Program-made: the position numbers and the translations under genes
Notes under the pieces: model-generated
The model's database searches: none
Told to the model about the DNA's origin: nothing
The model's input: only the letters and a program-made list of their open reading frames with translations
Part shown: positions 1 to 64,000 of the stretch, piece after piece
Layout of the letters: every line of letters begins with the position of its first letter
Position numbering within the stretch: the stretch's first letter is position 1
From: Krischvirus LF73P4
Sequence record: OZ035795.1
Length of the DNA: 64,000 nt
Reading direction: 5' to 3' (one strand)

Positions 1-48
1 ACCCCATTATCCCCGATCCGTCAAAGTTGCAGAATATTAATTTTTGTT

Positions 49-294
49 TCATATACGCCCCTTTAATCCAACACAGATTTTAGAAGGTTCTTTGCCGTGC
101 CACATTAAGTAAAGTCCGTTAATGCGGCCTTGTTTTGTGTATGATTCTTTTCTGATCTTCTTATAGTGTCGTGTTTCCTCTACCGATTGTTTAGAATACC
201 AATCATAAAGGAAGAGGAACAAAGGCCAACCATTAGCAACCTTAATGCAGTTATTCAAAAATTCCTTATTTCGTTTAATTAATTTTCTTTTCAC
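49..294 (-). CDS. hypothetical protein (81 aa, Trp-rich); GTG start, weak support
   Basis: ORF track; start codon is GTG overlapping the upstream stop; no clear SD. Confidence 0.3.
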   Translation of the reverse strand: MKRKLIKRNKEFLNNCIKVANGWPLFLFLYDWYSKQSVEETRHYKKIRKESYTKQGRINGLYLMWHGKEPSKICVGLKGRI

Positions 295-542
295 GCTGCC
301 CCCATTGGTTTGATAGTAACAGAATCTAAAAGACCTTTGTTAGCCAGTTCGCGGCAAGTTTTCAGATCCGCAACTTCCCAGCCAGCCGCAATCAGGTTAT
401 CAATGAGGCTGTTAGCAACTTCTTCGCTCATGAAAGAGCACTGTTTGCCGATGGTGTAGCGTACACGCTGTAATTTCAGTTTACGGAAGCCTTTAACGTT
501 CAGGTCTTTAGCGATTTTCTTTGCGGTTTCGATGTTAGCCAT
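291..542 (-). CDS. hypothetical small early protein (83 aa)
   Basis: ATG at 540-542 preceded by SD1 context and promoter 583-611. Confidence 0.6.
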   Translation of the reverse strand: MANIETAKKIAKDLNVKGFRKLKLQRVRYTIGKQCSFMSEEVANSLIDNLIAAGWEVADLKTCRELANKGLLDSVTIKPMGAA

Positions 543-582
543 TGTTTGATTCTCCTAAGTGGTATCTCGTCTTGATGGTTGT

Positions 583-611
583 ATTGTAGGGGAGTTATCC
601 TCCCCTGTCAA
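583..611 (-). promoter_or_regulatory. sigma70-type early promoter (PeSL-like)
   Basis: minus strand TTGACA (606-611), 17-nt palindromic spacer GGGGAGGATAACTCCCC, TACAAT (583-588). Confidence 0.7.
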
Positions 612-625
612 CACTTTTTATAAAA

Positions 626-793
626 TTATTTGTTAATTTCTGGTGCGTTGCTCGGATAGTAACCTTCTTTAACACCCAGATATTTTGCAACCATCCCTAC
701 AATCTTCTGTGCTACTACAATGTCAAATTTCAGATAATCTTCGCCGTGGGTTTCAATGATATATGCTTCACATGCTGCTTTAGTCTCGAACAT
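626..793 (-). CDS. hypothetical protein (55 aa); paralog of 3896..4063; not in ORF track
   Basis: ATG at 791-793 with SD1; nucleotide sequence nearly identical to 3896-4063. Confidence 0.5.
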   Translation of the reverse strand: MFETKAACEAYIIETHGEDYLKFDIVVAQKIVGMVAKYLGVKEGYYPSNAPEINK

Positions 794-826
794 TTTGATT
801 CTCCTATTTCGTTTCGGTATGTGTGT

Positions 827-855
827 ATTATAGGGGATCTCCCGATCCCCGTCAA
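827..855 (-). promoter_or_regulatory. sigma70-type early promoter (PeSL-like)
   Basis: minus strand TTGACG (850-855), palindromic 17-nt spacer, TATAAT (827-832). Confidence 0.7.
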
Positions 856-869
856 CAACTTTTTTAAAA

Positions 870-1151
870 TTATTCGTGATTAGTTTCGATGTTGTGCATT
901 TTGCACCAGTTCAGCCAATCACCCAGATCCTGATAGTTAATGCTTTTATCTGCTGCCATCGTTTTTGTCTTGATACCCATATGTGCGTTATGAGTAAGCA
1001 TTTTTACAGTGAACTCAATTTTATCGCCTTTAGCTTTAACATCAACCAGTTTGGTCCACTGGCTACCAGCGCCGCGAATGTTCATACCAACGATGTTTCC
1101 GATGTATGCTTCTTTGTTTTTCAGGATTTCGGTTGCTTTGATGAATTTCAT
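870..1151 (-). CDS. hypothetical small early protein (93 aa)
   Basis: ATG 1149-1151 with SD1; promoter 1185-1213. Confidence 0.6.
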   Translation of the reverse strand: MKFIKATEILKNKEAYIGNIVGMNIRGAGSQWTKLVDVKAKGDKIEFTVKMLTHNAHMGIKTKTMAADKSINYQDLGDWLNWCKMHNIETNHE

Positions 1152-1184
1152 TTTTGATTCTCCAGTTCGTTTCGGTATGGGTGT

Positions 1185-1213
1185 ATTATGCTATGTTCTT
1201 ACTTTGGTGTCAA
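1185..1213 (-). promoter_or_regulatory. sigma70-type early promoter (PeSL-like)
   Basis: minus strand TTGACA (1208-1213), 17-nt spacer, CATAAT (1185-1190). Confidence 0.65.
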
Positions 1214-1222
1214 CAACTTTTT

Positions 1223-1492
1223 TTAGATATTTTCAGAAATAAATTTTAAAACTTGACGTAAATGTTTCTCATCTTTGATAGTCGCCGGAAGTTCTTCTTT
1301 TACTTCCTGTGCAAGATAGATATTTCCGTTCCAAGTGAAAGATCCGTCTTCGTTTACGCGATAGCTGAACATCCACTCGCAATCATTTTCGATTTCATAT
1401 ACACACAGAAGGGTGTAATCGTTAAAGCTATTGATTTCAAGGTCGAAGCCGTGACGTTTTGCAAAGTTGGTAGTGGTTTTAGTCAGTGCCAT
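1223..1492 (-). CDS. hypothetical small early protein (89 aa)
   Basis: ATG 1490-1492 with SD1; promoter 1533-1561. Confidence 0.6.
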   Translation of the reverse strand: MALTKTTTNFAKRHGFDLEINSFNDYTLLCVYEIENDCEWMFSYRVNEDGSFTWNGNIYLAQEVKEELPATIKDEKHLRQVLKFISENI

Positions 1493-1532
1493 TGTTTGAT
1501 TCTCCTAAGTGGTATCTCGTTTCGATGGGTTT

Positions 1533-1561
1533 ATTATGCTATAGGCGTGATCTGGTGTCAA
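1533..1561 (-). promoter_or_regulatory. sigma70-type early promoter (PeSL-like)
   Basis: minus strand TTGACA (1556-1561), 17-nt spacer, CATAAT (1533-1538); module nearly identical to 20628-20656. Confidence 0.65.
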
Positions 1562-1583
1562 CAACTTTTTTAAAATTTTATGC

Positions 1584-1610
1584 AATAAAAAAGCCGACAC
1601 TAAGGTCGGC
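1584..1610 (-). terminator. rho-independent terminator (minus strand)
   Basis: hairpin GCCGAC/GTCGGC followed on minus strand by a T-run; downstream of gene 1619..1927. Confidence 0.6.
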
Positions 1611-1618
1611 TAATAAAA

Positions 1619-1927
1619 TCAACGAGATAGATAATCGTTTTGCGCGATCTGGTCGGCGTATGCTGGTGTTATGTCAATCGCCAACACTTTAACGCGTGCT
1701 TTCTTGCGACCTGGGTTTTCTCGTAACCAGTGCTCATGACCGTACACATTTTTATATTTTGATGCGGTTTCGAAGGTACGGATCGGACCAGGGTAATCAG
1801 CGTAAAGGATCTCTAGGTCTTCTGTGATGTAAAAATATACGTTGTAATTGCTGTTCTCTAGCTTAAGCAGAGACTTTCGGAACATTGGGAGATTTTCGCG
1901 GGTAAATTCAAAGATATTATCTTTCAT
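1619..1927 (-). CDS. HxHW-motif family protein, paralog 1 of 6 (102 aa)
   Basis: C-terminal HEHWL ... VKVLAIDIT motif shared with five neighbouring ORFs; SD2-type context. Confidence 0.6.
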   Translation of the reverse strand: MKDNIFEFTRENLPMFRKSLLKLENSNYNVYFYITEDLEILYADYPGPIRTFETASKYKNVYGHEHWLRENPGRKKARVKVLAIDITPAYADQIAQNDYLSR

Positions 1928-1950
1928 AGTATTATCCTCAATAGTTGGAT

Positions 1951-1972
1951 GAAAAGGGGGGCTTAATGCCCC
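1951..1972 (-). terminator. terminator-like hairpin (minus strand)
   Basis: GGGGC-TTAAT-GCCCC hairpin followed by T-run on minus strand, just downstream of 1978..2265. Confidence 0.5.
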
Positions 1973-1977
1973 GTATA

Positions 1978-2265
1978 TTAAAACAGTCCTTCCTGTACAC
2001 CGTAGTAGAGTTCATCGCTGATAATTTCATTAATGCGACGGTGTGCATATTCCTGATTTGCGAAGTTGTCAGCAAGTTCTACTTTAGTTTCGCCGTCATG
2101 AGTCCATTTAGTGATAACTTTACCATCTGCAAATTTGAAGTTGAACTCTTTAGCTACTGCATCGCGTACCAGACGTGCGAACTTGTTGTTACGGATTGCA
2201 TTATCGGTTTCGTGTGCAGCGTGAGCAAATTTGTTAACTTTCAGAGTGATAGTAATGTATGCCAT
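1978..2265 (-). CDS. hypothetical protein (95 aa); paralog of 5297..5608 (AKEFN motif)
   Basis: ATG 2263-2265 with SD1; shares RxxVRxAxAKEFNxK segment with 5297..5608. Confidence 0.6.
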   Translation of the reverse strand: MAYITITLKVNKFAHAAHETDNAIRNNKFARLVRDAVAKEFNFKFADGKVITKWTHDGETKVELADNFANQEYAHRRINEIISDELYYGVQEGLF

Positions 2266-2311
2266 AATTTGATTCTCCTAGTTAGAAAGTGTATCTCGTT
2301 TCGATGGGTGT

Positions 2312-2340
2312 ATTATGCTATACACCCGACCTCATGTCAA
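2312..2340 (-). promoter_or_regulatory. sigma70-type early promoter (PeSL-like)
   Basis: minus strand TTGACA (2335-2340), 17-nt spacer, CATAAT (2312-2317). Confidence 0.65.
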
Positions 2341-2346
2341 CACTTT

Positions 2347-2625
2347 TTATAAAATAATTTTTTGATATTTTTCTATGATGTTCGTGTAATTCACATCAAC
2401 CGCTAGCACCGTTGCTTCGAATCCACCGTTTAGCCAATGGCTATGATCGTGATCGTGAAAGAAACCTAGACCAGTACGAAGACCTTCTTTATATTCGGCG
2501 CGTACATTCAGTTTGTCGTCGATAAACAGATAAAACCATGAATTTTTACTAGGATTGATGATACAACCTTTCAGATTAGGGAGAATATCACGACTAAGAA
2601 TAAACTTATCACCTACCTTGAACAT
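2347..2625 (-). CDS. HxHW-motif family protein, paralog 2 (start adjusted to ATG 2625)
   Basis: HDHDHSHWL ... VLAVDV motif; SD2 context GTGAGGACTAATATT-ATG. Confidence 0.6.
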   Translation of the reverse strand: MFKVGDKFILSRDILPNLKGCIINPSKNSWFYLFIDDKLNVRAEYKEGLRTGLGFFHDHDHSHWLNGGFEATVLAVDVNYTNIIEKYQKIIL

Positions 2626-2629
2626 AATA

Positions 2630-2950
2630 TTAGTCCTCACTTATAAGGTCAAACCAATTGTTTTTCGCATAATGCTTAATGCGTGCTTGATCTGCTTCCG
2701 CTGGTGATAGATTCCATGCAACCACTACAACTTCTGACGCATCGTCATCCGTTTCTGATACCCAATGATTATGATTCATACAATTGTTTGCTATCGCGTG
2801 AGCAAATGATCTCATTACCGGAGACGTATAATCATAGTAACGGATTTTCAGATTTTCATCAACGTACAAGTAGATCGTATACGGCTTATATTCAGTAACC
2901 AGTAACAGACAGTTACGCAATTCTGGGAAAATCTTTTTAGTTAATTTCAT
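2630..2950 (-). CDS. HxHW-motif family protein, paralog 3 (start adjusted to ATG 2950)
   Basis: NHNHWV ... VVVAWNL motif; SD2 context before internal ATG. Confidence 0.55.
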   Translation of the reverse strand: MKLTKKIFPELRNCLLLVTEYKPYTIYLYVDENLKIRYYDYTSPVMRSFAHAIANNCMNHNHWVSETDDDASEVVVVAWNLSPAEADQARIKHYAKNNWFDLISED

Positions 2951-2951
2951 T

Positions 2952-3161
2952 TTATAATCCTCGGTCGCGGCTATAGTACACGGTACGCCATACAATTTCA
3001 TGTTTCGTGTCGCTCCAGCACACGATCTCATTTACTCTTAAATCTTTGTTATCAACAAAAGATGAACATTGTGACGCTTCTTTCATCATTTTATCTGCTG
3101 TTTTCTCATCAAATACAGCACAGATTTCTTTATACACTCGATAATCTTTAAACTTGCTCAT
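2952..3161 (-). CDS. hypothetical protein, MSKFKDY family paralog A
   Basis: N-terminus MSKFKDYRVY... with KMMKEASQC segment shared with 3164..3373. Confidence 0.5.
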   Translation of the reverse strand: MSKFKDYRVYKEICAVFDEKTADKMMKEASQCSSFVDNKDLRVNEIVCWSDTKHEIVWRTVYYSRDRGL

Positions 3162-3163
3162 AA

Positions 3164-3373
3164 TTAACACCAATCAAGAGTTTTTGAGAAAACCTCTATC
3201 CATTGTTGAGTATATGCGGTTTCTTTCCATGAGACAATACCGGTAGAATAATGGTTTTTGTTTCCAGAAAAGGACGGGCATTTTGATGCATCTTCCATCA
3301 TCTTTTCCGCGAACTCTGGTTCGTATACTCGCAAGATCTGTTGATATGCTTTGTAGTCTTTAAATTTGCTCAT
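3164..3373 (-). CDS. hypothetical protein, MSKFKDY family paralog B
   Basis: N-terminus MSKFKDYKAY... KMMEDASKC; tandem to paralog A. Confidence 0.5.
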   Translation of the reverse strand: MSKFKDYKAYQQILRVYEPEFAEKMMEDASKCPSFSGNKNHYSTGIVSWKETAYTQQWIEVFSKTLDWC

Positions 3374-3638
3374 AATCGTTAACTACCTTATCAGCTTCTT
3401 TTATTGTTTTTACATCAACTGCGATAACCCGTAAAGGTTCGTCGTGGTTCCACCAATGATCGTGAATATCAGCTTGTGATTTATCACCAAAGGAATCACG
3501 AATATCATTTTTACATTTATAGCTAATGTGACCGTCATAGTCAACATAAAGGTAATTATCGAAAATCGGCGTTTTTAAGATCATGCCGAAAAATCTTTCT
3601 TTGTGTGTCTTATCCAGTGTTGCAGTAATTCGCATCAT
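3360..3638 (-). CDS. HxHW-motif family protein, paralog 4 (92 aa)
   Basis: HDHWWNH ... VIAVDV motif; SD2 context. Confidence 0.6.
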   Translation of the reverse strand: MMRITATLDKTHKERFFGMILKTPIFDNYLYVDYDGHISYKCKNDIRDSFGDKSQADIHDHWWNHDEPLRVIAVDVKTIKEADKVVNDYEQI

Positions 3639-3650
3639 AATATATTCCTC

Positions 3651-3830
3651 TTAGAAAGGGATGGTCATTTCTTGAGCTTGTACATTCTCGTTAGGATTAA
3701 ACTTCATCCAACCGATATTGTCTACCAGCATATGCACATTTTTATCATATCCTACGTGAGTAGTCAATACTAAATGTGCTTTACCTTCAACGATGATTTC
3801 CATGTACTTCTGAACTTCGATAGCTTTCAT
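3651..3830 (-). CDS. hypothetical protein (59 aa); not in ORF track
   Basis: ATG 3828-3830 with SD1 and promoter 3864-3892; uninterrupted 59 codons. Confidence 0.45.
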   Translation of the reverse strand: MKAIEVQKYMEIIVEGKAHLVLTTHVGYDKNVHMLVDNIGWMKFNPNENVQAQEMTIPF

Positions 3831-3863
3831 TTTTGATTCTCCGTTTGTTGTCTTGATGGGAGT

Positions 3864-3892
3864 ATATTACTACTCCCTTTAATCATTGTCAA
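3864..3892 (-). promoter_or_regulatory. sigma70-type early promoter (PeSL-like)
   Basis: minus strand TTGACA (3887-3892), 17-nt spacer, TAATAT (3864-3869); GGGAGTA/TACTCCC palindrome around -10. Confidence 0.65.
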
Positions 3893-3895
3893 CTA

Positions 3896-4063
3896 TTATT
3901 TGTTAATTTCCGGTGCGTTGCTCGGATAGTAACCTTCTTTAACACCCAGATATTTTGCGACCATTCCGGTGATCTTCTGTGCTACTACAATGTCAAATTT
4001 CAGGTAGTCTTCACCGTGGTTTGCTACAATGTATGCTTCGCATTCTGCTTTAGTCTGGAACAT
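3896..4063 (-). CDS. hypothetical protein (55 aa); paralog of 626..793
   Basis: ATG 4061-4063 with SD1; near-identical to 626-793 at nucleotide level. Confidence 0.5.
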   Translation of the reverse strand: MFQTKAECEAYIVANHGEDYLKFDIVVAQKITGMVAKYLGVKEGYYPSNAPEINK

Positions 4064-4097
4064 TTTTGATTCTCCTATATCTCGTTGGTATGTGTGT

Positions 4098-4126
4098 AGT
4101 ATAGGGGATCGGTGATCCCCTGTCAA
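4098..4126 (-). promoter_or_regulatory. sigma70-type early promoter (PeSL-like)
   Basis: minus strand TTGACA (4121-4126), palindromic spacer GGGGATCACCGATCCCC, TATACT (4098-4103). Confidence 0.7.
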
Positions 4127-4133
4127 CAACTTT

Positions 4134-4442
4134 TTATTCTTCATCTTCATCTTTATCTTGATATGCGTACTTCATAAATTTGTCTGCTACTTTGTCCGCG
4201 TTTTCAGGTTCTACGTCTGACGCTAGGACAACAGCTAGTTCGGTTTTGTCGTTTCCATCATACCAATGATTATGAGTGTCGTTTTCTTCGATATAAAACG
4301 AATCGTTTGGAGTTGTGCGACAATATACGTCTAAATTCCCATCGATATAAAAGATCCAATCCGAATACAAAATGATTGTTTTAGCAAGATTTTTATTGTC
4401 TCTTACAAAAGGTTCCGCGACAAATAGCTTAGTTTGTTCCAT
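4134..4442 (-). CDS. HxHW-motif family protein, paralog 5 (start adjusted to ATG 4442)
   Basis: THNHWY ... AVVLASDV motif; SD2 context. Confidence 0.55.
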   Translation of the reverse strand: MEQTKLFVAEPFVRDNKNLAKTIILYSDWIFYIDGNLDVYCRTTPNDSFYIEENDTHNHWYDGNDKTELAVVLASDVEPENADKVADKFMKYAYQDKDEDEE

Positions 4443-4458
4443 AATATTTTCCTCAAAA

Positions 4459-4650
4459 TTATACAGCTTCGTAAACTTCCCAATGTTCAGCACCAACACG
4501 CTTAACGAAAAGGTTTTCTTTGATGTTATTCATAAACGTCTGGATGGATTTAATGCGGTTGGAAGGTTTCCAGTCTTCGTTGGCATTGCGGCGATACATA
4601 ATAATATTACCAGTTCGCTTATATTCAGCAACCATTTTAAGACCACACAT
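4459..4650 (-). CDS. hypothetical protein (63 aa)
   Basis: ATG 4648-4650 with SD2 context; promoter 4699-4727. Confidence 0.5.
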   Translation of the reverse strand: MCGLKMVAEYKRTGNIIMYRRNANEDWKPSNRIKSIQTFMNNIKENLFVKRVGAEHWEVYEAV

Positions 4651-4698
4651 AATATTATCCTCAATTTGTGGGAGAGTATTACCCTCCCGATTATTGTT

Positions 4699-4727
4699 AT
4701 ACTACATTACGCAAAATGGCGTGTCAA
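4699..4727 (-). promoter_or_regulatory. sigma70-type promoter
   Basis: minus strand TTGACA (4722-4727), 17-nt spacer, TAGTAT (4699-4704); overlaps 3' end of upstream gene. Confidence 0.5.
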
Positions 4728-5027
4728 TGCTTCTTTTGCTGTTCCGCTAAGATTCTCGATCTCTCCTGGCATAACATCAACCGCCAGAACTTCTACAACA
4801 TCCTCTGATCCTAACCAGTGAGTATGACCTTTGTAGAACTTGATAATCAGACTACCTTCCTCATCCCATTTAACGCTATCGCTAGCCCACCACACATCAC
4901 CGTCGATAAAGTTGATGTAAAGCACACTACGCCACATTGAATTAATTACTTTCAATACTGCGCCTTTCATATCTTCCACGGTGTGGTCTTCCATTTTGAA
5001 GACCTCGCCTACCTGAACTTTTGCCAT
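4707..5027 (-). CDS. HxHW-motif family protein, paralog 6 (106 aa)
   Basis: GHTHWLG ... VLAVDV motif; SD2-like context. Confidence 0.6.
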   Translation of the reverse strand: MAKVQVGEVFKMEDHTVEDMKGAVLKVINSMWRSVLYINFIDGDVWWASDSVKWDEEGSLIIKFYKGHTHWLGSEDVVEVLAVDVMPGEIENLSGTAKEALTRHFA

Positions 5028-5044
5028 TTAGTCACCTCTCTTTA

Positions 5045-5224
5045 TTACATAACAATTACGCCAGCCGTTGAAAGTTGATGTTTCAACTGAGCATTTTCTG
5101 CTACTGTCAAATCAATGATTTCTTGTGACGCTGCAATCATATAGCCATTGGTGATATTGTTTTGCATCAGTTCAATGGTTTCTTCGTTGTAGCGGATTTT
5201 AGCGATGATTTCGTTGAAGTTCAT
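5045..5224 (-). CDS. hypothetical protein (59 aa); not in ORF track
   Basis: ATG 5222-5224 with SD1 and promoter 5259-5288. Confidence 0.45.
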   Translation of the reverse strand: MNFNEIIAKIRYNEETIELMQNNITNGYMIAASQEIIDLTVAENAQLKHQLSTAGVIVM

Positions 5225-5258
5225 AATTGATTCTCCTAGTTCGTTTCGGTATGTGTGT

Positions 5259-5288
5259 ATTATAGGGGAGTTTAACCTCCCCTGTCAA
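5259..5288 (-). promoter_or_regulatory. sigma70-type early promoter (PeSL-like)
   Basis: minus strand TTGACA (5283-5288), palindromic 18-nt spacer, TATAAT (5259-5264). Confidence 0.65.
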
Positions 5289-5296
5289 CAACTTTT

Positions 5297-5608
5297 TTAA
5301 AGTTTTTCCATGATAACGGTCATAATTACATCTTCTGCGCGAGCGGTCAGATTATCAGCGTCAGCATGTGGGCGGTTGGTTGTTACAGAGATAACACCGT
5401 TGCGCACTGGTTTGATATTGATATCAAGATGATCCGCGAAACGTTCGCCAGTTACAGAATGAATTTTGGTGTTAAATTCTTTTGCCAGTGCCTTGCGAAC
5501 TTCACGAATCAGGGTAGCGTTTTTCAGTTGGTTCTCCGCGCTCATGGTCTTCTGAGTGTTCATGGTTCCGTCGAAGTCAATCATTGGCAGCGTTACGATG
5601 TATTTCAT
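5297..5608 (-). CDS. hypothetical protein (103 aa); paralog of 1978..2265
   Basis: ATG 5606-5608 with SD1; AKEFN segment shared. Confidence 0.6.
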   Translation of the reverse strand: MKYIVTLPMIDFDGTMNTQKTMSAENQLKNATLIREVRKALAKEFNTKIHSVTGERFADHLDINIKPVRNGVISVTTNRPHADADNLTARAEDVIMTVIMEKL

Positions 5609-5651
5609 TTTTGATTCTCCTTAAGAAAGTGTGTTTCGTTTTGATGTGTGT

Positions 5652-5680
5652 AGTATAGGGGATCACCGATCCCCTGTCAA
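5652..5680 (-). promoter_or_regulatory. sigma70-type early promoter (PeSL-like)
   Basis: minus strand TTGACA (5675-5680), palindromic spacer, TATACT (5652-5657). Confidence 0.7.
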
Positions 5681-5688
5681 CAACTTTT

Positions 5689-6018
5689 TTATGATTTTAG
5701 TGAATTAACCACTACATCAAAATGATGTACAGAGCACACCTTATTAAACACATATTCATCGTGTTTAGGAATAGCCCCTAATCGCTCGATTTCGCTCGCT
5801 GACACGATAAACCGTTTATCAGGTGCATTTACCTTATATGCTTCAACAACGCACGGAAAACGCGTTTTAGAGAGTTCGGGATAGTTTTCTGACTCCATCA
5901 GGACAATGAATACCCTATTACATTGATTGTAGAATCCGGTTTTTGATTTCATCAAGTTTTCTTCTCTGTGAAATTCGTGCAATCTTCCTTTCATGATTTC
6001 GTTGGTTCTTGTCTTCAC
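5689..6018 (-). CDS. hypothetical protein; start uncertain (possible internal ATG at 5994 or 5952)
   Basis: ORF track; last gene of an overlapping operon. Confidence 0.45.
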   Translation of the reverse strand: MKTRTNEIMKGRLHEFHREENLMKSKTGFYNQCNRVFIVLMESENYPELSKTRFPCVVEAYKVNAPDKRFIVSASEIERLGAIPKHDEYVFNKVCSVHHFDVVVNSLKS

Positions 6019-6259
6019 AGTTTACCCACTCAACAAGGTCTTTGCCTAACTCGAAAGCCCATTCTCGGTCCTGCTTTACGTTTTGTAGGTATGGACTTTC
6101 CGACACTCGACGAAGTGATCTTGTCGTAACAAGAATGATCCCAGGAATGTTCGGATGTTCCTTTCCATATACAATAGGACGCGAGTCACTATCAATACCC
6201 TGTAAGAAGGTGTATCCTGAATCACTTAGGATCATATACATTTTCATTTCATCCATCAC
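5918..6259 (-). CDS. hypothetical protein (about 112 aa)
   Basis: ORF track; start overlaps stop of upstream gene (translational coupling). Confidence 0.5.
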   Translation of the reverse strand: MMDEMKMYMILSDSGYTFLQGIDSDSRPIVYGKEHPNIPGIILVTTRSLRRVSESPYLQNVKQDREWAFELGKDLVEWVNCEDKNQRNHERKIARISQRRKLDEIKNRILQSM

Positions 6260-6516
6260 AGTTTCCTCAACCAGTTATTAAAGCGAGTAAACCATGATGC
6301 TTTTCGTGCTTCTTCTTCGGCTTTGCACGCACGCAAACCACTGAAACACCATTCATAATCATCACTGAAACATGATTCAACAGGAACACCCGCATTTCGT
6401 AGTTCTCTGGTCTTTATCATGAATCCTTGACATAAGGGGCGACCTTCAACAATGATAGGAAGTTTAACTTTTTCCATGAAAGTATACCCAGCACGGTCAA
6501 TAATTTCAATTTTCAT
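6256..6516 (-). CDS. hypothetical protein (86 aa)
   Basis: ORF track; coupled start/stop overlap. Confidence 0.5.
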   Translation of the reverse strand: MKIEIIDRAGYTFMEKVKLPIIVEGRPLCQGFMIKTRELRNAGVPVESCFSDDYEWCFSGLRACKAEEEARKASWFTRFNNWLRKL

Positions 6517-6760
6517 TTACATTATCTCCATAGATCTTTCCATCAATATCAATTTCACCAGCGCGAACATCTAGGATAAGATGTGGTAGGTGTATGCAGT
6601 TTTCCCACCCTACGCGCTTCATTTCTTCTACGGTAACGTAAGCCCACCCGTTCGCTGTAATAAAGTCTACTTCAACCTTGAGAGGAAAGCAAGACTTTTC
6701 TATGTCTTCGAATCCGACAATATGTTTTGTTGTTGAATATGGAATATATCCGGTGATCAT
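6506..6760 (-). CDS. hypothetical protein (84 aa)
   Basis: ORF track; ATGA start/stop overlap with upstream gene. Confidence 0.5.
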   Translation of the reverse strand: MITGYIPYSTTKHIVGFEDIEKSCFPLKVEVDFITANGWAYVTVEEMKRVGWENCIHLPHLILDVRAGEIDIDGKIYGDNVNEN

Positions 6761-7191
6761 TTTGTGATCTCCTTATACTCAACACACCATAAGCGGGTAG
6801 CCCATGATAAACGCTCATAACGCTGGCAGAAATCGGACCATAGATATTGTGTACCGTCTTGCATGGTTGAAATATGCGTTTTCTCTCCAACTTTCACGAA
6901 AGAAGTATTCGATTTTGTGATCTCGACCGGAGTATATCCGAAAGCGGGTTCCAACTCAACATCTGAACTAAATGCCAATTTAACAGAATTTGTTTTTCTG
7001 ACCGCTGTCCGGTTTCCTTCTGGGTACAGCACAGCAGGTTTAGCGCCTAAGCGGATAAACTCAGTATTTTTAATGAACAGAATATCATGATAACCGTCAT
7101 ATTCCGACACTTCCATAGTAACAGGAAAATCGACATGTGCTAAACCTGGTAGATCTCGCATATCATGAAATGTAGCCATAATCTTTTTCAT
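6757..7191 (-). CDS. hypothetical protein (start adjusted to ATG 7191)
   Basis: SD2-like context before internal ATG; ORF track 6757..7218. Confidence 0.5.
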   Translation of the reverse strand: MKKIMATFHDMRDLPGLAHVDFPVTMEVSEYDGYHDILFIKNTEFIRLGAKPAVLYPEGNRTAVRKTNSVKLAFSSDVELEPAFGYTPVEITKSNTSFVKVGEKTHISTMQDGTQYLWSDFCQRYERLSWATRLWCVEYKEITK

Positions 7192-7201
7192 TCTATATTC
7201 C

Positions 7202-7399
7202 TCACTCTTCTGTTTCATTTCTTTTATATGGTACTATAACAGGATTAATACAGCAAGCACCAATTACGTTATGAGCACCACAATTTAAGCATTTATAATC
7301 ATGGAACTTATTAAGGAATCGCCCGAACTCATAACCGACTAACGCCGCGTGTACTTGAGTCTCGATCTCATCCATATCAGCCAATGTTTTAACCTTCAT
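7202..7399 (-). CDS. hypothetical Cys-containing protein (65 aa; start adjusted)
   Basis: SD2 context TTGAGGATTATATT-ATG at 7399; CLNCGAHNVIGACC segment. Confidence 0.5.
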   Translation of the reverse strand: MKVKTLADMDEIETQVHAALVGYEFGRFLNKFHDYKCLNCGAHNVIGACCINPVIVPYKRNETEE

Positions 7400-7409
7400 A
7401 ATATAATCC

Positions 7410-7700
7410 TCAAATACTGGTTTTGCGAAGATGGTCATTACATGCTTTTAATGCATCAGTCGAGGTGTCATAGCGAGTATTATCATAGCACCAATAACCA
7501 TCTGTCAACTGATAAATTAATCCATCCTTTTTAGCGTCGATGAAAGACAATTCTTTGAAAGTTTCTACTTTCTTTGCTGATACTCCACGGTCACGGCGTT
7601 TATAGAGTTTAGCTAAAATGCGTTCAGCTTGTTCCTCTTTATCGCCAGACAGATCCCAGATGATGTTTCTGATATGCTTGATTAATTGTTCAGTGGTCAT
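7410..7700 (-). CDS. hypothetical protein (96 aa), first gene of operon
   Basis: ATG 7698-7700 with SD1; promoter 7731-7758. Confidence 0.6.
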   Translation of the reverse strand: MTTEQLIKHIRNIIWDLSGDKEEQAERILAKLYKRRDRGVSAKKVETFKELSFIDAKKDGLIYQLTDGYWCYDNTRYDTSTDALKACNDHLRKTSI

Positions 7701-7730
7701 ATTTGATTCTCCTTAGTTGGTATGGTTATC

Positions 7731-7758
7731 ATTATACGGGGATTTCTCCCCGTGTCAA
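7731..7758 (-). promoter_or_regulatory. sigma70-type early promoter (PeSL-like)
   Basis: minus strand TTGACA (7753-7758), spacer CGGGGAGAAATCCCCG, TATAAT (7731-7736). Confidence 0.7.
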
Positions 7759-7761
7759 CAA

Positions 7762-7983
7762 TTAAATGATCTCTGCTTCACCGTTAAGGAAGAAAGACCA
7801 TGTTTTGTTAGGATAACGAAGCGCCCACGATTCAGCAGTTTTAACACCAGCTTCGAACAATTGACGGCTGGTTACTTTAGCCATACCATCTTCGATGGCA
7901 ACGTTTTCAATAATCATCGGGTACTTAGCGCCACGCATGAAACCGAAGCCAGCGGAAGATTTGATAATTTTAACAGTTGCCAT
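7762..7983 (-). CDS. hypothetical protein (start adjusted to ATG 7983)
   Basis: SD1 context before ATG 7981-7983; promoter 8023-8051. Confidence 0.55.
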   Translation of the reverse strand: MATVKIIKSSAGFGFMRGAKYPMIIENVAIEDGMAKVTSRQLFEAGVKTAESWALRYPNKTWSFFLNGEAEII

Positions 7984-8022
7984 TTTTGATTCTCCTAGAA
8001 AGTGTCGTGTTTCGATGGGTGT

Positions 8023-8051
8023 ATTATGCAATAACACCGGATCGCTGTCAA
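8023..8051 (-). promoter_or_regulatory. sigma70-type early promoter (PeSL-like)
   Basis: minus strand TTGACA (8046-8051), 17-nt spacer, CATAAT (8023-8028). Confidence 0.65.
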
Positions 8052-8070
8052 CACTTTCTAAGAAAAATTT

Positions 8071-8355
8071 TTAAACTAATCGAATATAGCCCAGAATTTC
8101 AGCACCTTTAGCCAGTCCTAAAACTTCCCATTCAAGGTCGCCGTAGTCATAATTTGCAACCATCAACTGACCATTTTTCATGCAGCAATCATGAGAGAAA
8201 ATTTGCCCCGCATAAACTACGATAGTAATAAACTTTCCTGATTCTGGCGGTGTGGAAGACAAAGCGACCATATGACCATTCAGCTTAGTAACCAGTGATG
8301 GAACAATAAAATTCGGGCTTACCTTAATACCGTTAAATTCGTTTGTGTCTTTCAT
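8071..8355 (-). CDS. hypothetical protein (94 aa)
   Basis: ORF track; coupled to upstream gene. Confidence 0.5.
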   Translation of the reverse strand: MKDTNEFNGIKVSPNFIVPSLVTKLNGHMVALSSTPPESGKFITIVVYAGQIFSHDCCMKNGQLMVANYDYGDLEWEVLGLAKGAEILGYIRLV

Positions 8356-8702
8356 GCCAGACCTCGCAAAACACTAATAGCATAATCATGCTGGTTATTC
8401 ATAATATCAATTGCATTGTGATAACGAGCTAAACCATCAAGGATAAATTCTTGTTTATCCTGTTTCAGTTTGGTATCACGCGCAGCCATAAGAGCATCAA
8501 GAACAGGTCCAAAGTGATTATCTAATTCATCTTCGGTTGCAATGTTTCCTATTGCCTCGTCGATCCGTGATTCTAATGCTTGCTTTTCGTTGATCACTTG
8601 CTGGGTATATTCCAACACATCAAGAATATCGCGGGTAACGTCGCCATGATAAGGTATTCCCGCATGAAGATGATCAATTAATCGCTGAATATCAATGTTC
8701 AT
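8352..8702 (-). CDS. hypothetical protein (116 aa)
   Basis: ORF track; ATGA overlap with upstream gene. Confidence 0.5.
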   Translation of the reverse strand: MNIDIQRLIDHLHAGIPYHGDVTRDILDVLEYTQQVINEKQALESRIDEAIGNIATEDELDNHFGPVLDALMAARDTKLKQDKQEFILDGLARYHNAIDIMNNQHDYAISVLRGLA

Positions 8703-9037
8703 TTGTAACCCTCCTCTGAAAGCACATCCCAGATCGTTGAGTCAAGGTGCATTAAATTCCACATAATAGAGTCATAACTACCGAAGCCAGAAGTAAAAAT
8801 TACATCACACTGGCGATAGGTCTTATGAAAATCGGTGGCTGTCTCTGCATCAATCGGCATATCGTCACCTGAAAGCACCAGACATTTAAGAATCATAACT
8901 CTGTTAGCCGTTGGCGCTTGCTTAGTCTTTTCAGCATATTTTTCGATGATCCGTTTTGCCTTTTCTTCTTTGATACGTCCAGACCAAATCCGGTTTCGGT
9001 ATTGATTCATAATAATTTCAATCACATCATTTTGCAT
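8699..9037 (-). CDS. hypothetical protein (112 aa)
   Basis: ORF track; SD-like GGAG upstream. Confidence 0.5.
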   Translation of the reverse strand: MQNDVIEIIMNQYRNRIWSGRIKEEKAKRIIEKYAEKTKQAPTANRVMILKCLVLSGDDMPIDAETATDFHKTYRQCDVIFTSGFGSYDSIMWNLMHLDSTIWDVLSEEGYK

Positions 9038-9236
9038 TCTTCACGGTCTCCATAATTGTTTTGTAAGCCAGCTTAAGATGATCACCGAAAAACTTTGCAG
9101 TGTTACCCTTCGGATCGCGAAGCATGGTTTCTACGATCTCATCGGCAGTAACAATTTCTCCTTTCTTTGCTGCATGTTCTACCATATACTTCAAAGTTTC
9201 TTCGGAGGCAAGTGCTGCGGCTACTGGATTAATCAT
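9027..9236 (-). CDS. hypothetical protein (69 aa)
   Basis: ATG 9234-9236 with SD (AAGGAGAACC); promoter 9266-9294. Confidence 0.55.
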   Translation of the reverse strand: MINPVAAALASEETLKYMVEHAAKKGEIVTADEIVETMLRDPKGNTAKFFGDHLKLAYKTIMETVKNAK

Positions 9237-9265
9237 TTTGGTTCTCCTTTGTTGTCGATGTGTGC

Positions 9266-9294
9266 ATTATGCTATACCCTATTCCGGTTGTCAA
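9266..9294 (-). promoter_or_regulatory. sigma70-type early promoter (PeSL-like)
   Basis: minus strand TTGACA (9289-9294), 17-nt spacer, CATAAT (9266-9271). Confidence 0.65.
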
Positions 9295-9306
9295 CACCTA
9301 AAAACG

Positions 9307-9334
9307 AAAAAGCCACCCTTTCGGATGGCTTTTT
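9307..9334 (-). terminator. rho-independent terminator (hairpin flanked by A- and T-runs, potentially bidirectional)
   Basis: AGCCACCC-TTTC-GGATGGCT hairpin with flanking AAAA and TTTT. Confidence 0.6.
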
Positions 9335-9564
9335 GATTATATTTTATTCACGTCCATTTGTATAGTAGTGTTTGAATCGACCTTTGCTAAACTAGTTAAA
9401 CATAGTAACCAATTCACCATCCCTTTCCAATGATAACCCTTCCTCGTCTTAGACGGGTCTTCCGATTCGGCAGTAATTGAACACGCGAAAGTATGAGGAA
9501 GCCAAATGGTTGTGTTAATGCTAGTTTTCTTTTACTTCTGATATGTATCCCACGGTGACTAACA

Positions 9565-9963
9565 TTAAGCCAGTCGAGTGAGTTTATAAATTGTTTTAAA
9601 GCATAGAGCTTTGATATCGTCTAAAACGCTCTGTAACGAGCTATCAACATCATTATAAATCTCACTAGCCATTTGCGTTAACTCTTGCAAATAGGCAATT
9701 TCGCTAATCTCCTTGCGGACGACCAACTTTGGCTGATAACGACCAGTGATCCCAATATTGGTTTCAGTGAAATTATCAACCAATTCTTGCATTTCAAGAT
9801 AGAACTCTTCTAGAGCCTTATGTTTTGCATAAGATCCAGGACCAGTTACCCCAAAATGCGCAGAATGCATATAAGTAACACTCATCAGACATTCACCGAT
9901 AAAGCGGTCAACTTTATTAGCCTTTCCCTCTTCGGACGTCTTTAGAAAATCACTGAATTTCAT
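9565..9963 (-). CDS. hypothetical protein (start adjusted to ATG 9963, 132 aa)
   Basis: SD-like GGAGAATCGAGAAC-ATG; ORF track 9565..10062. Confidence 0.5.
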   Translation of the reverse strand: MKFSDFLKTSEEGKANKVDRFIGECLMSVTYMHSAHFGVTGPGSYAKHKALEEFYLEMQELVDNFTETNIGITGRYQPKLVVRKEISEIAYLQELTQMASEIYNDVDSSLQSVLDDIKALCFKTIYKLTRLA

Positions 9964-10252
9964 GTTCTCGATTCTCCATATTATGCAACAGAACAAATTG
10001 TTGTGCGGCATATCCCCCCATAATAAAACACTGCCTAGAATCCATACATTTACTACGAGCATACATCTTCATAATATGGGCATGAAATTTCTGGCTGGTT
10101 TCAATGGAAGGAGATATTTTGTTTACATATACTATCATTGCGCCGTCGAAATAATCAGTAAAGTCACCAGTTGGATCATATTGATCAGCACTGACACTTC
10201 CGACCGCAGTCAAGCATATTGCCGCTGTTAGAGTTTTACGAATAAATGACAT
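9950..10252 (-). CDS. hypothetical secreted protein (N-terminal signal-peptide-like segment)
   Basis: hydrophobic N-terminus LTAAICLTAVGSVSA; GGGGGAA SD; TATAAATA motif upstream at 10287-10294. Confidence 0.5.
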   Translation of the reverse strand: MSFIRKTLTAAICLTAVGSVSADQYDPTGDFTDYFDGAMIVYVNKISPSIETSQKFHAHIMKMYARSKCMDSRQCFIMGGYAAQQFVLLHNMENREHEIQ

Positions 10253-10320
10253 AAGTCATTCCCCCAGATTGAAAATATTCAGTTATATTTATAATCTGGG
10301 GCTTTATTTATGATTAACTC

Positions 10321-10917
10321 TTATTTGGTAGTACCGTCAATAAAATGTTTACGGCACACAGAAACATATTTATCCTCTGCACCAACTTCGATTTGAGCAC
10401 CATCGCGAATAACATTACCCTCTTTATCTACACGAAGGACCATTGTTGCTTTCTTGCCACAATGACAAATACCCTTCATTTCGACCAGTTTATCAGCAAA
10501 TGCCATTAATGCCGCAGATCCTTCAAATAGATTGCCCTGAAAGTCAGTGCGAAGGCCATAGCACAGTACAGGGATATTAGCATCATCAACAAGCGCACAC
10601 AAGCCTAAAACATGCTCTTTAGTCATAAATTGGGCTTCATCTACAAATACTGCATCTGGACGCCATCGATCCGGTCTACGCTTACCTAACGATTCACGAT
10701 AAACCAAATCGAAAAGATCATCCGATTTAGTGAAGGTGATCGCTGGGGCACTTAGGCCAATTCGGGAAACGACTTCACTTTCTGAATCTCGATTATCAAT
10801 CGCTGGCTTAAGAATTAATACTCGCATATCACGTTCGGTATAGTTATAAGCACTTTGTAACAGAGAAGTTGATTTGCCAGCGTTCATAGATGCATAGTAG
10901 AAATATAATTGCGCCAT
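10321..10917 (-). CDS. tdk: thymidine kinase
   Basis: MAQLYFYYASMNAGKST P-loop, LCYGLRTDF and VSVCRKH segments closely match E. coli Tdk as recalled. Confidence 0.95.
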   Translation of the reverse strand: MAQLYFYYASMNAGKSTSLLQSAYNYTERDMRVLILKPAIDNRDSESEVVSRIGLSAPAITFTKSDDLFDLVYRESLGKRRPDRWRPDAVFVDEAQFMTKEHVLGLCALVDDANIPVLCYGLRTDFQGNLFEGSAALMAFADKLVEMKGICHCGKKATMVLRVDKEGNVIRDGAQIEVGAEDKYVSVCRKHFIDGTTK

Positions 10918-11210
10918 TAATTAATCTCCAAAAATCCAACAAGGCCTAAACCGATATAAGTCCAGATACCAATGAAAAAGATGTTAATGCTCATGGCAAG
11001 GATAAACCCTTTCAGAGTTTTGGGATACCCGACCCAATATTCCCGACCATCTTCTAACCGGATCAACTTATTGCCTTGCGAGTCCATATCAACTACAACA
11101 TGTTTATTTCGAGATTGCAATAGATATTGTTTTACAATCTCTACACCCGCCATAATAACAATAACGAAAATAAAAGTCCACACAACAAGATTAATGATAG
11201 TCTCAAGCAT
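10917..11210 (-). CDS. hypothetical membrane protein (97 aa)
   Basis: two hydrophobic segments; SD GGAGGTGATAGAAA-ATG; stop overlaps tdk start. Confidence 0.55.
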   Translation of the reverse strand: MLETIINLVVWTFIFVIVIMAGVEIVKQYLLQSRNKHVVVDMDSQGNKLIRLEDGREYWVGYPKTLKGFILAMSINIFFIGIWTYIGLGLVGFLEIN

Positions 11211-11418
11211 TTTCTATCACCTCCACCCAATCAGGTGTTTCCTGAAAGACTCCTTCACCTTCATGATGGTCGCAACCTTTATTGCTACAGTACATCCACC
11301 AATCCCACATTCCCCACGGTAAACGCTGCATATCGTCGTTACAGCAAGTGAAGATGATAGGCCAACCACATCTACCACATCGGCAGTTTTCCTTCATGTG
11401 TGCGCTATTAGGCTTCAT
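11203..11418 (-). CDS. hypothetical Cys-rich protein (start adjusted)
   Basis: CRCGRCGW ... CC ... C..H.H cysteine cluster; ORF track 11203..11457. Confidence 0.45.
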   Translation of the reverse strand: MKPNSAHMKENCRCGRCGWPIIFTCCNDDMQRLPWGMWDWWMYCSNKGCDHHEGEGVFQETPDWVEVIENA

Positions 11419-11863
11419 ATTCAACCACCACAATATTGATATCCGGCGTAAAATCATTAATAATTTCTTCTACGCATTCCCACTCAAGACCGCCAATCCC
11501 ACAACCAATTTTAGGAATATAGAACGGCTTAACAGTACCTTCAAATGCGGAGTTAAGTTGTTCGAATCCACGGATGATAGCGGAATATTCAGCATTTGGT
11601 CCTGGACGGAATTGCGTATAAAGATTAATACCCATCCAGTTATAACCATTAACGGTATGATGCCAAACATTAAACTCGCCTAGCTTACTCGCCGTTCCTC
11701 TCGGTGTCTTTTTGTCAGTAGCCAATGCTTGCGGGAACTCTTTCGCGATCTTCGCAGCAATACCAGCACCCATAGTATGAAAACAATTACAACCATGAAT
11801 TAAATGACCGTTTCCTTGTTTAAACAGGGCGATGAGATCGCCCTTTACAGTATCAATAATCAT
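11408..11863 (-). CDS. macro-domain protein (ADP-ribose binding/processing)
   Basis: HGCNCFHTMGAGIAAKI and IGCGIGGL motifs typical of macro domains; SD2 context. Confidence 0.75.
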   Translation of the reverse strand: MIIDTVKGDLIALFKQGNGHLIHGCNCFHTMGAGIAAKIAKEFPQALATDKKTPRGTASKLGEFNVWHHTVNGYNWMGINLYTQFRPGPNAEYSAIIRGFEQLNSAFEGTVKPFYIPKIGCGIGGLEWECVEEIINDFTPDINIVVVEYEA

Positions 11864-11878
11864 AATATAAACCTCTCA

Positions 11879-12238
11879 TTAGTCACGGGAAGACAACCCA
11901 GCCATAAAACGGCTTAACAGTGTGTCGCGATAAGCAAAGCATAATTGCTTATCAGGGGCAGTATCACAAAGGTTGCGTTTTGTTTTAGCAAAGCTGGCAA
12001 TACTCAGATCCCACGCTCGATTTTTTCGTTTTTCATCTCGACCTTGTTTGTATGCTTCATCAAGTTCGAGCGCGATAAAATCACTACACATGTTATCATC
12101 ATCACAGAAAGTTTTAATGATCTTTTTGTTGATCTCAAATCCTTTGTATTCGAACTTTGGATAAGGGCGCTCATTACTAGCAAGCGCACCAGCCGAGAAC
12201 ATCATAGCAATCATAGCAATTATTGTCAACTTTTTCAT
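11879..12238 (-). CDS. hypothetical secreted/periplasmic protein (119 aa)
   Basis: signal-peptide-like N-terminus MKKLTIIAMIAMMFSAGALA; several Cys. Confidence 0.55.
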   Translation of the reverse strand: MKKLTIIAMIAMMFSAGALASNERPYPKFEYKGFEINKKIIKTFCDDDNMCSDFIALELDEAYKQGRDEKRKNRAWDLSIASFAKTKRNLCDTAPDKQLCFAYRDTLLSRFMAGLSSRD

Positions 12239-12245
12239 ATATTCC

Positions 12246-12836
12246 TCAATAGCGTTTAGTCTTAAGAATGCCTTTACTCTTTAGATGGTTAGCCTTTTTT
12301 AGTACATCATCAGCATAACCTAACCCGGCTTTATAGTTCCATCCAGCATTGTAAGAAGCTAGCGCGAGTCGGATATTACCGTTTCGAACATCCAGCCAGT
12401 ATGCTAACTCATCCATCGCGTAGAATGCAGAAACCTCGCGATTCATGATAAAGTTGATAGTCTGGCGATCACTCATTTTAACACCGCGCTTTGCATTTTT
12501 CGCTTTCACCGTTTTAAGGTAATTTTGAAATAATCCATAAGCATGATGATTTTTCTTTGGTGCTAAGTTTGCACCCGCGCTTGATTCTTGCCATGCGATA
12601 CCCGCCAGGATGTGACCTAAACCCTTTCCGTTATAGCGAATATTCGGATGGTCCTTTTTCAACTTACCGCTTTTCTCGAATTGCTCGCCGTATTGATAGG
12701 CGAAATGTAAATTATCTAGTTGGTGTGCTGTAAAGTTGTCTATCGGCGCTTTTTTGATCGGTGCGCTAGTCGATGCGTGTGTAGCACCAACGGCTAGTGA
12801 CAGACTCAATACTATCGCTTTTAGAACTTTTAACAT
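12246..12836 (-). CDS. secreted lytic transglycosylase (SLT-domain protein)
   Basis: signal peptide; AWQESSAG, YGLFQ and ASYNAG motifs of the SLT catalytic domain. Confidence 0.75.
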   Translation of the reverse strand: MLKVLKAIVLSLSLAVGATHASTSAPIKKAPIDNFTAHQLDNLHFAYQYGEQFEKSGKLKKDHPNIRYNGKGLGHILAGIAWQESSAGANLAPKKNHHAYGLFQNYLKTVKAKNAKRGVKMSDRQTINFIMNREVSAFYAMDELAYWLDVRNGNIRLALASYNAGWNYKAGLGYADDVLKKANHLKSKGILKTKRY

Positions 12837-12870
12837 TAATTTCTCCTGTTTGGCTTAACTTTCTGATTCC

Positions 12871-12899
12871 ATAATATAGCCCTATCACCAGAAAGTCAA
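12871..12899 (-). promoter_or_regulatory. sigma70-type promoter
   Basis: minus strand TTGACT (12894-12899), 17-nt spacer, TATTAT (12871-12876). Confidence 0.55.
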
Positions 12900-12922
12900 G
12901 CATTATTTTTAACCAATTTCCA

Positions 12923-13345
12923 TTATTGGTCTACCTTCAAAACAACCGCCGACATTTTACCCGCCAGTCGTTTTGGATTCTCTATAATCATTCGGCAGCA
13001 TAGACCGTGATATGGCTTACCCTCTTCGATTAGATCTACTGTCATCCCGATCCACATGTTACCGTCAGTAATTTCTAATCGATTCGGACGGTCTTCCATT
13101 TTCAGGAAGTCGAAGATCTCCGGCAAACGAGTTTCTATCTTATTGAATAGTTCCATTGTCTTATGTTCATCGATATGACGATCGGTTAGACGGTCGATCA
13201 TATGCGGACTAAAGCGAATGAAAATATACTCACCATAACCATCATTCAAGCACTTTTCTTTGATCTGTGCATTGGTTTTGCGCATTTCGGTTTCGAAGAA
13301 TCTACGCAGCTTACTACGGCGAACATGTACGTTAATTGTTTCCAT
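12923..13345 (-). CDS. hypothetical protein (start adjusted to ATG 13345, 140 aa)
   Basis: SD2-like context AGAAAGGATAATAAA-ATG; ORF track 12923..13417. Confidence 0.5.
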   Translation of the reverse strand: METINVHVRRSKLRRFFETEMRKTNAQIKEKCLNDGYGEYIFIRFSPHMIDRLTDRHIDEHKTMELFNKIETRLPEIFDFLKMEDRPNRLEITDGNMWIGMTVDLIEEGKPYHGLCCRMIIENPKRLAGKMSAVVLKVDQ

Positions 13346-13349
13346 TTTA

Positions 13350-13685
13350 TTATCCTTTCTTAAACAAATTGCGAAGCCAGTATACAAACGGGATTTCTTT
13401 AAACTTGAACTTGTCAATAGTTAATTCTTTAGTAGCAAGATGAATACCATAAGCATCATGTGTAACTATATGCCATTTTCTATAGTCCAAATGTGAACAA
13501 CCGTCTGGATCTAGGTTAATAAGAGTTTCTCGCTCACTAGAATTATTTTTCCACAATTTTGTAATAGGATCGCACATAATTCGACCTAGCGTACCATGAA
13601 TAATCTCACAACGGTAAAGTTTTCCAGCAGTGAGATAGGCGCACCCGTCATAGTCGGTATAAACAAACACTTCTTTAACACTCAT
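13350..13685 (-). CDS. hypothetical protein, CSHL-motif family paralog (start adjusted)
   Basis: SD1 and promoter 13717-13745; motif DPDGCSHLDYRKW shared with two upstream ORFs. Confidence 0.5.
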   Translation of the reverse strand: MSVKEVFVYTDYDGCAYLTAGKLYRCEIIHGTLGRIMCDPITKLWKNNSSERETLINLDPDGCSHLDYRKWHIVTHDAYGIHLATKELTIDKFKFKEIPFVYWLRNLFKKG

Positions 13686-13716
13686 TTTAATACTCCTTTG
13701 TTGTTTCGATGGGGGT

Positions 13717-13745
13717 ATATTACTACCCCCGATCATGGGTGTCAA
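13717..13745 (-). promoter_or_regulatory. sigma70-type early promoter (PeSL-like)
   Basis: minus strand TTGACA (13740-13745), 17-nt spacer, TAATAT (13717-13722); GGGGGTA/TACCCCC palindrome. Confidence 0.65.
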
Positions 13746-13991
13746 CTACTTTTTCAAGATTTTTTTGAGTGCATTCCAAAGACCTTTATTCCCAGGTTGT
13801 TTTGGTTCTTCGATCAGTGTCCATGTTCGACCGTCTAAGTGTGCACAATTTTTAAGACAAATAAAAATCTGGTGTCCCTTATCATCACGGATATAACCAC
13901 TATTCGCAAATCTTTCATGTGGTGTATATTCATACAGTGTATTAGGTGTAATATACTTGCGGTTACTATAAGGTGTCATCACATACATCAT
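13746..13991 (-). CDS. hypothetical protein, CSHL-motif family paralog
   Basis: motif NCAHLDGRTW; ATGA overlap with upstream gene. Confidence 0.5.
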   Translation of the reverse strand: MMYVMTPYSNRKYITPNTLYEYTPHERFANSGYIRDDKGHQIFICLKNCAHLDGRTWTLIEEPKQPGNKGLWNALKKILKK

Positions 13992-14182
13992 GGTACTAAC
14001 TCCCAACGATCACCGCGAAGATGAGAACATCTACCATCAAGAAGTATTGTAATACGATAACCTATATCATCTTTGATGTAACCGATTGTCGGTGGATTTT
14101 CGTCGTCTCGTGCCGGGGTAAAATCATACATCTTTCCGGGCGTAATATCTTGTCCTTTATTGCTATTGGTATAAACTTGCAT
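13988..14182 (-). CDS. hypothetical protein, CSHL-motif family paralog
   Basis: motif GRCSHLRGDRW; SD AGGAGATTAAGAAA-ATG. Confidence 0.5.
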   Translation of the reverse strand: MQVYTNSNKGQDITPGKMYDFTPARDDENPPTIGYIKDDIGYRITILLDGRCSHLRGDRWELVP

Positions 14183-14203
14183 TTTCTTAATCTCCTATAT
14201 TAA

Positions 14204-14902
14204 CTAACCACGGGTATAGTGTTCCAGAACAACTGTCAGATGAATATATTCTAATAGATCTTTCCAAAAGTCAACATCTGGTTCTTCCGGCATACCGTTT
14301 TTCTTTGCCTCTTCACGCGAGAGTTTAACACGCTCGTAGAGATCTTTCAATTCTTCCCGCACATTATCAAAGGTTCTTTCTCCTAACTTACACGCTAAAA
14401 TAGAAGAACGTCGCGCGAGCGGGAATTGTAGATCACCTGTCTGATAGATTTCAAGTAGCTGATAACCAACACGCAGAGCATGAGAAAGATCTTTCCAGTT
14501 ACTGAAATACTTTTCAGATTTGGCTACCTGCTTTTTGAGATAGCCAGACAAACCCCACATACCAACATGATAGAATTTATCTCGATGTGTTCGGATGTAT
14601 TCCCATTCTCTGGAGGATTCAATCAACATGTTACTAGGAGCGTGCACCATGTCAATAGCGCCGATATCGCCTTTACATGCCAGATTGATAAACCGTTTTA
14701 GACTGAACATATTAACATCAATATCGTCTTTGGTGTTCTTGATACCTTGACCGCTAGTGCTTTGGTCATAGTGTTCTTTCATAGATCCTAAGATAATTTC
14801 TTTCGCAGTCGGAACAAAGATACCACGATAATCTTTATCTGAATTTTCAGTATCAAGGCCGTACAAGTGAGATCCGAAGACCATTTTAACCATTGTATGC
14901 AT
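14204..14902 (-). CDS. predicted nucleotidyltransferase (Pol-beta superfamily fold)
   Basis: N-terminal GSHLYGLDTENSDKD matches GS-x3-G-x5-SD-x-D minimal nucleotidyltransferase signature. Confidence 0.6.
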   Translation of the reverse strand: MHTMVKMVFGSHLYGLDTENSDKDYRGIFVPTAKEIILGSMKEHYDQSTSGQGIKNTKDDIDVNMFSLKRFINLACKGDIGAIDMVHAPSNMLIESSREWEYIRTHRDKFYHVGMWGLSGYLKKQVAKSEKYFSNWKDLSHALRVGYQLLEIYQTGDLQFPLARRSSILACKLGERTFDNVREELKDLYERVKLSREEAKKNGMPEEPDVDFWKDLLEYIHLTVVLEHYTRG

Positions 14903-14920
14903 AATTAAACCCTCAGTTGA

Positions 14921-15514
14921 TTAAACGTATTCAGCAACAACATTATGTTTAAAATTACCGCTCCTTTTTGGATTTGGATTTTTCAATCGACTATGTATTA
15001 AATTTTTGTTGTATCCGGTTGCTTTAGACGCTTCGCCAATACTTTGATAAACAACACCATTAACACGAATCGGACGAGACTTATTAAACAGTTTATTCAA
15101 TCCGGCATCATATGCATGGTTTTGGTTTTCTTGCCTCGTTGCGATCTCAAGATTCCAAACACAATTACAAGATTTTACCCCACTTTTATGATTAATTTCA
15201 AGACCTTCACAATCACCTATAAAGTGTTCAGCAACTAGTCTATGAATATAGCTATATTTCTTACTTTCCCCATCATGCAAGCATACATTATAATAACCAT
15301 CACCAGCGCGTTTAGGTCGGAGTAGTTTACCTTTAACACGTTTTATAGTAGGGAACTCACCAAATTGATTTCTCTGGATAAACGGAATCTCGCGGTCTAA
15401 TGAACGGATTCGACCATAGTTAGACACTTGATAAAAACTTTCATATCCTTTAATTGGCTTCCATATCTCAGGGATTTCTACACCATCAATAACAACAAGT
15501 TTAAATTCTTCCAT
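14921..15514 (-). CDS. HNH homing endonuclease
   Basis: NUMOD4-like YQVSNYGRIRS, HNH core HRLVAEHF ... EINHK ... N..NLE; sits directly after grcA terminator without own promoter. Confidence 0.8.
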   Translation of the reverse strand: MEEFKLVVIDGVEIPEIWKPIKGYESFYQVSNYGRIRSLDREIPFIQRNQFGEFPTIKRVKGKLLRPKRAGDGYYNVCLHDGESKKYSYIHRLVAEHFIGDCEGLEINHKSGVKSCNCVWNLEIATRQENQNHAYDAGLNKLFNKSRPIRVNGVVYQSIGEASKATGYNKNLIHSRLKNPNPKRSGNFKHNVVAEYV

Positions 15515-15525
15515 ATTTCACCTCA

Positions 15526-15557
15526 TAAAAATAAAGCCAACCCTTTCGGATTGGCTT
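15526..15557 (-). terminator. rho-independent terminator (minus strand)
   Basis: AAGCCAACCC-TTTC-GGATTGGCTT hairpin followed by T-run on minus strand. Confidence 0.65.
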
Positions 15558-15562
15558 GTCGA

Positions 15563-15976
15563 TTACATAGATTCCGTAAAGGTACGGGTGATAATATCAA
15601 GTTGTTGTTCGCGTGTCAAGGCGTTGAAGCGGGTAGCATAACCACTGATTCGAATTGTAAGCTGCGGGTACTTCTCAGGATGTTCAACCGCATCAAGAAG
15701 AGTCTCCCGACGCAGTACATTCGCGTTGAGATGATGACCCGCGTTACTATTTACCCCGTTATCAATTGCTAAAGGACGGAAGCTAGTTGTGTGCAGTGCC
15801 AGCGAATCGACGTCTTCTGCGGTGATCACATGGTCTTCTGCGAAAGTTTTACTAACAATTACTTTAGCGCCGATCAGTGCTTTCGGTTCGGATACCAGAA
15901 TCATAGGCGCGAAGTGTCCACCAATAATAGTACCTTTATGCTCACCTTTCATGATTTGAATTGCTTTAAATTCCAT
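15563..15976 (-). CDS. grcA: autonomous glycyl radical cofactor (GrcA/YfiD-like)
   Basis: C-terminal [10 protein letters not shown] glycyl-radical motif and [27 protein letters not shown] segment match E. coli GrcA. Confidence 0.9.
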
Positions 15977-16111
15977 AATTCACCTCTTATAGATCAGGAC
16001 GTTCGTCATTAATTTTACCAACCAAAACACCATAGAGTTTATCAGGTTGGACTTTACGATTCTTATTGATTGTAGAACGGAATCGACGAGCTACGCTATC
16101 TTTATTTTTCA

Positions 16112-24124: not shown

Positions 24125-24715
24125 TTACTTTCTAAAAGCAGGGTGCATAGCTTTAATACCTTCCACCCTCTGACGATCCGCCGCCTGAATTGCTGGGCGA
24201 GGAACGATCAGTTGACCATCACGCTCAATGCTCATTGTTTTAAAGGGAAGAATTGCAGTACACACCAGAGATTCATGCATATCATCGGTGTATGTTAACT
24301 CAAGTTCCCCCAATTGTGAACACCAACAACCATAAAAGTTAAAAGTGCACACAATGTTACGTCGTTCGTTGTCCATCATGTGAACTTGAACGGCTTCCGG
24401 CATTGAATCCTTCCACGCAGTGGAGTTACCGTTATTGTAGTCTACTATAGAAAGCATCCATGTGTAAAGGTTTAGATAGCTTTCCAAATGCTCATCGACA
24501 ATAAACCGGACTACCAACGGGTCAAACTCCACATGACTAGACGGATAATCAGCGACCGCCAAACCATATTGACCAGCAACTTGCTTAGTCGGTGGAATGG
24601 TTATAGCCGGAAGTGTAACACCTTGAGCATTTAAAGTAAAGCCTTTTGTTAGTTGTCCATCTGGAATATTGATCTGCCAGTTGCTGGGGTTAGCATAGTT
24701 AAAGAGATTAGACAT
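24125..24715 (-). CDS. hypothetical structural protein (196 aa), downstream of tail fibre genes
   Basis: position in late fibre operon; SD2-like context; no recognisable motif. Confidence 0.4.
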   Translation of the reverse strand: MSNLFNYANPSNWQINIPDGQLTKGFTLNAQGVTLPAITIPPTKQVAGQYGLAVADYPSSHVEFDPLVVRFIVDEHLESYLNLYTWMLSIVDYNNGNSTAWKDSMPEAVQVHMMDNERRNIVCTFNFYGCWCSQLGELELTYTDDMHESLVCTAILPFKTMSIERDGQLIVPRPAIQAADRQRVEGIKAMHPAFRK

Positions 24716-24856
24716 TACTGATTCCTCAAATGAAAATATTTATTAACAATTGTCGCTTTGCGACGTGCCGGAGGCACTGACTACTTTTTAACCGAAACAA
24801 ATTTTCTATTATTCTAAAGATCTTTCTTCGTTTTGGTTATGTTTTAACCAACTGTA

Positions 24857-24886
24857 TAAAAATAAAGCCGACCACGAGGATCGGCT
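24857..24886 (-). terminator. rho-independent terminator (minus strand)
   Basis: AGCCGA/TCGGCT hairpin followed by T-run on minus strand. Confidence 0.6.
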
Positions 24887-24897
24887 TGTTAAAAATG

Positions 24898-26037
24898 TTA
24901 ATCAACATCGAACTCTTTAAAGTTGTTGGATGTGATATGTTTATTGTCTCTAGGTAATTTAAGAAGACTCATAACAGGGTTATCGAAATTGCCGTTATCC
25001 TGAATGTGAGTTGTTCTAATACCGTTAACACCAAATGAAGTAGGACCAGTAGTTTTGACGACTCCACTGATCGGCGTTATTAGTATGTTTCTAATTTTAA
25101 CAATACCTTCATTTGAGTTGGTTGGATATCTGATACAACCAGTGGTAACACTATCAACTCCTTCCGGTACGGTATAGACGGCTTCAAACTTTTCCCATTG
25201 ATCTTTCTGGCTGGCATTATAACGAACGCCAGTTTGATATTGTCCATCAGTGAAGTAGTTGTGATAGAAACGCGCTGTTACGTTGGCTGCGGCTGCGGCA
25301 CTATCACGGAACAATTCAAAGGATATTGATAGTTTGTCACCTGCCTTTATGTTAAAATCTTCAAGTGGTGCGCTGATCTCATCATGAGGCCATTGTATTA
25401 GCTCGAAATGTTCGGCATCTTCGCTAACATATTCAACCGGATAATCTAAAAATCGTTGTGGTGTTCCTGTTATTGCAAGATCGTCTATAGTATCATAAAC
25501 TTTCTCGATCTGTATAGACGAATCTTGACCTTCCCCGTTCGTTGCTTGCATCCCTTCGCACACAATTTTGCCCATTTTAGTAGAATAAATTGCTGCATAG
25601 GATATACGAGGCATTTGCTGTAGCAAAATGTGATTCGGGAATGATACAGATCCCATCTTAGAGAATACAACATCACTTATCGGATCTGCAAACAATTCTC
25701 CATGCGTTGCCATCGCAATGATATAGTCACCTTTCAGCAAAGAGAGATAATCACGCATTGCCAAAACAGCACCGCGACCATAGAATACCTTTTCTTCGTG
25801 TAGTTGTCCAGTTGGAGTAAGAACTTTAAAATTTAGGCCATTTTCATAGCCAGTGCCAACTATCTCCACTCCATTAAATCTAATCCTTGCTGGTTTGGAA
25901 GAATCCGCATTAGATCCGCGCACTTCCAGCTTATACATCACAGAGTTGTTTTCTGAAATGCTTGTAAATGTCGCGGAGTCTTCGTCGAAATGCGCAAACT
26001 TAATTCCAGTATTGCGTAATTCTATCTCTTGTGTCAT
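24898..26037 (-). CDS. putative tail fibre hinge protein (gp35-like by size and position)
   Basis: 379 aa ORF immediately downstream of gp34-like gene; assignment by synteny only. Confidence 0.45.
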   Translation of the reverse strand: MTQEIELRNTGIKFAHFDEDSATFTSISENNSVMYKLEVRGSNADSSKPARIRFNGVEIVGTGYENGLNFKVLTPTGQLHEEKVFYGRGAVLAMRDYLSLLKGDYIIAMATHGELFADPISDVVFSKMGSVSFPNHILLQQMPRISYAAIYSTKMGKIVCEGMQATNGEGQDSSIQIEKVYDTIDDLAITGTPQRFLDYPVEYVSEDAEHFELIQWPHDEISAPLEDFNIKAGDKLSISFELFRDSAAAAANVTARFYHNYFTDGQYQTGVRYNASQKDQWEKFEAVYTVPEGVDSVTTGCIRYPTNSNEGIVKIRNILITPISGVVKTTGPTSFGVNGIRTTHIQDNGNFDNPVMSLLKLPRDNKHITSNNFKEFDVD

Positions 26038-26071
26038 AATAACCCCATAGGGGGGCTTTCGCCCCCTTTAA

Positions 26072-29000
26072 TTAGTCTTCCCAGATAAAATCTACGGTAC
26101 GAGTCAAATTATTGGCAATAATTTTAACATTACCAACCTTGATCCAATCACGAACCGTCATAGAGTTCATCAAACCACCTTCGGCAACCACTGCCCCGAT
26201 TTCCTGAGCGGTAGGCTTGTTCTGTTTGGTGTAAATTTCGCCCCATGCAGTCCATTGACCATCTGTACCGGAACGGATATAATGCTTATGAGTACCATCA
26301 GGCGACCAGATTTGGGTAAGGCCGTTTTCATCAGTACCCCATTGCATCAATGTACCATTTTTCTTTTCTGGGTAGGTTTCTTTGATGTTTTGGGTAGTAA
26401 CTCGCATATTCCAGAAACCGATGTTACCGATTGCCGGAGCGGTTGCCGCGCTAGCTTCATGCTTAACAGAAACAATAGGCGCATTATCCATAGTCAGCTT
26501 ACCGACCATTGTATCGCCAGCATTCTTAACAAACTGACGGTTAAGAACTTCGTCAGCGTTTCCTGCGTGTACGATCTGATATTTCTGTCCGGCGATCTCT
26601 GTAGTTAACGTTTGATGACCTGCCTTGATGTTAACACTTCCACCGTGACCGATATTCAGCATACCATCAGAGGAACGAGTCATCGCCGGATTAGACTGAT
26701 CAACAATGTACAAACCGCCTTGTTTCGCATACAGGTTACGACCTGCAATAAAGTCTCTATAGGCTAACGCATCGCCGTCATGTTCCATAGCAAAGGAGTA
26801 ATGCTCGACGACTCCACCATCACTGATTTTACCGAAAGCGATAGCATCACTATCAACGACTTGCGCTGTTCCAGTACCACCAACGATAATAGACCATGAG
26901 TTTTCCATACCTTCCGATGCGGTTGTGCCATGCAGAGTAATTCCGGTGTGACCGTCAACTCCACGCTCACCCAACACCAGATGACCATTACTCGGATCAT
27001 CAGTAGAGTTCTTAGTCACAGACAGAGTTTCAAAGGAACCAGATTTTAAGCACTCTAAATCGCCCTTCACGTTAACGTTTTTATTAAACGTGTAATTGCT
27101 CTCTATGATCTGGTCAATGTCTCTACGCGCCCATTTAGCGGCCTCTACGTTACCCAATTTCAAACTATTCTGAGCGGTTGCCATCTTAGGTAAGAAATTA
27201 GCAAGTGCGTAGTTTAATCCTTTCGGAGTAACAGCAATTCCGTCATGCTGGTAGTTTCCTAGTTCTTGAGTAGAACCTTGCAGATTATCACCAACAAAAC
27301 AGTTTTCCTGAGTAGCAACTTTCAAGAATCCACGACGCGCTTCGGTTGCTTTCCATGTATCCTCTGTCTGAACAACATATTTGAAGTTCTTCGGAGAAAT
27401 TGCTACATTAGCCAGTGTACCAGCCACGGTTTCGGCTTGAGTACCAACTCGGATAATACCTTCTTTACCTTCGGTGGCTTTTTTGCCTTGCAGCTTTTTA
27501 GGCGTGATGATTGTAGTATCATCTTGACCAGCGTCAGTAAGCTGACTAGTTGCAACTTTCGCGACACCTTTTGTATCTTCGGTTGCATCAAGACCACTGA
27601 TCATGATACCCTGCCACAAGTCACCAGTAAGGTTAAGTCCTTGAGTCGGATCTACTTTCAAACGCTGTGCGTTCTCAAAGAAGGTTTTAATCTTCAATGG
27701 AGTAGAAATGCGAGCGTCGTCACGACCTGCGTCAAATTCCGGTTGAGTTGCAATTTCTGCTAAACCATGTAAAGTTTCCGTAGCACGGCGAGTATGCAGT
27801 TTTTTAGGTGTGATAATATGGTTATCACTTTGGCCTAAGTTAGTTTCTTCCTGCGTAGCAATTTCAGCGATACCAGTACGGGATTCGGTAGCAGTACGCT
27901 TGGTTAACGTGCGAGTAGTGATCAGCAATGCATCTTGCGGGGTTGATTCAGTAGCCCCTTGCACTTCCGCGTCAGTTGCCAGATACCCAACACCACGAGA
28001 AGTTTCAGTAGCTTTAACTTCGTTGATGTTTTGCGGAGTAACGATTTTAGCGTGGTCGTTGATGTTATAGATCCCTGTACCAGCTTCACCCCTTAGAGCG
28101 GCAGCATTACCGCCTACCTGAACAATTTCAGCGATACCAGCAAGATCCTCTGACGCTCGACGCTCTTCTAACTTCTTAGGAGTGATTGCGCGAGTATCGT
28201 CTAAACCTTCGTTGGTTTCATGTTGAGTTGCAATTTCCATCACACCACGACGGTCTTCGGTAGCAACACAGTCATTTAACTTTTTAGGTGTAACGATAAC
28301 ATCATCCAGGAAGCTGGAACCAGTATCTTGATGCGTTTCCGCTTGAGTTGCAATGCGAGCAATACCGCGTCGAGTTTCGTTGGCTGTTTTATTAGCCAGA
28401 ACCTTTGGAGTCACCGCAACTTCGTCGCTAGGATTATCTTCATGGTTTTTGTTTGTTTCATCCTGGGTAGCCAGTGCAATTACACCAACACGATCTTTAC
28501 GTGTAGGATCTACTCGTTCTACAATCGGGTGAGCATGTGCAACCAACCAGTATTTCTTACCATCATCACCTTCTGAATAAGAGAACTCCAGATAAGGTAC
28601 ATAATCATTTGCAGCGTTGAAAGACAATTCAGACACTCCCGTCCATGTATCGGTCCCATTGAATGGGTACTCGCTACGCTTAGGAAACTGAACCATGTTT
28701 TTCTGCATAAGGATTTTTGTATCCTCTTCTGAGGTAACGATTCGGCAAGTCTGGTTTCCGTGCATATACTGCATAGAAACTTGGATACGATCACCCGGCT
28801 CGACATTGGTCGGTAAAGTCAAGGTAACATCACGATCACCAAATACTGCAACATAGCTATTAGGGGATAAGCGAGTATCACTAATGATAGGATTCAAGCG
28901 AACAGACTGATCGCCATCCCACAAACGCCATAAGTTTTCCGGTTTGTCAAAGATGAATACACCATGACCGCTACGCTTACCAACAATTTCTTTTACCCCG

Positions 29001-29812
29001 AAAGTACCGATCGATTGTTCTTGCGCACCTTCATGTACTTTTACTGTAACATGGTTGGTTGCAGTCAATCCGTCAAGATCGGTAGTCTGGATCATATCAC
29101 CGTTATTAGCAAACTTAGGAAGCATCAAAACAATGTTACCTAAAGAACTACGACGGAATACCTGATCACCGTTTTGCATCTGAATCGGATCAATAGATGG
29201 CTGTGCATATACCCCGCGCGGCTCCGTTCCCGTCTGGTAAACGTGCCAGCGATTGCGAACAAAAATGAAGTAGTTCATTGCATAAGGGGTAGTACAATAC
29301 CATTTGCGGTTGTTTACCACACCGTTATGATAGAACTCATGACCAGCCGCAAGGAACGATAACTCATTAACACCGCACTTGCCACCGATATCTTTTACTG
29401 TTATAGTGTCGCCCTCTGCCGGATTAGTAGGCATTGAGAATGTCAAGTTTGCAAACTGACAGTCCGCTGCGATATAATCACCGGACTTTAAAGGAGTATC
29501 GCCGGAAGTTGCTGCAACATAATCCCAACGTGGGTCCGTGCGCAGTGCTTGCCATTTAGTCGGGTCAAAGTCACCTGCTGGTTTTGCGATATCTTCTTTT
29601 GCATAATACGGACGGTTTTGATAGATTGTAGTTCCGTATTGATCATAACCGCGAGTTGTGTCATACTGAGTAATACCATTATGGTAATTGAAAAATTCAA
29701 CGTTGACCGCATCCGTTGATGTGTTTTTATCTGCGTATGCTACATTGACGACCTTTTCATTACCAGCGTCAAAGCCAAATGTGGCCTTGAAATGTTGAGA
29801 AAAATCTGCCAT
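26072..29812 (-). CDS. 34: long tail fibre proximal subunit (T4 gp34-like)
   Basis: KPAGDFDPTKWQALRTD, VQFPKRSEYP, RISTPLKIKT and repeated ATE..G.AEIATQ...ITPKKL fibre repeats match T4 gp34. Confidence 0.9.
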   Translation of the reverse strand: MADFSQHFKATFGFDAGNEKVVNVAYADKNTSTDAVNVEFFNYHNGITQYDTTRGYDQYGTTIYQNRPYYAKEDIAKPAGDFDPTKWQALRTDPRWDYVAATSGDTPLKSGDYIAADCQFANLTFSMPTNPAEGDTITVKDIGGKCGVNELSFLAAGHEFYHNGVVNNRKWYCTTPYAMNYFIFVRNRWHVYQTGTEPRGVYAQPSIDPIQMQNGDQVFRRSSLGNIVLMLPKFANNGDMIQTTDLDGLTATNHVTVKVHEGAQEQSIGTFGVKEIVGKRSGHGVFIFDKPENLWRLWDGDQSVRLNPIISDTRLSPNSYVAVFGDRDVTLTLPTNVEPGDRIQVSMQYMHGNQTCRIVTSEEDTKILMQKNMVQFPKRSEYPFNGTDTWTGVSELSFNAANDYVPYLEFSYSEGDDGKKYWLVAHAHPIVERVDPTRKDRVGVIALATQDETNKNHEDNPSDEVAVTPKVLANKTANETRRGIARIATQAETHQDTGSSFLDDVIVTPKKLNDCVATEDRRGVMEIATQHETNEGLDDTRAITPKKLEERRASEDLAGIAEIVQVGGNAAALRGEAGTGIYNINDHAKIVTPQNINEVKATETSRGVGYLATDAEVQGATESTPQDALLITTRTLTKRTATESRTGIAEIATQEETNLGQSDNHIITPKKLHTRRATETLHGLAEIATQPEFDAGRDDARISTPLKIKTFFENAQRLKVDPTQGLNLTGDLWQGIMISGLDATEDTKGVAKVATSQLTDAGQDDTTIITPKKLQGKKATEGKEGIIRVGTQAETVAGTLANVAISPKNFKYVVQTEDTWKATEARRGFLKVATQENCFVGDNLQGSTQELGNYQHDGIAVTPKGLNYALANFLPKMATAQNSLKLGNVEAAKWARRDIDQIIESNYTFNKNVNVKGDLECLKSGSFETLSVTKNSTDDPSNGHLVLGERGVDGHTGITLHGTTASEGMENSWSIIVGGTGTAQVVDSDAIAFGKISDGGVVEHYSFAMEHDGDALAYRDFIAGRNLYAKQGGLYIVDQSNPAMTRSSDGMLNIGHGGSVNIKAGHQTLTTEIAGQKYQIVHAGNADEVLNRQFVKNAGDTMVGKLTMDNAPIVSVKHEASAATAPAIGNIGFWNMRVTTQNIKETYPEKKNGTLMQWGTDENGLTQIWSPDGTHKHYIRSGTDGQWTAWGEIYTKQNKPTAQEIGAVVAEGGLMNSMTVRDWIKVGNVKIIANNLTRTVDFIWED

Positions 29813-29840
29813 TATTGGGTCTCCTTTTATAGTATGTTCA

Positions 29841-29848
29841 TATTTATA
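29841..29848 (-). promoter_or_regulatory. T4-type late promoter motif TATAAATA (minus strand)
   Basis: exact TATAAATA about 29 nt upstream of the gp34 start codon. Confidence 0.55.
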
Positions 29849-29886
29849 AAATAAGGCTTGATAGAAACAAAAGAGGATGATATATT

Positions 29887-30072
29887 ATGGTTAAAGTTGA
29901 TTTGTCAGACGGTGCAAAATGGGTAGTTGACCGAATCCCTGATAAGGATTACAATTATTTTCGCGCAGAACTAAACAATGCAATTCTGCGAGTTATGGAG
30001 AAATACGGGTATGATCGTGAAGTATCTAGCTCGTTTGATGAGTCTGTTGTTGTGAGAGTGGAGAGAACTTAA
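29887..30072 (+). CDS. hypothetical protein (61 aa)
   Basis: ATG 29887 with SD2-like AAGAGGATGATATATT-ATG. Confidence 0.5.
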   Translation: MVKVDLSDGAKWVVDRIPDKDYNYFRAELNNAILRVMEKYGYDREVSSSFDESVVVRVERT

Positions 30073-30074
30073 TT

Positions 30075-31022
30075 ATGACGTATAACCCGTTTACAAAAAC
30101 TACCGCTACACTTAATGATTTCTTTGATGATCCAGAAGATAAACTGCCGGAAGGTGTGCATTTGATTGATATGTCGCAGCTTATGATTGCTACTATCTCG
30201 CATACCTTTAAACCGGAAGATCCTATTAATGAAGGCATGATCCGTCATCTTATTCTTGACACCATGCGTTATAATATGACAAAATTCAAAGATCAATACC
30301 CAATCACGGTACTTGCTTTTGATTCAAGCAAAGGTTACTGGCGACGTGATATCGCACCTTACTATAAACGCAACCGTAAGGAAAAACGAGACGCAGATCC
30401 GCGTGATTGGGAGATGATCTTTGCTGCGATCAATAAGATCACCGAAGAGTTTAAAGAGAACATGCCTTATCACGTTATTAAGGTTGACAAAGTTGAAGCA
30501 GATGATATAATCGCTGTGTTAACTAAAAAGTTTTCTGTAGAAGGTCGTAAGGTGCTAATCAACTCCGGCGATGGTGACTACACACAGTTGCACAAATACA
30601 AAAATGTGAAACAGTGGGCGCCAGTACAGAAAGCATGGAAGAAATGCAAATATGGTAGCCCTTACAAAGACCTTATGGTAAAATGTGTTAAGGGTGACGC
30701 AAAAGACGGTGTGGCTTCTGTCAAGTGTCGTAGTGATTTCATTATCTCTCGACTGGAAGGGGAACGAGCTAAACCAGTTCCAACCAAATGGTTGGAGCAA
30801 ATTTTCGATGCCGATGATCCAAAGTCTTTGATGACAGAGGAAGAAGCACGACGATTTGACGAAAACCGCGAACTTATTGATTTCGATTACATCCCAGATG
30901 ATATTCAGAATCAGATTCTGGAGTCATGGGAAAAATCTAAACCAGCACCACGCGGTAAAATTTATAACTATTTTGTAACAAATGCGTTAGTTAAAATGTT
31001 GCAGAAAATTAGTGAGTTCTAA
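30075..31022 (+). CDS. rnh: RNase H / 5'-3' exonuclease (T4 rnh-like FEN)
   Basis: KGYWRRDIAPYYKRNR, EADDIIAVL, SGDGDYTQLHKYKNVKQW and C-terminal PRGKIYNYFV match T4 RNase H. Confidence 0.9.
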   Translation: MTYNPFTKTTATLNDFFDDPEDKLPEGVHLIDMSQLMIATISHTFKPEDPINEGMIRHLILDTMRYNMTKFKDQYPITVLAFDSSKGYWRRDIAPYYKRNRKEKRDADPRDWEMIFAAINKITEEFKENMPYHVIKVDKVEADDIIAVLTKKFSVEGRKVLINSGDGDYTQLHKYKNVKQWAPVQKAWKKCKYGSPYKDLMVKCVKGDAKDGVASVKCRSDFIISRLEGERAKPVPTKWLEQIFDADDPKSLMTEEEARRFDENRELIDFDYIPDDIQNQILESWEKSKPAPRGKIYNYFVTNALVKMLQKISEF

Positions 31023-31032
31023 GGGTTGACAT

Positions 31033-31632
31033 ATGAAAGAACTTGAATTAAAATACTATGCACACTCACAAATTGGCGTCGAAACCATCTGTGATTTGTG
31101 GGTGGCAATGTATGACGGATACAATCTCTTAGACCGAGATAACATTCTAAAACACGAATTTTATTATGATACCGAAGATCATGCGCTACGTCAAAAAGGA
31201 ATTTATGCACGACTTGACTGTCGAAAATCAGAGATCATGGTCAAAATGGGTGATAATGAATCTGGACTATTCAACCGCGAGGAAATGACATTTTCAAATT
31301 GGGATGAGTTTGTCCATTTTATTGATAGTATAGGGGTAAACTCAGACTATATCACTACAACAATGCAAGTAATGACATATCGCAAGTCATTGACTATAGA
31401 TATGGGTTGTGGTATAGTGGAAATGTGCAAAGACACTTTCTATTATGGCAAAGTAGGCGAAGGATTGGGCGACACTGCTCATTATGAACTTGAGTTCGAG
31501 TTAAAATCAGGTGATGAAAAAGCACTTGACATTATCCGAGAAATGATGCTAGAATATGTGGGTGACGATTTACGTCCTAGCGAAATCTCAAAAGCTGAAC
31601 GTGGTTTTCAATTAATGACGAAAGAGGGTTAA
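31033..31632 (+). CDS. CYTH-domain protein (triphosphate tunnel metalloenzyme-like)
   Basis: N-terminal ELELK (ExExK), YYDTEDHALRQKGIYARLDCRK and C-terminal HYELEFELK (ExExE) signatures. Confidence 0.55.
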   Translation: MKELELKYYAHSQIGVETICDLWVAMYDGYNLLDRDNILKHEFYYDTEDHALRQKGIYARLDCRKSEIMVKMGDNESGLFNREEMTFSNWDEFVHFIDSIGVNSDYITTTMQVMTYRKSLTIDMGCGIVEMCKDTFYYGKVGEGLGDTAHYELEFELKSGDEKALDIIREMMLEYVGDDLRPSEISKAERGFQLMTKEG

Positions 31633-31636
31633 TATT

Positions 31637-31912
31637 ATGACTGAACAGAAAAAAGAAAAAGTAGTATTTGACGAAAATGTACACGGAAATACCCTGGCAC
31701 AACTGATTAAAGAAGCCAGCGATCAGAAAACCATTCAAGAAGCATACGGCGATAAGATCAAAGAGATCAAACAGCGTGCTAAAGAAGAATTAGGCGTAGA
31801 CGGTAAAATGTGGGGCATTCTGTTTAAACTGTATCACCAGCAACAGCGCGAAACCTTCGAAGCAGAACGCGATGAAGCGGTAGAACTCTATGATCGGGTG
31901 TTCAATGCTTAA
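31637..31912 (+). CDS. hypothetical protein (91 aa); position corresponds to T4 dsbA/33 region
   Basis: SD2-like AAGAGGGTTAATATT-ATG; synteny only. Confidence 0.5.
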   Translation: MTEQKKEKVVFDENVHGNTLAQLIKEASDQKTIQEAYGDKIKEIKQRAKEELGVDGKMWGILFKLYHQQQRETFEAERDEAVELYDRVFNA

Positions 31913-32159
31913 TGAACATGCGGTAAAAGCCGCGAATAAAACAGCAAACGGTCTTGCAATCGAAAAACTGGTTGTTGAAGAGGGATTGACTTATCTTGAA
32001 GCGACCACTCAGTTTGTAGAGGAAAACTCTATCGAATATGGTCACTATCAGAAATATATTCCGGTGTCCATTATTGACAAGATCACACAAGAATGTATAG
32101 TAAATAGAACGCTCAGGAAGGGAGTGATCGACGAACCGACCAACACTCTCGATATTTAA
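31890..32159 (+). CDS. hypothetical protein (about 85 aa); possible late-transcription accessory protein by position
   Basis: ORF track; start may be ATG 31905; synteny between rnh and gene 59. Confidence 0.45.
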   Translation: MIGCSMLNEHAVKAANKTANGLAIEKLVVEEGLTYLEATTQFVEENSIEYGHYQKYIPVSIIDKITQECIVNRTLRKGVIDEPTNTLDI

Positions 32160-32168
32160 GGGGTATGT

Positions 32169-32849
32169 ATGATCAGAAACCGTCTTCCTCCAGATCCAGA
32201 TATGCGAATTAATGCTAAATCTGTGTATATGTTATATTGCATGATGAAAGCTCACATGAACGGGCGTTATGATTGCGTAAAATACAATTGGAGGATGCGG
32301 TTGTCTGATGCCGCATTCAATAAACGCAGAGATAAGTATTATTTCGCAAAATTAGCGGAAAAGTACAATCTAAGAGAATTATACTTCCTATTCCTAAGCA
32401 ATCTGGTAGCTAATACCGATGCATGGGTAGGTGAAATCACTGATGTTGACGCATACGGCTTTTATATGGAATACATAGGAAAGATAACCGATGCAGCAAC
32501 ACGATTTGACGATGACATTAAAAGTCTGGTATACTTCTCCGAGAAACGCGGGGTTACTCTTAAAGAGCTAATTACATACAATCCCACAACCGAAACAAGC
32601 GGTATCTTTAAACTACTGCAAAATCGGATTATATCGTTTGAGTCGTTTATGTTGTTAGATAGCTTTCTAAATATAATCGACGAACACGACAAGGTAGCCA
32701 AAGACTTGATTTGGCAAACTTATAGTGTTAAAATGAAGGCGTACAAGAAACTACTTGTTATTGACGCCGCAAAAGCAAGAGCATTATTTGTTAAAGTAGT
32801 TAAAGAGTGTAAAGAAATATCTCAATTAAAAGCCGAAACAAATAGTTGA
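32169..32849 (+). CDS. 59: helicase loader (T4 gp59-like)
   Basis: KSVYMLYCMMKAHMNGRYDCVKYNWRMRLSDAAFNKRRDKYYF and ISFESFMLLDSFLNIIDEHD closely match T4 gp59. Confidence 0.85.
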   Translation: MIRNRLPPDPDMRINAKSVYMLYCMMKAHMNGRYDCVKYNWRMRLSDAAFNKRRDKYYFAKLAEKYNLRELYFLFLSNLVANTDAWVGEITDVDAYGFYMEYIGKITDAATRFDDDIKSLVYFSEKRGVTLKELITYNPTTETSGIFKLLQNRIISFESFMLLDSFLNIIDEHDKVAKDLIWQTYSVKMKAYKKLLVIDAAKARALFVKVVKECKEISQLKAETNS

Positions 32850-32873
32850 CAAGTAAATTTAAATCTGTATAAT
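32846..32873 (+). promoter_or_regulatory. sigma70-type promoter
   Basis: TTGACA (32846-32851), 16-nt spacer, TATAAT (32868-32873). Confidence 0.6.
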
Positions 32874-32903
32874 AGTCTAGTAAATTAATCAAAAGAAGGA
32901 ATA

Positions 32904-33878
32904 GTGAATATGTTTAAACGCCAAGATTCTTCCAAACTGCAAGCTCAACTGGCCTCACTGAAAGGTGGCAACGGTTTCTCCAAAGAAGATCCGAAAGAGT
33001 GGAAGATTAAGACTGATGCAGCAGGTAACGGTGAAGCCCTGATTCGCTTCCTGCCGTCTAAGACAGAAGACGGTCTGCCGATTGTGAAACTGGTAAACCA
33101 TTCCTTCAAAGTTAATGGCAAATGGTATTGGGAAAACTGCTCCAGCACCCACGGTGATTTTGATTCTTGCCCTGTGTGCAAATATATTAACGAAAAAGAC
33201 CTGTACAATACCGATAAAACCGAATGGCAACTGATTAAGCGTAAAGCGTCTTACTACGCAAACATTCTGGTACTGAAAGATCCTCAAGCACCAGAAAATG
33301 AAGGTAAGGTATTCAAATTCCGCTTCGGTCAGAAAATTTATGATAAGATCGTTGCAATGGTGAACGTGAATACCGATATGGGCGAAGTTCCGGTAGATGT
33401 AACTTGTGTGTTCTCCGGTGCTAACTTCCTCCTGAAAGCTAAGAAGGTTGATAAACACCAGAACTATGATGATTCTCGTTTCATGCAGCAATCACAGCTT
33501 CCGAAAATTGAAGACGAAGCATATCAGAAATATCTGATGGAAAACATGGTTGATCTGGGTGAGATTGTAGCGCCTAGCCAGTTTAAACCGTTCGATGAAC
33601 TGGAAACCAAATTTAAGAAAACTATGGGCGTTTCTATGGTAGCTGGTGCTGCGGCTTCCAGTGCTGCGGCAGCGATTAACAGTCAGCTTGACGATTTTGA
33701 CGCACAGATGAATGCATTCGACTCTGGTATTACCGCAGCTAGCACTGTAGTTGGTATTAACGCAGCTAGCACGGCGTTAGATTCTTCCGCTGATGACCTG
33801 ATGGCATCGCTGGATCTGGGTGGCGGTACTTCCTCCGCTTCTGATCTGGATGACCTGGACTCACTTCTGAATCTGTAA
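32904..33878 (+). CDS. 32: single-stranded DNA-binding protein (T4 gp32-like)
   Basis: [40 protein letters not shown] zinc-binding segment match T4 gp32. Confidence 0.9.
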
Positions 33879-33888
33879 TGAATTTTTA

Positions 33889-33914
33889 AAGCCTTCCTTC
33901 GGGGAGGCTTTTTA
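33889..33914 (+). terminator. rho-independent terminator
   Basis: AGCCTTCC-TTCG-GGGAGGCT hairpin followed by TTTTTA. Confidence 0.65.
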
Positions 33915-33939
33915 TTGCCTAAAATTTTATGAAAAAGGT

Positions 33940-33967
33940 GTTGACATGCTGATGTGGTAATGTATAA
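33940..33967 (+). promoter_or_regulatory. sigma70-type early promoter
   Basis: TTGACA (33940-33945), 16-nt spacer, TATAAT (33962-33967), conserved CATCGAAAC leader. Confidence 0.65.
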
Positions 33968-33999
33968 TACACACATCGAAACAAAGAGAGGATTATATT

Positions 34000-34329
34000 A
34001 TGTGGACTGTAGAACAAATCGTAAACGACTCAACCGAAATTATCTCATGCGGCACTATTGAAGAATGTCTTAAAGCCGCTAACCGTGAATGTATTACGGT
34101 TTATGAATCACGTCGCGGTGATGGCAGCTTGATTCAAAGCGATTACCGCTACACCGCAAATAAAATTATCTTCCGTTTCTGGGAAAATGGTGTTAATGTT
34201 GGTGTCAGCCTACTGAAAATGTGGCGTGATTATTCCGAACGCTATTATGTTTCTCCTGATGTTGGTAATGAGTTTAAAACCGAGATCACAGAAGAAAACG
34301 TTAACGAAAACTATCTCAAGCTGGTTTGA
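34000..34329 (+). CDS. hypothetical protein (109 aa)
   Basis: exact SD2 context GAGAGGATTATATT-ATG. Confidence 0.55.
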   Translation: MWTVEQIVNDSTEIISCGTIEECLKAANRECITVYESRRGDGSLIQSDYRYTANKIIFRFWENGVNVGVSLLKMWRDYSERYYVSPDVGNEFKTEITEENVNENYLKLV

Positions 34330-34344
34330 TAGGAGATTTATATT

Positions 34345-34926
34345 ATGATTCAATGTGTATTTGCGATTGGTGACACTAAAATGTCGGATGAAAATTGGGC
34401 TTTTGGTTTTAAAGGCGGTTTACCGTGGGGTCGTCCAATCAAAAAGGACATGGAAAACTTTAAAATGCGCACTATGGGAGATGTTGATCTTGCGGCGGTT
34501 GTAATGGGACGCAATACCTTTGAAAGTCTTCCTAAAGCACTGGAAGGTCGTGTGAATGTGGTTGTTAGTACCGATACCAGTAAGCCAGCACCGAAAGCAA
34601 AAAACGGCGAACAACCTGATGTGTATACCGCGATTACTAATGATGGTGGATTGAAGGAATTATTAGAAGTCATAGAGAAATTGCAAGGTTTGGTAAGCGT
34701 TATCGGCGGACCTTCCCTGATTGAAAAAGCGGTTGACTTTGCGGACCGTATTGTGTTAACGTATGTTCAACGTTCAGGGGTCAACGATCCATTTGAATAT
34801 GATGTTGGTATCTCTAAGGAAATGATTCAGGAATTATATTTTGATTTTGCAACAAAAGAAGAACATAATTACTTCCTTGATGATTACCTGATCAGCGAAC
34901 AAATTTTAGAACGTAAGAAGGCGTAA
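34345..34926 (+). CDS. frd: dihydrofolate reductase
   Basis: GLPWGRP and VIGGPSL DHFR motifs; position next to td as in T4. Confidence 0.8.
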   Translation: MIQCVFAIGDTKMSDENWAFGFKGGLPWGRPIKKDMENFKMRTMGDVDLAAVVMGRNTFESLPKALEGRVNVVVSTDTSKPAPKAKNGEQPDVYTAITNDGGLKELLEVIEKLQGLVSVIGGPSLIEKAVDFADRIVLTYVQRSGVNDPFEYDVGISKEMIQELYFDFATKEEHNYFLDDYLISEQILERKKA

Positions 34927-34927
34927 C

Positions 34928-35020
34928 ATGAAAATTCTGACAGATTATGAGTGCAAACATTGTGGTGAATCTTTGATGTTTGCTGGTAGTCGGTGTTTAC
35001 ATTGTGGACGGGAACAATAA
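34928..35020 (+). CDS. zinc-ribbon mini-protein (30 aa, CxxC...CxxC); not in ORF track
   Basis: MKILTDYECKHCGESLMFAGSRCLHCGREQ; stop overlaps next ATG (TAATG). Confidence 0.4.
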   Translation: MKILTDYECKHCGESLMFAGSRCLHCGREQ

Positions 35021-35289
35021 TGAAAATAACCATTATTCAATTATGGTCAGCTACCAGTGAAAACTACGCAGTAGCCGTAGATTATTACGGGTTACAATAT
35101 CTCTATGATGAAGCTAAAGCGTCATGGCTTCCAGTACAGGAAAATAGCGACATTTCAAGACCTGTTACTGTATTCGATCCGGGCGTTGTCTTTATCGATA
35201 TTGACGAGACAGTAGCAAAACTGCGTAAGAAAGCAATCAATAAGAAAAAGGTGAAGTGGGATGAAAGAATATTTGAAACTGTTGCGTGA
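35020..35289 (+). CDS. hypothetical protein (89 aa; start adjusted to ATG 35020)
   Basis: translationally coupled to upstream mini-ORF; ORF track 34993..35289. Confidence 0.5.
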   Translation: MKITIIQLWSATSENYAVAVDYYGLQYLYDEAKASWLPVQENSDISRPVTVFDPGVVFIDIDETVAKLRKKAINKKKVKWDERIFETVA

Positions 35290-36484
35290 TGTTCTTGATA
35301 ATGGTTGGCCTCGTGAAGACCGCACGGGGGTAGGTACGCTCTCTAAATTCGGCGCAGAGATGCGAATTGATTTAAGCAAGGGTTTCCCCTTACTGACCAC
35401 TAAAAAGATGGCTACAGCCTCTGTAATTGGCGAATTGCTATGGTTTATGGAGGGATCACTTGACCGCCGTCGTTTACAGGAAATTACACGCGGTAAGTTT
35501 GACGAAGAAGCCTTCGACATTTGGCGCGGTAACTGTCTTGATATGAAAGAAAAGAATCCTTTGCGATTCAATGGTTATAATGTCGGTAATATGTATGGTA
35601 TGGCATGGCGACGCAAACCGATTCATCCACACGGTGAAATCAAAATTAAGCGCGTTAAGAGCAAATATACACATACATTTAAGCACCCGTGGGTAGAAGA
35701 CTTTACGCCAACTAACGACACAGAAGACCGTTTATGTGCTATCTGGCGTGGTATGCGTTATGAAGAGTTTGATTATATTCTGGTAGCAGACCACTGGAAG
35801 ACTCAATCTAATTTTGTTAATGATGCATATTGCTTGTGGGGATTCCAGGAATGGGTAGATGATGGTTATTTCGGTTATCTGCTTGATAATGAATATCTGG
35901 GCGGTGACATTTTAGCACCGGATACCACGATCTTTGTTAGTATGGACGTAGACACATCAAGCCCTAAAGACGATGAAGAATATGTCTATCGCCAGAAGAT
36001 CTGGGAAGACCAGTTACAAAAAGTTATTGACATGATCAAGAATGATCCATATAGTCGTCGTATTATCATTGATTCATGGAACGTACAGGAAACGCATAAT
36101 GCTGTGTTAGGTGTATGTCATCCGATGGTACAGTTTTATGTTTCCAACGACAACAAATTGAGTTGTTTATTTTTCATGCGTTCGAATGATCTCTTTTTAG
36201 GGAATCCGTTCAACGTAGCGAGCTATGCACTGTTAACGCATATCATCGCGAAGATTTGCGGGTTAGAAGTTGGCGAACTGGTTTATCAGTGTGGGGATTG
36301 CCACATTTACAAAAACCATTTTGATCAAGTTATGGAACAGTTAAGCCGTGTTCCGTTTGATAAACCAACAATTGAGTTGCCGGAATTTAAATCTTTAGAT
36401 GAGGTATTGACAAAGACTCCGAAAGACTTTAAAATTCACAACTATCAAAGCCATCCAGCAATCACCGCTCAAATGGCAGTATAA
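35261..36484 (+). CDS. td: thymidylate synthase (ThyA-type) with a large internal insertion
   Basis: N-terminal DRTGVGTLS, FPLLTTKK; C-terminal DPYSRRIIIDSWNV, CHPMVQFYV, LGNPFNVASYALLTHIIA match ThyA; 407 aa versus about 265-290 typical. Confidence 0.85.
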   Translation: MKEYLKLLRDVLDNGWPREDRTGVGTLSKFGAEMRIDLSKGFPLLTTKKMATASVIGELLWFMEGSLDRRRLQEITRGKFDEEAFDIWRGNCLDMKEKNPLRFNGYNVGNMYGMAWRRKPIHPHGEIKIKRVKSKYTHTFKHPWVEDFTPTNDTEDRLCAIWRGMRYEEFDYILVADHWKTQSNFVNDAYCLWGFQEWVDDGYFGYLLDNEYLGGDILAPDTTIFVSMDVDTSSPKDDEEYVYRQKIWEDQLQKVIDMIKNDPYSRRIIIDSWNVQETHNAVLGVCHPMVQFYVSNDNKLSCLFFMRSNDLFLGNPFNVASYALLTHIIAKICGLEVGELVYQCGDCHIYKNHFDQVMEQLSRVPFDKPTIELPEFKSLDEVLTKTPKDFKIHNYQSHPAITAQMAV

Positions 36485-36490
36485 ACAAAT

Positions 36491-36508
36491 GCGGGGAGAA
36501 ATCCCCGC
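36491..36508 (+). promoter_or_regulatory. conserved GCGGGG-AGAAAT-CCCCGC hairpin element
   Basis: perfect 6-bp stem hairpin between td stop and next SD; same element recurs in promoter spacers and after other genes. Confidence 0.5.
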
Positions 36509-36520
36509 TAGGAGTATCAA

Positions 36521-36838
36521 ATGAAAATATGCCGCGTTGTAAACAAGTACAATAGCGATTTTGATGTTAACATTCAGCGTGGTACTATGTGGGGAAATCC
36601 ATACACCGCCAAAGAATACGGACGCGAGAAAGCTATTGCATTATACAAAGAGTGGTTGTATAATAAGATTCGAAATGGTGAGATAACACGAGCGCATTTA
36701 GAAGTATTAAGACATATGCGCTTAGGTTGTACTTGTTACCCTAAGAAATGCCACGGTGAAGTATTGGCGGATCTCGTTAATAGAGTTTTCGGCGATACTC
36801 CAGAAAATACGCTTGATATATTAAGTGAGGTAATATGA
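36521..36838 (+). CDS. hypothetical protein, DUF4326-like (recalled family, unverified)
   Basis: GNPY ... CTCYPKKCHG pattern; directly upstream of nrdA with ATGA overlap. Confidence 0.5.
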   Translation: MKICRVVNKYNSDFDVNIQRGTMWGNPYTAKEYGREKAIALYKEWLYNKIRNGEITRAHLEVLRHMRLGCTCYPKKCHGEVLADLVNRVFGDTPENTLDILSEVI

Positions 36839-39078
36839 TTAAAAATGTTGTTAAGTCTTCCGGTCTGACTGTTCCGTTTGAAAAAGAAAAAGTAATGAAA
36901 ATTCTGGAAGCGGCAGCCGAAGGTCATAACGTTGATCCATATGAATTGTTTGATATGGTTGAACCACTTCTGACAGAAGGTATGTCTACCAATGATATCC
37001 AGAAAGTATTGATTAAGGTCGCCGCAGATAACATCACGGTAGAAACTCCTGATTATCAATATGTAGCAAGTAACCTTGCAATGTTCGCGCTTCGCAAATC
37101 AGTATACGGTCAATTCCAACCGATTGATTTTTACAGCCATATTGAGCGTAATATTGCAACCGGAAAATATGATCGCGAAATTCTGCAAAAATATTCCCGT
37201 GAAGAAGTGGAATATCTGGAGAAATTCATCGACCATAAACTTGATTTTAAAATGACCTATGCTGGTGCGATGCAGTTAAAAGAGAAATATCTTGTTCAAG
37301 ATCGCAGCACCAAGAAAATCATCGAAACACCGCAATTTGCGTATATGCTGATCGGTATGTGCTTGCATCAAGAAGAGACAGAAAATCGACTTGAACATGT
37401 GATTGATTTTTATAATGCGGTTGCGAATAAGCAAATCTCTCTGCCTACTCCGATTATGGCAGGTGTGCGTACCCCAACACGCCAATTTAGTTCGTGTGTG
37501 GTGATTGAAAGTGATGACTCATTGCAGGGTATTAATGAAACCGCAAATGCAATCATCAAGTATATTAGCAAGCGTGCTGGTATCGGTATCAACGCTGGCA
37601 TGATTCGCGCGGAAGGATCTAAGATCGGGCATGGTGAAGTTCGTCATACTGGAGTTATCCCATTCTGGAAACATTTTCAGACTGCCGTTAAGTCATGCTC
37701 ACAAGGCGGTATTCGTGGCGGGGCAGCGACACTCTATTACCCAATGTGGCATTTAGAGTTTGAAAGTCTGATTGTGTTAAAGAACAATAAGGGCGTGGAA
37801 GATAACCGCATTCGTCATCTTGATTACGGCGTACAGATTAATAACCTGATGGTAGAGCGATTCCTTAAACGGGATTACATTACTCTGTTTAGTCCAGATG
37901 TTGCGGGTGGCTTGTTGTGGGATCTGTACTTCCGAGACGAGGAAGGTTTCCGCCAACTTTACGAAAAACTGGAAAAAGATCCGAGTGTTCGTAAAACTCG
38001 TGTTAAAGCCGAAGACCTGTTTTTAGCGGTGGCAATTGAACGTTTTAACACTGGTCGAATCTACCCAACGTTCACAGACAACATGAACAATCACGGGGCG
38101 TTTATTCGTAATGTAGCACCGATTAAACAATCTAACCTGTGTTGTGAAATTGCACTGCCTACTAAACCGATGGGTCGTGATGATTCAGAGATCAGCCTAT
38201 GCACTTTGGCAGCATATGTTTTAGGTAATTTCGATATCGAAAACATGGAAGAAGTAGAACGCATTGCTATGGTTATGGTGCGTGCACTTGACAACCTGTT
38301 AGATTATCAGGATTATCCTGTAGAACAAGCTCTGACAGCAAAAAAACGTCGCTCTCTGGGCGTTGGTGTTACTAACTTTGCATCATATCTCGCGGATAAT
38401 TTCTTCACATATGAAGACGCTAACGAGTTTACGCATAAAACGTTTGAACGCTTGCAATATGCTCTGATTAAGGCTAGTGTGCAACTCGCAAAAGAGAAGG
38501 GTGCTTGCGAACTGATGCACGAAACACGCTACGGTCGCGGTGAACTTCCTATCGACTGGTACAAAAAGACAGTAGATGAACTGGTTGATCCGGTGTATGA
38601 GATGGATTGGGAAGAACTGCGCGAAGACCTGAAAAAATATGGCATTCGTAACAGTACGCTTTCGGCTCTGATGCCTTGTGAGTCGTCTTCTCAGGTATCT
38701 AACAGCACAAACGGTATTGAACCGCCTCGCGGGATTGTATCGGTTAAAGGATCGAAAGAAGGGCAATTTAATCAGGTTATTCCGAACGTAGAGAATAATG
38801 CTGATGTTATTGACCTGCTTTGGACACTGATCAAGAAAGGTAACAAGCCTTATCTGACACTTGCAGCGATCATGCAGAAGTTTGTAGACCAGGCGATTAG
38901 TTCCAACACATCCTACGATCCAAGCACTTATAAGACTGGTAAAGTCGATATTGCTGATGTGTTAGATGATATGTTGTTCGCTCAACATTACGGTCTGAAA
39001 ACCCTGTATTATGCGAACGTTCGCGACGGTGCAGATGGTACGGAAGACGCTAGCGAGTGTTCATCCTGTAAGCTGTAA
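36835..39078 (+). CDS. nrdA: ribonucleotide reductase class Ia, large subunit
   Basis: N-terminal ATP-cone, active-site region NLCCEIALP, C-terminal Cys pair; 747 aa. Confidence 0.95.
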   Translation: MIKNVVKSSGLTVPFEKEKVMKILEAAAEGHNVDPYELFDMVEPLLTEGMSTNDIQKVLIKVAADNITVETPDYQYVASNLAMFALRKSVYGQFQPIDFYSHIERNIATGKYDREILQKYSREEVEYLEKFIDHKLDFKMTYAGAMQLKEKYLVQDRSTKKIIETPQFAYMLIGMCLHQEETENRLEHVIDFYNAVANKQISLPTPIMAGVRTPTRQFSSCVVIESDDSLQGINETANAIIKYISKRAGIGINAGMIRAEGSKIGHGEVRHTGVIPFWKHFQTAVKSCSQGGIRGGAATLYYPMWHLEFESLIVLKNNKGVEDNRIRHLDYGVQINNLMVERFLKRDYITLFSPDVAGGLLWDLYFRDEEGFRQLYEKLEKDPSVRKTRVKAEDLFLAVAIERFNTGRIYPTFTDNMNNHGAFIRNVAPIKQSNLCCEIALPTKPMGRDDSEISLCTLAAYVLGNFDIENMEEVERIAMVMVRALDNLLDYQDYPVEQALTAKKRRSLGVGVTNFASYLADNFFTYEDANEFTHKTFERLQYALIKASVQLAKEKGACELMHETRYGRGELPIDWYKKTVDELVDPVYEMDWEELREDLKKYGIRNSTLSALMPCESSSQVSNSTNGIEPPRGIVSVKGSKEGQFNQVIPNVENNADVIDLLWTLIKKGNKPYLTLAAIMQKFVDQAISSNTSYDPSTYKTGKVDIADVLDDMLFAQHYGLKTLYYANVRDGADGTEDASECSSCKL

Positions 39079-39086
39079 AATAACTG

Positions 39087-39115
39087 TTGACGCGGGGAGA
39101 AATCCCCGCTATAAT
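39087..39115 (+). promoter_or_regulatory. sigma70-type early promoter (PeSL-like)
   Basis: TTGACG (39087-39092), spacer CGGGGAGAAATCCCCGC, TATAAT (39110-39115); 32-bp identical copy at 39977-40008. Confidence 0.7.
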
Positions 39116-39133
39116 GTGAGGTGAATTGTAAGA

Positions 39134-39983
39134 ATGAATTATTACAATGAGTGGGATAAAGGCGCGGCTAACTGGTTACGTGAACTTATAGCAAACAAAT
39201 TAATTCCTTATGGGTATGTCGATGAAAGATCAATTACAGAAGTCACCCCTAGAGATCTGGAAGGATTTACACAATGTCACTTCTTCGCGGGGATTGGGGG
39301 GTGGTCAAGAGCATTGCAACTCGCTGGAGTACCAGAAACAACAAGGCTATGGGCCGGATCGCCACCATGTCAACCATTTTCAAGAGCCGGAAAGCAAAAA
39401 GGAAAGTTCGACGAAAGACACCTTGCACCGACATTTCTTAAACTCGTGTCAGCGTGCAAACCTCCAATGCTCTTTGGGGAACAGGTTGCAAAAGCTATCG
39501 AAACCGGGTGGTTGGATGATCTTCACGAGGAATTGGAAAGAGAAGGTTACAGTGTCGGGGCTGCGGTATTATCATGTGATATCGTCGGTGCGCCGCACAA
39601 GCGGGACAGACTTTTCTTCGGGGCTATTAACGAGTTGGCAAACACCTACTGTAACGAATATATCAGCAAGATCGCCGGGCAATGCAACGGAGAATGGAAG
39701 CGAGACTTGCAACGGGGAGGAAATCACTAGCGCCGGGAAATTTATCAGAACAAGTGAAGATGTATTACGGTTTTGGGACAGTGGAACAGAGTATCTATGC
39801 AGAGACGGGAAAAAACGAATTGTTGAACCCACGATTCCCTTGTTGGCTGATGGGGTATCCTCAACAATGGGACGATTGCGCGGTTATGGCAATGCGATAG
39901 TTCCTCAAGTCGGAGCACTTTTTATAGAAAGTTTTGTAGGTGCTTACATTGATGCTTGCGATGGATTGTCAAATAGCTGTTGA
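39134..39983 (+). pseudogene. DNA cytosine-C5 methyltransferase (Dcm-like) disrupted by frameshifts
   Basis: frame 2 carries motifs I (FAGIGG), IV (SPPCQPFS), VI (EQV), VIII (RDRLF); motif IX-like LMGYPQQW lies in frame 1 (39850-39879) and motif X GNAIVPQV in frame 0 (39888-39911). Confidence 0.6.
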
Positions 39984-40008
39984 CGCGGGGAGAAATCCCC
40001 GCTATAAT
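39980..40008 (+). promoter_or_regulatory. sigma70-type early promoter (PeSL-like)
   Basis: TTGACG (39980-39985), CGGGGAGAAATCCCCGC spacer, TATAAT (40003-40008). Confidence 0.7.
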
Positions 40009-40039
40009 ACAACCATCAAAAACAAGTGAGGATTTTATT

Positions 40040-40207
40040 ATGACCAAATTAAAATGTGTTGCTGTAGATTTTGAACTAGCTGATAGCTTTGTTGTTGGTG
40101 ATGAATATGATGCTCGACATGATGGGACTTGCTACTACGTCGAGGATGAATACGGTGTAGAATGGGCGATTCTTCCTGATGATAAATGTTTTGAGGTTGT
40201 CGGATAA
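40040..40207 (+). CDS. hypothetical protein (55 aa)
   Basis: SD2 context GTGAGGATTTTATT-ATG; ORF track 39980..40207 trimmed. Confidence 0.45.
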   Translation: MTKLKCVAVDFELADSFVVGDEYDARHDGTCYYVEDEYGVEWAILPDDKCFEVVG

Positions 40208-40380
40208 TGGCTACTGTATGGTTATTGATTGCAATAAGCAATTCAATGTATAATTACGGAAATATGTCAAGCATTGAGTTTGCAACAAAGCAGGATTGCG
40301 TTAAAGCTCGCGAGATTATCCGCGAAGACAATAAACGCTTTATGAATCTATATTGCGTTGAAAAACAAAAGGTGAACTAA
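40207..40380 (+). CDS. hypothetical small protein (57 aa), MATxWLL family A; not in ORF track
   Basis: TAATG-coupled ATG; N-terminus MATVWLLIAIS... Confidence 0.4.
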   Translation: MATVWLLIAISNSMYNYGNMSSIEFATKQDCVKAREIIREDNKRFMNLYCVEKQKVN

Positions 40381-40547
40381 TGGCTACATTATGGTTATTG
40401 CTTTCCGTTAGCGTAGGCGTATATAATAAAGGAACTGTTACCAGCGTAGAGTTTTCATCATATCAAAATTGTTTTGAAGCTGTGCAGGAATTGCAGCAGG
40501 ATAGCGAAATAAACAGAAATACTAAGTTCTTTTGTGTTAAAAAGTGA
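40380..40547 (+). CDS. hypothetical small protein (55 aa), MATxWLL family B; not in ORF track
   Basis: TAATG-coupled ATG; N-terminus MATLWLLLSVS..., paralog of preceding ORF. Confidence 0.4.
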   Translation: MATLWLLLSVSVGVYNKGTVTSVEFSSYQNCFEAVQELQQDSEINRNTKFFCVKK

Positions 40548-40562
40548 TAGTGAGGTGAATTA

Positions 40563-41726
40563 ATGAGCGTATTTAACCGCGAACATGTTGATATTATGAA
40601 CGAACCGATGTTTCTGGGTAGTGGGTTGGGTATCGCTCGCTATGATATTCAGCGTCATCAAGTATTTGAAGAATTAATTGAAAAATCTCTGTCATTTTTC
40701 TGGCGTCCAGAAGAGATTTCACTTGCAACCGACCGCATTCAATATCTTAATATGGGTGACGTTGAAAAGCGTTTCTTTACCGAAAACTTGAAGTATCAGA
40801 CATTACTTGATTCTATTCAAGGTCGCGCACCGTCCGCAGCATTTGGTCCAATTGTATCTGATCCAACTCTCGATACATGGTTGCAAACATGGACATTCAG
40901 CGAAACGATTCATAGCAGAAGCTATACACACATTATGCGTAACTGTTTCATTGATCCGGCTAGTGAGTTCGACCAGATCATCGATAACCCTGCTATCATG
41001 AAGCGAGCGGAATCTATCGGGAAATATTATGATGATGTTCTGGTGAAAATCCGTGAATACGAGGACGCTAAAGAAAGTTTTAGTCGTTCTTCTGAAAATG
41101 AATTTGACCTTGATGCATATTCTGATAGCATTTCGTACGTGGAAGAAACTAAACGCAATCTGATGGAATCACTCTATCTGTGTATGCATTGCGTTAATGC
41201 ACTGGAGGCAATCCGTTTTTATGTGTCCTTTGCATGTACTTTCAGCTTTGCCGAACGTGGTTTACTGGAAGGTAACGCGAAGATCATGAAATTTATTGCG
41301 CGTGATGAACAACTTCACTTAAAAGGCACACAATACATTATTCGTCAATGGCAAACGGGGGTTGATGGTGATGAGTGGAAACAGATTGCGGAAGAACTTG
41401 AAGGCGAAGCAACGAAAATCTTTCTGGATGTTGTCGAGCAAGAAAAAGAATGGGTAGACCACCTATTCGCAATGGGGTCAATTCCTGGCTTGTCACCGGA
41501 AATTCTGAAAACTTATGTAGAATACCTGGCAGATTCCCGTATGCGTGCTGTCGGACTGAAAAGCCCGTTTAGTGTTCGTCGTCATCCTTTACCGTGGATG
41601 CGTAAGTGGTTAAACTCTGACGAAGTACAGAATGCAGCGCAAGAAGTAGAGATTATGTATCTGGTATCTCAGGTTAATACCGATTTAACAGACGATGACT
41701 ACAACCGATTCGGGAAATATCTATGA
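40563..41726 (+). CDS. nrdB: ribonucleotide reductase class Ia, small subunit
   Basis: diiron/tyrosyl radical protein signature segments; 387 aa; SD2-like GTGAGGTGAATTA-ATG. Confidence 0.95.
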   Translation: MSVFNREHVDIMNEPMFLGSGLGIARYDIQRHQVFEELIEKSLSFFWRPEEISLATDRIQYLNMGDVEKRFFTENLKYQTLLDSIQGRAPSAAFGPIVSDPTLDTWLQTWTFSETIHSRSYTHIMRNCFIDPASEFDQIIDNPAIMKRAESIGKYYDDVLVKIREYEDAKESFSRSSENEFDLDAYSDSISYVEETKRNLMESLYLCMHCVNALEAIRFYVSFACTFSFAERGLLEGNAKIMKFIARDEQLHLKGTQYIIRQWQTGVDGDEWKQIAEELEGEATKIFLDVVEQEKEWVDHLFAMGSIPGLSPEILKTYVEYLADSRMRAVGLKSPFSVRRHPLPWMRKWLNSDEVQNAAQEVEIMYLVSQVNTDLTDDDYNRFGKYL

Positions 41727-42199
41727 TATATTTTGTCGATTTAGATTTTACGATCACAGATCCAACGCATCGACTAGCAAAGATGCCAACCGAAAATCTT
41801 GATAAAGTCGAGTCATGGATCGAATATAACAAAGCATGTGGGGGAGATTCCCCCATTTACGATGTAATTCGTGTTATTAATGCTCTTTCCGACAACGGGC
41901 ATTTGATTTACATCCTCACAGGACGAAGTTCACATGCTTACATGGAAACAATTGATTGGTTAATTTCTAACGGGGTGTGTTTTGATAAAATCTTTATGAG
42001 AGGCCGTACCGATTCCCGTAAAGACTATCACATCAAATTAGAGGTAATTAAATCCTTTGATAAAGATGAAGTTGTCGGAGTCTTTGAGGATAACCCAGAA
42101 GTGATTAAAGTTTTGCGTGAAAATGGTTATCGTGTCTTTGACGTAGGAAATCACAAAGATAAGACGCGAGCGGATATTGCAAATCACGGTCATGATTAA
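41723..42199 (+). CDS. HAD-superfamily phosphatase-like protein
   Basis: N-terminal VDLDFTIT (DxDxT) motif; ATGA overlap with nrdB stop. Confidence 0.55.
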   Translation: MIYFVDLDFTITDPTHRLAKMPTENLDKVESWIEYNKACGGDSPIYDVIRVINALSDNGHLIYILTGRSSHAYMETIDWLISNGVCFDKIFMRGRTDSRKDYHIKLEVIKSFDKDEVVGVFEDNPEVIKVLRENGYRVFDVGNHKDKTRADIANHGHD

Positions 42200-42208
42200 T
42201 GTTTGTTC

Positions 42209-42236
42209 AAAGTCGCCCATAGTGGCGACTTTTTTG
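42209..42236 (+). terminator. rho-independent terminator
   Basis: AGTCGCC-CATAGT-GGCGACT hairpin followed by TTTTTTG. Confidence 0.7.
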
Positions 42237-42246
42237 TTATTGGGTG

Positions 42247-42275
42247 TTGACAATCTGATCTTGCCATAGCATAAT
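42247..42275 (+). promoter_or_regulatory. sigma70-type early promoter
   Basis: TTGACA (42247-42252), 17-nt spacer, CATAAT (42270-42275). Confidence 0.65.
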
Positions 42276-42299
42276 ACGCACATCGAAACGGAGGAACAT

Positions 42300-42518
42300 A
42301 TGGAAACAGAAGAACAAGTCATTGCATATTTTCATCGTAAAAAGATGAAACTTAGAATCGAAAAGCAGTACATCAATCACTACATTGACCGAGTTCACTT
42401 AACAAGTACACCTTACCTATTCCGGTTGATAAACCCTAGAAAACGGTGGGAGAAGTTGGATAGAAACACAAAAATAATTGATAAGCTCACCCAATGGTGG
42501 AATGAATACAACAAGTAA
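42300..42518 (+). CDS. hypothetical protein (72 aa)
   Basis: SD ACGGAGGAACAT-ATG downstream of promoter. Confidence 0.5.
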   Translation: METEEQVIAYFHRKKMKLRIEKQYINHYIDRVHLTSTPYLFRLINPRKRWEKLDRNTKIIDKLTQWWNEYNK

Positions 42519-42525
42519 AAAGTAG

Positions 42526-42554
42526 TTGACACTGAATAACGGGGGTAGTAAGAT
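42526..42554 (+). promoter_or_regulatory. sigma70-type early promoter (PeSL-like)
   Basis: TTGACA (42526-42531), 17-nt spacer, TAAGAT (42549-42554); GGGGGTAGTA...TACTCCC palindrome. Confidence 0.65.
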
Positions 42555-42587
42555 ACTCCCATCGAAACGAAACAAAGGAGAATCAAA

Positions 42588-42806
42588 ATGAAATTTACTT
42601 GCACCGACTCTATCAGCAAACACTTTGTAGTAGGCGAAGTATACGAATCTACTACCATTCGCCAGCGTGACCTGATGGGTCGCCTTTACAATCAGCCAGT
42701 ATTCATTATTGGCGAAGAATTGTTCTACATTGAAAACCGTCCGTGGGTTGCTTTCAATAAACGAGGACGCAAGGTAGCAAAATTCGAACTTGTCATTAAA
42801 AAGTAG
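42588..42806 (+). CDS. hypothetical protein (72 aa)
   Basis: SD1 context. Confidence 0.5.
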   Translation: MKFTCTDSISKHFVVGEVYESTTIRQRDLMGRLYNQPVFIIGEELFYIENRPWVAFNKRGRKVAKFELVIKK

Positions 42807-42835
42807 TTGACAGCATGAAACGGGGGTAGTAATAT
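42807..42835 (+). promoter_or_regulatory. sigma70-type early promoter (PeSL-like)
   Basis: TTGACA (42807-42812), 17-nt spacer, TAATAT (42830-42835). Confidence 0.65.
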
Positions 42836-42873
42836 ACCCCCATCGAAACGAAATACACTTTAAGGAGAATCAA

Positions 42874-43023
42874 ATGAACAACTTTGACGCGGTACTGAAA
42901 ATGGCAATCGAAACTTACGCGGAGATCTCCGGCGAGAAAGTAGAGGACATTATCAAAGAATGTCAGAACTTTGAAAGCCAGACAGCCAAGAATGTTCAAA
43001 TGTTGATGTTTGCGGTTGCATAA
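42874..43023 (+). CDS. hypothetical protein (49 aa); not in ORF track
   Basis: SD1 context AAGGAGAATCAA-ATG after promoter. Confidence 0.45.
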   Translation: MNNFDAVLKMAIETYAEISGEKVEDIIKECQNFESQTAKNVQMLMFAVA

Positions 43024-43031
43024 AAAAGCAG

Positions 43032-43060
43032 TTGACAGCATATCACGGGAGTAGTAAGAT
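43032..43060 (+). promoter_or_regulatory. sigma70-type early promoter (PeSL-like)
   Basis: TTGACA (43032-43037), 17-nt spacer, TAAGAT (43055-43060). Confidence 0.65.
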
Positions 43061-43093
43061 ACTCCCATACCAAAACAACTAAGGAGTATCAAG

Positions 43094-43492
43094 ATGATTA
43101 AATTTCAAACTCGCAAAGATGTTCTGGACTTCGTTAAAGTTTTCGGTTACGCTGCATTGCAACATGCAATGGACAAAATGGCCATCTCCCCAGATCAGAC
43201 TATGCTGATCCGTATGGTTAAAGCAACCGCCTACAAAAACGACATTACCCTCTCAGAAATCAACGACGGTAATACTGTTCGCGAGGTAATTGTTTCTTTC
43301 GAATCACCGAAAATTGGCGGTTTTCATACCACGATGTTAGGTGAAATCACTGTCACTGTATACGGGCAAGGTGGCGGAGTGTTTACCGTCAAAGAAGCAA
43401 TGGAAAATGGAACGCTGAACAAAGAAAAACTGGAATTTGTCCTGAAAATCATCAAGGAGCGTAACGAAGCTCGCGATATTCTGGAAAGTTAA
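43094..43492 (+). CDS. hypothetical protein (132 aa)
   Basis: SD AAGGAGTATCAAG-ATG. Confidence 0.55.
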   Translation: MIKFQTRKDVLDFVKVFGYAALQHAMDKMAISPDQTMLIRMVKATAYKNDITLSEINDGNTVREVIVSFESPKIGGFHTTMLGEITVTVYGQGGGVFTVKEAMENGTLNKEKLEFVLKIIKERNEARDILES

Positions 43493-43498
43493 TAAGGT

Positions 43499-43523
43499 GG
43501 GCGGGAGAAATCCCGCCTTTGTT
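43499..43523 (+). terminator. terminator-like hairpin (GCGGGA-GAAA-TCCCGC)
   Basis: hairpin followed by CTTTGTTG; weak U-tract. Confidence 0.45.
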
Positions 43524-43542
43524 GTGACGTGAGGAAAGGATA

Positions 43543-44004
43543 ATGATTAATGAGCTAATAGAAAACTATGGATTCGTTAAATATTCATGTTTAGAGTGTA
43601 AAGATGGTGATGTGATTCTGCCGCCTCAGAAGAACCGTTTAAATGTTCTTTACGCTATTGTTGTTGATGATGAACTGGTATACATTGGTCAGACTGTCAA
43701 TCTCAGAAAGCGGATCAATTATTACCGGACTAGCATTAACAGACAAACACCAACAGCGGATACTCGCAAGAGTAAGAATATTCATAAGGCGCTAGAGGAA
43801 GGTAAGACAGTAACATTCTATTACCGCCAGTGTTTTGAGTTGTACATCGAGAATCCAACGGGTAAGGATATTATAAGCACTGCCGATATCGAAGAACCTG
43901 TTTTGATCACCAAATTTAAACCAGAATGGAACACAAATTATGTCAACAAAAGAAAACAACAAAAAAGTTTTAGCATTGTTCAAAAATCTGATGGCACTAT
44001 GTGA
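43543..44004 (+). CDS. GIY-YIG domain protein (Seg-like homing endonuclease candidate, short)
   Basis: VLYAIVVDDELVYIGQTVNLRKRINYY matches GIY-YIG motif. Confidence 0.6.
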   Translation: MINELIENYGFVKYSCLECKDGDVILPPQKNRLNVLYAIVVDDELVYIGQTVNLRKRINYYRTSINRQTPTADTRKSKNIHKALEEGKTVTFYYRQCFELYIENPTGKDIISTADIEEPVLITKFKPEWNTNYVNKRKQQKSFSIVQKSDGTM

Positions 44005-45109
44005 CGGATCTGATACGTTCTATTACAAAGATGAAATTACGGCGATGCAAACTCGTATGCGCATTTTTAGCTATCTGTACTTGAGCAAACCGGAAATGTG
44101 GAATAAACCAGATGCGTTAGAGTGTCGCGGGATCATGTTTGAAATTGACGATAAAGGTCGTCCGGTCCGCATTGCATCTCGTCCTATGGAGAAGTTTTTT
44201 AATTTAGGCGAGAATGATCGCGCTCGCTTTAAGCCGGAAGATGTGGAAATGGTCATGGACAAAATGGACGGTAGTCTAGTAAGCACATACATTGATAACG
44301 GCTATGTTCAGTTGAAGTCTAAAGCGGCCTTGTACTCAAGCCAGGCAGAGAGAGCAAACGGTCTTCTGTATTCAGAGAAGTATGCGGATCTACGCGCTAA
44401 GATTGCTGATATTGGGTCTGATTATACTTTCAACTTTGAATATACAGCGCCCAGCAACCGAATTGTTGTAGAATATTCTGAACCGTCGCTAACACTTCTG
44501 AATGTACGCCATAACGTCACAGGAGAGTACGTACCGCATCAAATGCTATTTGTTGACGCAATCCTACGTCCTCATCTGGTAAATGCGTTACAGGTTGATT
44601 CAGCGCGTTTTGGCAATATTCTTGACGAAGTTCGGACCGCAGAAGGTATCGAAGGAATTGTTGCACGCACTAAAGACGGTCAAATGTTCAAAGTGAAGAG
44701 TGAATGGTATATTGGTGTGCATAACATTAAAAACACATCGATGTTTCCTAATAACCTGATCTACTATGTCGTAGAAAGCGAAACCGATGATTTGCGTGCT
44801 GCATATGAAGGCGAACCGGAAGCACTGGAACGAATCGAGCTATTCGAGGAAGCATTCAGGTCTATTCTTCGCAATGCCTTCACGACAGCAACAGAATTTT
44901 ATAGCGCACACGCGGGAGAAGACAGAAAGACATATGCATCAAATGCGACTATCGAATCACGTAAACATGGTGATGCACAAGCATATATTTTCATGTGTCT
45001 GATGATTGCATTTGATGGTCTTGATTATGACCGTATTCTGGATTCAATGAAAACTTACTATCTACGGAATTATAAGAAACTTATTCCGGCTGATAAGATT
45101 GATTGGTAA
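43940..45109 (+). CDS. rnlA: RNA ligase 1 (T4 RnlA-like)
   Basis: PDALECRGIMFEIDDKGRPVRIASRPMEKFFNL and KMDGSLVSTY (KxDG) match T4 Rnl1. Confidence 0.9.
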   Translation: MSTKENNKKVLALFKNLMALCDGSDTFYYKDEITAMQTRMRIFSYLYLSKPEMWNKPDALECRGIMFEIDDKGRPVRIASRPMEKFFNLGENDRARFKPEDVEMVMDKMDGSLVSTYIDNGYVQLKSKAALYSSQAERANGLLYSEKYADLRAKIADIGSDYTFNFEYTAPSNRIVVEYSEPSLTLLNVRHNVTGEYVPHQMLFVDAILRPHLVNALQVDSARFGNILDEVRTAEGIEGIVARTKDGQMFKVKSEWYIGVHNIKNTSMFPNNLIYYVVESETDDLRAAYEGEPEALERIELFEEAFRSILRNAFTTATEFYSAHAGEDRKTYASNATIESRKHGDAQAYIFMCLMIAFDGLDYDRILDSMKTYYLRNYKKLIPADKIDW

Positions 45110-45114
45110 TAATA

Positions 45115-45139
45115 AGCGGGGCTAGTTCCCCGCCTTTTG
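45115..45139 (+). terminator. terminator-like hairpin (GCGGGG-CTAGTT-CCCCGC)
   Basis: hairpin followed by CTTTTGTCG. Confidence 0.5.
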
Positions 45140-45154
45140 TCGTTGGGGGGTAAT

Positions 45155-45478
45155 ATGTCAAAGCTGATATACATTGTTATCATATCTGTATTGCTGGGGG
45201 TAGGTGGCAATATGTGGTGGGAAAATAAAAAGGAGGTAGATCGACTGAATCAGGAATTTACAGAATATAAGAAAAAGACAGATGAGAAGATGAAGATTGT
45301 AGACTCGCTGCAAAAGGAGATGTACGGAATAAGAACTAAGTTTGCAGAAGAACAAAACAAAGCAATGAAAGACGCTACACGAGGCGATGTAGTAGCACAA
45401 AAACCCAAGTTGGTAGAGAAACAGCTTAATGACTCATTTAAGGAGTTTACCGAAGAATTAAGGGAGGCTACTAAATGA
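45155..45478 (+). CDS. i-spanin-like protein (N-terminal TM helix plus coiled coil)
   Basis: LIYIVIISVLLGVGGNMWW then charged helical region; located just upstream of pseT. Confidence 0.5.
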   Translation: MSKLIYIVIISVLLGVGGNMWWENKKEVDRLNQEFTEYKKKTDEKMKIVDSLQKEMYGIRTKFAEEQNKAMKDATRGDVVAQKPKLVEKQLNDSFKEFTEELREATK

Positions 45479-45927
45479 GCATAGAAATATTTCCTACACA
45501 AGAGCAGATAAGCAATTTTAATCTGGTTGATTATCTGTGGATAGGTGCAAGCATTATTATCCTGATGGTGTTTTCAATTTTCGTGATACACTGGATGTTT
45601 AAGAAAGCACATAAGAATTTTCAGACCGCCATAATCCATGTCTTCGCTGTGCCTATTGTATTTGCGCTTTCTTCGTGTACAATGGACCATTATTCACAGG
45701 AACCGAAATTACATCCTCCACTACCAGCACCAATAGAAAAAGTTGACATTGACCTGAAAGTTGATACAATAGACGGTAAACCTAGAGTTTCTATGTCGTG
45801 GGAGGACTCCCAAAAATTCAGAGTCTGGCTTGCGGATATTAAGAGATATACACTTGAAAGTAAGTTGATCATGTGTTATTATCGAAAAGAACTTAATGAG
45901 GAACGGTGCAAACCGAAGGAGAAATAA
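45475..45927 (+). CDS. o-spanin-like lipoprotein (possible internal start at 45595)
   Basis: lipobox-like VFALSSC preceded by MFKKAHK n-region; Cys and Pro-rich mature part. Confidence 0.45.
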   Translation: MSIEIFPTQEQISNFNLVDYLWIGASIIILMVFSIFVIHWMFKKAHKNFQTAIIHVFAVPIVFALSSCTMDHYSQEPKLHPPLPAPIEKVDIDLKVDTIDGKPRVSMSWEDSQKFRVWLADIKRYTLESKLIMCYYRKELNEERCKPKEK

Positions 45928-46805
45928 TGCCGAAATGTGAAGTGATTTTAACCGTTGGTTGTTCTGGGTCTGGTAAAACTACATGGGCGATGGAAACATG
46001 TAAACGGTTTAGTAATTATCGTAATGTGAATCGTGATGATCTTCGTCTTATGTTGTTTGGTGTTGACTCACATTTGAAATACAAGTATACTAAGGAAAAA
46101 GAAAAACTGGTGGAGTCTATTCAGAGAATGATTGCTCGTGAGACTCTATCACGCGGATTGAGTATCATTATCTCTGATACCAACCTGAAAGAAAAACATC
46201 GTGTATTCTACAAAGAACTTGCAAAAGAATTTAACGCGGTGTATACTGAACAAGTGTTCAATGAATCATTTGAGACACTAAAGAAACGTAATTTCTATCG
46301 CGGCGAGAAAGCAATTCCACTTTCTCATTTGCGCAACCAATTTTATCTGATGCAGGAATATATGGGTCAAGAAGTATACAAACCGAATACCATGCTGCCA
46401 AAGGCAGTGATCTTTGATATTGATGGAACATTAGCGGATAAGGGCGGTCGTCATCCGTTTGACTGGACAAAGGTCAAAGAAGATAAACCGCGTCCGCAAG
46501 TGATCGAAATGCTTAAACTGTATCGTGATAATGGCTATCGTATCATTACATGCTCAGGGCGTGAGGATGTTTGCGAAGAAGATACTCTGCAATGGCTGCG
46601 TGAACAAGGTATTGAACCTAGTGATCACTTTCAACGTGAAACTAATGATCGTCGTCCTGATCATGAAGTGAAGAAAGAGATTTTCTTCTCTGAAATTGCA
46701 CCGCGTTATCATGTTGTTTTGGCGGTAGATGACCGTGATCAAGTGGTTGACATGTACCGCTCAATTGGTGTAGAATGTTTTCAGGTTAACTACGGAGAAT
46801 TTTAA
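45927..46805 (+). CDS. pseT: polynucleotide 5'-kinase/3'-phosphatase
   Basis: Walker A GCSGSGKTT, HAD motif VIFDIDGTLAD and C-terminal IGVECFQV match T4 Pnk; start adjusted to ATG 45927. Confidence 0.9.
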   Translation: MPKCEVILTVGCSGSGKTTWAMETCKRFSNYRNVNRDDLRLMLFGVDSHLKYKYTKEKEKLVESIQRMIARETLSRGLSIIISDTNLKEKHRVFYKELAKEFNAVYTEQVFNESFETLKKRNFYRGEKAIPLSHLRNQFYLMQEYMGQEVYKPNTMLPKAVIFDIDGTLADKGGRHPFDWTKVKEDKPRPQVIEMLKLYRDNGYRIITCSGREDVCEEDTLQWLREQGIEPSDHFQRETNDRRPDHEVKKEIFFSEIAPRYHVVLAVDDRDQVVDMYRSIGVECFQVNYGEF

Positions 46806-47008
46806 TGTTTACCGATAAACTCAAGCAATTAGGCGAAGCACTTGCTAAACGTGGTTTTAGTGTTGATATTGAACCAGCGCCAGTTATGCCGTTTAGCGAT
46901 GAACGTCGCAGTGTATATGTCATCATGAGAAATAATCATGGTGTGAATACATTCAATGTAAAACAGTATAGCGACGGATCAGTAGAATACTTTCGCGTAT
47001 ACGGTTAA
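46805..47008 (+). CDS. hypothetical protein (67 aa)
   Basis: TAATG coupling to pseT stop. Confidence 0.5.
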   Translation: MFTDKLKQLGEALAKRGFSVDIEPAPVMPFSDERRSVYVIMRNNHGVNTFNVKQYSDGSVEYFRVYG

Positions 47009-47029
47009 TTACTATGTGAGGATTATATT

Positions 47030-47536
47030 ATGTTGTCACAAACTTACATGCAGATCGCCTATCTGATCGCAAAGAACTCTAAATGTGTTTCGTGGAAGGT
47101 AGGCGCACTGATCGAAAAAGACGGGCGAATCATTTCTACTGGATTTAACGGAACTCCAGCAGGGCAAGTAAATTGTAGCTGTCATGCACATAAAAACGGT
47201 TGGCTGGATGATGACGGCAAAATGATCCCAGAAAAACGACCAGAGCATAGTGCATGGTCACAGAAAAACGAGATCCATGCTGAATTAAATGCTATTTTGT
47301 TTGCTGCCCGTAGCGGTGTATCGATTGAAGGCGCTAGTATGTGGTGTACTGCTTCACCGTGTCCAGATTGCGCTAAAGCAATTGCAAACAGTGGTATTAA
47401 ACATCTATACTATTGCGACACATATGATCGAAATGGTGGGCGTGATTGGGCTGATATTCTGAATAATGCAGATATTACGATCACGCGTATTCCAAAAGCA
47501 TTATTGACTGATTTGAAGGGTATTGATAATGACTGA
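47030..47536 (+). CDS. cd: dCMP deaminase
   Basis: zinc-binding HAELNAI and PCPDCAKAI motifs of cytidine/dCMP deaminases. Confidence 0.85.
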   Translation: MLSQTYMQIAYLIAKNSKCVSWKVGALIEKDGRIISTGFNGTPAGQVNCSCHAHKNGWLDDDGKMIPEKRPEHSAWSQKNEIHAELNAILFAARSGVSIEGASMWCTASPCPDCAKAIANSGIKHLYYCDTYDRNGGRDWADILNNADITITRIPKALLTDLKGIDND

Positions 47537-47843
47537 ACAAGTTGATAATATCGCACTTCGTGAAGCACTAAAGAAAATGTTTTCGGTCGGTACTCACTCT
47601 TTGCAGTTTACTAAGAAAGATGGTACTGTCCGTGAGATGATCGCCACGCGAGATCCGGCACTGATGCCGTTTGAAACATACGAAAAGTGGTTAGTTCCGA
47701 ATGTTGAAAAACCGCGTAAAGAATCAGAAACATCTTTGCCAGTATATGAAATTACAGTTGAAGGTTTCCGTAGTTTTGGGCTTGATAGTCTGATTAATGT
47801 AGATGGGCTGACTCCAGCGCAGATCGTCGAAATTTATAAATAA
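47523..47843 (+). CDS. hypothetical protein (106 aa)
   Basis: ORF track; overlaps end of cd. Confidence 0.5.
   Translation: MIMTEQVDNIALREALKKMFSVGTHSLQFTKKDGTVREMIATRDPALMPFETYEKWLVPNVEKPRKESETSLPVYEITVEGFRSFGLDSLINVDGLTPAQIVEIYK
47835..47842 (+). promoter_or_regulatory. T4-type late promoter motif TATAAATA
   Basis: exact TATAAATA about 43 nt upstream of the gp31-like start. Confidence 0.4.
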
Positions 47844-47884
47844 TTCATCATTAAACTGTATTGATTTGAAGAGGTAATAAAATT

Positions 47885-48208
47885 ATGACCGTTAAAACTC
47901 CTAAAGCACTTGGTGATTATGTAATTATCGAAGCTAAAGCAGAAAGCGCAGGGACCGAAGTAAAAAGCTCTATGGGGATCATTATTGAGCAAAAGCGCAC
48001 TATGGGTGAGATTCCGCTGGTAGGTAAGATTATTGATATTGGCGAGACGGTAGATAAAGAATTGCTGGGTAAAACTGTTTTACTGCCACATGGAAAGATG
48101 AATAAAGTTCCTCATCCAGACGTTATTAACGGCGTTAAGAAGGAAGAAGAGATCGACCTGAAATGGACTGTAACGCACAAACAGAATATTGTGGTAGTTT
48201 ACGGTTAA
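47885..48208 (+). CDS. 31: co-chaperonin (GroES-like, T4 gp31-like)
   Basis: LGDYVIIEAKAESAGTEVKSSMGIIIE ... NKVPHPDVI resemble T4 gp31; position next to cd. Confidence 0.7.
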   Translation: MTVKTPKALGDYVIIEAKAESAGTEVKSSMGIIIEQKRTMGEIPLVGKIIDIGETVDKELLGKTVLLPHGKMNKVPHPDVINGVKKEEEIDLKWTVTHKQNIVVVYG

Positions 48209-48219
48209 TGATTTTAAAC

Positions 48220-48248
48220 GGCGGGAAATAATCCCGCCTATATTTTGG
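48220..48248 (+). terminator. terminator-like hairpin (GGCGGGA-AATAA-TCCCGCC)
   Basis: hairpin followed by T-rich TATATTTTGG. Confidence 0.5.
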
Positions 48249-48290
48249 CTATATGATTTTGTAAGTTATTGATTATTAAGGAATTTTATT

Positions 48291-48455
48291 ATGAAAACTA
48301 TGAATGTAAACATCCACGAAATCCATACCGAAGTATTCACCGAAGAAGACCAGTTTGGTGTATGGGTAAATCCTCATTCGATTACTATCGATATTCCTAA
48401 TGACGATTATGATCCGTTCTCTCTGATTAGCGAGATTAGTTTCAATGACTTCTGA
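48291..48455 (+). CDS. hypothetical protein (54 aa); not in ORF track
   Basis: ATG 48291 after AAGGAATTTTATT; acidic. Confidence 0.4.
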   Translation: MKTMNVNIHEIHTEVFTEEDQFGVWVNPHSITIDIPNDDYDPFSLISEISFNDF

Positions 48456-48924
48456 AATTGATATCTATGCGGGTGGACCTTATCCATCGGGTGAATTGAG
48501 CAATTTCAATAAAAGACCATTCCGTCTATTTGGTTGCGATATTAACAGCACAGAAGGATTTTTACAGGGGCTAAGATTTAAGAACCCTCAGAGACAAAGA
48601 GAAATCTTTTTGATGCACGGTGGCAAAGCAAAAAGAACCGGAAGAACTGAAAAGATTGAGAATCACATGTTATATTTTCAGGGTCGCCCGATTCATCGAA
48701 TGAGTGAGCATTATTACAGACTGGTACATCTGGCATTTGTTACGATGGCACGGAATAACCCAGAATTTTGTAAAGCATTACTCGCTACCGGAAATAAGAA
48801 ATTGCGTCATAGCATAGGTGGAACTGATCCGTTAAAGACTATATTGACTGAATCGGAATTTTGTAGTATCCTCAATGATATTCGTGAACGTTTAACAAAA
48901 CGAGGTGAAAATGTCAATTCTTAA
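48445..48924 (+). CDS. NADAR-domain protein (YbiA-like, ADP-ribose processing)
   Basis: GELSNFNKRPF, STEGFLQGLRF and LLATGNKKL segments match NADAR family hallmarks. Confidence 0.65.
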   Translation: MTSEIDIYAGGPYPSGELSNFNKRPFRLFGCDINSTEGFLQGLRFKNPQRQREIFLMHGGKAKRTGRTEKIENHMLYFQGRPIHRMSEHYYRLVHLAFVTMARNNPEFCKALLATGNKKLRHSIGGTDPLKTILTESEFCSILNDIRERLTKRGENVNS

Positions 48925-50407
48925 TATCATTAATCAGCTTGCAGCGACCGACAAAACATCGCTGAAAGAAAAGATCCTGAAAGAATCCGCAAGCAATGAA
49001 ACTCTGAAAGAATGCTTTTATCTGGCATATTGCAAACAGGTTACGTTTGGCGTAAAGAAATACGATAAACCATCTCGCTATTCGTCTGTATTGTCTTTAT
49101 CCGGTGCATTGCAGGTCTTTAAAAATAAACTTGCCACGCGTCAAGTAACTGGTAACGCAGCATTACAGCTAGTTACCGATACTCTGACTTGCTTGTCAGA
49201 AGATGATGCTAAAGTTGCAATGATGGTCCTGAATCGTGATCTGGAATGTGGTTGTTCCGCTACTACTGCAAACAAGGTATGGAAGAAACTGATCCCCCAG
49301 CAGCCGTGCCACCTTGCATCGTCATGTTCTGATAAGACTATTGCTAATATCAAGTATCCGGCGTATGCACAACTTAAAAGCGATGGCGCTCGTGGTATGG
49401 CTGATATTGACGGGGAAACATTAGCAATCTATACCCGCTCAGGTAATACCTATCAAGGACTTGATGATTTGTTTGCGGTTTTAGAGCGTCTACGAGGCCG
49501 TGGAATTGTTCTAGATGGCGAATTGGTATATATGCCTACCCTTTCGCAAACACCAGCGCAGAACTTCGTTGAAAGCGTTTATGATGGTACTCTGTCATGG
49601 ATATTTGAAGAAGAGGAAATGCCATTAACGCCAGTAGCGGAAGCAGTGAAAGAATCCGTTGTTGCAGATCGTCAGACCGGAAATGGTATCCTCAACAAAT
49701 CACTTAAAGGAACTATTCCAAAAGAAGAAGCCCAATGTATTGTTTATACTGTCTGGGATGTTATCGACCGTGATGTGTATTACGGAAATGAGAAAGCAAC
49801 GAAGCAATATAAAGATCGATTCGAAGAACTAAAACAGATTGTTGAAGAACTTAACGATCCTCGTGTTCAGATAATCGAAAACACTGTAGTTAACAATATA
49901 GATGAAGCTCGCGAAGTATATCATCGCTATGTAAACATGGGCTTAGAAGGTATTATCCTTAAAAATTTACATGGTGTATTTGAAGATCGCCGTAGTAAAG
50001 ATCAGGTTAAATTTAAAGAAGTGATTGACTTCGACGCGGAAATTGTTGATGTATATCCGCATAGTAAAGACCCCAATAAGGTAGGCGGTTTTACTGTCCG
50101 TAGTGCGTGCGGACGAATGATGACTAACACCGGATCGGGATTGACCGACACCACAACCGAAAAAGGCGATGATGGTATTGAACGTGTGATTCCGTTTGAC
50201 CGTCGAAATGAACTTGACCGAGAAATGTTATGGGCTGACCGTCATAACCTGATTGGAAAAGTTATTGAGATGACATGCAACGGGTATATCCGCAGCAAAT
50301 CACGTAAAGAAGATGAACCGGAGTTCTCTTTATTTCTCCCAATCATCAAACGTATTCGCTACGACAAGACCACTGCAAATACAGTAAAAGAGGTATTCGA
50401 TGTGTGA
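48911..50407 (+). CDS. 30: ATP-dependent DNA ligase (T4 gp30-like)
   Basis: N-terminus and KYPAYAQLKSDGAR (KxDG), EGIILKN, C-terminal IRYDKT match T4 DNA ligase; start adjusted to ATG 48911. Confidence 0.9.
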   Translation: MSILNIINQLAATDKTSLKEKILKESASNETLKECFYLAYCKQVTFGVKKYDKPSRYSSVLSLSGALQVFKNKLATRQVTGNAALQLVTDTLTCLSEDDAKVAMMVLNRDLECGCSATTANKVWKKLIPQQPCHLASSCSDKTIANIKYPAYAQLKSDGARGMADIDGETLAIYTRSGNTYQGLDDLFAVLERLRGRGIVLDGELVYMPTLSQTPAQNFVESVYDGTLSWIFEEEEMPLTPVAEAVKESVVADRQTGNGILNKSLKGTIPKEEAQCIVYTVWDVIDRDVYYGNEKATKQYKDRFEELKQIVEELNDPRVQIIENTVVNNIDEAREVYHRYVNMGLEGIILKNLHGVFEDRRSKDQVKFKEVIDFDAEIVDVYPHSKDPNKVGGFTVRSACGRMMTNTGSGLTDTTTEKGDDGIERVIPFDRRNELDREMLWADRHNLIGKVIEMTCNGYIRSKSRKEDEPEFSLFLPIIKRIRYDKTTANTVKEVFDV

Positions 50408-50873
50408 TAATGAAGGGGCGAAAGCCCCTAAACCTAAAAAATTGTCAAAGAAAGAGCAACGCCAGATCCTGAAAATGAAATATGGTGGACGTTGTGCCTA
50501 TTGTGGCGAGGAACTAGGGGATCGCTGGCACGCAGACCACATCAAACCAGTATTGCGACGCTCAAAGGTAGTCTATGATGAAAATGGACGAATTGCCCGT
50601 AATGATGATGGATCGTGGAAGTATAAGGTTGTAGGAATGCATAAACCGGAACATGATATACTTGATAACATGAATCCGGCGTGTGTGCAATGCAATCTTT
50701 ATAAAAGCTGTATGGGCTTAGAATACTGGCGTAAGTGTATACGCGAGAACTTCCAGAAGTACATTCAGCGCAATATGGGATTGCGAGCGGCTAAACGCTT
50801 TGGCTTGCTGTCAATTCATGACCAGCCAGTAGAATTTTATTTCGAAAAGTACGAGCGCGAAAATAAGGAGTAA
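50400..50873 (+). CDS. HNH endonuclease
   Basis: CAYCGEELGDRWHADHIKP ... NMNPACVQCN HNH motif. Confidence 0.7.
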   Translation: MCDNEGAKAPKPKKLSKKEQRQILKMKYGGRCAYCGEELGDRWHADHIKPVLRRSKVVYDENGRIARNDDGSWKYKVVGMHKPEHDILDNMNPACVQCNLYKSCMGLEYWRKCIRENFQKYIQRNMGLRAAKRFGLLSIHDQPVEFYFEKYERENKE

Positions 50874-50880
50874 CCATTAT

Positions 50881-51225
50881 ATGTTCTTTCTGTTTATCTA
50901 TATCCTTTTTGTTTTCCTGGTAGGCATGTACGCAAGCCGTTTAAACCGTAGCGTTATCGGTTATGTTATCCTATCATTGATCATTAGCCCGTTGATCACC
51001 TTTATCATTTTGTTGGTGTTGGGTCCAACGAAATCATATGAACAGGAACAAGCAGACAAGCTAAAAGCCGAGATGGTAGAGAAACAATTTGTTCAACTGT
51101 ATCTAGAAAACCCAGATTTTGAGGAAGTTTCCACCCTTAAGCGAATGTATGACGATCTAACACGATACCCTAACTATCGAAATGTGCTGGCTATGGAAGA
51201 AGCCATTAAGCTCATGAAAAAATAA
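50881..51225 (+). CDS. hypothetical membrane protein (114 aa)
   Basis: two N-terminal hydrophobic helices; SD AAGGAGT. Confidence 0.5.
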   Translation: MFFLFIYILFVFLVGMYASRLNRSVIGYVILSLIISPLITFIILLVLGPTKSYEQEQADKLKAEMVEKQFVQLYLENPDFEEVSTLKRMYDDLTRYPNYRNVLAMEEAIKLMKK

Positions 51226-51238
51226 TTCAAAAAAGTTG

Positions 51239-51267
51239 TTGACAGGGGATCACGTATCCCCTATACT
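51239..51267 (+). promoter_or_regulatory. sigma70-type early promoter (PeSL-like)
   Basis: TTGACA (51239-51244), palindromic spacer GGGGATCACGTATCCCC, TATACT (51262-51267). Confidence 0.7.
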
Positions 51268-51309
51268 ACACACATCAAAACGAAACACACTTTCTTAAGG
51301 AGAATCAAA

Positions 51310-51588
51310 ATGAGCAACCTGTCTTTCGCTAAAGTAGAAATTTCTAAAACTCGCGGTGGCTTTAAAATCAAAACTTCCAATATCACTTCCTGCCGTGGTT
51401 GCGTCCGGTTTGCGTTCGACTTGGCAGCGAAGCTGGGTATTAAAACCTTTACCGTTGAGAGCGGATCTAACTGGACCACTCTGATTGTTACTGCCGCTTG
51501 GATTAATGGCGAGTATGTGGAAAAAGCATACTTTGACATTTTCTATGACTATGAAGAAAAATGCTTTTATGCACTGCAAGACATGTAA
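51310..51588 (+). CDS. hypothetical protein (92 aa)
   Basis: SD1 context. Confidence 0.55.
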   Translation: MSNLSFAKVEISKTRGGFKIKTSNITSCRGCVRFAFDLAAKLGIKTFTVESGSNWTTLIVTAAWINGEYVEKAYFDIFYDYEEKCFYALQDM

Positions 51589-51598
51589 GGAGGATAAC

Positions 51599-51907
51599 GT
51601 GACAACACAAGATATTGTTAATGTGCTTTATATCTGGACTACTGGTGCAATGATCTCGTATCTAGTATTCTGCTTGTACGCCAGATTCGACAAGGACACC
51701 AAAGAGGTCGATACAGGAGCATTTTGTATTGCTGCAATCGTATGGCCTATAACGTGGACCGTGGTTGATATTGTTATGTGTTATAAAGGATTGAAATGTT
51801 TTGGTTTGATGATTGCTGGTAAACCGGAAGCGAAGCCGCGCAAGCATAAAGGATTTACTCCAAAACAAGAAGACGACGGTCGATATAAACCGGAAGAAGA
51901 TTTTTAA
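51599..51907 (+). CDS. hypothetical membrane protein (GTG start after AAGGAGGA)
   Basis: strong SD 5 nt upstream of GTG; hydrophobic helices; ORF track 51485..51907. Confidence 0.4.
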   Translation: MTTQDIVNVLYIWTTGAMISYLVFCLYARFDKDTKEVDTGAFCIAAIVWPITWTVVDIVMCYKGLKCFGLMIAGKPEAKPRKHKGFTPKQEDDGRYKPEEDF

Positions 51908-51912
51908 AACAG

Positions 51913-51941
51913 TTGACATGAAAATGCGGTTATCCTATAAT
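51913..51941 (+). promoter_or_regulatory. sigma70-type early promoter (PeSL-like)
   Basis: TTGACA (51913-51918), 17-nt spacer, TATAAT (51936-51941); GCGGTTAT/ATAACCGC palindrome around -10. Confidence 0.65.
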
Positions 51942-51975
51942 AACCGCATCAAATGAACGATGTGAGGATTATATT

Positions 51976-52284
51976 ATGTTTATCTCTTCTGCTACTCCAG
52001 TTAAAGTTTACGGCGAAACTGTGTATCTTCCGGCTGGCTATCGCTATGTTATCGTTGACCGTCACGGTGTAGTGTATGCTTTTAAAGGCCGTCCGGTTGA
52101 GATTGATTCTGAATATGGCACATGGGGATATAAAGCCGCATACATGGATATTCCTGATTTGGGAGTACGTTTAGGAAGATTTGATAATGATGTTAAACCA
52201 TGCTTGATTAAGTATGCATCCTATGGTAAAACTGTTAAACCAAATAGCGTCGGCTGGATTGATGACGGCGTTAACGTGAAATAA
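51976..52284 (+). CDS. hypothetical protein (102 aa)
   Basis: exact SD2 context. Confidence 0.5.
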   Translation: MFISSATPVKVYGETVYLPAGYRYVIVDRHGVVYAFKGRPVEIDSEYGTWGYKAAYMDIPDLGVRLGRFDNDVKPCLIKYASYGKTVKPNSVGWIDDGVNVK

Positions 52285-52298
52285 TGTGAGGTGAATTT

Positions 52299-52592
52299 AT
52301 GCTGTCTACTCGTAAAATGGTTGTTGGTGTCGCTGAAAATGCTTTAGAAATCGCTGATGAGGCTTTGACCGTCGCTTATGTTCGACGTGAAGAATTGCTA
52401 TTGAAACACGCGGATCTATTGGTTGAACGGAAAGAGACTATGAAAGCTGGTAAAAGCACGCTCGCGATTGCCATTAAACTATCTGATAGTGAAGATGAGA
52501 TCGTGGAGATCCACACTAAGATCAAGGAAGTAGAAAAATACTCTGAAATGCTGCGACATAATCTTGATGAATTAGGGGTAAATCATGGCTAA
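52299..52592 (+). CDS. hypothetical protein (97 aa)
   Basis: SD2-like GTGAGGTGAATTT-ATG. Confidence 0.5.
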   Translation: MLSTRKMVVGVAENALEIADEALTVAYVRREELLLKHADLLVERKETMKAGKSTLAIAIKLSDSEDEIVEIHTKIKEVEKYSEMLRHNLDELGVNHG

Positions 52593-52806
52593 GTTACGAT
52601 CTGGACGAGTTTTAACGCTGGCTGAACTGAAAGAAAAAGGTTTAGACCCTGATTCTGTAGGTATTAGACCTATTAATTACATTCTGTTTCTAGAGGGTAA
52701 ACTCTTTACTAATGCTCATCCAGCATTAAATGCACCACATTTTTATAAGTGTAATGACTTTAACGGTTATATCGTTCCAGAATATTTCTTAGAATTTGAT
52801 GATTAG
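52585..52806 (+). CDS. hypothetical protein (73 aa)
   Basis: ORF track; coupled to upstream gene. Confidence 0.45.
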   Translation: MAKLRSGRVLTLAELKEKGLDPDSVGIRPINYILFLEGKLFTNAHPALNAPHFYKCNDFNGYIVPEYFLEFDD

Positions 52807-53092
52807 TATAAAACACTCACCGACCGGAAAGGGGTCGGTGATCTTCAATGACGATAAACCGTTAATCTTGATTCGTAATGGTGACTGGACATTGCATGAT
52901 ACCCGTGTTACTATCCATTCACCGCCTAAAGAGATTCAACGGGAATTGGTTAGGATCGCCCTAACCGATAAGCATAAAGAGGCGGTAGGCTATTCTCTTC
53001 TGAAATTAGGTGTTGACTTTCCTTTCGAGTATACGCTAACATTCAGAGAGCAGTCAGTGAAGCTAACAGAGATTCTATTCTCTGAGATATGA
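52796..53092 (+). CDS. hypothetical protein (98 aa)
   Basis: ORF track; no clear SD. Confidence 0.4.
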   Translation: MMISIKHSPTGKGSVIFNDDKPLILIRNGDWTLHDTRVTIHSPPKEIQRELVRIALTDKHKEAVGYSLLKLGVDFPFEYTLTFREQSVKLTEILFSEI

Positions 53093-53102
53093 GGATTATA
53101 TA

Positions 53103-53534
53103 ATGGTTTATCCAACTCCTAGTAAGATTTACATTGACGATACTCATTTTCTTGTTGAAATTATGGGTATAAAGTTTAGTGGTAATGTTAAAATTGTAGA
53201 ATGGGAATTGCACGGTCAACCTGTAACCGATTATGACAATTATATCCCTTTCGGTGGCGATGATAACTTTGTTTCATTCGACCATGAAGGTTACATGAAC
53301 TTTGAGCAAGACGATGTACCTTTGTATCTGGCAATGATGGATATTCCTACCAAAACAGAATATACAGAGGGTGATTGCGATTGTTGCGGATACTACAGCG
53401 TAACAGATATTAAGCTGCCATCCGGTAAAGAACTTTACAAAGAGGATCATTTCGGAAACTGCAATTTTCCGTGTGATTGGCAAGAATTTTTTGAACTGGT
53501 AGAGATTGAGCGAACTTATTTGAGGAAGGGATAA
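53103..53534 (+). CDS. hypothetical Cys-containing protein (143 aa)
   Basis: SD2 context; CDCCGY and CNFPC cysteine clusters. Confidence 0.5.
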   Translation: MVYPTPSKIYIDDTHFLVEIMGIKFSGNVKIVEWELHGQPVTDYDNYIPFGGDDNFVSFDHEGYMNFEQDDVPLYLAMMDIPTKTEYTEGDCDCCGYYSVTDIKLPSGKELYKEDHFGNCNFPCDWQEFFELVEIERTYLRKG

Positions 53535-54346
53535 TGAAGAAAGCATTAGGTTTAATTCCCTATACGGGCAATAAGGAAAAGTTATTGCCTGGTGTTAGTA
53601 AGTATTTCCCTAAGCACTATAACCGCTTTGTCGATGCCTTTTGTGGCGGTTTGAGCGTGTCTCTGTACGTCGAAGGGGATGTTCTGGCTAATGACTATGA
53701 TCACCGCTTAATTGATGCTTACAAAGCGATTGACGAGTGTCCTGATCCGGTTTTTATGATCAAGCGGATTATTGCCGAAAATGGTTTGTCTCGTGATGAT
53801 AAAGATGCTTACATGGCATTCCGTAAGAAGTATAATGAGAATCCAGATCCGCTATCTCTGTTTGTTCTGATTCAGCACAGTTTTAGCAACATTAACCGCC
53901 ATAACCGGAAGGGCGAATTTAATGCTAATTTTGGTCGCCGGACTTTTAACGAAAACGCGGTAGAGCGTGTCCTGAATTTTAAGGAAGAAAACAAAGACGG
54001 TCGAATCAATTTTACGTCTGGTCGTTATGACGAGATCGAGATCTTGCCCGGTGATTTCGTTTATTTGGACCCGCCGTACCTTATCACTTCTGCGGAATAT
54101 AATAAGTTCTGGAGTGACGAGGAAGAGATTAAATTCTATCAGTGGGTGGAATCTATTATGGCGCGTGGTTTTCAGTTTGGTATCAGTAATGTCACGCATC
54201 ATAAGGGAAAGGTAAATGATCATCTTCTTGACTTTATCAAGCGGAATGATCTAAACTGCGTCCTGTTGAATAAGACCTATTGCCTAGATCGTTCAGGTGG
54301 CAAGTCTTCTGATACGCAAGAAGTTTATGTAACTAACGTAGATTGA
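53534..54346 (+). CDS. dam: DNA adenine (N6) methyltransferase, T4 Dam-like
   Basis: FVDAFCGGLSVSL, DPPY motif (FVYLDPPYLITSAEYNKFWS) closely match T4 Dam. Confidence 0.9.
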   Translation: MKKALGLIPYTGNKEKLLPGVSKYFPKHYNRFVDAFCGGLSVSLYVEGDVLANDYDHRLIDAYKAIDECPDPVFMIKRIIAENGLSRDDKDAYMAFRKKYNENPDPLSLFVLIQHSFSNINRHNRKGEFNANFGRRTFNENAVERVLNFKEENKDGRINFTSGRYDEIEILPGDFVYLDPPYLITSAEYNKFWSDEEEIKFYQWVESIMARGFQFGISNVTHHKGKVNDHLLDFIKRNDLNCVLLNKTYCLDRSGGKSSDTQEVYVTNVD

Positions 54347-54354
54347 GGTATAAT

Positions 54355-54636
54355 ATGGTAGAAATTTTTGGTTTTGAAGGTTACAACTGTAAGTATTGCC
54401 AGAATGCAAAGCGCCTTTGTGAATCGCGTAAGATCCCTTACATCTACATTCCGGTTAATGATGGTGTAGACGAAAACGGTCGTCCGGTAAAGATTGATTC
54501 TATCATTGCCGACATTCAGGATCGCGCAGGGGTAGAAGTTATTGCCACCATGCCGCAGATTTTCTATAATGGTGATTATATAGGTGGTTTTGATGAGTTC
54601 AGATCCTTTGTAGTCAAAAACAAGATTAATGGTTAA
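54355..54636 (+). CDS. nrdC: glutaredoxin/thioredoxin (T4 NrdC-like)
   Basis: CKYCQNAKRL redox motif and TMPQIFYNGDYIGGFDEF; start adjusted to ATG 54355. Confidence 0.8.
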   Translation: MVEIFGFEGYNCKYCQNAKRLCESRKIPYIYIPVNDGVDENGRPVKIDSIIADIQDRAGVEVIATMPQIFYNGDYIGGFDEFRSFVVKNKING

Positions 54637-54660
54637 ATACCTTCTTTGGAGGGTGAATTT

Positions 54661-55134
54661 ATGTTACTGACTGCTAAGAGTGCTAAAGAGTACAAACAAG
54701 AACTATTCGAAAAACAGGGGGGCATTTGCCCCCTTTGTCAATTGCCCCTTTTTGAGGATATGAGCAAAAACCATCTTGACCACGACCACGATCTAGATGG
54801 GAAAGGTCAAGGCCGTGTAAGGGGATTGCTTCATTCGTGTTGCAACCGCCTAGAAGGATCGTTGACCGGAGACTTTAAGCGGTTTGGAGTTGGTGCTTTA
54901 GGTGCTGATTTCGTTGTTTGGGCTACAAACTATGTTAATTACATCAAAGGAGACTACACCAACAATCATTTACATCCTCAATATGCTGTTGATAAAGTAA
55001 AACGATTTTCACGCTTGACACGCGCGGAGATGGTTGCTATTATGGACGCAGAAGGTTTCGATTACTGCGACGCTGATACACGAGAAGAAATCACGAAGAA
55101 GTATAAGAAACAATTTATACAAAGATTAAGATAG
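54661..55134 (+). CDS. 49: endonuclease VII (T4 gp49-like Holliday junction resolvase)
   Basis: CPLCQ ... NHLDHDHDLDGKGQGRVRGLLHSCCN and C-terminal region match T4 endo VII; start adjusted to ATG 54661. Confidence 0.9.
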   Translation: MLLTAKSAKEYKQELFEKQGGICPLCQLPLFEDMSKNHLDHDHDLDGKGQGRVRGLLHSCCNRLEGSLTGDFKRFGVGALGADFVVWATNYVNYIKGDYTNNHLHPQYAVDKVKRFSRLTRAEMVAIMDAEGFDYCDADTREEITKKYKKQFIQRLR

Positions 55135-55137
55135 TGG

Positions 55138-55166
55138 TTGACAATAAGAAATGGGAGTAGTAAAAT
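55138..55166 (+). promoter_or_regulatory. sigma70-type early promoter (PeSL-like)
   Basis: TTGACA (55138-55143), 17-nt spacer, TAAAAT (55161-55166). Confidence 0.65.
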
Positions 55167-55197
55167 ACTCCCATCTAATCAAGAAGGAGAATCAACA

Positions 55198-55470
55198 ATG
55201 CGTAAGATGTTTAAAGCTGGTGTGGCCTATGTTTTTAAATCTGAGCAAGCACGTAAAGACTTCTTAGAGGACGACTACGAAGGTCTGAAAGATACCTACG
55301 AAGCAATCAAGAATGGATTTACTGTTCTTAAAGTGTCACCTATTGGTTATGTAAGTGAAATCTCGGTTGATGGGAAAACCTACACCGCTAAAGACTTTGA
55401 TCCGCGTTGGGAATTTATGCTGCTTCCATGTGACCGCATTCTGTTTCGTGCTGTTCAATTAGTGAAATGA
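55198..55470 (+). CDS. hypothetical protein, GFxVL/KDF family member (start adjusted)
   Basis: SD1-like AAGGAGAATCAACA-ATG; shares NGFTVLKV segment with following genes. Confidence 0.5.
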   Translation: MRKMFKAGVAYVFKSEQARKDFLEDDYEGLKDTYEAIKNGFTVLKVSPIGYVSEISVDGKTYTAKDFDPRWEFMLLPCDRILFRAVQLVK

Positions 55471-55484
55471 TAGAGGATTATATT

Positions 55485-56051
55485 ATGGTACAGAAAACGT
55501 ATAAATTGTATCCGGCTAAGTCTTCAAATGATGCTGTTTTTGAACGAGGTCGTTATTACACTTTCCGTAATGCTGAGTCCGCAGTGGAATTTGTTAAACG
55601 CTATCCACAACATAACAAATTCCTGCATGATGTGCTTCGCAATGGCTTTAAAGTTCTGACGGTTAATGTTATGGGTAAAGTGTATTTGGTAGAAACTCAT
55701 GATTATGAGGGCGCGTCAATAATGATTGATGCAAGCGAGCGAAAATACTTTAAACGCATCACTAAAAAGCAGTTTGAAGAAATGAAACCAGTTAAGAAAG
55801 AAGAATCTCTGGAAGACCTGATTAACTTGTTTGCGAAGTCTTCTTTGGTGTCATTGACGCTGGAAGATTTTAGCTTTGATAATCAGCTATACTTTAAAAA
55901 TGCAGATGACTTGAAAGATTTTCTGATTGAGAATAAACCTAAGCTAGAAACCTATATCAAAGGTGAGCTTAAGCGCATGGAACATCAAGCAAAATATAGC
56001 GCCGATAAAGTAGCTGAACTGAAAGAGATCCAAAAGTCATTTAACGCTTGA
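55485..56051 (+). CDS. hypothetical protein, GFKVL/ERKYFKRI family member
   Basis: exact SD2 context; RNGFKVLTV and ERKYFKRITK segments. Confidence 0.5.
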   Translation: MVQKTYKLYPAKSSNDAVFERGRYYTFRNAESAVEFVKRYPQHNKFLHDVLRNGFKVLTVNVMGKVYLVETHDYEGASIMIDASERKYFKRITKKQFEEMKPVKKEESLEDLINLFAKSSLVSLTLEDFSFDNQLYFKNADDLKDFLIENKPKLETYIKGELKRMEHQAKYSADKVAELKEIQKSFNA

Positions 56052-56076
56052 CATGATGAAACGGGAGTAGTAAGAT
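56048..56076 (+). promoter_or_regulatory. sigma70-type early promoter (PeSL-like)
   Basis: TTGACA (56048-56053) overlapping upstream stop, 17-nt spacer, TAAGAT (56071-56076). Confidence 0.65.
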
Positions 56077-56107
56077 ACTCCCATCTAAACAACGAGAGGA
56101 TTATATT

Positions 56108-57286
56108 ATGGCTAAATTCTTTGAAGGTCATTACTATGCATTCCGTGAAGGCGGTAAAGATGAGTTTCTAGACTTTTCTCGCTATTCAATTATTCTGACC
56201 GATGCTTCGCGCCGTGGTCATATTCGGGTTGCTGAAATCGTAGAAAAGGGCTTTAAAGTATTAGAAAAAGATGACCACGGTCATGTTATTACTATTGAAG
56301 CTGGAGATGTAGTTTATTCCGCTAATGATATTGTTGATTATTGGGCTACTATGATTATGAACAATGAGCGCAAATACTTTAAACGTATCTCAAAAGAGGC
56401 ATACGAAGCGATGAACAAGAAAGAGGATGCAATGCCGACTTACTTTGAAAAAGGTAAATGTTATTCGTTTACCCCAGAAGGTTTGCAAGAATTTAAGCGA
56501 TTCTGGGGAGAGCATGACCCAGAGCACAAAGAAGCTATGAAACTTGTTGATTTTGTCGAATATGGCTTTTTAGTTGAAGAAGAATTGCACGGATCAGCTA
56601 CCATGATCACCGCGAAAGGTGAAACTGTTAAGGCAGATCGTTTTTGTGACCAATGGAATTGCTTGTTTGACGGTAGCGAATTTGAATACTTCGCGGAAAT
56701 CACGCGAGTTGAATATGTCCGTATGCAGGAGCGTGGTCAGAGATTTAAAGTAGGCGAACGCTACAAACCAAATCCACATAATTTGCCTCATTGGTTTAAC
56801 ACTGAAACCGTATCCAGTCATGTTATTGAAATTGTTCAAAAGCTGGAACATGGATTTAAGGTAACTAAAGTAGATTCTTTCGGAAGTGTTGACGCGGTTG
56901 AAATTGATGGTGTAGAATATACACCGAAATCTTTCGGGCTTTGCTGGTATCACTTGATCAGCAATGATGAACGTTATAACTTTGTTGAACTGCCATCTGA
57001 ACCGGAAGAAGCACTAGAAGATCATGATCATCTGTCTGAACTGGTTAAGCTGTTTGGTGATCTGCCGGATGGTGTGGGTGTTGCGGTAATGGGTGAAGGT
57101 ACTGTTATTCGCAACCTGAAAGACCTTAAAAAGTTCTTGATCGACATGCTTCCTAAACTCGATGAGAATCTAGATACAGATATTCAGAATCGCAAAGAAA
57201 TTGTTAAAGAGACTGAAAAAGAGATCGAAGAGATTCGAGCAATTCGCCAGAAGGTGAAAGCAGTAAAGAAAAAAGTTAGTGTTTGA
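56108..57286 (+). CDS. hypothetical protein with internal repeats, GFKVL/ERKYFKRI family (392 aa)
   Basis: repeated GFKVL/GFLVE/GFKVT units and NERKYFKRISK; C-terminus similar to 55485..56051. Confidence 0.5.
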   Translation: MAKFFEGHYYAFREGGKDEFLDFSRYSIILTDASRRGHIRVAEIVEKGFKVLEKDDHGHVITIEAGDVVYSANDIVDYWATMIMNNERKYFKRISKEAYEAMNKKEDAMPTYFEKGKCYSFTPEGLQEFKRFWGEHDPEHKEAMKLVDFVEYGFLVEEELHGSATMITAKGETVKADRFCDQWNCLFDGSEFEYFAEITRVEYVRMQERGQRFKVGERYKPNPHNLPHWFNTETVSSHVIEIVQKLEHGFKVTKVDSFGSVDAVEIDGVEYTPKSFGLCWYHLISNDERYNFVELPSEPEEALEDHDHLSELVKLFGDLPDGVGVAVMGEGTVIRNLKDLKKFLIDMLPKLDENLDTDIQNRKEIVKETEKEIEEIRAIRQKVKAVKKKVSV

Positions 57287-57310
57287 CATGCGAAGGGAGT
57301 ATGCTATAAT
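57283..57310 (+). promoter_or_regulatory. sigma70-type early promoter (PeSL-like)
   Basis: TTGACA (57283-57288), 16-nt spacer, TATAAT (57305-57310). Confidence 0.65.
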
Positions 57311-57340
57311 ACTCCCACTTAACAACGAGAGGATTATATT

Positions 57341-57835
57341 ATGTGGGTACAAGATGTTTGGTATACTGTAACTAAAGAAAACCTTGACGCATTCAGCGAC
57401 CAATCTTGCGCTAATAGCTCAATTGCTGGTATACTTACTGATGTGTTTGGTGGTGTTGATAAAATTCGTTTTAAAGTTGTTGTTAGTTCGATGGGGCATG
57501 TGCAAGATCTTTACACCGAAGATAAAGACCTTGATCTTGAACTTCGTCTTCGTATTGAGAATGCAAGTCTAGGTTATTGGTTTGAAGATAACGAGTATGA
57601 ATACTTCACACCAGCAATTAAAGTTTTTGCAACTAAACTGGAAGCTGTACTAAATCTCCGACCAATTAATGTTGACGGTTACATTATCAAAAATATTCAG
57701 GAGTGGGATTCATATCTAGATCAGATTATCCGAAATAGTAAGCAGGAAGCCGCTAATAAGAAGCGACAAGAGATCAAACAACTGAAAGCTGAACTGGAAG
57801 CGGCGGAAAAAGAATTAGCAGAACTGGTAAAATAA
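57341..57835 (+). CDS. hypothetical protein (164 aa) with C-terminal coiled coil
   Basis: exact SD2 context. Confidence 0.5.
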   Translation: MWVQDVWYTVTKENLDAFSDQSCANSSIAGILTDVFGGVDKIRFKVVVSSMGHVQDLYTEDKDLDLELRLRIENASLGYWFEDNEYEYFTPAIKVFATKLEAVLNLRPINVDGYIIKNIQEWDSYLDQIIRNSKQEAANKKRQEIKQLKAELEAAEKELAELVK

Positions 57836-57844
57836 CTATCAACG

Positions 57845-57867
57845 AGCGGGAGAAATCCCGCTTTTTC
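57845..57867 (+). terminator. rho-independent terminator (AGCGGGA-GAAA-TCCCGCT)
   Basis: hairpin followed by TTTTTC. Confidence 0.6.
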
Positions 57868-57879
57868 ATAGGTGATACA

Positions 57880-59742
57880 ATGGAAAAACTAATCAAAGAC
57901 ATTACAGAGATCGCAACGGGTAAAGAAAACGAAGTAAGCAAAGAGAACGCGAACAAAGACGCGCGAACATTCCCGACACGTCGAGATCTGATTGCTGGTG
58001 CTGTGTCTAAACAGATTGCTAAAACCGTGTTACCTGAGCACATCTATAAAGCGCATGTAGACGGTGACATTCATTATCATGATATGGATTATGCACCCGC
58101 TATGCCGTTTACTAACTGCTGTCTTGTTAATCTCAAAGACATGTTAGAGAATGGTTTTAAATTGGGTAGCGCACAAATCGAAAGTCCGAAATCAATCGGC
58201 GTTGCTTGTGCTGTAACCGCTCAAATTATCGCACAGGTGGCAAGTCATCAATATGGCGGGACCACAATTGCAAACATCGATCAGGTTTTAGCGCCATACG
58301 TTGAGAAAACATATCATAAACACCTTGCTGATGCCGAAACCTACGGAATCAAAGCGGATACTCTCTATGCACAAGAGAAGACAGAAAAAGAAACGCTAGA
58401 CGGGTATCAAGCGTTGGAATATGAAATCAACACTTTGTTCTCCACCAACGGTCAAACACCTTTTGTGACTTTAACATTTGGTATGGGTACTAGCTGGGAA
58501 GAAAAACTGATTCAGAAAGCGATCCTGAACGTTCGAACTAAAGGTTTAGGTAAAGATGGTATCACTCCGGTGTTTCCTAAGCTGGTGATGTTCTTAGAAG
58601 AAGGATTAAACCTTAAACCGGAAGATCCGAACTACGACATTAAGCAACTTGCATTGGAATGTTCTAGTAAGCGTCTTTACCCTGATTATATCTCTGCGAA
58701 GAATAACCGTAGTATCACCGGATCTAGTGTTCCGGTTAGCCCGATGGGTTGTCGTAGCTTCCTGGGTGTGTGGCATAATGAGAAAGGCGAAGAAGTATTA
58801 GACGGACGTAATAACTTAGGTGTTGTGACTCTGAATCTTCCGCGTATTGCCCTTATTGCCGCTCGTCGTGCTGGTAAAGCGTCTGTAATGCGCAGAATTG
58901 AGCTATTCGAACAAGAGCTAGCTAATCGTATGCCTATTTGCTTTGATGCGCTCATGAGTCGCGTAGACGCTTTAAAAGGGGCTAAAGCCAATGTTGCTCC
59001 GGTGCTGTATACAGAAGGTGCATTTTTCCGTATTCATCAAAACGATGAAATTTTGGAAGTGCTGAAAGATGGTCGCGCTAGTATCTCTCTTGGATATATT
59101 GGTTTACATGAGGTATTGAGCGTCCTGTTTGGTGTTCATCCGTTTGATTCGGAAGATGCGCAGCGATACGGTAAACATATTCTTAAGATCTTGCGTCATT
59201 ATACTGAAAAATGGAAGGACGAAACCGGACTTGGGTTTAGTCTTTACGGTACTCCAGCCGAGAGCCTTTGCTATCGATTTAATCGACTGGACCGAGAGCA
59301 ATTTGGTATTGTTAAGGGTGCTACCGATAAAGACTGGTACACCAACTCATTCCACCTTGACGTAGACCGGAAAGTCACACCGTTTGAGAAAATCGACTTT
59401 GAGAAAGATTATCACTGGCTGGCGTCCGGTGGCATGATCTCTTATGTTGAGTTCCCAGACATGAAAAACAACCTGAAAGGTCTTGAAACTGTAGTAGACT
59501 ATGCAATGGATAAATTGCACTACTTCGGTGTTAATACTCCTTCTGATGTATGTCATGTATGCGGATCTAATAAGGAAATGAGAGCGACCGAGTCTGGTTT
59601 TGTTTGCCCTGATTGCGGCAATGACAATCTGGAAAAGATGAATGTTATCCGTCGCGTTAGTGGATATCTTGGATCTGTTGATCTGCGTCCATTTAACCAC
59701 GGGAAACACTCCGAGATGGTAAACCGCGTTAAGCACATGTAA
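57880..59742 (+). CDS. nrdD: anaerobic ribonucleoside-triphosphate reductase (class III)
   Basis: C-terminal CPDCG zinc ribbon and RRVSGYLG glycyl-radical motif; 620 aa. Confidence 0.95.
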   Translation: MEKLIKDITEIATGKENEVSKENANKDARTFPTRRDLIAGAVSKQIAKTVLPEHIYKAHVDGDIHYHDMDYAPAMPFTNCCLVNLKDMLENGFKLGSAQIESPKSIGVACAVTAQIIAQVASHQYGGTTIANIDQVLAPYVEKTYHKHLADAETYGIKADTLYAQEKTEKETLDGYQALEYEINTLFSTNGQTPFVTLTFGMGTSWEEKLIQKAILNVRTKGLGKDGITPVFPKLVMFLEEGLNLKPEDPNYDIKQLALECSSKRLYPDYISAKNNRSITGSSVPVSPMGCRSFLGVWHNEKGEEVLDGRNNLGVVTLNLPRIALIAARRAGKASVMRRIELFEQELANRMPICFDALMSRVDALKGAKANVAPVLYTEGAFFRIHQNDEILEVLKDGRASISLGYIGLHEVLSVLFGVHPFDSEDAQRYGKHILKILRHYTEKWKDETGLGFSLYGTPAESLCYRFNRLDREQFGIVKGATDKDWYTNSFHLDVDRKVTPFEKIDFEKDYHWLASGGMISYVEFPDMKNNLKGLETVVDYAMDKLHYFGVNTPSDVCHVCGSNKEMRATESGFVCPDCGNDNLEKMNVIRRVSGYLGSVDLRPFNHGKHSEMVNRVKHM

Positions 59743-59747
59743 TTTTC

Positions 59748-59775
59748 AGCCGATCCGAAAGGGTCGGCTTTTTCG
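59748..59775 (+). terminator. rho-independent terminator
   Basis: GCCGATCC-GAAA-GGGTCGGC hairpin followed by TTTTTCGTTTT. Confidence 0.7.
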
Positions 59776-59785
59776 TTTTGGGGTG

Positions 59786-59813
59786 TTGACAACCTGATTA
59801 GCTAATGTATAAT
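59786..59813 (+). promoter_or_regulatory. sigma70-type early promoter
   Basis: TTGACA (59786-59791), 16-nt spacer, TATAAT (59808-59813). Confidence 0.65.
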
Positions 59814-59842
59814 GCTCACATCGAAAACAACGAGAGGACAAC

Positions 59843-60385
59843 ATGATGATGATGTTTTGTGTACTGAGCAAAGAAGTTAAACTTCGTAAACTGGAAATTG
59901 GCGATGGTGTTGTTGTTAAAATGCACGCTAGCACATTGGCTAGTTTTAATTTAAAGGAAAGTTTTTTTATTAGAGGAACGGTGGTTAATATCTGCTGGAG
60001 TCAAGGCGAAGGAATCCGTAGCTTTTGCGTAATTGACGATGATAATAACCTGTATGTGATTCGCTATCATAATAATTCTGTATTGGTCTATACCGACAAT
60101 TCACGAGAATTATATACTCTTGAATTTGTTAAGCGTACTGATTGCGACCGATTTGTTCGTGCTTATGAAGAAGATGGCTGTTTTGCGACTGAAACAGAAA
60201 CAAATGAATATGTTCCTATGGAAGTAGGGGCAGAAATTAAACACAAGATCACGGATCGTATTTTTAAGGTTGTGGCGGTTGCTCATACTCAATTTGTAGC
60301 GCAAGCGCCGGATGAAGAATTTATTATCTACAATATTGGTAATGCAAGTTCTCATTTTCATAATGTACTATATCGCGACCTTTGA
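59843..60385 (+). CDS. hypothetical protein (180 aa)
   Basis: SD CGAGAGGACAAC-ATG. Confidence 0.5.
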   Translation: MMMMFCVLSKEVKLRKLEIGDGVVVKMHASTLASFNLKESFFIRGTVVNICWSQGEGIRSFCVIDDDNNLYVIRYHNNSVLVYTDNSRELYTLEFVKRTDCDRFVRAYEEDGCFATETETNEYVPMEVGAEIKHKITDRIFKVVAVAHTQFVAQAPDEEFIIYNIGNASSHFHNVLYRDL

Positions 60386-60402
60386 TAATGTGTGAGGTGA
60401 AT

Positions 60403-60930
60403 ATGAAATCATTAAACCGTAAGCGTAAAGCACAACGACACAAAGAACGAGCTAAAAAGATTGCTATTGAACTGGTTGAGCGTGAGGATAGCTATTTGTC
60501 TACGGGTCGTTTGTATACATTCCATGCATTGATTGATGGTAAGCTAGTGTTGCATAATCATGATTGTTTGGCACTGTTTCACGAGATCGAACCAATCCAT
60601 CGTGAATGGGATGACAACAAAGCAAAAGGACAATATTTCCTTACTTGTTCGTGTGGTCATGCTGGATGTGCTGGATATTGGGAACCTGTTACTATCCGTG
60701 AGAAAAATGATACCATTCAATGGGTCGCCCGTACCCGCGATGGTTATGATAAAGGTGCTGATGGTACTGGCGATAACGTAGTTTACTTTAATCGTGATTG
60801 GTATTATATGGCGCGATGTATGATCCTGTTTTATCTTGACTCGATGCCGTATGAATATTTCAGTTTCCAGAATGGGACCGAACTGACAGGGAAGGAATGG
60901 TCTGACTACATTCGAAAAAATTTAAAATAA
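60403..60930 (+). CDS. hypothetical protein (start adjusted to ATG 60403)
   Basis: SD2-like GTGAGGTGAAT-ATG; ORF track 60382..60930. Confidence 0.5.
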   Translation: MKSLNRKRKAQRHKERAKKIAIELVEREDSYLSTGRLYTFHALIDGKLVLHNHDCLALFHEIEPIHREWDDNKAKGQYFLTCSCGHAGCAGYWEPVTIREKNDTIQWVARTRDGYDKGADGTGDNVVYFNRDWYYMARCMILFYLDSMPYEYFSFQNGTELTGKEWSDYIRKNLK

Positions 60931-60934
60931 ATGC

Positions 60935-60963
60935 TTGACGGGGATCGCGAGATCCCCTATACT
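60935..60963 (+). promoter_or_regulatory. sigma70-type early promoter (PeSL-like)
   Basis: TTGACG (60935-60940), palindromic spacer GGGATCGCGAGATCCCC, TATACT (60958-60963). Confidence 0.7.
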
Positions 60964-61005
60964 ATATTCATCAAGACGAGATACAACTTTACAGGAGAAT
61001 CAAAT

Positions 61006-61158
61006 ATGTGGACTTTACTGATTTGGGAAACTGAAAACGCACAAGTAGAAATCCGTGAATACGAATACCTAAGCCCAGCTTATCTATTGGCATCTCGCGG
61101 TGGTTACTATAAAGCGCAGATTGTAAACGAGTTCGGGGTAATTGAATATGAGTTCTGA
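61006..61158 (+). CDS. hypothetical protein (50 aa; start adjusted)
   Basis: SD1 context before ATG 61006; ORF track 60931..61158. Confidence 0.45.
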   Translation: MWTLLIWETENAQVEIREYEYLSPAYLLASRGGYYKAQIVNEFGVIEYEF

Positions 61159-61651
61159 TACATACGGAAAACTACGCTATGCCGATATTAAAGATTGTGA
61201 TATGGTTAACGGTGAGGGAGTGAGAGTCTCCCTTTACGTTACCGGATGTTCACACGCATGTGATGGTTGCTTTAATGCTAGCCTACTCAATCCTAAGAAC
61301 GGGGAACCATTCACCGATGATACAATGGGATTGATTCTGGATCTGCTTAGACCTGATTTTATTCAGGGGCTAACATTCTTAGGTGGCGATCCACTGTATA
61401 AACGCAATTTAAAGGGTGTACAGCGGATCATCGATGAAGTAAAATCATGGATGCCAAATAAAGATATTTGGCTATGGTCCGGTTATACCCTTGACCAATT
61501 GAATGATGAGCAAAGAAAAATCGTAGAATCAGTTGACATGTTCATCGATGGGCGTTATATTAAAGATATGCCAACGAAGAAGCCGTGGCGGGGGTCTGAC
61601 AATCAAGTACAATACAAGATTGTTAATAGTATTCCAGTAAAAATTATTTGA
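61142..61651 (+). CDS. nrdG: anaerobic ribonucleotide reductase activating protein (radical SAM)
   Basis: CSHACDGC (Cx3Cx2C) radical-SAM motif; overall match to T4 NrdG as recalled. Confidence 0.9.
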   Translation: MNMSSDTYGKLRYADIKDCDMVNGEGVRVSLYVTGCSHACDGCFNASLLNPKNGEPFTDDTMGLILDLLRPDFIQGLTFLGGDPLYKRNLKGVQRIIDEVKSWMPNKDIWLWSGYTLDQLNDEQRKIVESVDMFIDGRYIKDMPTKKPWRGSDNQVQYKIVNSIPVKII

Positions 61652-61661
61652 GGTGATTGCT

Positions 61662-62150
61662 ATGAAATGGGAATTGGGTAAGATGTACACTCTTGATGGT
61701 GATGAGAAGAAAGCAGAATTTACCAAATCTGAACTGTCAATCAACCGTCAAGTTGCTGAGTTTCTTGATGGACGTCCTTTTACAGTCGAGGTTATGAGTA
61801 ATGAGGGTCATGTTCTTGAAATCTCGTTAAGTGATGGTAAATGTATTTCTGTTCGAGACACTCCAATTGGTGCGCACGGTGCATGGTTTTGGGCTGGTGA
61901 ACGTCGATTCTTTAAAGAAGTTAAAGAACCAGATCTAACTTTAGAACGTCTGGGTCTGCTTATGGAAGCCTACGACATTCAGTTAATCGATAAGACGGGG
62001 TTACAACATAGTATTGCCAAAATTACTACCCTAGAAGGTATTAAGAGCGTTCTAAATGGTATGCCTAGCCGGATTGGTGCTATCCGCGAATACAAGCAAA
62101 CGCGAGACCGTATGATCCAATTAGAATCACGTATCAAAAATGAGAGATAA
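61662..62150 (+). CDS. hypothetical protein, KWExGKTY family member 1
   Basis: MKWELGKMYT ... RPFTV ... RRFFKEV; start adjusted to ATG 61662. Confidence 0.5.
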   Translation: MKWELGKMYTLDGDEKKAEFTKSELSINRQVAEFLDGRPFTVEVMSNEGHVLEISLSDGKCISVRDTPIGAHGAWFWAGERRFFKEVKEPDLTLERLGLLMEAYDIQLIDKTGLQHSIAKITTLEGIKSVLNGMPSRIGAIREYKQTRDRMIQLESRIKNER

Positions 62151-62154
62151 TATT

Positions 62155-62640
62155 ATGAAATGGGAAGAAGGTAAGACCTATGCGTTGGTTGGCGAATACG
62201 AAAAGCGTATTTTGCGTGATTGTTGGAGTTACGAACAAAGACCTAATATTGATGGTATGTTTACATATCTAGATAAACCATTTACTGTCGCTACGGTAGA
62301 CCGTTGGGGTAATGTGCGTTCAATCTATAATCACGAAGGGGATTATATTAGTTCTATCGATATTGGTGATAATATATGGTTTTCCGATGGTGACCGAGCG
62401 TGCTTCAAAGAAGTTTTATTACCTGGTCATGAATATGATCTAATAGACCTTCTCAAATTGGCGATGGATAATTATAAAATCCGCTTTGAATGCAAATCAC
62501 ATGCGGCTATCGGTGCTAACGCCTTGCGTCATATCTCCAGTTTTGAAGAGTTGAAAGATTTTCTTGACAAAATGCCGGAAAGGGTGCAAGCTATACAGGA
62601 AGCAGAGAAAGCATTAAACGAACTTGATAAAATCGGTTAA
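62155..62640 (+). CDS. hypothetical protein, KWExGKTY family member 2
   Basis: MKWEEGKTYA ... KPFTV ... RACFKEV; SD2 context. Confidence 0.5.
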   Translation: MKWEEGKTYALVGEYEKRILRDCWSYEQRPNIDGMFTYLDKPFTVATVDRWGNVRSIYNHEGDYISSIDIGDNIWFSDGDRACFKEVLLPGHEYDLIDLLKLAMDNYKIRFECKSHAAIGANALRHISSFEELKDFLDKMPERVQAIQEAEKALNELDKIG

Positions 62641-62652
62641 GGGGAATATATT

Positions 62653-63477
62653 ATGAAATGGGAAATTGGTAAAACTTACACTTGGAAAGATGAAAACGCT
62701 AAAACTGAGTTTATTACTAACGGAGAAGGTGTTCTTTCTCCACTTAACAGCGATATTAGTGCATCTATTGGTGACAAGCCATTTACCATCATCGAGATCG
62801 ATGGCAACGGTTGGATTAATGCAATAGAGCTAGACGGTGTTTATCATACGGCGAAAACTGCTACAGGAAAAGACATTTGGACTGCAACATATTTCTTTAG
62901 TCCATTCGATAGAAAATTCTTTCGTGAAGTTGAAGAAGTTCCCCAGAAATGGGAAGTTGGTAAAACTTATACTTGGAAAGATGTGAATGCTATGACAGAC
63001 TTCTGCCATTATGCTGAAAACGTATCTAACCTTAATTATGTTATTGCACGAGCAATAAATTATAGACCTTTTACTGTTAAAAATGTTAGTCCATGTGGGC
63101 AAATTGATGTAATTGAAATTGATGGTAAAGACCATACTCTAATGAGCGCAACCGAAGATAGAGACCATAAAGGAACTAGCTGGTTTATTGATTCTGATAG
63201 AAAATTCTTTCGTGAAGTAGAAGAATTGGAAGTTATAACCACTGATTCTAAAATCGTTGGACAGTTGAAACGTCTGTTTAGTAGTCGTTACGGCCTGACA
63301 ATGGTTAAATTTGGCGAAGCAAATGAAGGTAAAACCTTTGAACGTTTCGATGATTTCATCGCAGCACTTGACAAGATGGACGAAATAATGCAAGATCGCC
63401 AGAAGATTAAAGACCTTCAAGAAGACATTAAACGTCGTGAAGTTGAATTTTTGATTGGTAAAGAGCGAGGATGGTAA
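62653..63477 (+). CDS. hypothetical protein, KWExGKTY family member 3 (two tandem copies of the domain)
   Basis: MKWEIGKTYTWKD ... RKFFREV and QKWEVGKTYTWKD ... RKFFREV within one ORF. Confidence 0.5.
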   Translation: MKWEIGKTYTWKDENAKTEFITNGEGVLSPLNSDISASIGDKPFTIIEIDGNGWINAIELDGVYHTAKTATGKDIWTATYFFSPFDRKFFREVEEVPQKWEVGKTYTWKDVNAMTDFCHYAENVSNLNYVIARAINYRPFTVKNVSPCGQIDVIEIDGKDHTLMSATEDRDHKGTSWFIDSDRKFFREVEELEVITTDSKIVGQLKRLFSSRYGLTMVKFGEANEGKTFERFDDFIAALDKMDEIMQDRQKIKDLQEDIKRREVEFLIGKERGW

Positions 63478-63478
63478 T

Positions 63479-63958
63479 ATGTTTGTTGTTGGTATGACCT
63501 ATCAGTGGAAAAACGATCGAGCGCGGAAAGCCTTTGCAACCAGTGTTGCAAATGATGCAATAGCAGACTTTATCGGTGACCGTACATTTAAAGTTATCGC
63601 TTTTGAAAAAATTGCGTCAGATATCGAATATGTTTCTGCGATTGAAATTGATGGAAAAACATACACCTGTCGAGATGTTGATGATGTACGGGAATACGCG
63701 CACAACTGGTTTTTGCAATCAGAAGAACGTTATTTTAAAGTGGTGTCGTCAGAACTGACTACTGATGCAATGTTGGAACAATTTTTCAACAACTACGAAG
63801 TTTCTGTACGTCGCTATGGCGAAGAAGAAGTGTTTAAAATCGATGATTACAATCAGTTTAAACGAGTATTCGCCACTAAGTTGCAGCGTGACTTTGAACG
63901 TGACCAACGGATCAAGGAACTGGAAGAAGAATTGGAAAGATTAAAGGCTGAGAAATGA
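63479..63958 (+). CDS. hypothetical protein, KWExGKTY family member 4 (divergent)
   Basis: MFVVGMTYQWKND ... RTFKV ... ERYFKVV; start adjusted to ATG 63479. Confidence 0.5.
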   Translation: MFVVGMTYQWKNDRARKAFATSVANDAIADFIGDRTFKVIAFEKIASDIEYVSAIEIDGKTYTCRDVDDVREYAHNWFLQSEERYFKVVSSELTTDAMLEQFFNNYEVSVRRYGEEEVFKIDDYNQFKRVFATKLQRDFERDQRIKELEEELERLKAEK

Positions 63959-64000
63959 TCGAGATATACGGTATACCGAAAGAGGCTTATCATTGTTATG
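63955..64000 (+). CDS. partial CDS running off the window end (N-terminus MIEIYGIPKEAYHCY)
   Basis: ATGA-coupled start; truncated by window. Confidence 0.3.
   Translation, partial: MIEIYGIPKEAYHCY

Follow-up and report, generated by a model that had tools for sequence, protein, structure and literature searches.

A recurrent G/C-rich hairpin in a Krischvirus genome belongs to known promoter-early stem-loops and to ordinary terminator-type hairpins after genes

Introduction

Coliphages RB49 and phi1 carry promoter-early stem-loops (PeSLs; Arbiol 2010, PMC2839356; Comeau 2014, PMC4122927). As described in the main text of the 2010 paper, the stem-loop lies most often in the gap separating the -35 box from the -10 box, an arrangement whereby transcription from upstream is halted at the stem-loop and started anew by the promoter around it (PMC2839356). 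The same text reports that the stem-loop of PeSL211/210 terminates transcription, lowering lacZ expression as much as rrnB T1 does, and that the promoter of PeSL206/205 drove ~13,000 Miller units; it singles out neither a GAAA-tetraloop hairpin nor stand-alone copies of one (PMC2839356). Here we analyse a window of 64,000 nucleotides from Krischvirus LF73P4 (OZ035795.1). Judged by its sequence, the source of the window is an RB49-like (Krischvirus) T4-type coliphage, and sequence comparison gives 96-99% identity to RB49, KMB43 and other Krischvirus genomes. A preliminary description of this DNA had reported one G/C-rich hairpin both in promoter spacers and alone after genes. That dual use holds, whereas the two explanations offered for it, binding by a common factor and promoters that have lost their boxes, are not supported: the hairpin is already known as part of the PeSL cassette where it lies in promoters, and after genes it is an ordinary terminator-type hairpin, so that the pattern is essentially ordinary.

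Results

The hairpin recurs at eight intergenic sites

All eight of the sites listed in the preliminary description carry the hairpin, with three coordinates shifted by one base. Exact pattern searches place GCGGGGAGAAATCCCCGC at 36491-36508, 39092-39109 and 39985-40002, GCGGGAGAAATCCCGC at 43501-43516 and 57846-57861, GCGGGGCTAGTTCCCCGC at 45116-45133 (previously given as 45115-45132, one base off), and GCGGGAAATAATCCCGC at 48221-48237, the interval 48220-48238 including one further G-C pair. The genes named earlier also agree with the RB49 annotation: one stand-alone site each follows td, an ORF upstream of denA, rnlA and the gene 31 co-chaperonin; the fifth precedes nrdD. The hairpin is enriched over shuffled sequence, with 4 and 7 occurrences of the hairpin patterns against 0.00 in 100 dinucleotide-preserving shuffles, and 6 occurrences of the 14-mer core at up to two mismatches against 0.21 expected; by chance no such site would be expected. 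In every copy the stem is G/C-rich, measures at least 5 bp and bears a short loop, and all fold as predicted (-12.2 to -18.8 kcal/mol, z-scores -2.2 to -5.1). Folding resolves the 'AGAAAT' loop into a GAAA (GNRA) tetraloop closed by an A-U pair, giving a stem of 7-8 bp. All eight copies lie in intergenic gaps, as do at least 18 of the 30 G/C hairpins in the window, although only ~9% of it is non-coding; other G/C hairpin families with the same use are GGGGATC-NNN(N)-GATCCCC and GGGGAG-GATAA-CTCCCC. A scan of the whole window against Rfam at the gathering threshold, together with a tRNA scan, gave zero matches. The features are collected in Table 1.

Table 1. Hairpin-bearing elements and associated features of the window.
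Feature	Position	Strand	Elements and context	Evidence
Minus-strand PeSL	7731..7758	-	TTGACA + CGGGGA-GAAA-TCCCCG (16-nt spacer) + TATAAT	promoter search; folding, -14.7 kcal/mol
Stand-alone hairpin after td	36491..36508	+	GCGGGGA-GAAA-TCCCCGC; 6 nt past td stop codon, 12 nt ahead of nrdA.1-like (DUF4326) ORF; no T-tract, Shine-Dalgarno TAGGAG directly 3'	pattern search; folding, -14.9 kcal/mol
Left PeSL, after nrdA (left copy of 42-nt direct repeat)	39074..39115	+	A-rich leader; -35 TTGACG 39087-39092; hairpin GCGGGGA-GAAA-TCCCCGC 39092-39109, filling 17-nt spacer; -10 TATAAT 39110-39115	pattern, promoter and repeat searches; folding, -15.1 kcal/mol
C5 cytosine DNA methyltransferase cassette (PF00145)	39116..39966	+		domain match, genome comparison
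Right PeSL (second copy of 42-nt direct repeat)	39967..40008	+	-35 39980-39985; hairpin 39985-40002; -10 40003-40008; TTGACG-17 nt-TATAAT at 39980-40008	pattern, promoter and repeat searches; folding
Stand-alone, terminator-type	43499..43518	+	GGGCGGGA-GAAA-TCCCGCCT, tail TTGTTGTG; 6 nt past stop of ORF 43094-43492, upstream of denA	terminator scan; folding, -18.8 kcal/mol
Stand-alone, terminator-type	45116..45133	+	GCGGGG-CTAGTT-CCCCGC, tail CTTTTGTCGTT; 6 nt past rnlA stop codon	terminator scan; folding, -12.2 kcal/mol
Stand-alone	48220..48238	+	GGCGGGA-AATAA-TCCCGCC, tail TATATTTTGG; 11 nt past gene 31 co-chaperonin stop	terminator scan; folding, -14.1 kcal/mol
Further PeSL, other hairpin	51229..51310	+	TTGACA GGGGATCACGTATCCCC TATACT	promoter search, sequence comparison
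Stand-alone, canonical intrinsic-terminator type	57844..57863	+	GAGCGGGA-GAAA-TCCCGCTT, T run on as TTTC; 8 nt past stop of ORF 57341-57835, 16 nt ahead of nrdD start codon	folding, -17.0 kcal/mol

Three copies lie inside promoters

The three copies described as promoter spacers are confirmed, each having consensus sigma-70 boxes around the hairpin. The boxes at 39087, 39980 and 7758 (minus strand) score 11-12 of 12 with spacers of 16-17 nt, and the spacers form polyG/polyC stem-loops of -10.3 to -10.7 kcal/mol alone and -14.7 to -15.5 kcal/mol with their flanks. These copies are intergenic, have an A/T-rich leader and a downstream Shine-Dalgarno sequence and ORF, and sit in repeated cassettes of 60-100 nt. 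The left PeSL is present at the same position in RB49, JSE, ECD7, G37-3 and Makalu_001. The PeSL cassettes of the window are linked by repeat families D1-D7, while inverted repeats I11-I13 tie the 39980 and 7731 copies to further PeSLs, I13 pairing the minus-strand element with the PeSL at 39969-40016. The spacers of other promoters in the window are filled by different stems, as in the element at 51229..51310, the orthologue of RB49/phi1 PeSL211/210 with the same hairpin (at 51239); a GGGG/CCCC core is common to all PeSL stems, which could reflect selection on sequence as well as on structure. The in-promoter positions are best annotated as early promoters plus terminators.

Five copies stand alone after stop codons

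The remaining five copies lie 6-11 nt past stop codons in sense orientation and, as read from their sequence and setting, are ordinary intergenic terminator-type hairpins, not strict PeSLs. Tails rich in T follow four of the five (43501, 45116, 57846 with TTTTTC, and partly 48221), and the terminator scan matches those at 43499, 45116 and 48220. Five relatives have the hairpin upstream of denA unchanged, and the records of G37-3 (ARNOLD, -16.8) and Makalu_001 mark it as a terminator; the one after rnlA is so marked in G37-3, that after gene 31 in G37-3 and Makalu_001, and that before nrdD, where relatives have a GAAAA loop, in GEC-3S and Makalu_001. At the td site, marked as a terminator in the G37-3 record, RB49, JSE, ECD7 and G37-3 have GGGGGC-GAAA-GCCCCC and Makalu_001 has a GGAA loop, and among the relatives compared the allele changes according to whether the nrdA.1-like ORF is there. 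RB49 lacks this ORF, apparently through deletion or replacement. We also considered the ORF as a mobile PeSL cassette and rejected this, because the gene is found widely among T4-like phages in this place between td and nrdA.

PeSL-flanked modules and a recombination role

The methyltransferase cassette illustrates PeSL-mediated shuffling of modules in textbook form, and its value is as one more clean example of it. This 851-bp insert, flanked by 42-nt direct PeSL repeats that are 95% identical overall and fully identical in hairpin and boxes, has no counterpart in RB49 and most Krischvirus genomes, and at its position RB49 has a single PeSL; as described for PeSLs, close relatives differ here by a gene cassette. 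The methyltransferase ORF is frameshifted in the window by a 2-nt deletion near 39679. Relative to the reference genomes the window also has three breakpoints, two of them at 5609-5690 and 51229-51310, which are the PeSL arms of an 82-nt inverted repeat (95% complementary) that bounds an apparent 45.5-kb inverted segment. Repeats such as PeSLs, at ~80-100 nt, are a known assembly hazard, and this hazard may account for the window not being colinear with the reference genomes. A Logan contig end falls inside the same PeSL as the large rearrangement, which may be an assembly misjoin.

It is possible, if doubtful, that the hairpins, whether or not promoter boxes surround them, work chiefly as DNA: as homology patches or cruciform targets through which gene modules are inserted, deleted and inverted. 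The identical-hairpin PeSLs around the methyltransferase cassette, the two breakpoints in an inverted PeSL pair, the td allele that changes with the nrdA.1-like ORF, and the model of shuffling and mini-circles published for PeSLs all fit such a role. However, the homology that matters is that of the whole 42-100 nt cassette and not of the 18-nt hairpin, the hairpins at 43501, 45116, 48221 and 57846 are never at indel borders in the genomes compared, the possible misjoin weakens the case from the large rearrangement, and a DNA-level role leaves a sense-strand bias of the tetraloops (see below) unexplained. A role as recombination linker may supplement an RNA role rather than replace it. In a stronger form, the G/C hairpin itself would be a preferred recombination substrate in Krischvirus, as a cruciform or hairpin for a structure- or sequence-specific protein; this we consider improbable. 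If it were true, hairpins with or without boxes would mark module borders, very large rearrangements such as the apparent 45.5-kb inversion would be possible, and the exchange of hairpin alleles where td meets nrdA.1 would count as a further instance.

Strand bias points to RNA stability rather than to a common binding factor

Among four-base loops of G/C hairpins in the window, GNRA or UNCG loops make up 15 of 25 in the sense reading and 1 of 23 in the antisense reading, counts in which the copies are partly related by descent and not fully independent. This strand bias points to selection on RNA stability, not on a protein recognition sequence. We rely on the tetraloop asymmetry because the counts of G·U wobbles are weak (11/35 sense versus 6/25 antisense, the antisense cases being trivial extensions of perfect stems). 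At least 120 viral contigs, almost all of other, unrelated phages, have the identical 18-mer behind a stop codon; in 96 distinct viral contexts, the only orientation with a long ORF ending just upstream was the GAAA one in 50 cases and the opposite one in 6. At the td site a GNRA-capped G/C hairpin is kept while the stem sequence varies among relatives, a comparison of conservation made within Krischvirus, where substitutions are few for covariation. IMG/VR holds only two Krischvirus-like gene 31 loci, and the next RnlA relatives in the phage collection are below 45% amino-acid identity, so that their intergenic regions are not alignable.

These data bear on the suggestion that promoter and post-gene sites are co-regulated by a phage or host protein specific for the GCGGGGAGAAATCCCCGC palindrome, in DNA or RNA form. 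The GGGAGAAATCCC core common to 5-6 copies and the GGGG...CCCC of all PeSL stems would suit such a factor, and a binding protein is speculated on by Arbiol et al. in the text of PMC2839356. Yet the 18-mer recurs in those unrelated phages, the td site of relatives has a different stem and their nrdD site a one-base-longer pentaloop, the same promoter spacers are occupied by other stems, and the loop is a generic GNRA tetraloop with the strand bias that RNA stability predicts. We therefore find no support for a common factor and regard it as very unlikely.

No support for stand-alone copies as decayed promoters

The second earlier proposal, which derives the stand-alone hairpins from PeSLs through mutational loss of the -35 and -10 boxes, is likewise not supported and is highly improbable. 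The hairpin sequence is that of intact PeSLs, and the copy at 48221, alone among the five, has a faint likeness of boxes on its flanks, TTTAAA (4/6) and TATATT (5/6), but the implied spacer there, ~20 nt, is too long, and the other four sites reach at best 2-3/6 for a -35 box and 3-4/6 for a -10 box, with the wrong spacing. Orthologous sites are without boxes as well: four of the five sites have the same hairpin and no promoter boxes in every relative examined (4-5 genomes per site), and the td site, with a different stem in 4 of 5 relatives, is box-less in all of those compared. Four sites moreover have the T-rich tails typical of purpose-built terminators. Profiles of promoter flanks, which recovered 37/41 and 30/41 true promoters, gave 0/5 matches at or near the stand-alone copies with a cutoff as loose as E<=100, and so found no remnant of a cassette.

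The least likely reading is that GGAG at the stem/loop junction makes the hairpin an RNA-processing signal cut by RegB or another endoribonuclease. The RegB/S1 target is an 11-nt single-stranded GGAGRAYARAA, and in T4 RegB spared GGAG motifs that lay within stable stem-loops of terminator type (PMC1702504). Although GGAG occurs within the hairpin and, as Shine-Dalgarno sequences, in PeSL cassettes (families D4 and D7), and RegB is encoded in this group of phages, as annotated in KMB43, we reject a RegB target by these published substrate rules: the hairpin's GGA is base-paired on folding, the AAAUCCC downstream departs from the consensus, and the copies at 45116 and 48221 have no GGAG.

Discussion

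From sequence and predicted folding it is very probable that the hairpin is a terminator or attenuator of the sense transcript, the in-promoter copies being the published PeSL cassette and the stand-alone copies being of terminator type. The RNA stem-loop, with 7-8 G/C-rich pairs and a GAAA tetraloop, would act on the sense transcript and probably also protect its 3' end. At a PeSL, a transcript arriving from the upstream gene would fold the hairpin and stop, and RNA polymerase on the -35 and -10 boxes of the duplex DNA would start a new transcript downstream of the hairpin. Recurrence of one sequence could have two causes: a strong hairpin within ~18 nt would demand a nearly all-G/C 7-bp stem and a GNRA tetraloop, and whole cassettes would be copied by homologous recombination, as for the PeSLs that flank the methyltransferase. 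That the individual copies terminate transcription, and how efficiently, we infer. The U-tract after the in-promoter hairpins is only partial, and weaker termination is possible there and at 36491 because no canonical U-tract follows (UAUAAU and UAGGAG, respectively); these copies may serve attenuation or 3'-end stabilisation rather than efficient termination. A literature search found no published Krischvirus transcriptome. Beyond annotation the biological weight of the hairpin is small, the PeSL architecture having been rediscovered from the letters of the genome.

The closest relatives of the in-promoter copies are the RB49/phi1 PeSLs themselves: the genus is the same, and so are the consensus sigma-70 boxes, the A/T-rich upstream leader, the polyG/polyC stem-loop between the boxes, the intergenic position, the Shine-Dalgarno sequence and ORF downstream, and the presence of copies on both sides of an indel cassette. 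The PeSL 3' of nrdA equals that of RB49 in -35 box, hairpin and -10 box. The three in-promoter copies thus differ from PeSLs in no matter of substance, whereas the five stand-alone copies have no promoter half; in vivo activities in the published text are those of PeSL206/205 and PeSL211/210, whereas the predicted element here is a GAAA-loop hairpin. With intrinsic (Rho-independent) terminators the hairpins share a G/C-rich stem of 7-8 bp, a GNRA tetraloop and a position shortly after the stop codon on the sense strand, and ARNOLD and other tools predict them in the records of relatives (G37-3, Makalu_001, GEC-3S); the copy at 36491 and those in promoters differ in having no proper U-tract. 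Three further likenesses are drawn with the published discussion of PeSLs. Like a lambdoid 'moron' (Hendrix et al. 2000, via PMC2839356), the methyltransferase gene brings its own promoter and terminator and would be transcriptionally insulated, but here the regulatory signals are also the repeated homology for insertion, and the cassette is oriented as its neighbours. As at the T4 GGGC/GCCC inverted-repeat deletion hotspots (Mosig 1998, via PMC2839356), short G/C palindromes border variable non-essential genes, and as in the PeSL-like elements of T-even internal-protein (IP) loci (Repoila 1994, via PMC2839356), a promoter plus stem-loop stands at variable-gene borders. In contrast to the PeSLs of the window, the T4 hotspots and IP-locus elements have different sequences and T4-type, not sigma-70-consensus, promoters, the likeness being the one made in the discussion of PMC2839356.

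Hairpin sites and structure

All hairpin sites listed in the preliminary description are present by exact search, three of its coordinates being off by one base, and 100 dinucleotide-preserving shuffles of the window gave no match. Folding shows a stem of 7-8 bp closed by a GAAA tetraloop (-12.2 to -18.8 kcal/mol), the supposed AGAAAT loop resolving into an A-U pair plus GAAA. The hairpin observation is real and strongly non-random. G/C hairpins in general are about 10 times commoner in the window than in shuffles (54 calls at 30 distinct sites vs. 3.1 calls), and non-coding DNA, about 9% of the window, holds at least 18 of the 30 sites.

We count about 41 near-consensus sigma-70 promoters, about 10 of which have a G/C hairpin in the spacer, with stems of several families (CGGGGA-GAAA-TCCCCG, GGGGATC-NNN(N)-GATCCCC and GGGGAG-GATAA-CTCCCC). 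Because a 17-nt spacer fits only about 7 bp and a tetraloop, a strong spacer hairpin must be nearly all G/C and GNRA-capped, and spacer geometry thus gives a physical reason why the same hairpin recurs. In the TTGACG family, base 6 of the -35 box doubles as the first base of the stem. The promoters are carried by repeat cassettes of 58-101 nt with an A-rich leader and, downstream, a conserved leader and Shine-Dalgarno sequence. Such combinations of stem-loop and early promoter are known as promoter-early stem-loops (PeSLs). A second subclass has its stem-loop (GGGGGTAGTAAGATACTCCC-like) overlapping the -10 box; downstream of it lie a conserved leader and a GGAG Shine-Dalgarno sequence (GGAGAATCAA) resembling the RegB target consensus.

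Positions of hairpins, PeSLs and matching segments in the window
Feature	Position	Strand or orientation	Sequence or counterpart
Stand-alone hairpin	36491		GCGGGGAGAAATCCCCGC
Promoter-spacer hairpins	39092, 39985		GCGGGGAGAAATCCCCGC
Stand-alone hairpins	43501, 57846		GCGGGAGAAATCCCGC
Stand-alone hairpin	45116		GCGGGGCTAGTTCCCCGC
Stand-alone hairpin	48221		GCGGGAAATAATCCCGC
Promoter-spacer hairpin	7758-7731	(-)	TTGACA-CGGGGAGAAATCCCCG-TATAAT
Second PeSL subclass	42516-42594, 42797-42875, 43022-43100, 55128-55206, 56048-56126		repeat families D4, D7
Segment	1-5698	reverse	RB49 variable region after gene 30
Segment	5605-24851		KMB43 43.7-63.4 kb
Segment	24743-51313	reverse	KMB43 149.3-123.0 kb
Segment	51219-64000	reverse	KMB43 43.8-30.3 kb

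Stand-alone copies

Each of the five stand-alone copies, which follow genes, lies 6-11 nt past a stop codon on the sense strand. A terminator scan is positive at 43499-43518, 45116-45133 and 48220-48238; TTTTTC stands directly 3' of the hairpin at 57846, and that at 36491 has no T-tract, with the next ORF's Shine-Dalgarno sequence immediately 3'. At stand-alone positions, the database records of G37-3 (where ARNOLD was used), Makalu_001 and GEC-3S carry terminator annotations from their depositors. After ORF 43094-43492, rnlA and gene 31, RB49, JSE, ECD7, G37-3 and Makalu_001 also have stand-alone hairpins, differing in loop or outer pairs only, and the hairpin upstream of nrdD is unchanged in KMB43 and has a GAAAA loop in RB49, GEC-3S, Makalu_001 and Whisky. 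The site 3' of td has another stem with the same tetraloop in RB49, JSE, ECD7 and G37-3 (GGGGGC-GAAA-GCCCCC); the GCGGGGA...TCCCCGC stem is found in the window and in Makalu_001, where the loop is GGAA and still GNRA, alongside an nrdA.1-like DUF4326 ORF.

This ORF (36521-36838) sits between td and nrdA, and its presence accompanies the different 3'-td hairpin allele. Near-identical copies (at least 99%) occur in only six phage records, Makalu_001 and Makalu_003 being confirmed; the ORF is missing from RB49, JSE, ECD7 and G37-3, and many other T4-like phages have homologues at the same position. The window also has many further terminator-type hairpins with GAAA or UUCG tetraloops, e.g. 20688-20709(-), 26049-26067(-) and 50414-50429, some with internal G·U pairs that can form on the sense strand only. 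One GGGGGC-GAAA-GCCCCC hairpin, between late tail-fibre genes, is identical to the td-3' hairpin of RB49.

Probable selection on RNA and alternative explanations

Read on the sense strand, 15 of the 25 G/C hairpins with four-base loops have a GNRA or UNCG loop; in the antisense reading, 1 of 23 does. The exact 18-mer hairpin is not specific to this phage, being found at 120 or more viral-contig loci, nearly all in different phages. Of 96 distinct contexts, 50 have a long ORF ending shortly before the hairpin in the GAAA orientation only and 6 in the opposite orientation only; about a third to a half have T-rich tails. In addition, the same functional positions are filled by different stems. 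Tetraloop strand bias, spread of the 18-mer and stem variety point to selection on RNA stability. The same three observations argue against a common factor binding the hairpin, as proposed in the preliminary description; the original PeSL authors also speculated about a recombination protein binding GGGG...CCCC (PMC2839356).

The other proposal, that the stand-alone copies are promoters that have lost their boxes, is not supported. In the PeSL register, four of the five sites resemble promoter boxes poorly (2-3/6 for the -35 box, 3-4/6 for the -10 box); 48221 does better (4/6 and 5/6) but implies a spacer of about 20 nt, which is too long. For the sequences on either side of the 41 promoters we built nhmmer profiles: the upstream profile recovered 37 of the promoters used to train it and the downstream one 30, and neither, even at E<=100, had a match less than 70 nt from a stand-alone copy. 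Promoter boxes are likewise absent from the stand-alone sites of every relative examined. RegB-type processing at the hairpin is unlikely: the enzyme requires GGAGRAYARAA in single-stranded form, and GGAG motifs within structured T4 terminator hairpins resisted it (PMC1702504).

About 25 viral contigs (L002, L004, L061, L068 and about 20 others) have the identical 18-mer in one conserved context, ...GAGGAGTAAGAGACCCG-hairpin-CACCTCTGATG..., and presumably represent one unrelated phage or prophage family.

Apparent rearrangement at repeats

The window is colinear with none of 58 Krischvirus records and has three breakpoints relative to the references. Two of these, 5609-5690 and 51229-51310, form an inverted PeSL pair (82 nt, 95% complementary; repeat I1) bounding a 45.5-kb segment, and the third (24743-24851) lies in a sequence of about 110 nt, present in KMB43 as an inverted repeat (63.3 and 149.2 kb). 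The public short-read Logan contig ERR12949693_9 (L136), with ORF 50881-51225, stops 60 nt past that ORF, inside the PeSL cassette at 51229-51310 (near 51285 in the window), showing that assemblies are broken by PeSL repeats. What looks like a rearrangement may thus come from misassembly at repeats and not from biology; the alternative is recombination at the regulatory repeats.

Comparison with known PeSL cassettes

The window shares 96-99% identity with Krischvirus genomes including RB49, phi1, JSE and KMB43. Arbiol et al. 2010 (PMC2839356) named the cassettes PeSLs in RB49 and phi1, found the stem-loop most often between -35 and -10, and proposed it as a terminator or attenuator of upstream transcription. 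In that study the PeSL211/210 stem-loop, whose orthologue is at 51239 in the window, matched rrnB T1 in reducing lacZ expression, and PeSL206/205 had a promoter output of about 13,000 Miller units. Our literature search found no transcript-end mapping for the present copies, and termination at them is predicted. In the nrdA-3' PeSL, whose hairpin is of the GAAA type, the -35 box, hairpin and -10 box are shared between the window and RB49, JSE, ECD7, G37-3 and Makalu_001.

Arbiol et al. put the number of PeSLs flanking variable ORFs at about 50 per genome and proposed modular shuffling via PeSLs (PMC2839356), an idea widened to other T4-like phages by Comeau et al. 2014. The window matches this pattern exactly: a 42-nt direct repeat (39074-39115 and 39967-40008) marks two PeSLs, and the 851-bp segment between them, encoding a C5 cytosine methyltransferase (PF00145), is absent from RB49 and most relatives, which have a single PeSL at that place. 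Compared with KMB43, where the gene is intact (283 aa), the methyltransferase (39134-39983) lacks 2 nt near 39679 and so falls into two reading frames, which makes it a pseudogene or else reflects a sequencing error. The left PeSL is also 3 nt (ATA) shorter after the -10 box than in KMB43. Overall, the hairpins correspond to already known PeSL cassettes together with conventional terminator-type hairpins.

Follow-up and report, generated by a model that had tools for sequence, protein, structure and literature searches.

The window, a stretch of 64,000 nucleotides from Krischvirus LF73P4 (OZ035795.1), is identified as a Krischvirus (RB49-like) sequence; 82 phage records match, nearly all of them Krischvirus. 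The locus of interest is a cassette downstream of nrdA, the gene for the large subunit of ribonucleotide reductase, and ahead of small open reading frames (ORFs) that precede nrdB. The nrdA ORF (36835–39078, plus strand, 747 aa) carries this annotation in KMB43, Delraymugoa, and RB49, and its stop codon falls within the AT-rich head of the repeat at the left edge of the cassette. The first small ORF on the other side (40040–40207, plus strand, 55 aa, MTKLKCV...) is found in all relatives immediately after the single or the right copy of that repeat. The 893-bp cassette holds a cytosine methyltransferase and nothing else, with no cognate restriction endonuclease in it or in its neighbours, nrdA and the small ORFs. 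The methyltransferase is an orphan phage enzyme. Elsewhere in the window, the intact Dam gene that the preliminary description placed at 53534–54346 is indeed Dam-like (PF02086, E = 8.8e-30).

The cassette is bracketed by identical 32-bp repeats, as the preliminary description had it. The sequence CTGTTGACGCGGGGAGAAATCCCCGCTATAAT occurs exactly at 39084–39115 and at 39977–40008, with 0 matches in shuffled sequence, and the repeat reaches 42 nt at 95% identity (39074–39115 and 39967–40008, both on the plus strand) with a spacing of 893 bp. Each copy contains TTGACG and TATAAT separated by 17 nt, an 11/12 match to the sigma-70 consensus TTGACA-N17-TATAAT. In the left copy, the −35 box is at 39087–39092, the −10 box is at 39110–39115, and the spacer encloses a hairpin at 39092–39109 with a 7-bp G/C stem and a GAAA loop. 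In the right copy, which was delimited by repeat search, promoter match, and alignment to relatives, the corresponding elements are at 39980–39985 (−35), 40003–40008 (−10), and 39985–40002 (hairpin). The hairpin GCGGGGA-GAAA-TCCCCGC folds at −15.1 kcal/mol (z = −4.6), and 0 of 200 shuffles are equally stable. Across the window there are 41 near-consensus sigma-70 promoters, 10 of which have a G...C hairpin in the spacer. The elements are intergenic. The left copy is preceded by TAAAATAA and has an AT-rich head with an upstream stop codon, and a Shine–Dalgarno sequence and start codon follow each copy (GAGGTG...ATG on the left, GTGAGGA...ATG on the right).

On the basis of the repeat search, promoter match, hairpin folding, and published definition, the repeats are PeSLs (promoter-early stem-loops), a class already described in exactly the RB49-like phages (PMC2839356). 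Arbiol 2010 (PMC2839356) gives the definition, the assays of promoter and terminator function, and the mini-circle mechanism, with further treatment by Comeau 2014 (PMC4122927); promoter activity, terminator activity, and mini-circle excision have been demonstrated for other PeSLs (PMC2839356). The preliminary description missed this identity. The left PeSL is presumed to be the early promoter of the methyltransferase cassette, and the right PeSL would be the promoter of the downstream small ORFs.

Both intact and empty versions of the site exist among close relatives, and the boundary between presence and absence falls exactly at the repeats, which bears out the view of the locus as a cassette bounded by promoter repeats. 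The insert is present in 3 of the 82 matching phage records, and the others listed join both flanks. RB49 and the other relatives with an empty site have one PeSL, the right copy. The three insert-bearing relatives are 98–99% identical to the window, their insert is likewise 893 bp, and their gene is intact, with 279–283 codons. The cassette would have entered, and might also leave, by homologous recombination between PeSLs by way of a mini-circle, following Arbiol et al. 2010.

Two overlapping reading frames

The first frame, termed alpha, is represented in the window by an ORF of 198 aa at 39134–39730 (plus strand) that aligns with intact genes of 283 and 279 aa. It matches PF00145 with 69.4 bits (E = 4.6e-19; gathering cut-off 22), and its translation contains the motifs I, IV, VI, and VIII (FAGIGG, PPCQPFS, GEQV, and HKRDRLFF) that had been read there from the start. 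Codons 1–181 are genuine, and the last 17, ending in TAG at 39728–39730, are out of frame after a deletion. The displaced C-terminal part of alpha continues at 39679–39983 (plus strand, window frame 0), as located by ORFs, alignment, the intact translations, and AlphaFold. It consists of an unconstrained linker, the conserved segment FWDSGTEYLCRDGKKRIVEPTIPLLADG, and motif X (GYGNAIVPQV, 39882–39911), which lies in the third of the frames first noted, inside an ORF that spans 39210–39983. The alpha stop codon, TGA at 39981–39983, sits within the −35 box of the right PeSL.

The intact alpha translations of 283 and 279 aa are colinear with thousands of homologues. In the 283-aa protein, motifs I–VIII are followed by a linker that is evolutionarily unconstrained yet never interrupted by a stop, and then by the conserved CRDGK segment and motif X. 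The AlphaFold model of alpha has a confident catalytic domain, pLDDT below 50 at residues 169–253, and a confident motif X helix at 258–282; the predicted fold matches M.HhaI and M.HaeIII over about 170 residues only.

The second frame, termed beta, is nested within alpha and offset by +1. Its ORF spans alpha codons 24–255 of 283 in the intact orthologue. Its upstream part in the window is at 39210–39678 (plus strand, window frame 0, which is alpha +1), as judged from the ORF list, frame comparison, and a constraint that begins at about alpha codons 96–136. Candidate starts are the ATG codons at 39210, 39216, 39222, and 39516 and the GTG at 39552. No universal start codon or Shine–Dalgarno sequence was found for beta, the candidates varying between lineages. 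The downstream part of beta is shifted to window frame 1 at 39679–39900 (plus strand), where ORFs, a protein-library match, phrog_1008, and hhalign locate it. It reads ...GRKSLAPGNLSEQV..., and the predicted peptides of the beta frame include SLAPGNLSEQVK and NELLNPR. Beta ends at TAG 39898–39900, inside the GNAIV codons of alpha, and a residual ORF of 72 aa opens from ATG 39682. The segment resembling motif IX that was first noted in a second frame lies within this ORF, as LNPRFPCWLMGYPQQW at 39823–39870. Beta carries a W-x-T-P segment together with the motif IX-like LNPxFxxWLMGxPxxW.

In an exhaustive HMMER search, the downstream beta peptide (frame B) of the window matches 435 library proteins at E ≤ 1e-3, the best at 2.6e-28. 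It also matches phrog_1008, which is named ‘DNA methyltransferase’ and is a family of such nested ORFs. Alpha itself belongs to phrog_363, and beta ORFs fall into phrog_1008 and phrog_31772; the beta of phage K1ind3 matches phrog_1008 at 1e-64 and frame B of KMB43 at 1.7e-18. The idea that phrog_1008 is a single-chain family proving an ancestral frameshift was rejected, as its members are the nested ORFs themselves. Of the family members sampled, 17 of 17 have an open and conserved +1 frame, N15, epsilon15, and BcepC6B among them, and the conservation extends across phages of Burkholderia, Vibrio, Rhodobacter, cyanobacteria, and enterics. The K1ind3 and K1ind2 records annotate both nested coding sequences, and in most genome records beta is either absent or called hypothetical. 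It is widespread as a nested gene and for the most part lacks annotation.

Other searches returned nothing for beta: neither the frame-B peptide nor the called beta ORFs matched a Pfam or NCBIfam model, PDB sequence searches with the frame-B peptide, a beta C-terminal profile, and a profile of motifs IX and X from a chimera gave no match, and a homologue search by word index yielded no candidates for the frame-B peptide. When chimeras that pass from alpha to beta and back (A-B-A) were scanned against Pfam, the match did not extend past motif VIII and motifs IX and X were not reached. Pfam therefore cannot decide the question of motif IX. With hhalign, the beta C-terminus is placed on residues 269–292 of M.HhaI, the site of motif IX, at a weak P of about 0.008, and the combined IX-like and X segments of the A-B-A chimera are placed on M.HhaI 269–310 at P = 0.0012. 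With that weak placement, the motifs are divided as in M.EcoHK31I: I–VIII and X on alpha and the IX-like segment on beta.

The 2-bp deletion

The window differs from its intact orthologues in this gene by a single indel, the loss of AA at 39678/39679. It reads GCCGG--GCAATG where KMB43 and Delraymugoa read GCCGGAAGCAATG, and the sequence across the junction is GCCGGGCAATG. The deletion shifts both alpha and beta, and uninterrupted coding is lost in the window, with alpha cut at 198 codons and beta split. The upstream beta frame now runs into the alpha C-terminus to form the ORF of 257 aa at 39210–39983. The claim that the gene is disrupted thus stands, and the claim of at least two frameshifts and progressive decay does not, because KMB43 and Delraymugoa are set apart from the window by one indel. 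The frame difference of the motif IX-like segment, which had been counted as a lesion, is native, as it is also +1 in the intact genes. The three-frame layout arises because one deletion overlies a native two-frame gene made of alpha and nested +1 beta. A second change, G for A at 39353 (plus strand, alignment column 318), replaces Thr74 of alpha beside the PC motif with alanine; Thr74 is invariant among 61 family members, and its loss agrees with relaxed selection.

The products of the altered gene would be an alpha that ends after 198 codons without motif X, a beta N-terminus fused to the alpha C-terminus, and a 72-codon remnant that retains the motif IX-like segment. Because one 2-bp deletion shifts both frames, the enzyme encoded in the window is predicted most likely to be inactive. 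Split methyltransferase fragments are able to reassemble (PMC3404938), so the three fragments may have residual activity. Phase variation was considered as a source of the deletion and rejected, there being no repeat at the site.

The deletion might instead be a sequencing or assembly artefact, with the phage truly carrying an intact alpha/beta gene. That three relatives at 98–99% identity are intact, with one indel setting the window apart, is what would be seen in such a case. However, contig ERR12949693_12 (921 bp) of an independent Logan assembly of run ERR12949693 is identical to window positions 39086–40006 with the same junction, although it may share its read set with the deposited genome, which leaves some chance of a systematic read error. 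The site, CCGG/GC, is not a homopolymer, and the same copy bears the substitution at the invariant Thr74. Sequencing error, which the preliminary description had left possible along with recoding, is accordingly the less likely account, and we consider an artefact improbable.

Dual coding and competing explanations

The constraint on the two frames can be followed along the gene in six diverged orthologues. Variability is highest at alpha position 3 in codons 1–135 and again from about codon 246. In codons 166–215, it is highest at alpha position 1, which is the third position of beta, and codons 136–165 and about 216–247 have mixed periodicity. Amino acid identity in the linker is 0.38 in the alpha frame versus 0.74 in the beta frame. 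At invariant residues, alpha-synonymous divergence is 0.52 in codons 1–95, falls to 0.18 in codons 136–165 and 0.25 in codons 216–247, and is 0.54 in codons 248–270. Tests of stop-codon depletion (synonymous shuffles and off-frame) have individually weak P values, and the alpha-frame test is biased by ascertainment; they add minor support only. As far as comparison of sequences can establish it, dual coding is shown by the substitution periodicity, the suppression of alpha-synonymous change, and the conservation throughout the family. By analogy with M.EcoHK31I, beta would be translated separately and would associate with alpha to form the active enzyme.

A different use of the same two frames is recoding, in which a single chain would be read from alpha to +1 and back to alpha by two programmed ribosomal frameshifts and the long alpha ORF would not be a functional product. 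Such an A-B-A chimera gives motifs IX and X a near-canonical spacing on M.HhaI 269–310 and lengthens the match to phrog_116 from residues 70–165 to 70–267. Yet one chain uses one frame at a time, and both frames are constrained at once for some 30 codons to either side of the linker (136–165 and 216–247), with the CRDGK segment of alpha and the LNP..WLMG segment of beta conserved on the same nucleotides. In N15, epsilon15, BcepC6B, and others, beta is also open and conserved long before any point at which a shift could occur, no slippery heptamer is apparent at either boundary when the KMB43 and window sequences are read by eye, and the characterised precedent yields two polypeptides (PMC2836561). 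The constraint that both frames place on shared nucleotides is the reason for rejecting programmed +1/−1 frameshifting as the main model; overlapping dual constraint suits recoding poorly, and we hold recoding very unlikely.

The original proposal was a single-chain Dcm-like gene decaying by at least two frameshifts, with motifs I–VIII, IX, and X now in three frames. Methyltransferase-like sequence does occupy three frames in the window, and one real frameshift and a substitution at an invariant residue are present. Against it, the intact orthologues differ by one indel only and, like 16 further members drawn from unrelated phage groups, still have the motif IX-like segment in +1. Purifying selection acts on that frame, which would not be so in a decaying pseudogene; hardly any credence is left for the proposal. 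Equally hard to credit is that alpha alone is made, beta is not a gene, and the +1 conservation is a side effect of the conservation of alpha or of shared frameshifted ancestry: most genome records annotate alpha only, curated Pfam and NCBIfam models for beta are lacking, and no fixed beta start codon was found, but the linker is poorly conserved in alpha and well conserved in +1, variability peaks at the third position of the +1 frame, which is the opposite of a side effect, and the conservation spans phages of Burkholderia, cyanobacteria, and the other hosts named above.

The preferred reading, which we consider quite probable as a whole, is a PeSL cassette carrying a C5-methyltransferase gene with alpha and nested beta, both frames of which are broken by one 2-bp deletion. 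The apparent wreck of multiple frameshifts then becomes a known mobile cassette, a known but rare architecture of the M.EcoHK31I type, and one lesion. The near-identical Krischvirus genomes form a natural series, with the gene present, absent, or broken, for the role of cytosine methylation in RB49-like phages. 5-Methylcytosine might be a liability in McrBC-positive hosts and could select for loss of the gene.

The dual-coding signature suggests that the whole phage family may work as two-polypeptide enzymes. We scored at least 7,992 alpha homologues, and nested beta was found in all 17 lineages sampled (T4-like phages, N15, epsilon15, K1, Burkholderia phages, and a cyanophage among them). Nested beta could be the rule for a very large and ancient family of phage and prophage C5-methyltransferases, many members having a co-conserved overlap of 200–280 codons, a generalization that we advance tentatively. 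If true, these would be among the longest conserved same-strand dual-coding overlaps in bacterial viruses; we found no paper describing a family-wide nested beta. The overlap bears on annotation, as beta is missing or hypothetical in most records, on the calling of frameshifts and pseudogenes in such genes, and on the engineering of split methyltransferases.

Relation to known systems

The cassette closely resembles the PeSL cassettes of RB49/phi1-type T4-like phages (PMC2839356; PMC4122927), which come from the same phage genus. In both, the sigma-70 promoter is near-perfect with an N17 spacer, a Gn-loop-Cn hairpin separates −35 from −10, the AT-rich head contains the upstream stop codon, and a Shine–Dalgarno sequence and start codon lie downstream. 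Two copies likewise surround one accessory gene, which some near-identical genomes have and others lack, and the empty site retains one PeSL. The cassettes differ in that the cargo here is, from its sequence, a recognisable DNA methyltransferase rather than an ORFan, and in that the site adjoins the core gene nrdA instead of lying deep in a hyperplastic region. The mini-circle was shown for other PeSL cassettes and would apply to the methyltransferase cassette by analogy.

Reviews name two C5-methyltransferases made of two polypeptides, M.AquI and M.EcoHK31I only (PMC3404938). In M.AquI, as here, two polypeptides share out the conserved motifs (PMC3404938). However, that enzyme is split in the variable region into consecutive genes that are neither nested nor overlapping, and motifs IX and X are together on the small subunit, so motif X is not on the large one.

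Also close are the Kagunavirus phages K1G, K1ind1, K1ind2, and K1ind3 (GU196277, GU196280, GU196281), which have a nested ‘C-specific methylase’ and ‘Mte8-like protein’. They belong to the same protein family, with 55–60% alpha identity and the same nested ORF in the +1 frame. In comparison, the linker is shorter in the clade of Krischvirus and Seunavirus, which has a single W-x-T-P module. Over alpha codons 31–95, the beta frame of this clade is unconstrained, and in some members closed, and for this reason its beta is probably N-terminally shorter.

The architecture resembles that of M.EcoHK31I, an enzyme from E. coli HK31 (Lee, Kam and Shaw 1995), in the form that PMC2836561 and PMC3404938 describe. 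According to these accounts, motifs I–VIII and X are on alpha, motif IX is on a beta that lies wholly inside alpha in a different frame, and both polypeptides are needed for activity. In both cases, beta has several possible internal starts, and its N-terminus appears to vary or to be dispensable. M.EcoHK31I differs in being a restriction-modification enzyme that recognises YGGCCR, whereas the phage gene is an orphan with no endonuclease in its cassette. [quoted passage not shown] The phage gene thus encodes an orphan cytosine-C5 DNA methyltransferase, most likely of the two-polypeptide type, and both this type of gene and the type of cassette that carries it are already known.

One deletion in a gene of two frames

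The methyltransferase motifs do lie in three frames, as the preliminary description held. A truncated ORF of 198 aa (39134-39730) matches PF00145 (69.4 bits), the motif IX-like LNPRFPCWLMGYPQQW (39823-39870) lies in another frame, and motif X, GYGNAIVPQV (39882-39911), lies in a third. At least two frameshifts had been supposed, but there is only one. Intact methyltransferase genes, which the preliminary description had suggested seeking, are annotated in KMB43 (283 codons) and Delraymugoa (279 codons), and in alignment to both, the sole indel inside the gene is a 2-bp deletion (GCCGG--GCAATG) between 39678 and 39679. The motif IX-like segment is likewise out of frame in the intact KMB43 gene, within a +1 ORF (denoted beta) spanning codons 24-255 of the long methyltransferase ORF (denoted alpha); its +1 frame is native. 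The same alignment gives two substitutions inside the window's gene, one of which, G at 39353, gives Thr74Ala where 61 homologues show no variation.

Loss of the AA puts both frames out of register. Alpha acquires 17 wrong codons before a stop at 39728-39730, and its CRDGK segment and motif X are lost. The upstream part of beta continues into the alpha C-terminus as ORF 39210-39983, while the GRKSL...LNPRFPCWLMGYPQQW part of beta remains in a 72-codon ORF (39682-39900) with no obvious ribosome-binding site. The 257-aa product of ORF 39210-39983 has exact matches on the record from NCBI and in the Logan assembly of run ERR12949693. Logan contig ERR12949693_12 (921 bp) is identical to 39086-40006, deletion junction included, and the deletion is therefore present in the reads, which may be the set behind the deposited genome. 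The contig starts and ends within the two promoter-early stem-loops (PeSLs) that flank the gene; a k-mer assembler would be expected to end contigs at an exact 32-bp repeat.

The proposed decaying gene is thus disrupted, by one frameshift and not by multi-step decay, and the methyltransferase is most likely dead in LF73P4. C5-methyltransferase fragments can reassemble, as is known for other enzymes (PMC3404938), and some residual activity may survive through such reassembly. The reported Dam gene at 53534-54346 is an intact D12-class N6-adenine (Dam-like) DNA methyltransferase (PF02086, E=8.8e-30).

Distribution and constraint of the nested frame

Diverged homologue DNA (54-69% protein identity; Seunavirus-like, T4-like, and siphovirus contigs) was compared, with further homologues from N15, epsilon15, BcepC6B, and Rhodobacter, cyano-, Vibrio, and Xanthomonas phages. 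The same +1-frame ORF is present in 17/17 genes sampled. It reads W-x-T-P..., then ...GRKSL(A/S)PGNL.EQV... or repeated WPTP modules, then LNPxxxxWLMGxPxxWD. In the annotated alpha frame, a stretch of low conservation and variable length precedes FW..CRDGKxRxxEP..PLAxG..RLRGYGNAI. When 1.8 billion representatives were searched exhaustively with the window's +1-frame peptide (39679-39897), 435 proteins matched at E<=1e-3 (best 2.6e-28). They are ORF calls in the +1 frame of related genes and make up phrog_1008 and phrog_31772, each labelled 'DNA methyltransferase'. Both nested CDSs are annotated in K1ind3 and K1ind2, where the RefSeq name for each is 'DNA methyltransferase'.

At loci of distant phages, the +1 ORF stays open and conserved from close to the alpha start: L016:892-1887 (N15 gp58), L018:886-2055 (epsilon15), L019:889-1920 (BcepC6B g33), L017:868-2145, L021:886-1812, L020, and L022. 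It reads ..SSPxS..ANLSARQAKE..GSTLYKLTWK..RASVRRTS..WPTP..LNPAHSRWLMG and overlaps alpha by up to about 250-400 codons; the records annotate alpha alone or label beta hypothetical. Among database 'proteins' of 220-380 aa, many (P0122-P0146) come from ORF calls in the +1 frame of methyltransferase genes. The SSPES-type motif at their N-terminus is an off-frame reading of motif I (LFAGIG), and translation of that part is putative.

Mean pairwise variability was taken per alpha codon position in a codon alignment of six colinear orthologues, where alpha positions 1 and 3 are, respectively, the third and second positions of the +1 frame. Position 3 is the most variable over alpha codons 1-135 (about 0.36-0.63) and again from 246 onward. 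Over codons about 166-215, position 1 is the most variable (0.47-0.65) and position 3 the lowest (0.12-0.28); codons 136-165 and 216-245 are mixed. For seven orthologues, alpha identity, +1 identity, and synonymous divergence (mean pairwise third-position difference at alpha-invariant residues) are, respectively, 0.76, 0.39, and 0.52 over codons 1-95; 0.72, 0.54, and 0.36 over 96-135; 0.67, 0.62, and 0.18 over 136-165; 0.38, 0.74, and 0.19 over the linker, 166-215; 0.61, 0.64, and 0.25 over 216-247; and 0.68, 0.32, and 0.54 over 248-270. Such a pattern marks two overlapping protein-coding frames. The beta-frame constraint starts at ~alpha codon 96-136 in the clade of Krischvirus and Seunavirus; candidate beta starts in the window are ATG at 39210, 39216, 39222, and 39516 and GTG at 39552. 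We infer that beta is translated.

Ribosomal frameshifting, which would yield a single chain read in the alpha frame, then +1, then alpha again, is a weaker fit, because on both sides of the linker the two frames are constrained on identical nucleotides, many lineages conserve the beta frame far upstream, and the alpha frame stays open through a linker of non-conserved sequence. The variability and segment statistics do not have the pattern of a relic or by-product.

For the intact alpha of the two-frame gene, AlphaFold (61-sequence alignment) is confident in an N-terminal catalytic domain (1-168) and a C-terminal helix (258-282), with pLDDT below 50 at residues 169-253, and Foldseek finds resemblance to M.HhaI, M.HaeIII, and DNMTs across only about 170 residues. 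Alpha alone therefore looks, in these models, like a large domain without the small domain. With hhalign, the beta C-terminus is placed on M.HhaI 269-292 (P=0.008), which we take to be motif IX, RKLHPRECARVMGYPDSY, and a IX+X chimera on 269-310 (P=0.0012); both placements are leads only.

Promoter stem-loops and the cassette

The methyltransferase region lies between the ribonucleotide reductase large-subunit ORF (36835-39078; 747 aa) and nrdB (40563-41726), which is preceded by three small ORFs. Adjacent small ORFs at 40207-40380 (57 aa) and 40380-40547 (55 aa) both start MAT(V/L)WLL, and their sequences suggest tandem paralogues, hydrophobic at the N-terminus; KMB43 annotates only the first. 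The 32-bp repeats at 39084-39115 and 39977-40008 are exact copies, as described, with no further copy at <=3 mismatches (0/100 shuffles with any match). Extended, they are 42 nt at 95% identity, spaced 893 bp apart. Both read TTGACG-17 nt-TATAAT (promoter consensus matched 11/12), and each spacer contains a 7-bp G/C hairpin with a GAAA loop (-15.1 kcal/mol, z=-4.6).

[quoted passage not shown] Variable genes are flanked by them, their promoter and terminator activity has been demonstrated, and they excise mini-circles by recombination (PMC2839356; PMC4122927). The two repeats are PeSLs; the cassette idea of the preliminary description is therefore right, and its mechanism was already known.

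Megablast with 38600-40600 matches 82 phage records, of which almost all are Krischvirus (RB49, Phi1, and relatives). The whole query is covered in only three, KMB43 (99.1%), Delraymugoa (98.1%), and Aragogtheria (98.1%); the other records listed match the two flanks only. RB49 provides the empty site, with nrdA followed by one repeat copy and the downstream ORF. The 893 bp are therefore a presence/absence polymorphism with limits set precisely by the repeats.

The left PeSL of KMB43 (L001:~1010-1020), upstream of the intact gene, has a 3-bp insertion (TATAATAAT) in the -10 region that may change promoter spacing or strength. In Delraymugoa (L002:~1872), TCA-to-TAA just before the right PeSL ends alpha four codons early (279 aa), and the stem of that PeSL has a C-to-A change. 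An unrelated T4-like contig (L008:1-2852; P0013, 62% identity) also has its methyltransferase homologue beside the nrd genes, immediately after nrdA-nrdB; the gene may land repeatedly in this neighbourhood.

The window has 41 near-consensus sigma-70 promoters, 10 with a G...C hairpin in the spacer. All are on the minus strand left of ~23 kb (583-22648) and on the plus strand right of ~26 kb (26255-61561), which marks a divergent transcription switch. The hairpin (CGGGGAGAAATCCCCG) of a PeSL at 7731-7758 (-) is nearly identical to that of the two flanking the methyltransferase.

Comparison with two-polypeptide enzymes

In M.EcoHK31I, motifs I-VIII and X are on alpha, and motif IX is on beta, which is encoded wholly inside the alpha gene in a different frame; activity depends on both polypeptides, and beta can start at several internal sites (PMC2836561). 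Only M.AquI and M.EcoHK31I were listed as two-polypeptide C5-methyltransferases in a 2012 paper (PMC3404938). Compared with the published description of M.EcoHK31I, the phage gene has the same alpha/beta architecture, and on that ground we would read it as an M.EcoHK31I-type alpha/beta enzyme; unlike M.EcoHK31I, it is an orphan without an endonuclease. More widely, nested beta genes appear to run through a large family of phage methyltransferases, mostly unannotated, and are the part worth following. The cassette mechanism and the alpha/beta gene type are both of already known kinds.

Follow-up and report, generated by a model that had tools for sequence, protein, structure and literature searches.

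The window, the whole 64,000-nt stretch of Krischvirus LF73P4 DNA analyzed here (sequence record OZ035795.1), carries an ATG-started open reading frame of 159 aa between gene 31 and the DNA ligase gene 30; we refer to it as gene 30.3 or adfN. Its features and those of its neighbours are collected in Table 1. The local gene order is pseT, cd.2, cd, 31.1, 31, 31.-1, 30.3, 30, and it is identical in phage Phi1 and in a more distant metagenomic relative (L005). The start of adfN overlaps the stop of gp31.-1 by 11 nt, an arrangement suggestive of translational coupling, and its stop overlaps the start of gene 30 by 14 nt. For the ligase we consider ATG 48911, which is preceded by a GAGGTG Shine-Dalgarno sequence, the likely start rather than GTG 48905. 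The stem-loop behind gene 31 looks like a terminator; a consensus scan found no sigma-70-like promoter between it and gp31.-1/adfN, and the number of sigma-70-like sites in the gp31-adfN region was not above shuffled expectation.

Over 1.6 kb, the region shares 98.7% identity with phage RB49 and 98–99% with nearly all of the other 58 matching records (RB49-like, Krischvirus), and the encoded protein is 100% identical to RB49 gp30.3. T4 shows the order 31 ... 30.3 ... 30, so that 30.3 occupies the orthologous slot in both phages; of the 11 genes which T4 carries between 31 and 30 it is the only one in common with the Krischvirus lineage. Two neighbours deserve a remark of their own. The HNH ORF directly 3′ of the ligase gene overlaps the end of that gene by 8 nt and is probably a homing endonuclease; its counterpart in Phi1, ORF212, is annotated as ‘hypothetical’. 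The gene for gp31.1 is labelled ‘tail fiber protein’ in some phage records, which looks like a mis-annotation.

Table 1. Features of the adfN region and of the macrodomain locus in the window
Feature	Position	Strand	Basis
gp31.1	47523..47843	+	WYL_2 (Sm-like SH3 barrel) domain, E 1.1e-09
Gene 31 (GroES-like head-assembly co-chaperonin), upstream synteny anchor	47885..48208	+	phrog_931 head morphogenesis, E 8.5e-37; weak Cpn10 match; RB49 and Phi1 annotation
Stem-loop, GC-rich, followed by a T-rich tail; directly 3′ of gene 31	48220..48238	+	sequence inspection
gp31.-1, acidic 54-aa ORF between gene 31 and adfN	48291..48455	+	ORF listing; phrog_15277, E 3.7e-42
Gene 30.3 / adfN orthologue, predicted guanine-ADP-ribose DNA glycohydrolase	48445..48924	+	ORF listing; NADAR fold (predicted), 159 aa; key residues E37, R44, H122, C-terminal helix 136–155
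Gene 30 (ATP-dependent DNA ligase), downstream synteny anchor	48911..50407	+	PF01068, E 2.8e-22; phrog_114, E 1.4e-141; Phi1 annotation
HNH endonuclease ORF	50400..50873	+	PF01844; phrog_2118, E 2.7e-54
Tk.4 / adfM orthologue (by sequence), 151-aa DarG-like macrodomain, between tk and vs	11408..11863	−	PF01661, 28.3 bits (cut-off 22)

A first-pass annotation, made from the sequence alone, had described the ORF as a NADAR (YbiA-like) protein on the basis of three hallmark segments. These segments are present, GELSNFNKRPF as residues 16–26, STEGFLQGLRF as residues 35–45 and LLATGNKKL as residues 112–120, and they coincide with the most conserved columns of the family. Residue counts were taken from about 165 aligned domains: the window protein, T4 gp30.3, the first-round homologues, and the 150 best representatives of the clusters formed at 50% identity among 1,665 family hits. 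In this alignment L18, S19, N20, F26, E37, Q41, L112 and T115 show little or no variation.

The protein matches the Pfam family PF08010 (Phage_30_3) with 132.5 bits against a cut-off of 36 (E 1.2e-38, model positions 2–138 of 138), and phrog_652 with E 2.5e-45. However, the profile search against PF08719 (NADAR) that had been proposed as a check was, taken strictly, not passed: the score of 15.5 bits (E 0.021) stayed below the gathering score of 35.1. PF08719 was matched at E ≤ 0.01 by nine of 35 diverse gp30.3-family members, the best with E 3.4e-07. Searched against PDB sequences, profiles of the gp30.3 family found YbiA (2b3w) on top, weakly (E 0.12 and 0.029) and through the common motif SNF...E..Q..K-F; 8bau and 8bat were not reached in this search, and no PADLOC model matched the protein. 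The predicted fold resembles only the three solved NADARs and has the YbiA-like arrangement of an alpha-helical core with two small flanking beta-sheets. As the sequence is by itself insufficient for NADAR membership, the case rests on this fold and on the transitive Pfam matches. Taken together, PF08010, the nine family members reaching PF08719 and the predicted fold give a solid, partly model-based assignment to the phage gp30.3 branch of the NADAR superfamily, and the earlier description of the protein as a NADAR can be retained. The classification of gp30.3 as a phage NADAR branch, in which His replaces the Glu of YbiA and the Asp of DarG1, had already been published (PMC11125620, PMC11543638). 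Domains of the gp30.3 type also occur outside phages (representatives among P0073, P0110, P0086, P0114 and P0014). Some of these representatives appear to be fused to BspA-type leucine-rich repeats, to Lgt (prolipoprotein diacylglyceryl transferase) or to an FtsW/RodA-like membrane domain, possibly as a gene-calling artefact, and others carry tandem copies of which the second is without the catalytic Glu.

T4 gp30.3 and the window protein share 38% identity (E 2e-30), and in the BLASTP register residue n of the window protein corresponds to T4 residue n−1 over the first 60 residues. E37 aligns with T4 E36, so that the catalytic Glu for the distal ribose (PnNADAR E43, C7 E88) is present; Glu occupies this column in 162 of the 167 family domains aligned. 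H122, which corresponds to T4 H123, directly follows strand 119–121 in the predicted model, and its column is His in 158 of the 162 domains without a gap at this place. This is the phage-type state of the last strand's charged residue, which is Glu in YbiA, Asp in BC4488/DarG1 and His in phage gp30.3 (PMC11125620). The C-terminal helix, without which the RB69 allele is inactive, is intact in the model, and the alignment extends to the last T4 residue. The conserved Lys that contacts pyrophosphate/adenine (PnNADAR K50, C7 K95, T4 K43) is not found: position 44 is Arg, encoded by AGA, with retention of the basic charge. The column holds Lys in 159 and Arg in six of the about 165 domains. Three of the six Arg cases belong to this lineage (the window, P0001 and P0002), two are degenerate second copies in which the catalytic Glu is missing, and the sixth comes from an unrelated protein (P0144). 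The AGA codon is also kept in L005, whose protein is 69% identical.

The gene is maintained under strong purifying selection. Between the window and Phi1 we counted five synonymous and no non-synonymous differences, the comparison with L005 yields a dN/dS of ∼0.10, and in all 59 matching Krischvirus-like records the protein is at least 95% identical; one of these records, AJ550428, is a 1.5-kb fragment of RB49 only. With the PF08010 match, these substitution patterns place the coding signal of the ORF above chance. On a larger scale, tblastn found adfN in 1509 of 50,697 phage records, and the T4-type ligase was found in 1421 (E ≤ 1e-50). The counts for adfN and ligase are 598 and 601 for phages of Escherichia and 272 and 276 for those of Klebsiella, and both searches gave equal counts for Aeromonas, Acinetobacter, Yersinia and Citrobacter. 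Gene 30.3 is thus close to universal in T4-like phages, and its spread over many host genera suggests that the selective pressure could exceed the one DarTG1 system tested. According to the first-pass annotation, a gene both universally conserved and essential would have spoken against a role in countering host defence. Near-universality was indeed observed but essentiality was not: in a HIDEN-SEQ transposon screen T4 adfN was dispensable on E. coli K-12 and essential in the presence of DarTG1 (bioRxiv 10.1101/2025.11.20.689424). As the T4 gene is essential only with DarTG1, the anti-defence interpretation stands despite the wide distribution.

The T4 orthologue is well characterized. On DNA in vitro, T4 gp30.3 cleaves off ADP-ribose linked to guanine but not that linked to thymine (Cihlova et al. 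2024, Toxins; PMC11125620), which bears out the suggested link to removal of ADP-ribose from guanine. Johannesman, Carlson and LeRoux named the protein AdfN (preprint PMC11257639; Nat Commun 2025, PMC11825919). Deletion of adfN renders T2 and T4 ∼10^4-fold sensitive to DarTG1, and T4 adfN is both required and sufficient for overcoming this system (PMC11825919). AdfN supplied in trans rescues RB69, whose frameshifted allele is without the last 15 residues (PMC11257639, PMC11825919). The exchanges E36A and K43A abolish function, and AdfN neither binds DarT1 nor counters DarTG2 (PMC11825919). Full effectiveness of T4 AdfN is seen only during T-even infection, and a phage co-factor may be needed (PMC11825919).

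We propose, with a probability of about 0.8, that the ORF is the Krischvirus (RB49-type) adfN and encodes a NADAR enzyme that removes the guanine-ADP-ribose of DarT1 from phage DNA. Our own analysis covers the ORF, its family and predicted fold, the conserved residues, the synteny and the purifying selection; enzymatic activity and counter-defence phenotype were demonstrated for the T4 orthologue (PMC11125620, PMC11825919), and T2 also resists DarTG1 (PMC11825919). By analogy, the 38%-identical orthologue with Arg44 would have the job of T4 AdfN. In the proposed mechanism, a host toxin of the DarT1 type would place ADP-ribose on guanine, at its N2 amino group, in phage DNA that is being replicated. 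AdfN would bind the ADP-ribose with Arg44 on the pyrophosphate, in the usual place of Lys, and with Glu37 and His122 flanking the distal ribose; hydrolysis of the ribose-guanine bond would leave unmodified DNA on which replication could go on. AdfN would act as an orphan antitoxin, on the damage and not on the toxin, and the macrodomain protein Tk.4/AdfM would do the same for thymine-linked ADP-ribose from DarT2.

The exchange of Lys for Arg at residue 44 is the sole feature of the window's gene that goes beyond published work, and it gives rise to an alternative: fold and chemistry might be kept while specificity is shifted or weakened, leaving Krischvirus AdfN either a poor anti-DarT1 factor in vivo or an enzyme retuned to another ADP-ribosylated substrate or guanine-targeting transferase, maybe together with gp31.-1. 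Arg at this position is rare in the family and the same AGA codon is found in L005. NADARs that are equal in vitro differ sharply in in vivo protection (PMC11125620), and the K95R variant engineered in the DarG1-NADAR of E. coli C7 retains hydrolysis of guanine-ADP-ribose in vitro but fails to rescue cells from DarT1 (Schuller et al. 2023, PMC11543638). The latter result can be read in both directions, as the variant loses in vivo rescue but is catalytically active. The small ORF gp31.-1 was found in 59 phage records, all of them Krischvirus-like, and L005 has a copy with 41% identity in the equivalent position; it stands beside both Arg44-bearing adfN lineages (the window and L005) and is absent beside a Lys-bearing relative in L006. 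However, this co-occurrence comprises two lineages only, the positive charge is preserved by Arg, every other active-site residue is conserved and the gene is under strong purifying selection. We also know of no alternative substrate for phage-type NADARs. Altogether we regard a shift in specificity as unlikely. The related idea that Arg44 and the overlapping gp31.-1 mark a re-specialised AdfN, with another substrate, another kinetic regime or a dedicated partner, appears to us quite unlikely; within this idea, gp31.-1 could even represent the phage co-factor that T4 AdfN may require. In T4 the start of 30.3 is likewise overlapped, by gp30.4, but we found no similarity between this protein and gp31.-1 and rejected the two as counterparts.

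Another possibility is that adfN serves as a housekeeping or self-regulatory eraser, which would undo ADP-ribosylation by phage transferases of the Alt, ModA or ModB type, or else act on ADP-ribose or on metabolites of the riboflavin pathway, a role suggested for YbiA. That practically all T4-like phages have the gene, irrespective of host, would agree with such a function, and YbiA-family NADARs have been tied to an N-glycosidase activity on riboflavin intermediates (cited in PMC11125620). However, T4 adfN is needed only where DarTG1 is present (10.1101/2025.11.20.689424; PMC11825919), and the phage clade, with His for the diagnostic Glu of YbiA, has been reported as nearest to DarT1-linked NADARs (PMC11125620, PMC11825919). 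The annotation of phage Phi1 shows no alt-like gene at a distance of up to 9 kb from 30.3. The T4 transferases, moreover, modify protein arginine and RNA, and to our knowledge neither is a demonstrated NADAR substrate. We therefore judge a housekeeping function very unlikely. That adfN is a decaying or non-functional remnant, as the natural loss-of-function allele of RB69 (PMC11257639) and the non-conserved catalytic Lys might insinuate, is hardly credible for an ORF that is full length including the C-terminal helix missing from the RB69 allele, that is at least 95% identical in protein among the 59 records, that differs from Phi1 by synonymous substitutions only and from L005 with a dN/dS of 0.10, and that was the only one of T4's 11 intervening genes to be kept in common.

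The reading of the ORF as a DarT1-countering adfN is accompanied by a second module elsewhere in the window. The macrodomain ORF (Table 1) is 43% identical to T4 Tk.4 (E 1e-45) and matches DarG models of PADLOC (E 1.9e-15) and NCBIfam (antitoxin_DarG, E 2.3e-14). JSE is annotated in the order tk ... tk.4, vs, vs.1, and the slot of the macrodomain ORF is that of tk.4 in both JSE and T4. By sequence and position we assign the ORF as the orthologue of AdfM (T4 Tk.4). In T4 the tk.4 macrodomain was identified as AdfM, an anti-DarTG2 factor (bioRxiv 10.1101/2025.11.20.689424). The earlier claim of two ADP-ribose-erasing modules therefore agrees with the published pair AdfN and AdfM of T4, with the addition that the macrodomain gene lies on the minus strand.

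The tk.4 allele of the window shows 79.9% nucleotide and 82% protein identity to that of JSE with a dS of 0.75, whereas the flanking tk, vs and vs.1 (flanks 10321..12836) are 98–100% identical (98.6–100%) with dS ≤ 0.1. The two tk.4 products do not differ in their first 47 residues or in a conserved stretch close to the C-terminus, and the window protein reaches at most 83.9% identity to any of the 50,697 phage records. Recombination thus appears to have exchanged an internal patch of the gene. The first-pass annotation had seen ADP-ribosylation as a contested battleground for this phage; the recombinant allele lends mild support to this idea at the macrodomain locus, but adfN is invariant within the genus. 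As a separate observation, the tk-tk.4 interval (window ∼11200..11460) is ∼194 nt shorter than in other Krischvirus genomes (compared with JSE, L003 1204..1613): a 64-aa ORF of JSE (L003 1419..1613) is absent from the window, and the neighbouring ORF has 84 aa versus 72 aa in JSE.

Both T4 erasers of DNA ADP-ribosylation described in the literature hence have intact orthologues in an RB49-type phage: AdfN, which acts on guanine and counters DarTG1, and the anti-DarTG2 factor AdfM, for which thymine is presumed. The biology of both modules is already known from the T4 orthologues, so the first reading was right but not new; in the papers searched we found no link between Krischvirus and DarTG. 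The assignment can improve the annotation of the 59 Krischvirus-like records, in which the gene is now labelled ‘hypothetical’ or ‘gp30.3 conserved hypothetical protein’. One new point is raised, namely whether a natural Lys-to-Arg exchange at the phosphate-binding residue alters in vivo efficiency or specificity.

In comparison with known systems, the window protein differs from YbiA (PDB 2B3W) and the Phytophthora NADAR (PDB 8BAU), both members of PF08719, in that it scores below the threshold of this family and has His in place of the YbiA-family Glu; YbiA itself gave no in vivo protection against DarT1, and a metabolic role has been proposed for it (PMC11125620). Unlike DarG1, the NADAR antitoxin of DarTG1 (E. 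coli C7; Geobacter lovleyi, PDB 8BAT), it is without a basic N-terminal extension, has His and not Asp in the last strand and no adjoining DarT toxin gene; identity in the structural alignment is 11%, and PADLOC gives no match. Likewise, the macrodomain ORF is without the DarT-binding C-terminal domain of the DarG of DarTG2. The T4 locus, with its 11 genes between 31 and 30, differs from the window, where just gp31.-1 stands between 31 and 30.3. T4 also differs from Krischvirus in DNA modification: RB49 contains canonical cytosine (PMC4041780), and Krischvirus genomes are without the hydroxymethylcytosine pathway (PMC4041780, PMC13390438). A preference of AdfN for hydroxymethylated DNA, to which an AdfN in Krischvirus would have been a surprising exception, was proposed in the 2024 preprint and dropped in the final paper, which proposed a T-even co-factor instead (PMC11825919). 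We rejected a dependence on hydroxymethylcytosine, as AdfN still protects T4-GT7, whose DNA carries no modifications at all (PMC11825919); because this protection does not need DNA modifications, an AdfN in canonical-cytosine Krischvirus presents no conflict. Compared with T4 AdfN itself, the window protein has Arg44 for the catalytic Lys43 and 159 instead of 152 aa, with seven extra residues at the C-terminus. It shares with T4 AdfN the PF08010 domain, the slot between genes 31 and 30, the residue pairs E37/E36 and H122/H123, the C-terminal helix and the build as a single domain of ∼150 aa that dispenses with the N-terminal extension of DarG1.

Follow-up and report, generated by a model that had tools for sequence, protein, structure and literature searches.

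Three adjacent open reading frames of a T4-like coliphage share short recurring motifs, raising the questions of whether they encode one repeated protein family, how far this family extends and what its members may do during infection. The window analysed here, a 64,000-nucleotide stretch of Krischvirus LF73P4 (OZ035795.1), is part of a Krischvirus genome (RB49/Phi1-like; T4-like coliphage) and matches Escherichia phage FL15 at 99.7% and Phi1 at 97% nucleotide identity. The three ORFs, here termed A, B and C, are confirmed at 55198-55470, 55485-56051 and 56108-57286. Together with a neighbouring gene (D) and a downstream cluster (E to H), they are almost certainly paralogous, presumably early genes of Krischvirus belonging to the T4 family GoF/Frd.2/MotB.1, with eight genes and 11 modules in the window.

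A shared module and its distribution

The A-D block consists of the following coding features:

55198..55470, + strand: gene A, 90 aa; a single barrel module without a C-terminal domain
55485..56051, + strand: gene B, 188 aa; one barrel (aa ~17-105), followed by a small C-terminal domain and ending in a long helix
56108..56425, + strand: gene C, barrel module 1 (aa 1-106); most similar to the B barrel, with NERKYFKRISK
56432..56737, + strand: gene C, barrel module 2 (aa 109-210)
56738..57013, + strand: gene C, barrel module 3 (aa 211-302); most similar to gene A and T4 Frd.2
57014..57286, + strand: gene C, C-terminal domain and stop codon; predicted helix, beta-hairpin and 55-residue amphipathic helix, related to the C-terminus of B
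57341..57835, + strand: gene D, 164 aa; a divergent fourth member with a barrel and a coiled-coil tail

A module of about 90 aa is common to A, B and C, and the internal repeats that the earlier note had proposed across these ORFs are backed by profile, shuffle and blastp statistics. Smith-Waterman z-scores (200 shuffles) reach 17.6 between modules 1 and 2 of C, 15.7 between modules 1 and 3, 14.9 between module 1 and B and 12.6 between module 3 and A, of which it is the closest relative. Blastp aligns B with residues 1-124 of C (E 1e-6) and A with residues 244-298 (E 4e-5). Leave-one-out HMM searches, a check suggested beforehand, recover every module, with E-values (scaled to a database of the 628 six-frame window ORFs) of 7e-18 for A, 4e-12 for B and 7e-17, 8e-8 and 7e-10 for the successive modules of C. 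All modules of the window fall between 2e-5 and 3e-18, while the best unrelated window ORF has an E-value above 0.1. Pairwise identities between modules are low (15-38%). The ORF at 51226-51585 gave a partial match (E 0.004) and was not accepted as an additional member.

The GF-V-L motif units are found as NGFTVLKV in A, NGFKVLTV in B and KGFKVLEK, YGFLVEEE and HGFKVTKV in C. The ERKYFKRI segment, previously ascribed to all three ORFs, occurs in B and in module 1 of C ((S/N)ERKYFKRI(T/S)K), but not in A; its degenerate counterparts are CDRILFRAV in A, SEFEYFAEI in module 2 of C and DERYNFVEL in module 3. The several copies suspected in the 392-aa protein C resolve into exactly three modules, and the C-terminus that it was thought to share with the 188-aa protein B is borne out by shuffling (z = 8.0; 0/500 shuffles reach the score).

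Contrary to the limits originally drawn, the family is not confined to 55198-57286. Aside from gene D, which the earlier note did not cover, it includes four genes at 61662-63958:

61662..62150, + strand: gene E, 162 aa; barrel and C-terminal domain, directly after nrdG
62140..62640, + strand: gene F, 166 aa (161 aa from the ATG at 62155); family member by HMM
62653..63477, + strand: gene G, 274 aa; tandem barrels (62653-62937 and 62938-63231) and a C-terminal domain
63455..63958, + strand: gene H, 167 aa (159 aa from the ATG at 63479); family member by HMM

The module of D is recovered with a leave-one-out E-value of 2e-5 from the 10 other window modules and of 1e-9 from the wider family minus D-like sequences, and its pairwise similarity is weak (z <= 3.7). 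An HMM built from A-D only matches E (E 6e-5), F (5e-6), H (1e-8) and, in two domains, G (2e-15), with leave-one-out E-values of 7e-16, 5e-12 and 8e-15 for E, F and H, respectively. The start site of E is backed by the ortholog P0016, and GAGGTG lies 6 nt upstream of its ATG. The two barrels of G are closely alike (z 35) and are encoded by a 291-nt DNA repeat, with a 30-mer at the module boundary that is 97% identical. The number of barrels in G varies among its relatives, which include single-barrel alleles of 174-181 aa (P0009-P0013). If this downstream cluster was the 'first' repeated family of the earlier note, it and A-C are one family.

The A-D block is present at full length in 56 of the 58 Krischvirus genomes, while the E-H cluster is mosaic, with at least 80% coverage in only 28 of the 58 at megablast level. 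The low dN/dS ratios against Phi1 (0-0.27 over A-D) indicate that A-D are real genes. A ninth family gene adjoins gene 41 in Phi1.

Promoters and predicted fold

Four regulatory features punctuate the A-D block, three of them promoter-early stem-loop (PeSL) cassettes:

55138..55174, + strand: PeSL before A; -35 TTGACA (55138-55143), hairpin GGGAGTA/TACTCCC (55151-55174)
56048..56082, + strand: PeSL before C; TTGACA, hairpin 56063-56082, -10 TAAGAT, promoter score 10/12
57283..57316, + strand: PeSL before D; perfect TTGACA-16-TATAAT with TG extension, hairpin 57295-57316, promoter score 12/12
57844..57867, + strand: intrinsic-terminator-like hairpin, GAGCGGGA/TCCCGCTT followed by TTTTT, which ends the A-D block before nrdD

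A PeSL-type promoter had been assigned to each of the three genes; this holds for A and C, and also for D, but not for B, which follows A after a 14-nt gap. The promoter and hairpin scan revealed no PeSL or promoter belonging to B, which has only the RBS block GAGGATTATATTATG downstream of the PeSL in common with the PeSL-led genes and is probably co-transcribed with A. The -10 element before A, TAAAAT (55161-55166), lies within the loop and 3' arm of the hairpin (promoter score 11/12; fold -13.8 kcal/mol, z -3.8), and AAGGAG occurs 9 nt upstream of the ATG. A longer TTG start for A at 55138 was rejected, as it coincides with the -35 hexamer itself. The PeSLs before A and C share 73% identity over 79 nt, the hairpins before A, C and D comprise 7-9 bp (fold z -2.7 to -3.8), and this hairpin pattern is observed five times in the window against an expectation of zero. 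The terminator-like hairpin folds at -16.7 kcal/mol (z -4.5), with 0/200 shuffles as stable. The window hairpin-pattern scan found no PeSL-type hairpin at E-H, and transcription from nrdG presumably continues into these tightly packed genes. The A-B, C and D units would each begin at a PeSL promoter-hairpin cassette, and the promoter sequences suggest that host sigma-70 RNA polymerase transcribes the family genes immediately after infection. The paralogues probably arose by gene and module duplication and recombination in this hyperplastic region, for which module and PeSL boundaries would provide the homology.

Structure prediction, another of the checks proposed beforehand, agrees with the repeats: AlphaFold2 gives one barrel in B (strands 24-27, 55-60, 66-70, 77-81 and 89-92; pLDDT >90 over residues 20-100) and the same order of strands and helices three times in C. 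The module is accordingly modelled as an SH3-like five-strand barrel with two helices between strands 1 and 2. Module 1 of C has predicted elements E9-12, H32-44, E49-54, E59-65, E68-71 and E91-94, module 2 repeats their order over residues 118-208, and the strands of module 3 lie at residues 218-295. The C model is of moderate confidence (pLDDT 70, pTM 0.33) and does not fix the inter-barrel arrangement. In both B and C the last barrel is followed by a low-confidence linker and then helix, hairpin and helix (H307-318, E323-327, E330-334 and H337-391 in C). The protein plan comprises one to three N-terminal barrels, usually a small helix and beta-hairpin domain, and a long amphipathic C-terminal helix, which probably mediates oligomerisation. 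A common C-terminal-domain profile gained no leave-one-out support except for the E/F pair; the pairwise links that stand are B-C, E-F, G-H and C-D, and none of these domains matches the C-termini of T4 GoF or Frd.2.

In BFVD, Foldseek returned 40 matches at E <= 1e-3, of which those with names are all phage proteins, mostly T4-like, including the annotated GoF of phage VR7. Against the PDB, Foldseek found nothing significant (best E 0.1). The nearest solved folds are FeoA, the DtxR/IdeR SH3-like domain, the MIB repeat, the C-terminal Tudor of PcrA/UvrD and the RNA-polymerase-interacting domain of CarD.

Family identity and possible functions

The earlier note did not recognise this as the known T4 GoF/Frd.2 family, an identity established by PHROG, RefSeq and profile evidence. 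A profile built from the 11 window modules only matches residues 2-92 of T4 GoF (E 1e-10) and residues 2-89 of Frd.2 (E 4e-6); residues 6-84 of MotB.1 are reached at E 0.009, or 2e-4 with a widened HMM, with pairwise z <= 2.4. An exhaustive profile search of 1.84 billion representatives recovers the T4 GoF orthologue P0063 (E 9e-5). The family of T4 GoF and Frd.2, phrog_622, is matched by C in three stretches (6e-19), by G in two (5e-18) and by A, which also matches phrog_16115; B matches phrog_8944 'goF' (2e-98) and F phrog_5347. The B and C orthologues carry the RefSeq label 'goF mRNA metabolism modulator', with frd.2 as the gene name of C. Five or more PHROG families (622, 5347, 8944, 16115 and 15067), mostly labelled 'unknown function', are one superfamily, which would improve the annotation of T4-like genomes.

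Searches of the window proteins against Pfam, NCBIfam, PADLOC and PDB sequences gave nothing above threshold, and sub-threshold matches to RecT, LYR, HALZ, Csn2 and CARF_PIN were discarded as noise. Word-indexed searches returned only orthologues of at least 85% identity with C as query and only Krischvirus-level relatives with the module alignment. The exhaustive search also brought up approximately 15 long proteins (800-1600 aa) that matched partially over several stretches; these were rejected as beta-strand-pattern false positives, since each of the four inspected is an Ig-like, Fn3, cadherin or Big_2 repeat protein.

T4-type phages have many abundant, non-essential early families, that of GoF among them; GoF has been studied genetically for decades, and its wild-type function is poorly understood. 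The GoF(D25Y) mutant prolongs the half-life of gene 41 mRNA, and both D25Y and G84R suppress the restriction imposed by rho mutants (PMC12152347). By analogy with T4 GoF genetics only, a post-transcriptional action of the barrels on phage mRNAs early in infection may tentatively be proposed. This might make the mRNAs more stable, whether the barrels bind RNA themselves or keep host RNA-handling proteins occupied, with tandem barrels and coiled-coil oligomerisation adding multivalency. As a whole, the explanation combining GoF-family identity with early post-transcriptional action on mRNA is evenly poised between being right and being wrong. In a reporter assay wild-type T4 GoF and MotB.1 had little effect and only the mutant was active, direct RNA binding being unproven (PMC12152347).

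The window modules, aligned with hmmalign, carry K or R at the G84 column in six of 11 and R at the adjoining A83 column in eight of 11, while the D25 column holds F in module 1 of C and Y in B. Protein B has K at the site of G84R and Y (or R, depending on an adjoining indel) at that of D25Y; this D25-equivalent column adjoins the indel in B, where residue equivalence is uncertain. As the only clearly basic member (pI 9.0), and with these suppressor-like residues, B stands out as the likeliest candidate for binding RNA directly. Most modules are acidic (net charge -4 to -9; C -20 overall), which argues against RNA binding as a general property.

The same acidity, together with the nearest solved folds being protein-binding SH3-like domains, favours an alternative in which the barrels are protein-protein modules (like SH3, Tudor, KOW or FeoA) that redirect or inhibit host proteins, any effect on mRNA being indirect. 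Rho, RNA polymerase and RNase E or the degradosome are possible targets, with a different target or allele for each paralogue or module. The goF mutations were isolated in a selection for suppressors of host rho alleles, and the study could not tell direct RNA binding apart from nuclease interference (PMC12152347). However, a pull-down with tagged T4 GoF from uninfected E. coli gave virtually nothing but GoF itself, as monomer and dimer, none of the family members has a known partner, and B is basic with suppressor-like residues; this alternative is possible, if rather unlikely.

Considerably less probable is an arms-race family of anti-defence or host-range proteins, inhibitors or decoys directed against bacterial immunity, which would account for the multiplicity, mosaicism and variable module number of the paralogues. 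The region in which the genes lie is hyperplastic, rich in PeSLs and made up of non-essential early genes, E-H are mosaic, G has one or two barrels, and the dN/dS ratios of B, C and D (0.1-0.27; A 0) exceed those of flanking core genes (0.03-0.08). Against this, the A-D block is conserved at full length in nearly all Krischvirus genomes and no PADLOC model matches, a weak test as PADLOC covers defence rather than anti-defence proteins.

It is improbable to a still greater degree that C and G, through coiled-coil oligomerisation, form a multi-barrel Hfq-like platform, acting as an RNA chaperone or mRNA protector and a natural 'switched-on' GoF, in which six barrels would come together in, for example, a C dimer or a G trimer. 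If so, the K/R and aromatic residues equivalent to G84R and D25Y would be the naturally active form in B and in the first module of C, and Krischvirus would carry a 'switched-on' function that is cryptic in wild-type T4 GoF. Finally, the notion that the similarity reflects chance or composition among unrelated small ORFans, to which the low pairwise identities and the lack of a convincing pairwise match for D might lend some colour, is refuted to near certainty by the profile searches (A-D HMM, window HMM and leave-one-out), by independent PHROG profiles that match C in three stretches and by the single fold that AlphaFold2 predicts repeatedly.

Relation to known systems

The locus reveals no new kind of system, but modestly extends a known family, to eight neighbouring genes, one of which encodes three barrels in a row. 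The eight to nine Krischvirus paralogues offer a richer set of natural variants for testing RNA against host-protein binding, with naturally occurring proteins of two and three barrels and a basic member bearing suppressor-like residues among them.

With the Sm/LSm/Hfq RNA chaperones the window barrels share a small, bent, five-stranded antiparallel barrel and, by way of GoF(D25Y), a proposed link to RNA stability; the Sm fold (N-terminal helix, then five strands) is not among their top structural neighbours, and AlphaFold3 gave no confident oligomers for GoF (PMC12152347). The FeoA and DtxR/IdeR SH3-like domains differ in sequence (10-15% identity and no sequence-profile link), DtxR-type metal-ligand histidines are not seen in the window modules, and the helices inserted between strand 1 and strand 2 are a trait of the phage family only. 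The likeness extends to fold class and is not evidence for a common function; FeoA-like metal binding was set aside on these grounds and for want of an iron-transport context.

The PeSLs of RB49 and Phi1, whose function was demonstrated experimentally (Arbiol et al. 2010, PMC2839356), likewise combine a consensus sigma-70 promoter with a G/C-containing stem-loop just upstream of ORFans in hyperplastic regions. The three nearly identical copies at 55138, 56048 and 57283 do not differ in kind, B being the gene without one.

The records of Phi1 and RB49 give protein C the name frd.2, and its module 3 is the window module most similar to the N-terminal domain of T4 Frd.2 (z 9.2). PF03197 (FRD2; gathering threshold 29 bits) has no match at E <= 1 in A-D, nor at E <= 10 in module 3 of C, E or G; the model is narrow, scoring T4 Frd.2 at 133 bits and T4 GoF not at all.

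GoF (comC-alpha), Frd.2 and MotB.1 have been described as an early protein family with an 'LSm-like fold' (Kim et al. 2025, PMC12152347). The Krischvirus proteins share with them the N-terminal five-stranded barrel (here predicted) of about 90 aa, the conserved positions F..G..Y, F.V, G.V..I and (E/D)xxxF, the structural neighbours FeoA and DtxR SH3-like domains, and a linker that leads into a small, variable C-terminal domain (A, with its barrel only, excepted). They also share what is presumably an early-gene context in a T4-type phage, an apparently non-essential nature and a hyperplastic location. MotB.1 matches the window modules only marginally. The family was described for the subfamily Tevenvirinae, which does not include Krischvirus; between 39.2 and dexA, where T4 carries goF and motB.1, Krischvirus has neither, and no gene of the family adjoins its frd. 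The long coiled-coil-like terminal helix found in most members here is absent from T4 GoF and Frd.2, and whereas T4 has three dispersed single-barrel genes, the eight in this window are clustered and include three-barrel, two-barrel and bare-barrel proteins.

A repeated module of about 90 residues

The earlier note had proposed that three adjacent open reading frames (A, B and C) share an internally repeated family. All three, and the motifs quoted for them, are present in the sequence, together with a divergent fourth gene (D), in the following arrangement:

54646-55134: gene 49 (endonuclease VII), upstream flank of the A-B-C region
55198-55470: A, 90 aa
55485-56051: B, 188 aa
56108-57286: C, 392 aa
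57341-57835: D, 164 aa
57880-59742: nrdD, downstream flank

With A taken whole, B cut at residues 15-112 and C at 1-106, 109-210 and 211-302 (modules C1, C2 and C3), the repeat is upheld by pairwise blastp (B with C residues 1-124, E = 1e-6; A with C residues 244-298, E = 4e-5; C residues 246-385 with B residues 51-188, E = 2e-4), Smith-Waterman z-scores against shuffled sequences (C1-C2, 17.6; C1-C3, 15.7; C1-B, 14.9; A-C3, 12.6) and leave-one-out HMMs. The latter recovered every left-out module at E-values of 8e-8 to 7e-17, with the database size set to the window's 628 six-frame ORFs, among which no unrelated ORF fell below E = 0.1 with the module HMM. The repeat is real, the several copies claimed for C number three, and B and C also have related C-termini, as had been suggested (z = 8.0; 0 of 500 shuffles match the score). 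The ERKYFKRI segment said to be shared occurs as an exact string in B and C1, but the other members are without it.

The same order of structural elements appears once in B and three times in C in AlphaFold2 models. That of B, run with a 22-sequence paralogue alignment, exceeds pLDDT 90 at residues 20-100 and predicts strand 1, then a pair of helices, strands 2-4, one short helix, strand 5 and another helix. The pattern of this barrel recurs in the model of C (pLDDT 70) at residues 9-103, 118-208 and 218-295, the third barrel leading into a helix, then a beta-hairpin and lastly a helix of 55 residues. A is most like C3, the barrel of B like C1 and the tail of B like that of C, suggesting that A and B represent a split or rearranged C, or C a fusion.

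Further members and the relationship to T4 GoF and Frd.2

An HMM constructed from the A-D modules alone identified four further genes downstream of nrdG:

61662-62150, + strand: E
62140-62640, + strand: F
62653-63477, + strand: G, with two modules (G1 and G2)
63455-63958, + strand: H

D was itself recovered by an HMM of the other ten modules (E = 2e-5) and by a wider family profile purged of D-like sequences (E = 1e-9). The family in the window thus totals eight genes with 11 modules, split into two clusters flanking the nrdD-nrdG segment; if the first repeated family of the earlier note corresponds to the E-H cluster, both families are one. A 120-aa ORF (51226-51585, + strand), orthologous to Phi1 ORF070, gave a weak partial match to a broadened barrel profile (E = 0.004, over positions 31-86 of the profile) and may be either a highly divergent member or noise.

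A profile derived exclusively from the modules of the window matches T4 GoF (residues 2-92, E = 1e-10) and Frd.2 (residues 2-89, E = 4e-6); its match to MotB.1 (residues 6-84, E = 0.009) is marginal. The independent profile phrog_622, of which T4 GoF and Frd.2 are both members, matches C in three stretches (6e-19) and G in two (5e-18), as well as A, B, E, F and H. The eight proteins almost certainly belong to the GoF/Frd.2 family. In an exhaustive hmmsearch of 1.84 billion representatives, no more than some 50 proteins reached E <= 1e-3. The short matches are phage-like (90-274 aa) and include a T4 GoF orthologue (P0063) and further two- and three-module proteins (P0035, P0041 and P0058), while those of the long matches that were examined proved to be repeat proteins of the Ig, Fn3 or cadherin type and were rejected as false positives. 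Pfam FRD2 (PF03197) covers the Frd.2 branch only; the window members escape it, and not even T4 GoF is matched by any Pfam model, so that FRD2 is too narrow for either. The superfamily is scattered over PHROGs 622, 5347, 8944, 16115, 15067, 3710, 5804, 13003 and 2980, mostly of 'unknown function'.

Over 54600-58000 the window shares 99.7% identity with Escherichia phage FL15 and ~97% with Phi1, and the 58 matching records all belong to coliphages of RB49/Phi1 type (genus Krischvirus, family Straboviridae). Relative to Phi1, dN/dS is 0-0.27 for A-D and 0.03-0.08 for gene 49 and nrdD; A-D are all under purifying selection, looser than that on their neighbours. The E-H cluster has a mosaic make-up across genomes: over 61600-64000 the closest is phage vB-Eco-KMB43 (99.1%), and FL15 falls to 94% identity over 79% of the query. 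Such a change of nearest relative indicates recent mosaic recombination within 6 kb. G1 and G2 form a 291-nt DNA repeat that is near-identical at the module boundaries (a 30-mer, 97% identical). One-barrel versions of G, built of either module, occur in metagenomic and isolate relatives (database proteins P0009-P0013) and several genomes are ~290 bp shorter at this locus, so that module number changes by homologous recombination.

Of the 164-kb Phi1 genome, ~145 kb was scanned (all but the 95-114 kb structural-gene segment), revealing a ninth member (E = 4e-7), outside the window:

Phi1 NC_009821 12171-12806, - strand: ORF021, 211 aa, directly downstream of the helicase gene 41

A BFVD search also gave 'Dc2' (211 aa) from phage ECD7. 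No family member lies at the T4 goF/motB.1 position in Phi1, where 39.2 and dexA adjoin with no goF, cef, motB or motB.1 between them (NC_009821 5129-5972), nor beside frd (138433-140789). The GoF-type family is relocated in Krischvirus relative to T4, with synteny not kept.

Promoters, start codons and terminator

Each of the three genes had been credited with its own PeSL-type promoter. This holds for A and C, and also for D, but not for B, which begins 14 nt after A and shares with C and D only the RBS block GAGGATTATATTATG. The elements are:

55138, + strand: PeSL cassette upstream of A
56048, + strand: PeSL cassette upstream of C
57283, + strand: PeSL cassette upstream of D
57844-57867, + strand: strong intrinsic-terminator-like hairpin in the D-nrdD gap (folding energy -16.7 kcal/mol, z -4.5)

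The three cassettes are nearly identical (TTGACA, ~9 nt, GGGAGTA, a loop holding the -10 element, TACTCCC), with predicted hairpin folding energies of -13 to -14 kcal/mol, and the GGGAGTA...TACTCCC pattern occurs five times in the window against none expected. They fit the PeSL elements described and tested in Phi1 and RB49, which combine a sigma-70 early promoter with a stem-loop terminator/attenuator (PMC2839356). Two more cassettes with the same hairpin and a TTGACA -35 hexamer are located at 43032-43095 (+) and 3858-3900 (-), the latter facing minus-strand genes.

The longest ORF for A would start at a TTG (55138) that belongs to the -35 hexamer of the A promoter; the start given in the earlier note, 55198, is correct and has AAGGAG 9 nt ahead of it. 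Similarly, a GTG at 61653 falls inside the Shine-Dalgarno sequence of E, the real start being 61662. The hairpin at 57844-57867, not listed by a simple terminator scan, is predicted to close the A-D block before nrdD. The E-H genes are tightly packed or overlapping, a hairpin-pattern scan of the window found no PeSL-type hairpin there, and they are presumably read through from nrdG.

Possible function and comparison with known systems

T4 GoF is an abundant early protein, mutants of which (D25Y and G84R) allow T4 growth on restrictive rho alleles; GoF(D25Y) prolongs gene 41 mRNA half-life in an Hfq-independent manner, while the effect of wild-type GoF and MotB.1 is small and knock-outs are without laboratory phenotype (Kim et al. 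2025, PMC12152347). The position of ORF021 next to gene 41, whose mRNA GoF(D25Y) stabilises, is suggestive.

The evidence from the window itself comprises homology, the predicted fold, the arrangement of modules and the promoter motifs, from which the Krischvirus members would be non-essential early modulators that operate at the post-transcriptional level. At the GoF G84 column of the profile alignment, six of the 11 modules carry K or R, and at the preceding column eight carry R; at the D25 column C1 has F and B has Y, although B also has an adjoining indel. B is the sole clearly basic protein (pI 9.0), most modules being acidic. These suppressor-like residues and the contrast in charge favour a divided role, in which a subset (B, perhaps C1) may contact RNA, the acidic barrels more probably bind proteins, and tandem barrels and coiled-coil tails could supply multivalency. 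An RNA-stability mechanism for family members is put forward tentatively, as somewhat doubtful; a reading of the barrels as protein adaptors, which the prevailing acidity would suit and the basic B less so, is nearly as likely.

Term searches in PMC12152347 and PMC2839356 brought up no mention of the eight-to-nine-gene Krischvirus expansion, the family membership of A, D and E-H, the three- and two-barrel architectures and copy-number polymorphism, or the natural suppressor-like residues. The family itself is the known GoF/Frd.2 family, B and C being already so annotated in RefSeq, where their Phi1 orthologues are labelled 'goF mRNA metabolism modulator' (that of C with the gene name frd.2) and those of A and D 'hypothetical protein'. 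Only one paper naming two of frd.2, goF and motB.1 was found (PMC12152347), and the predicted fold of B and C agrees with the family described there.
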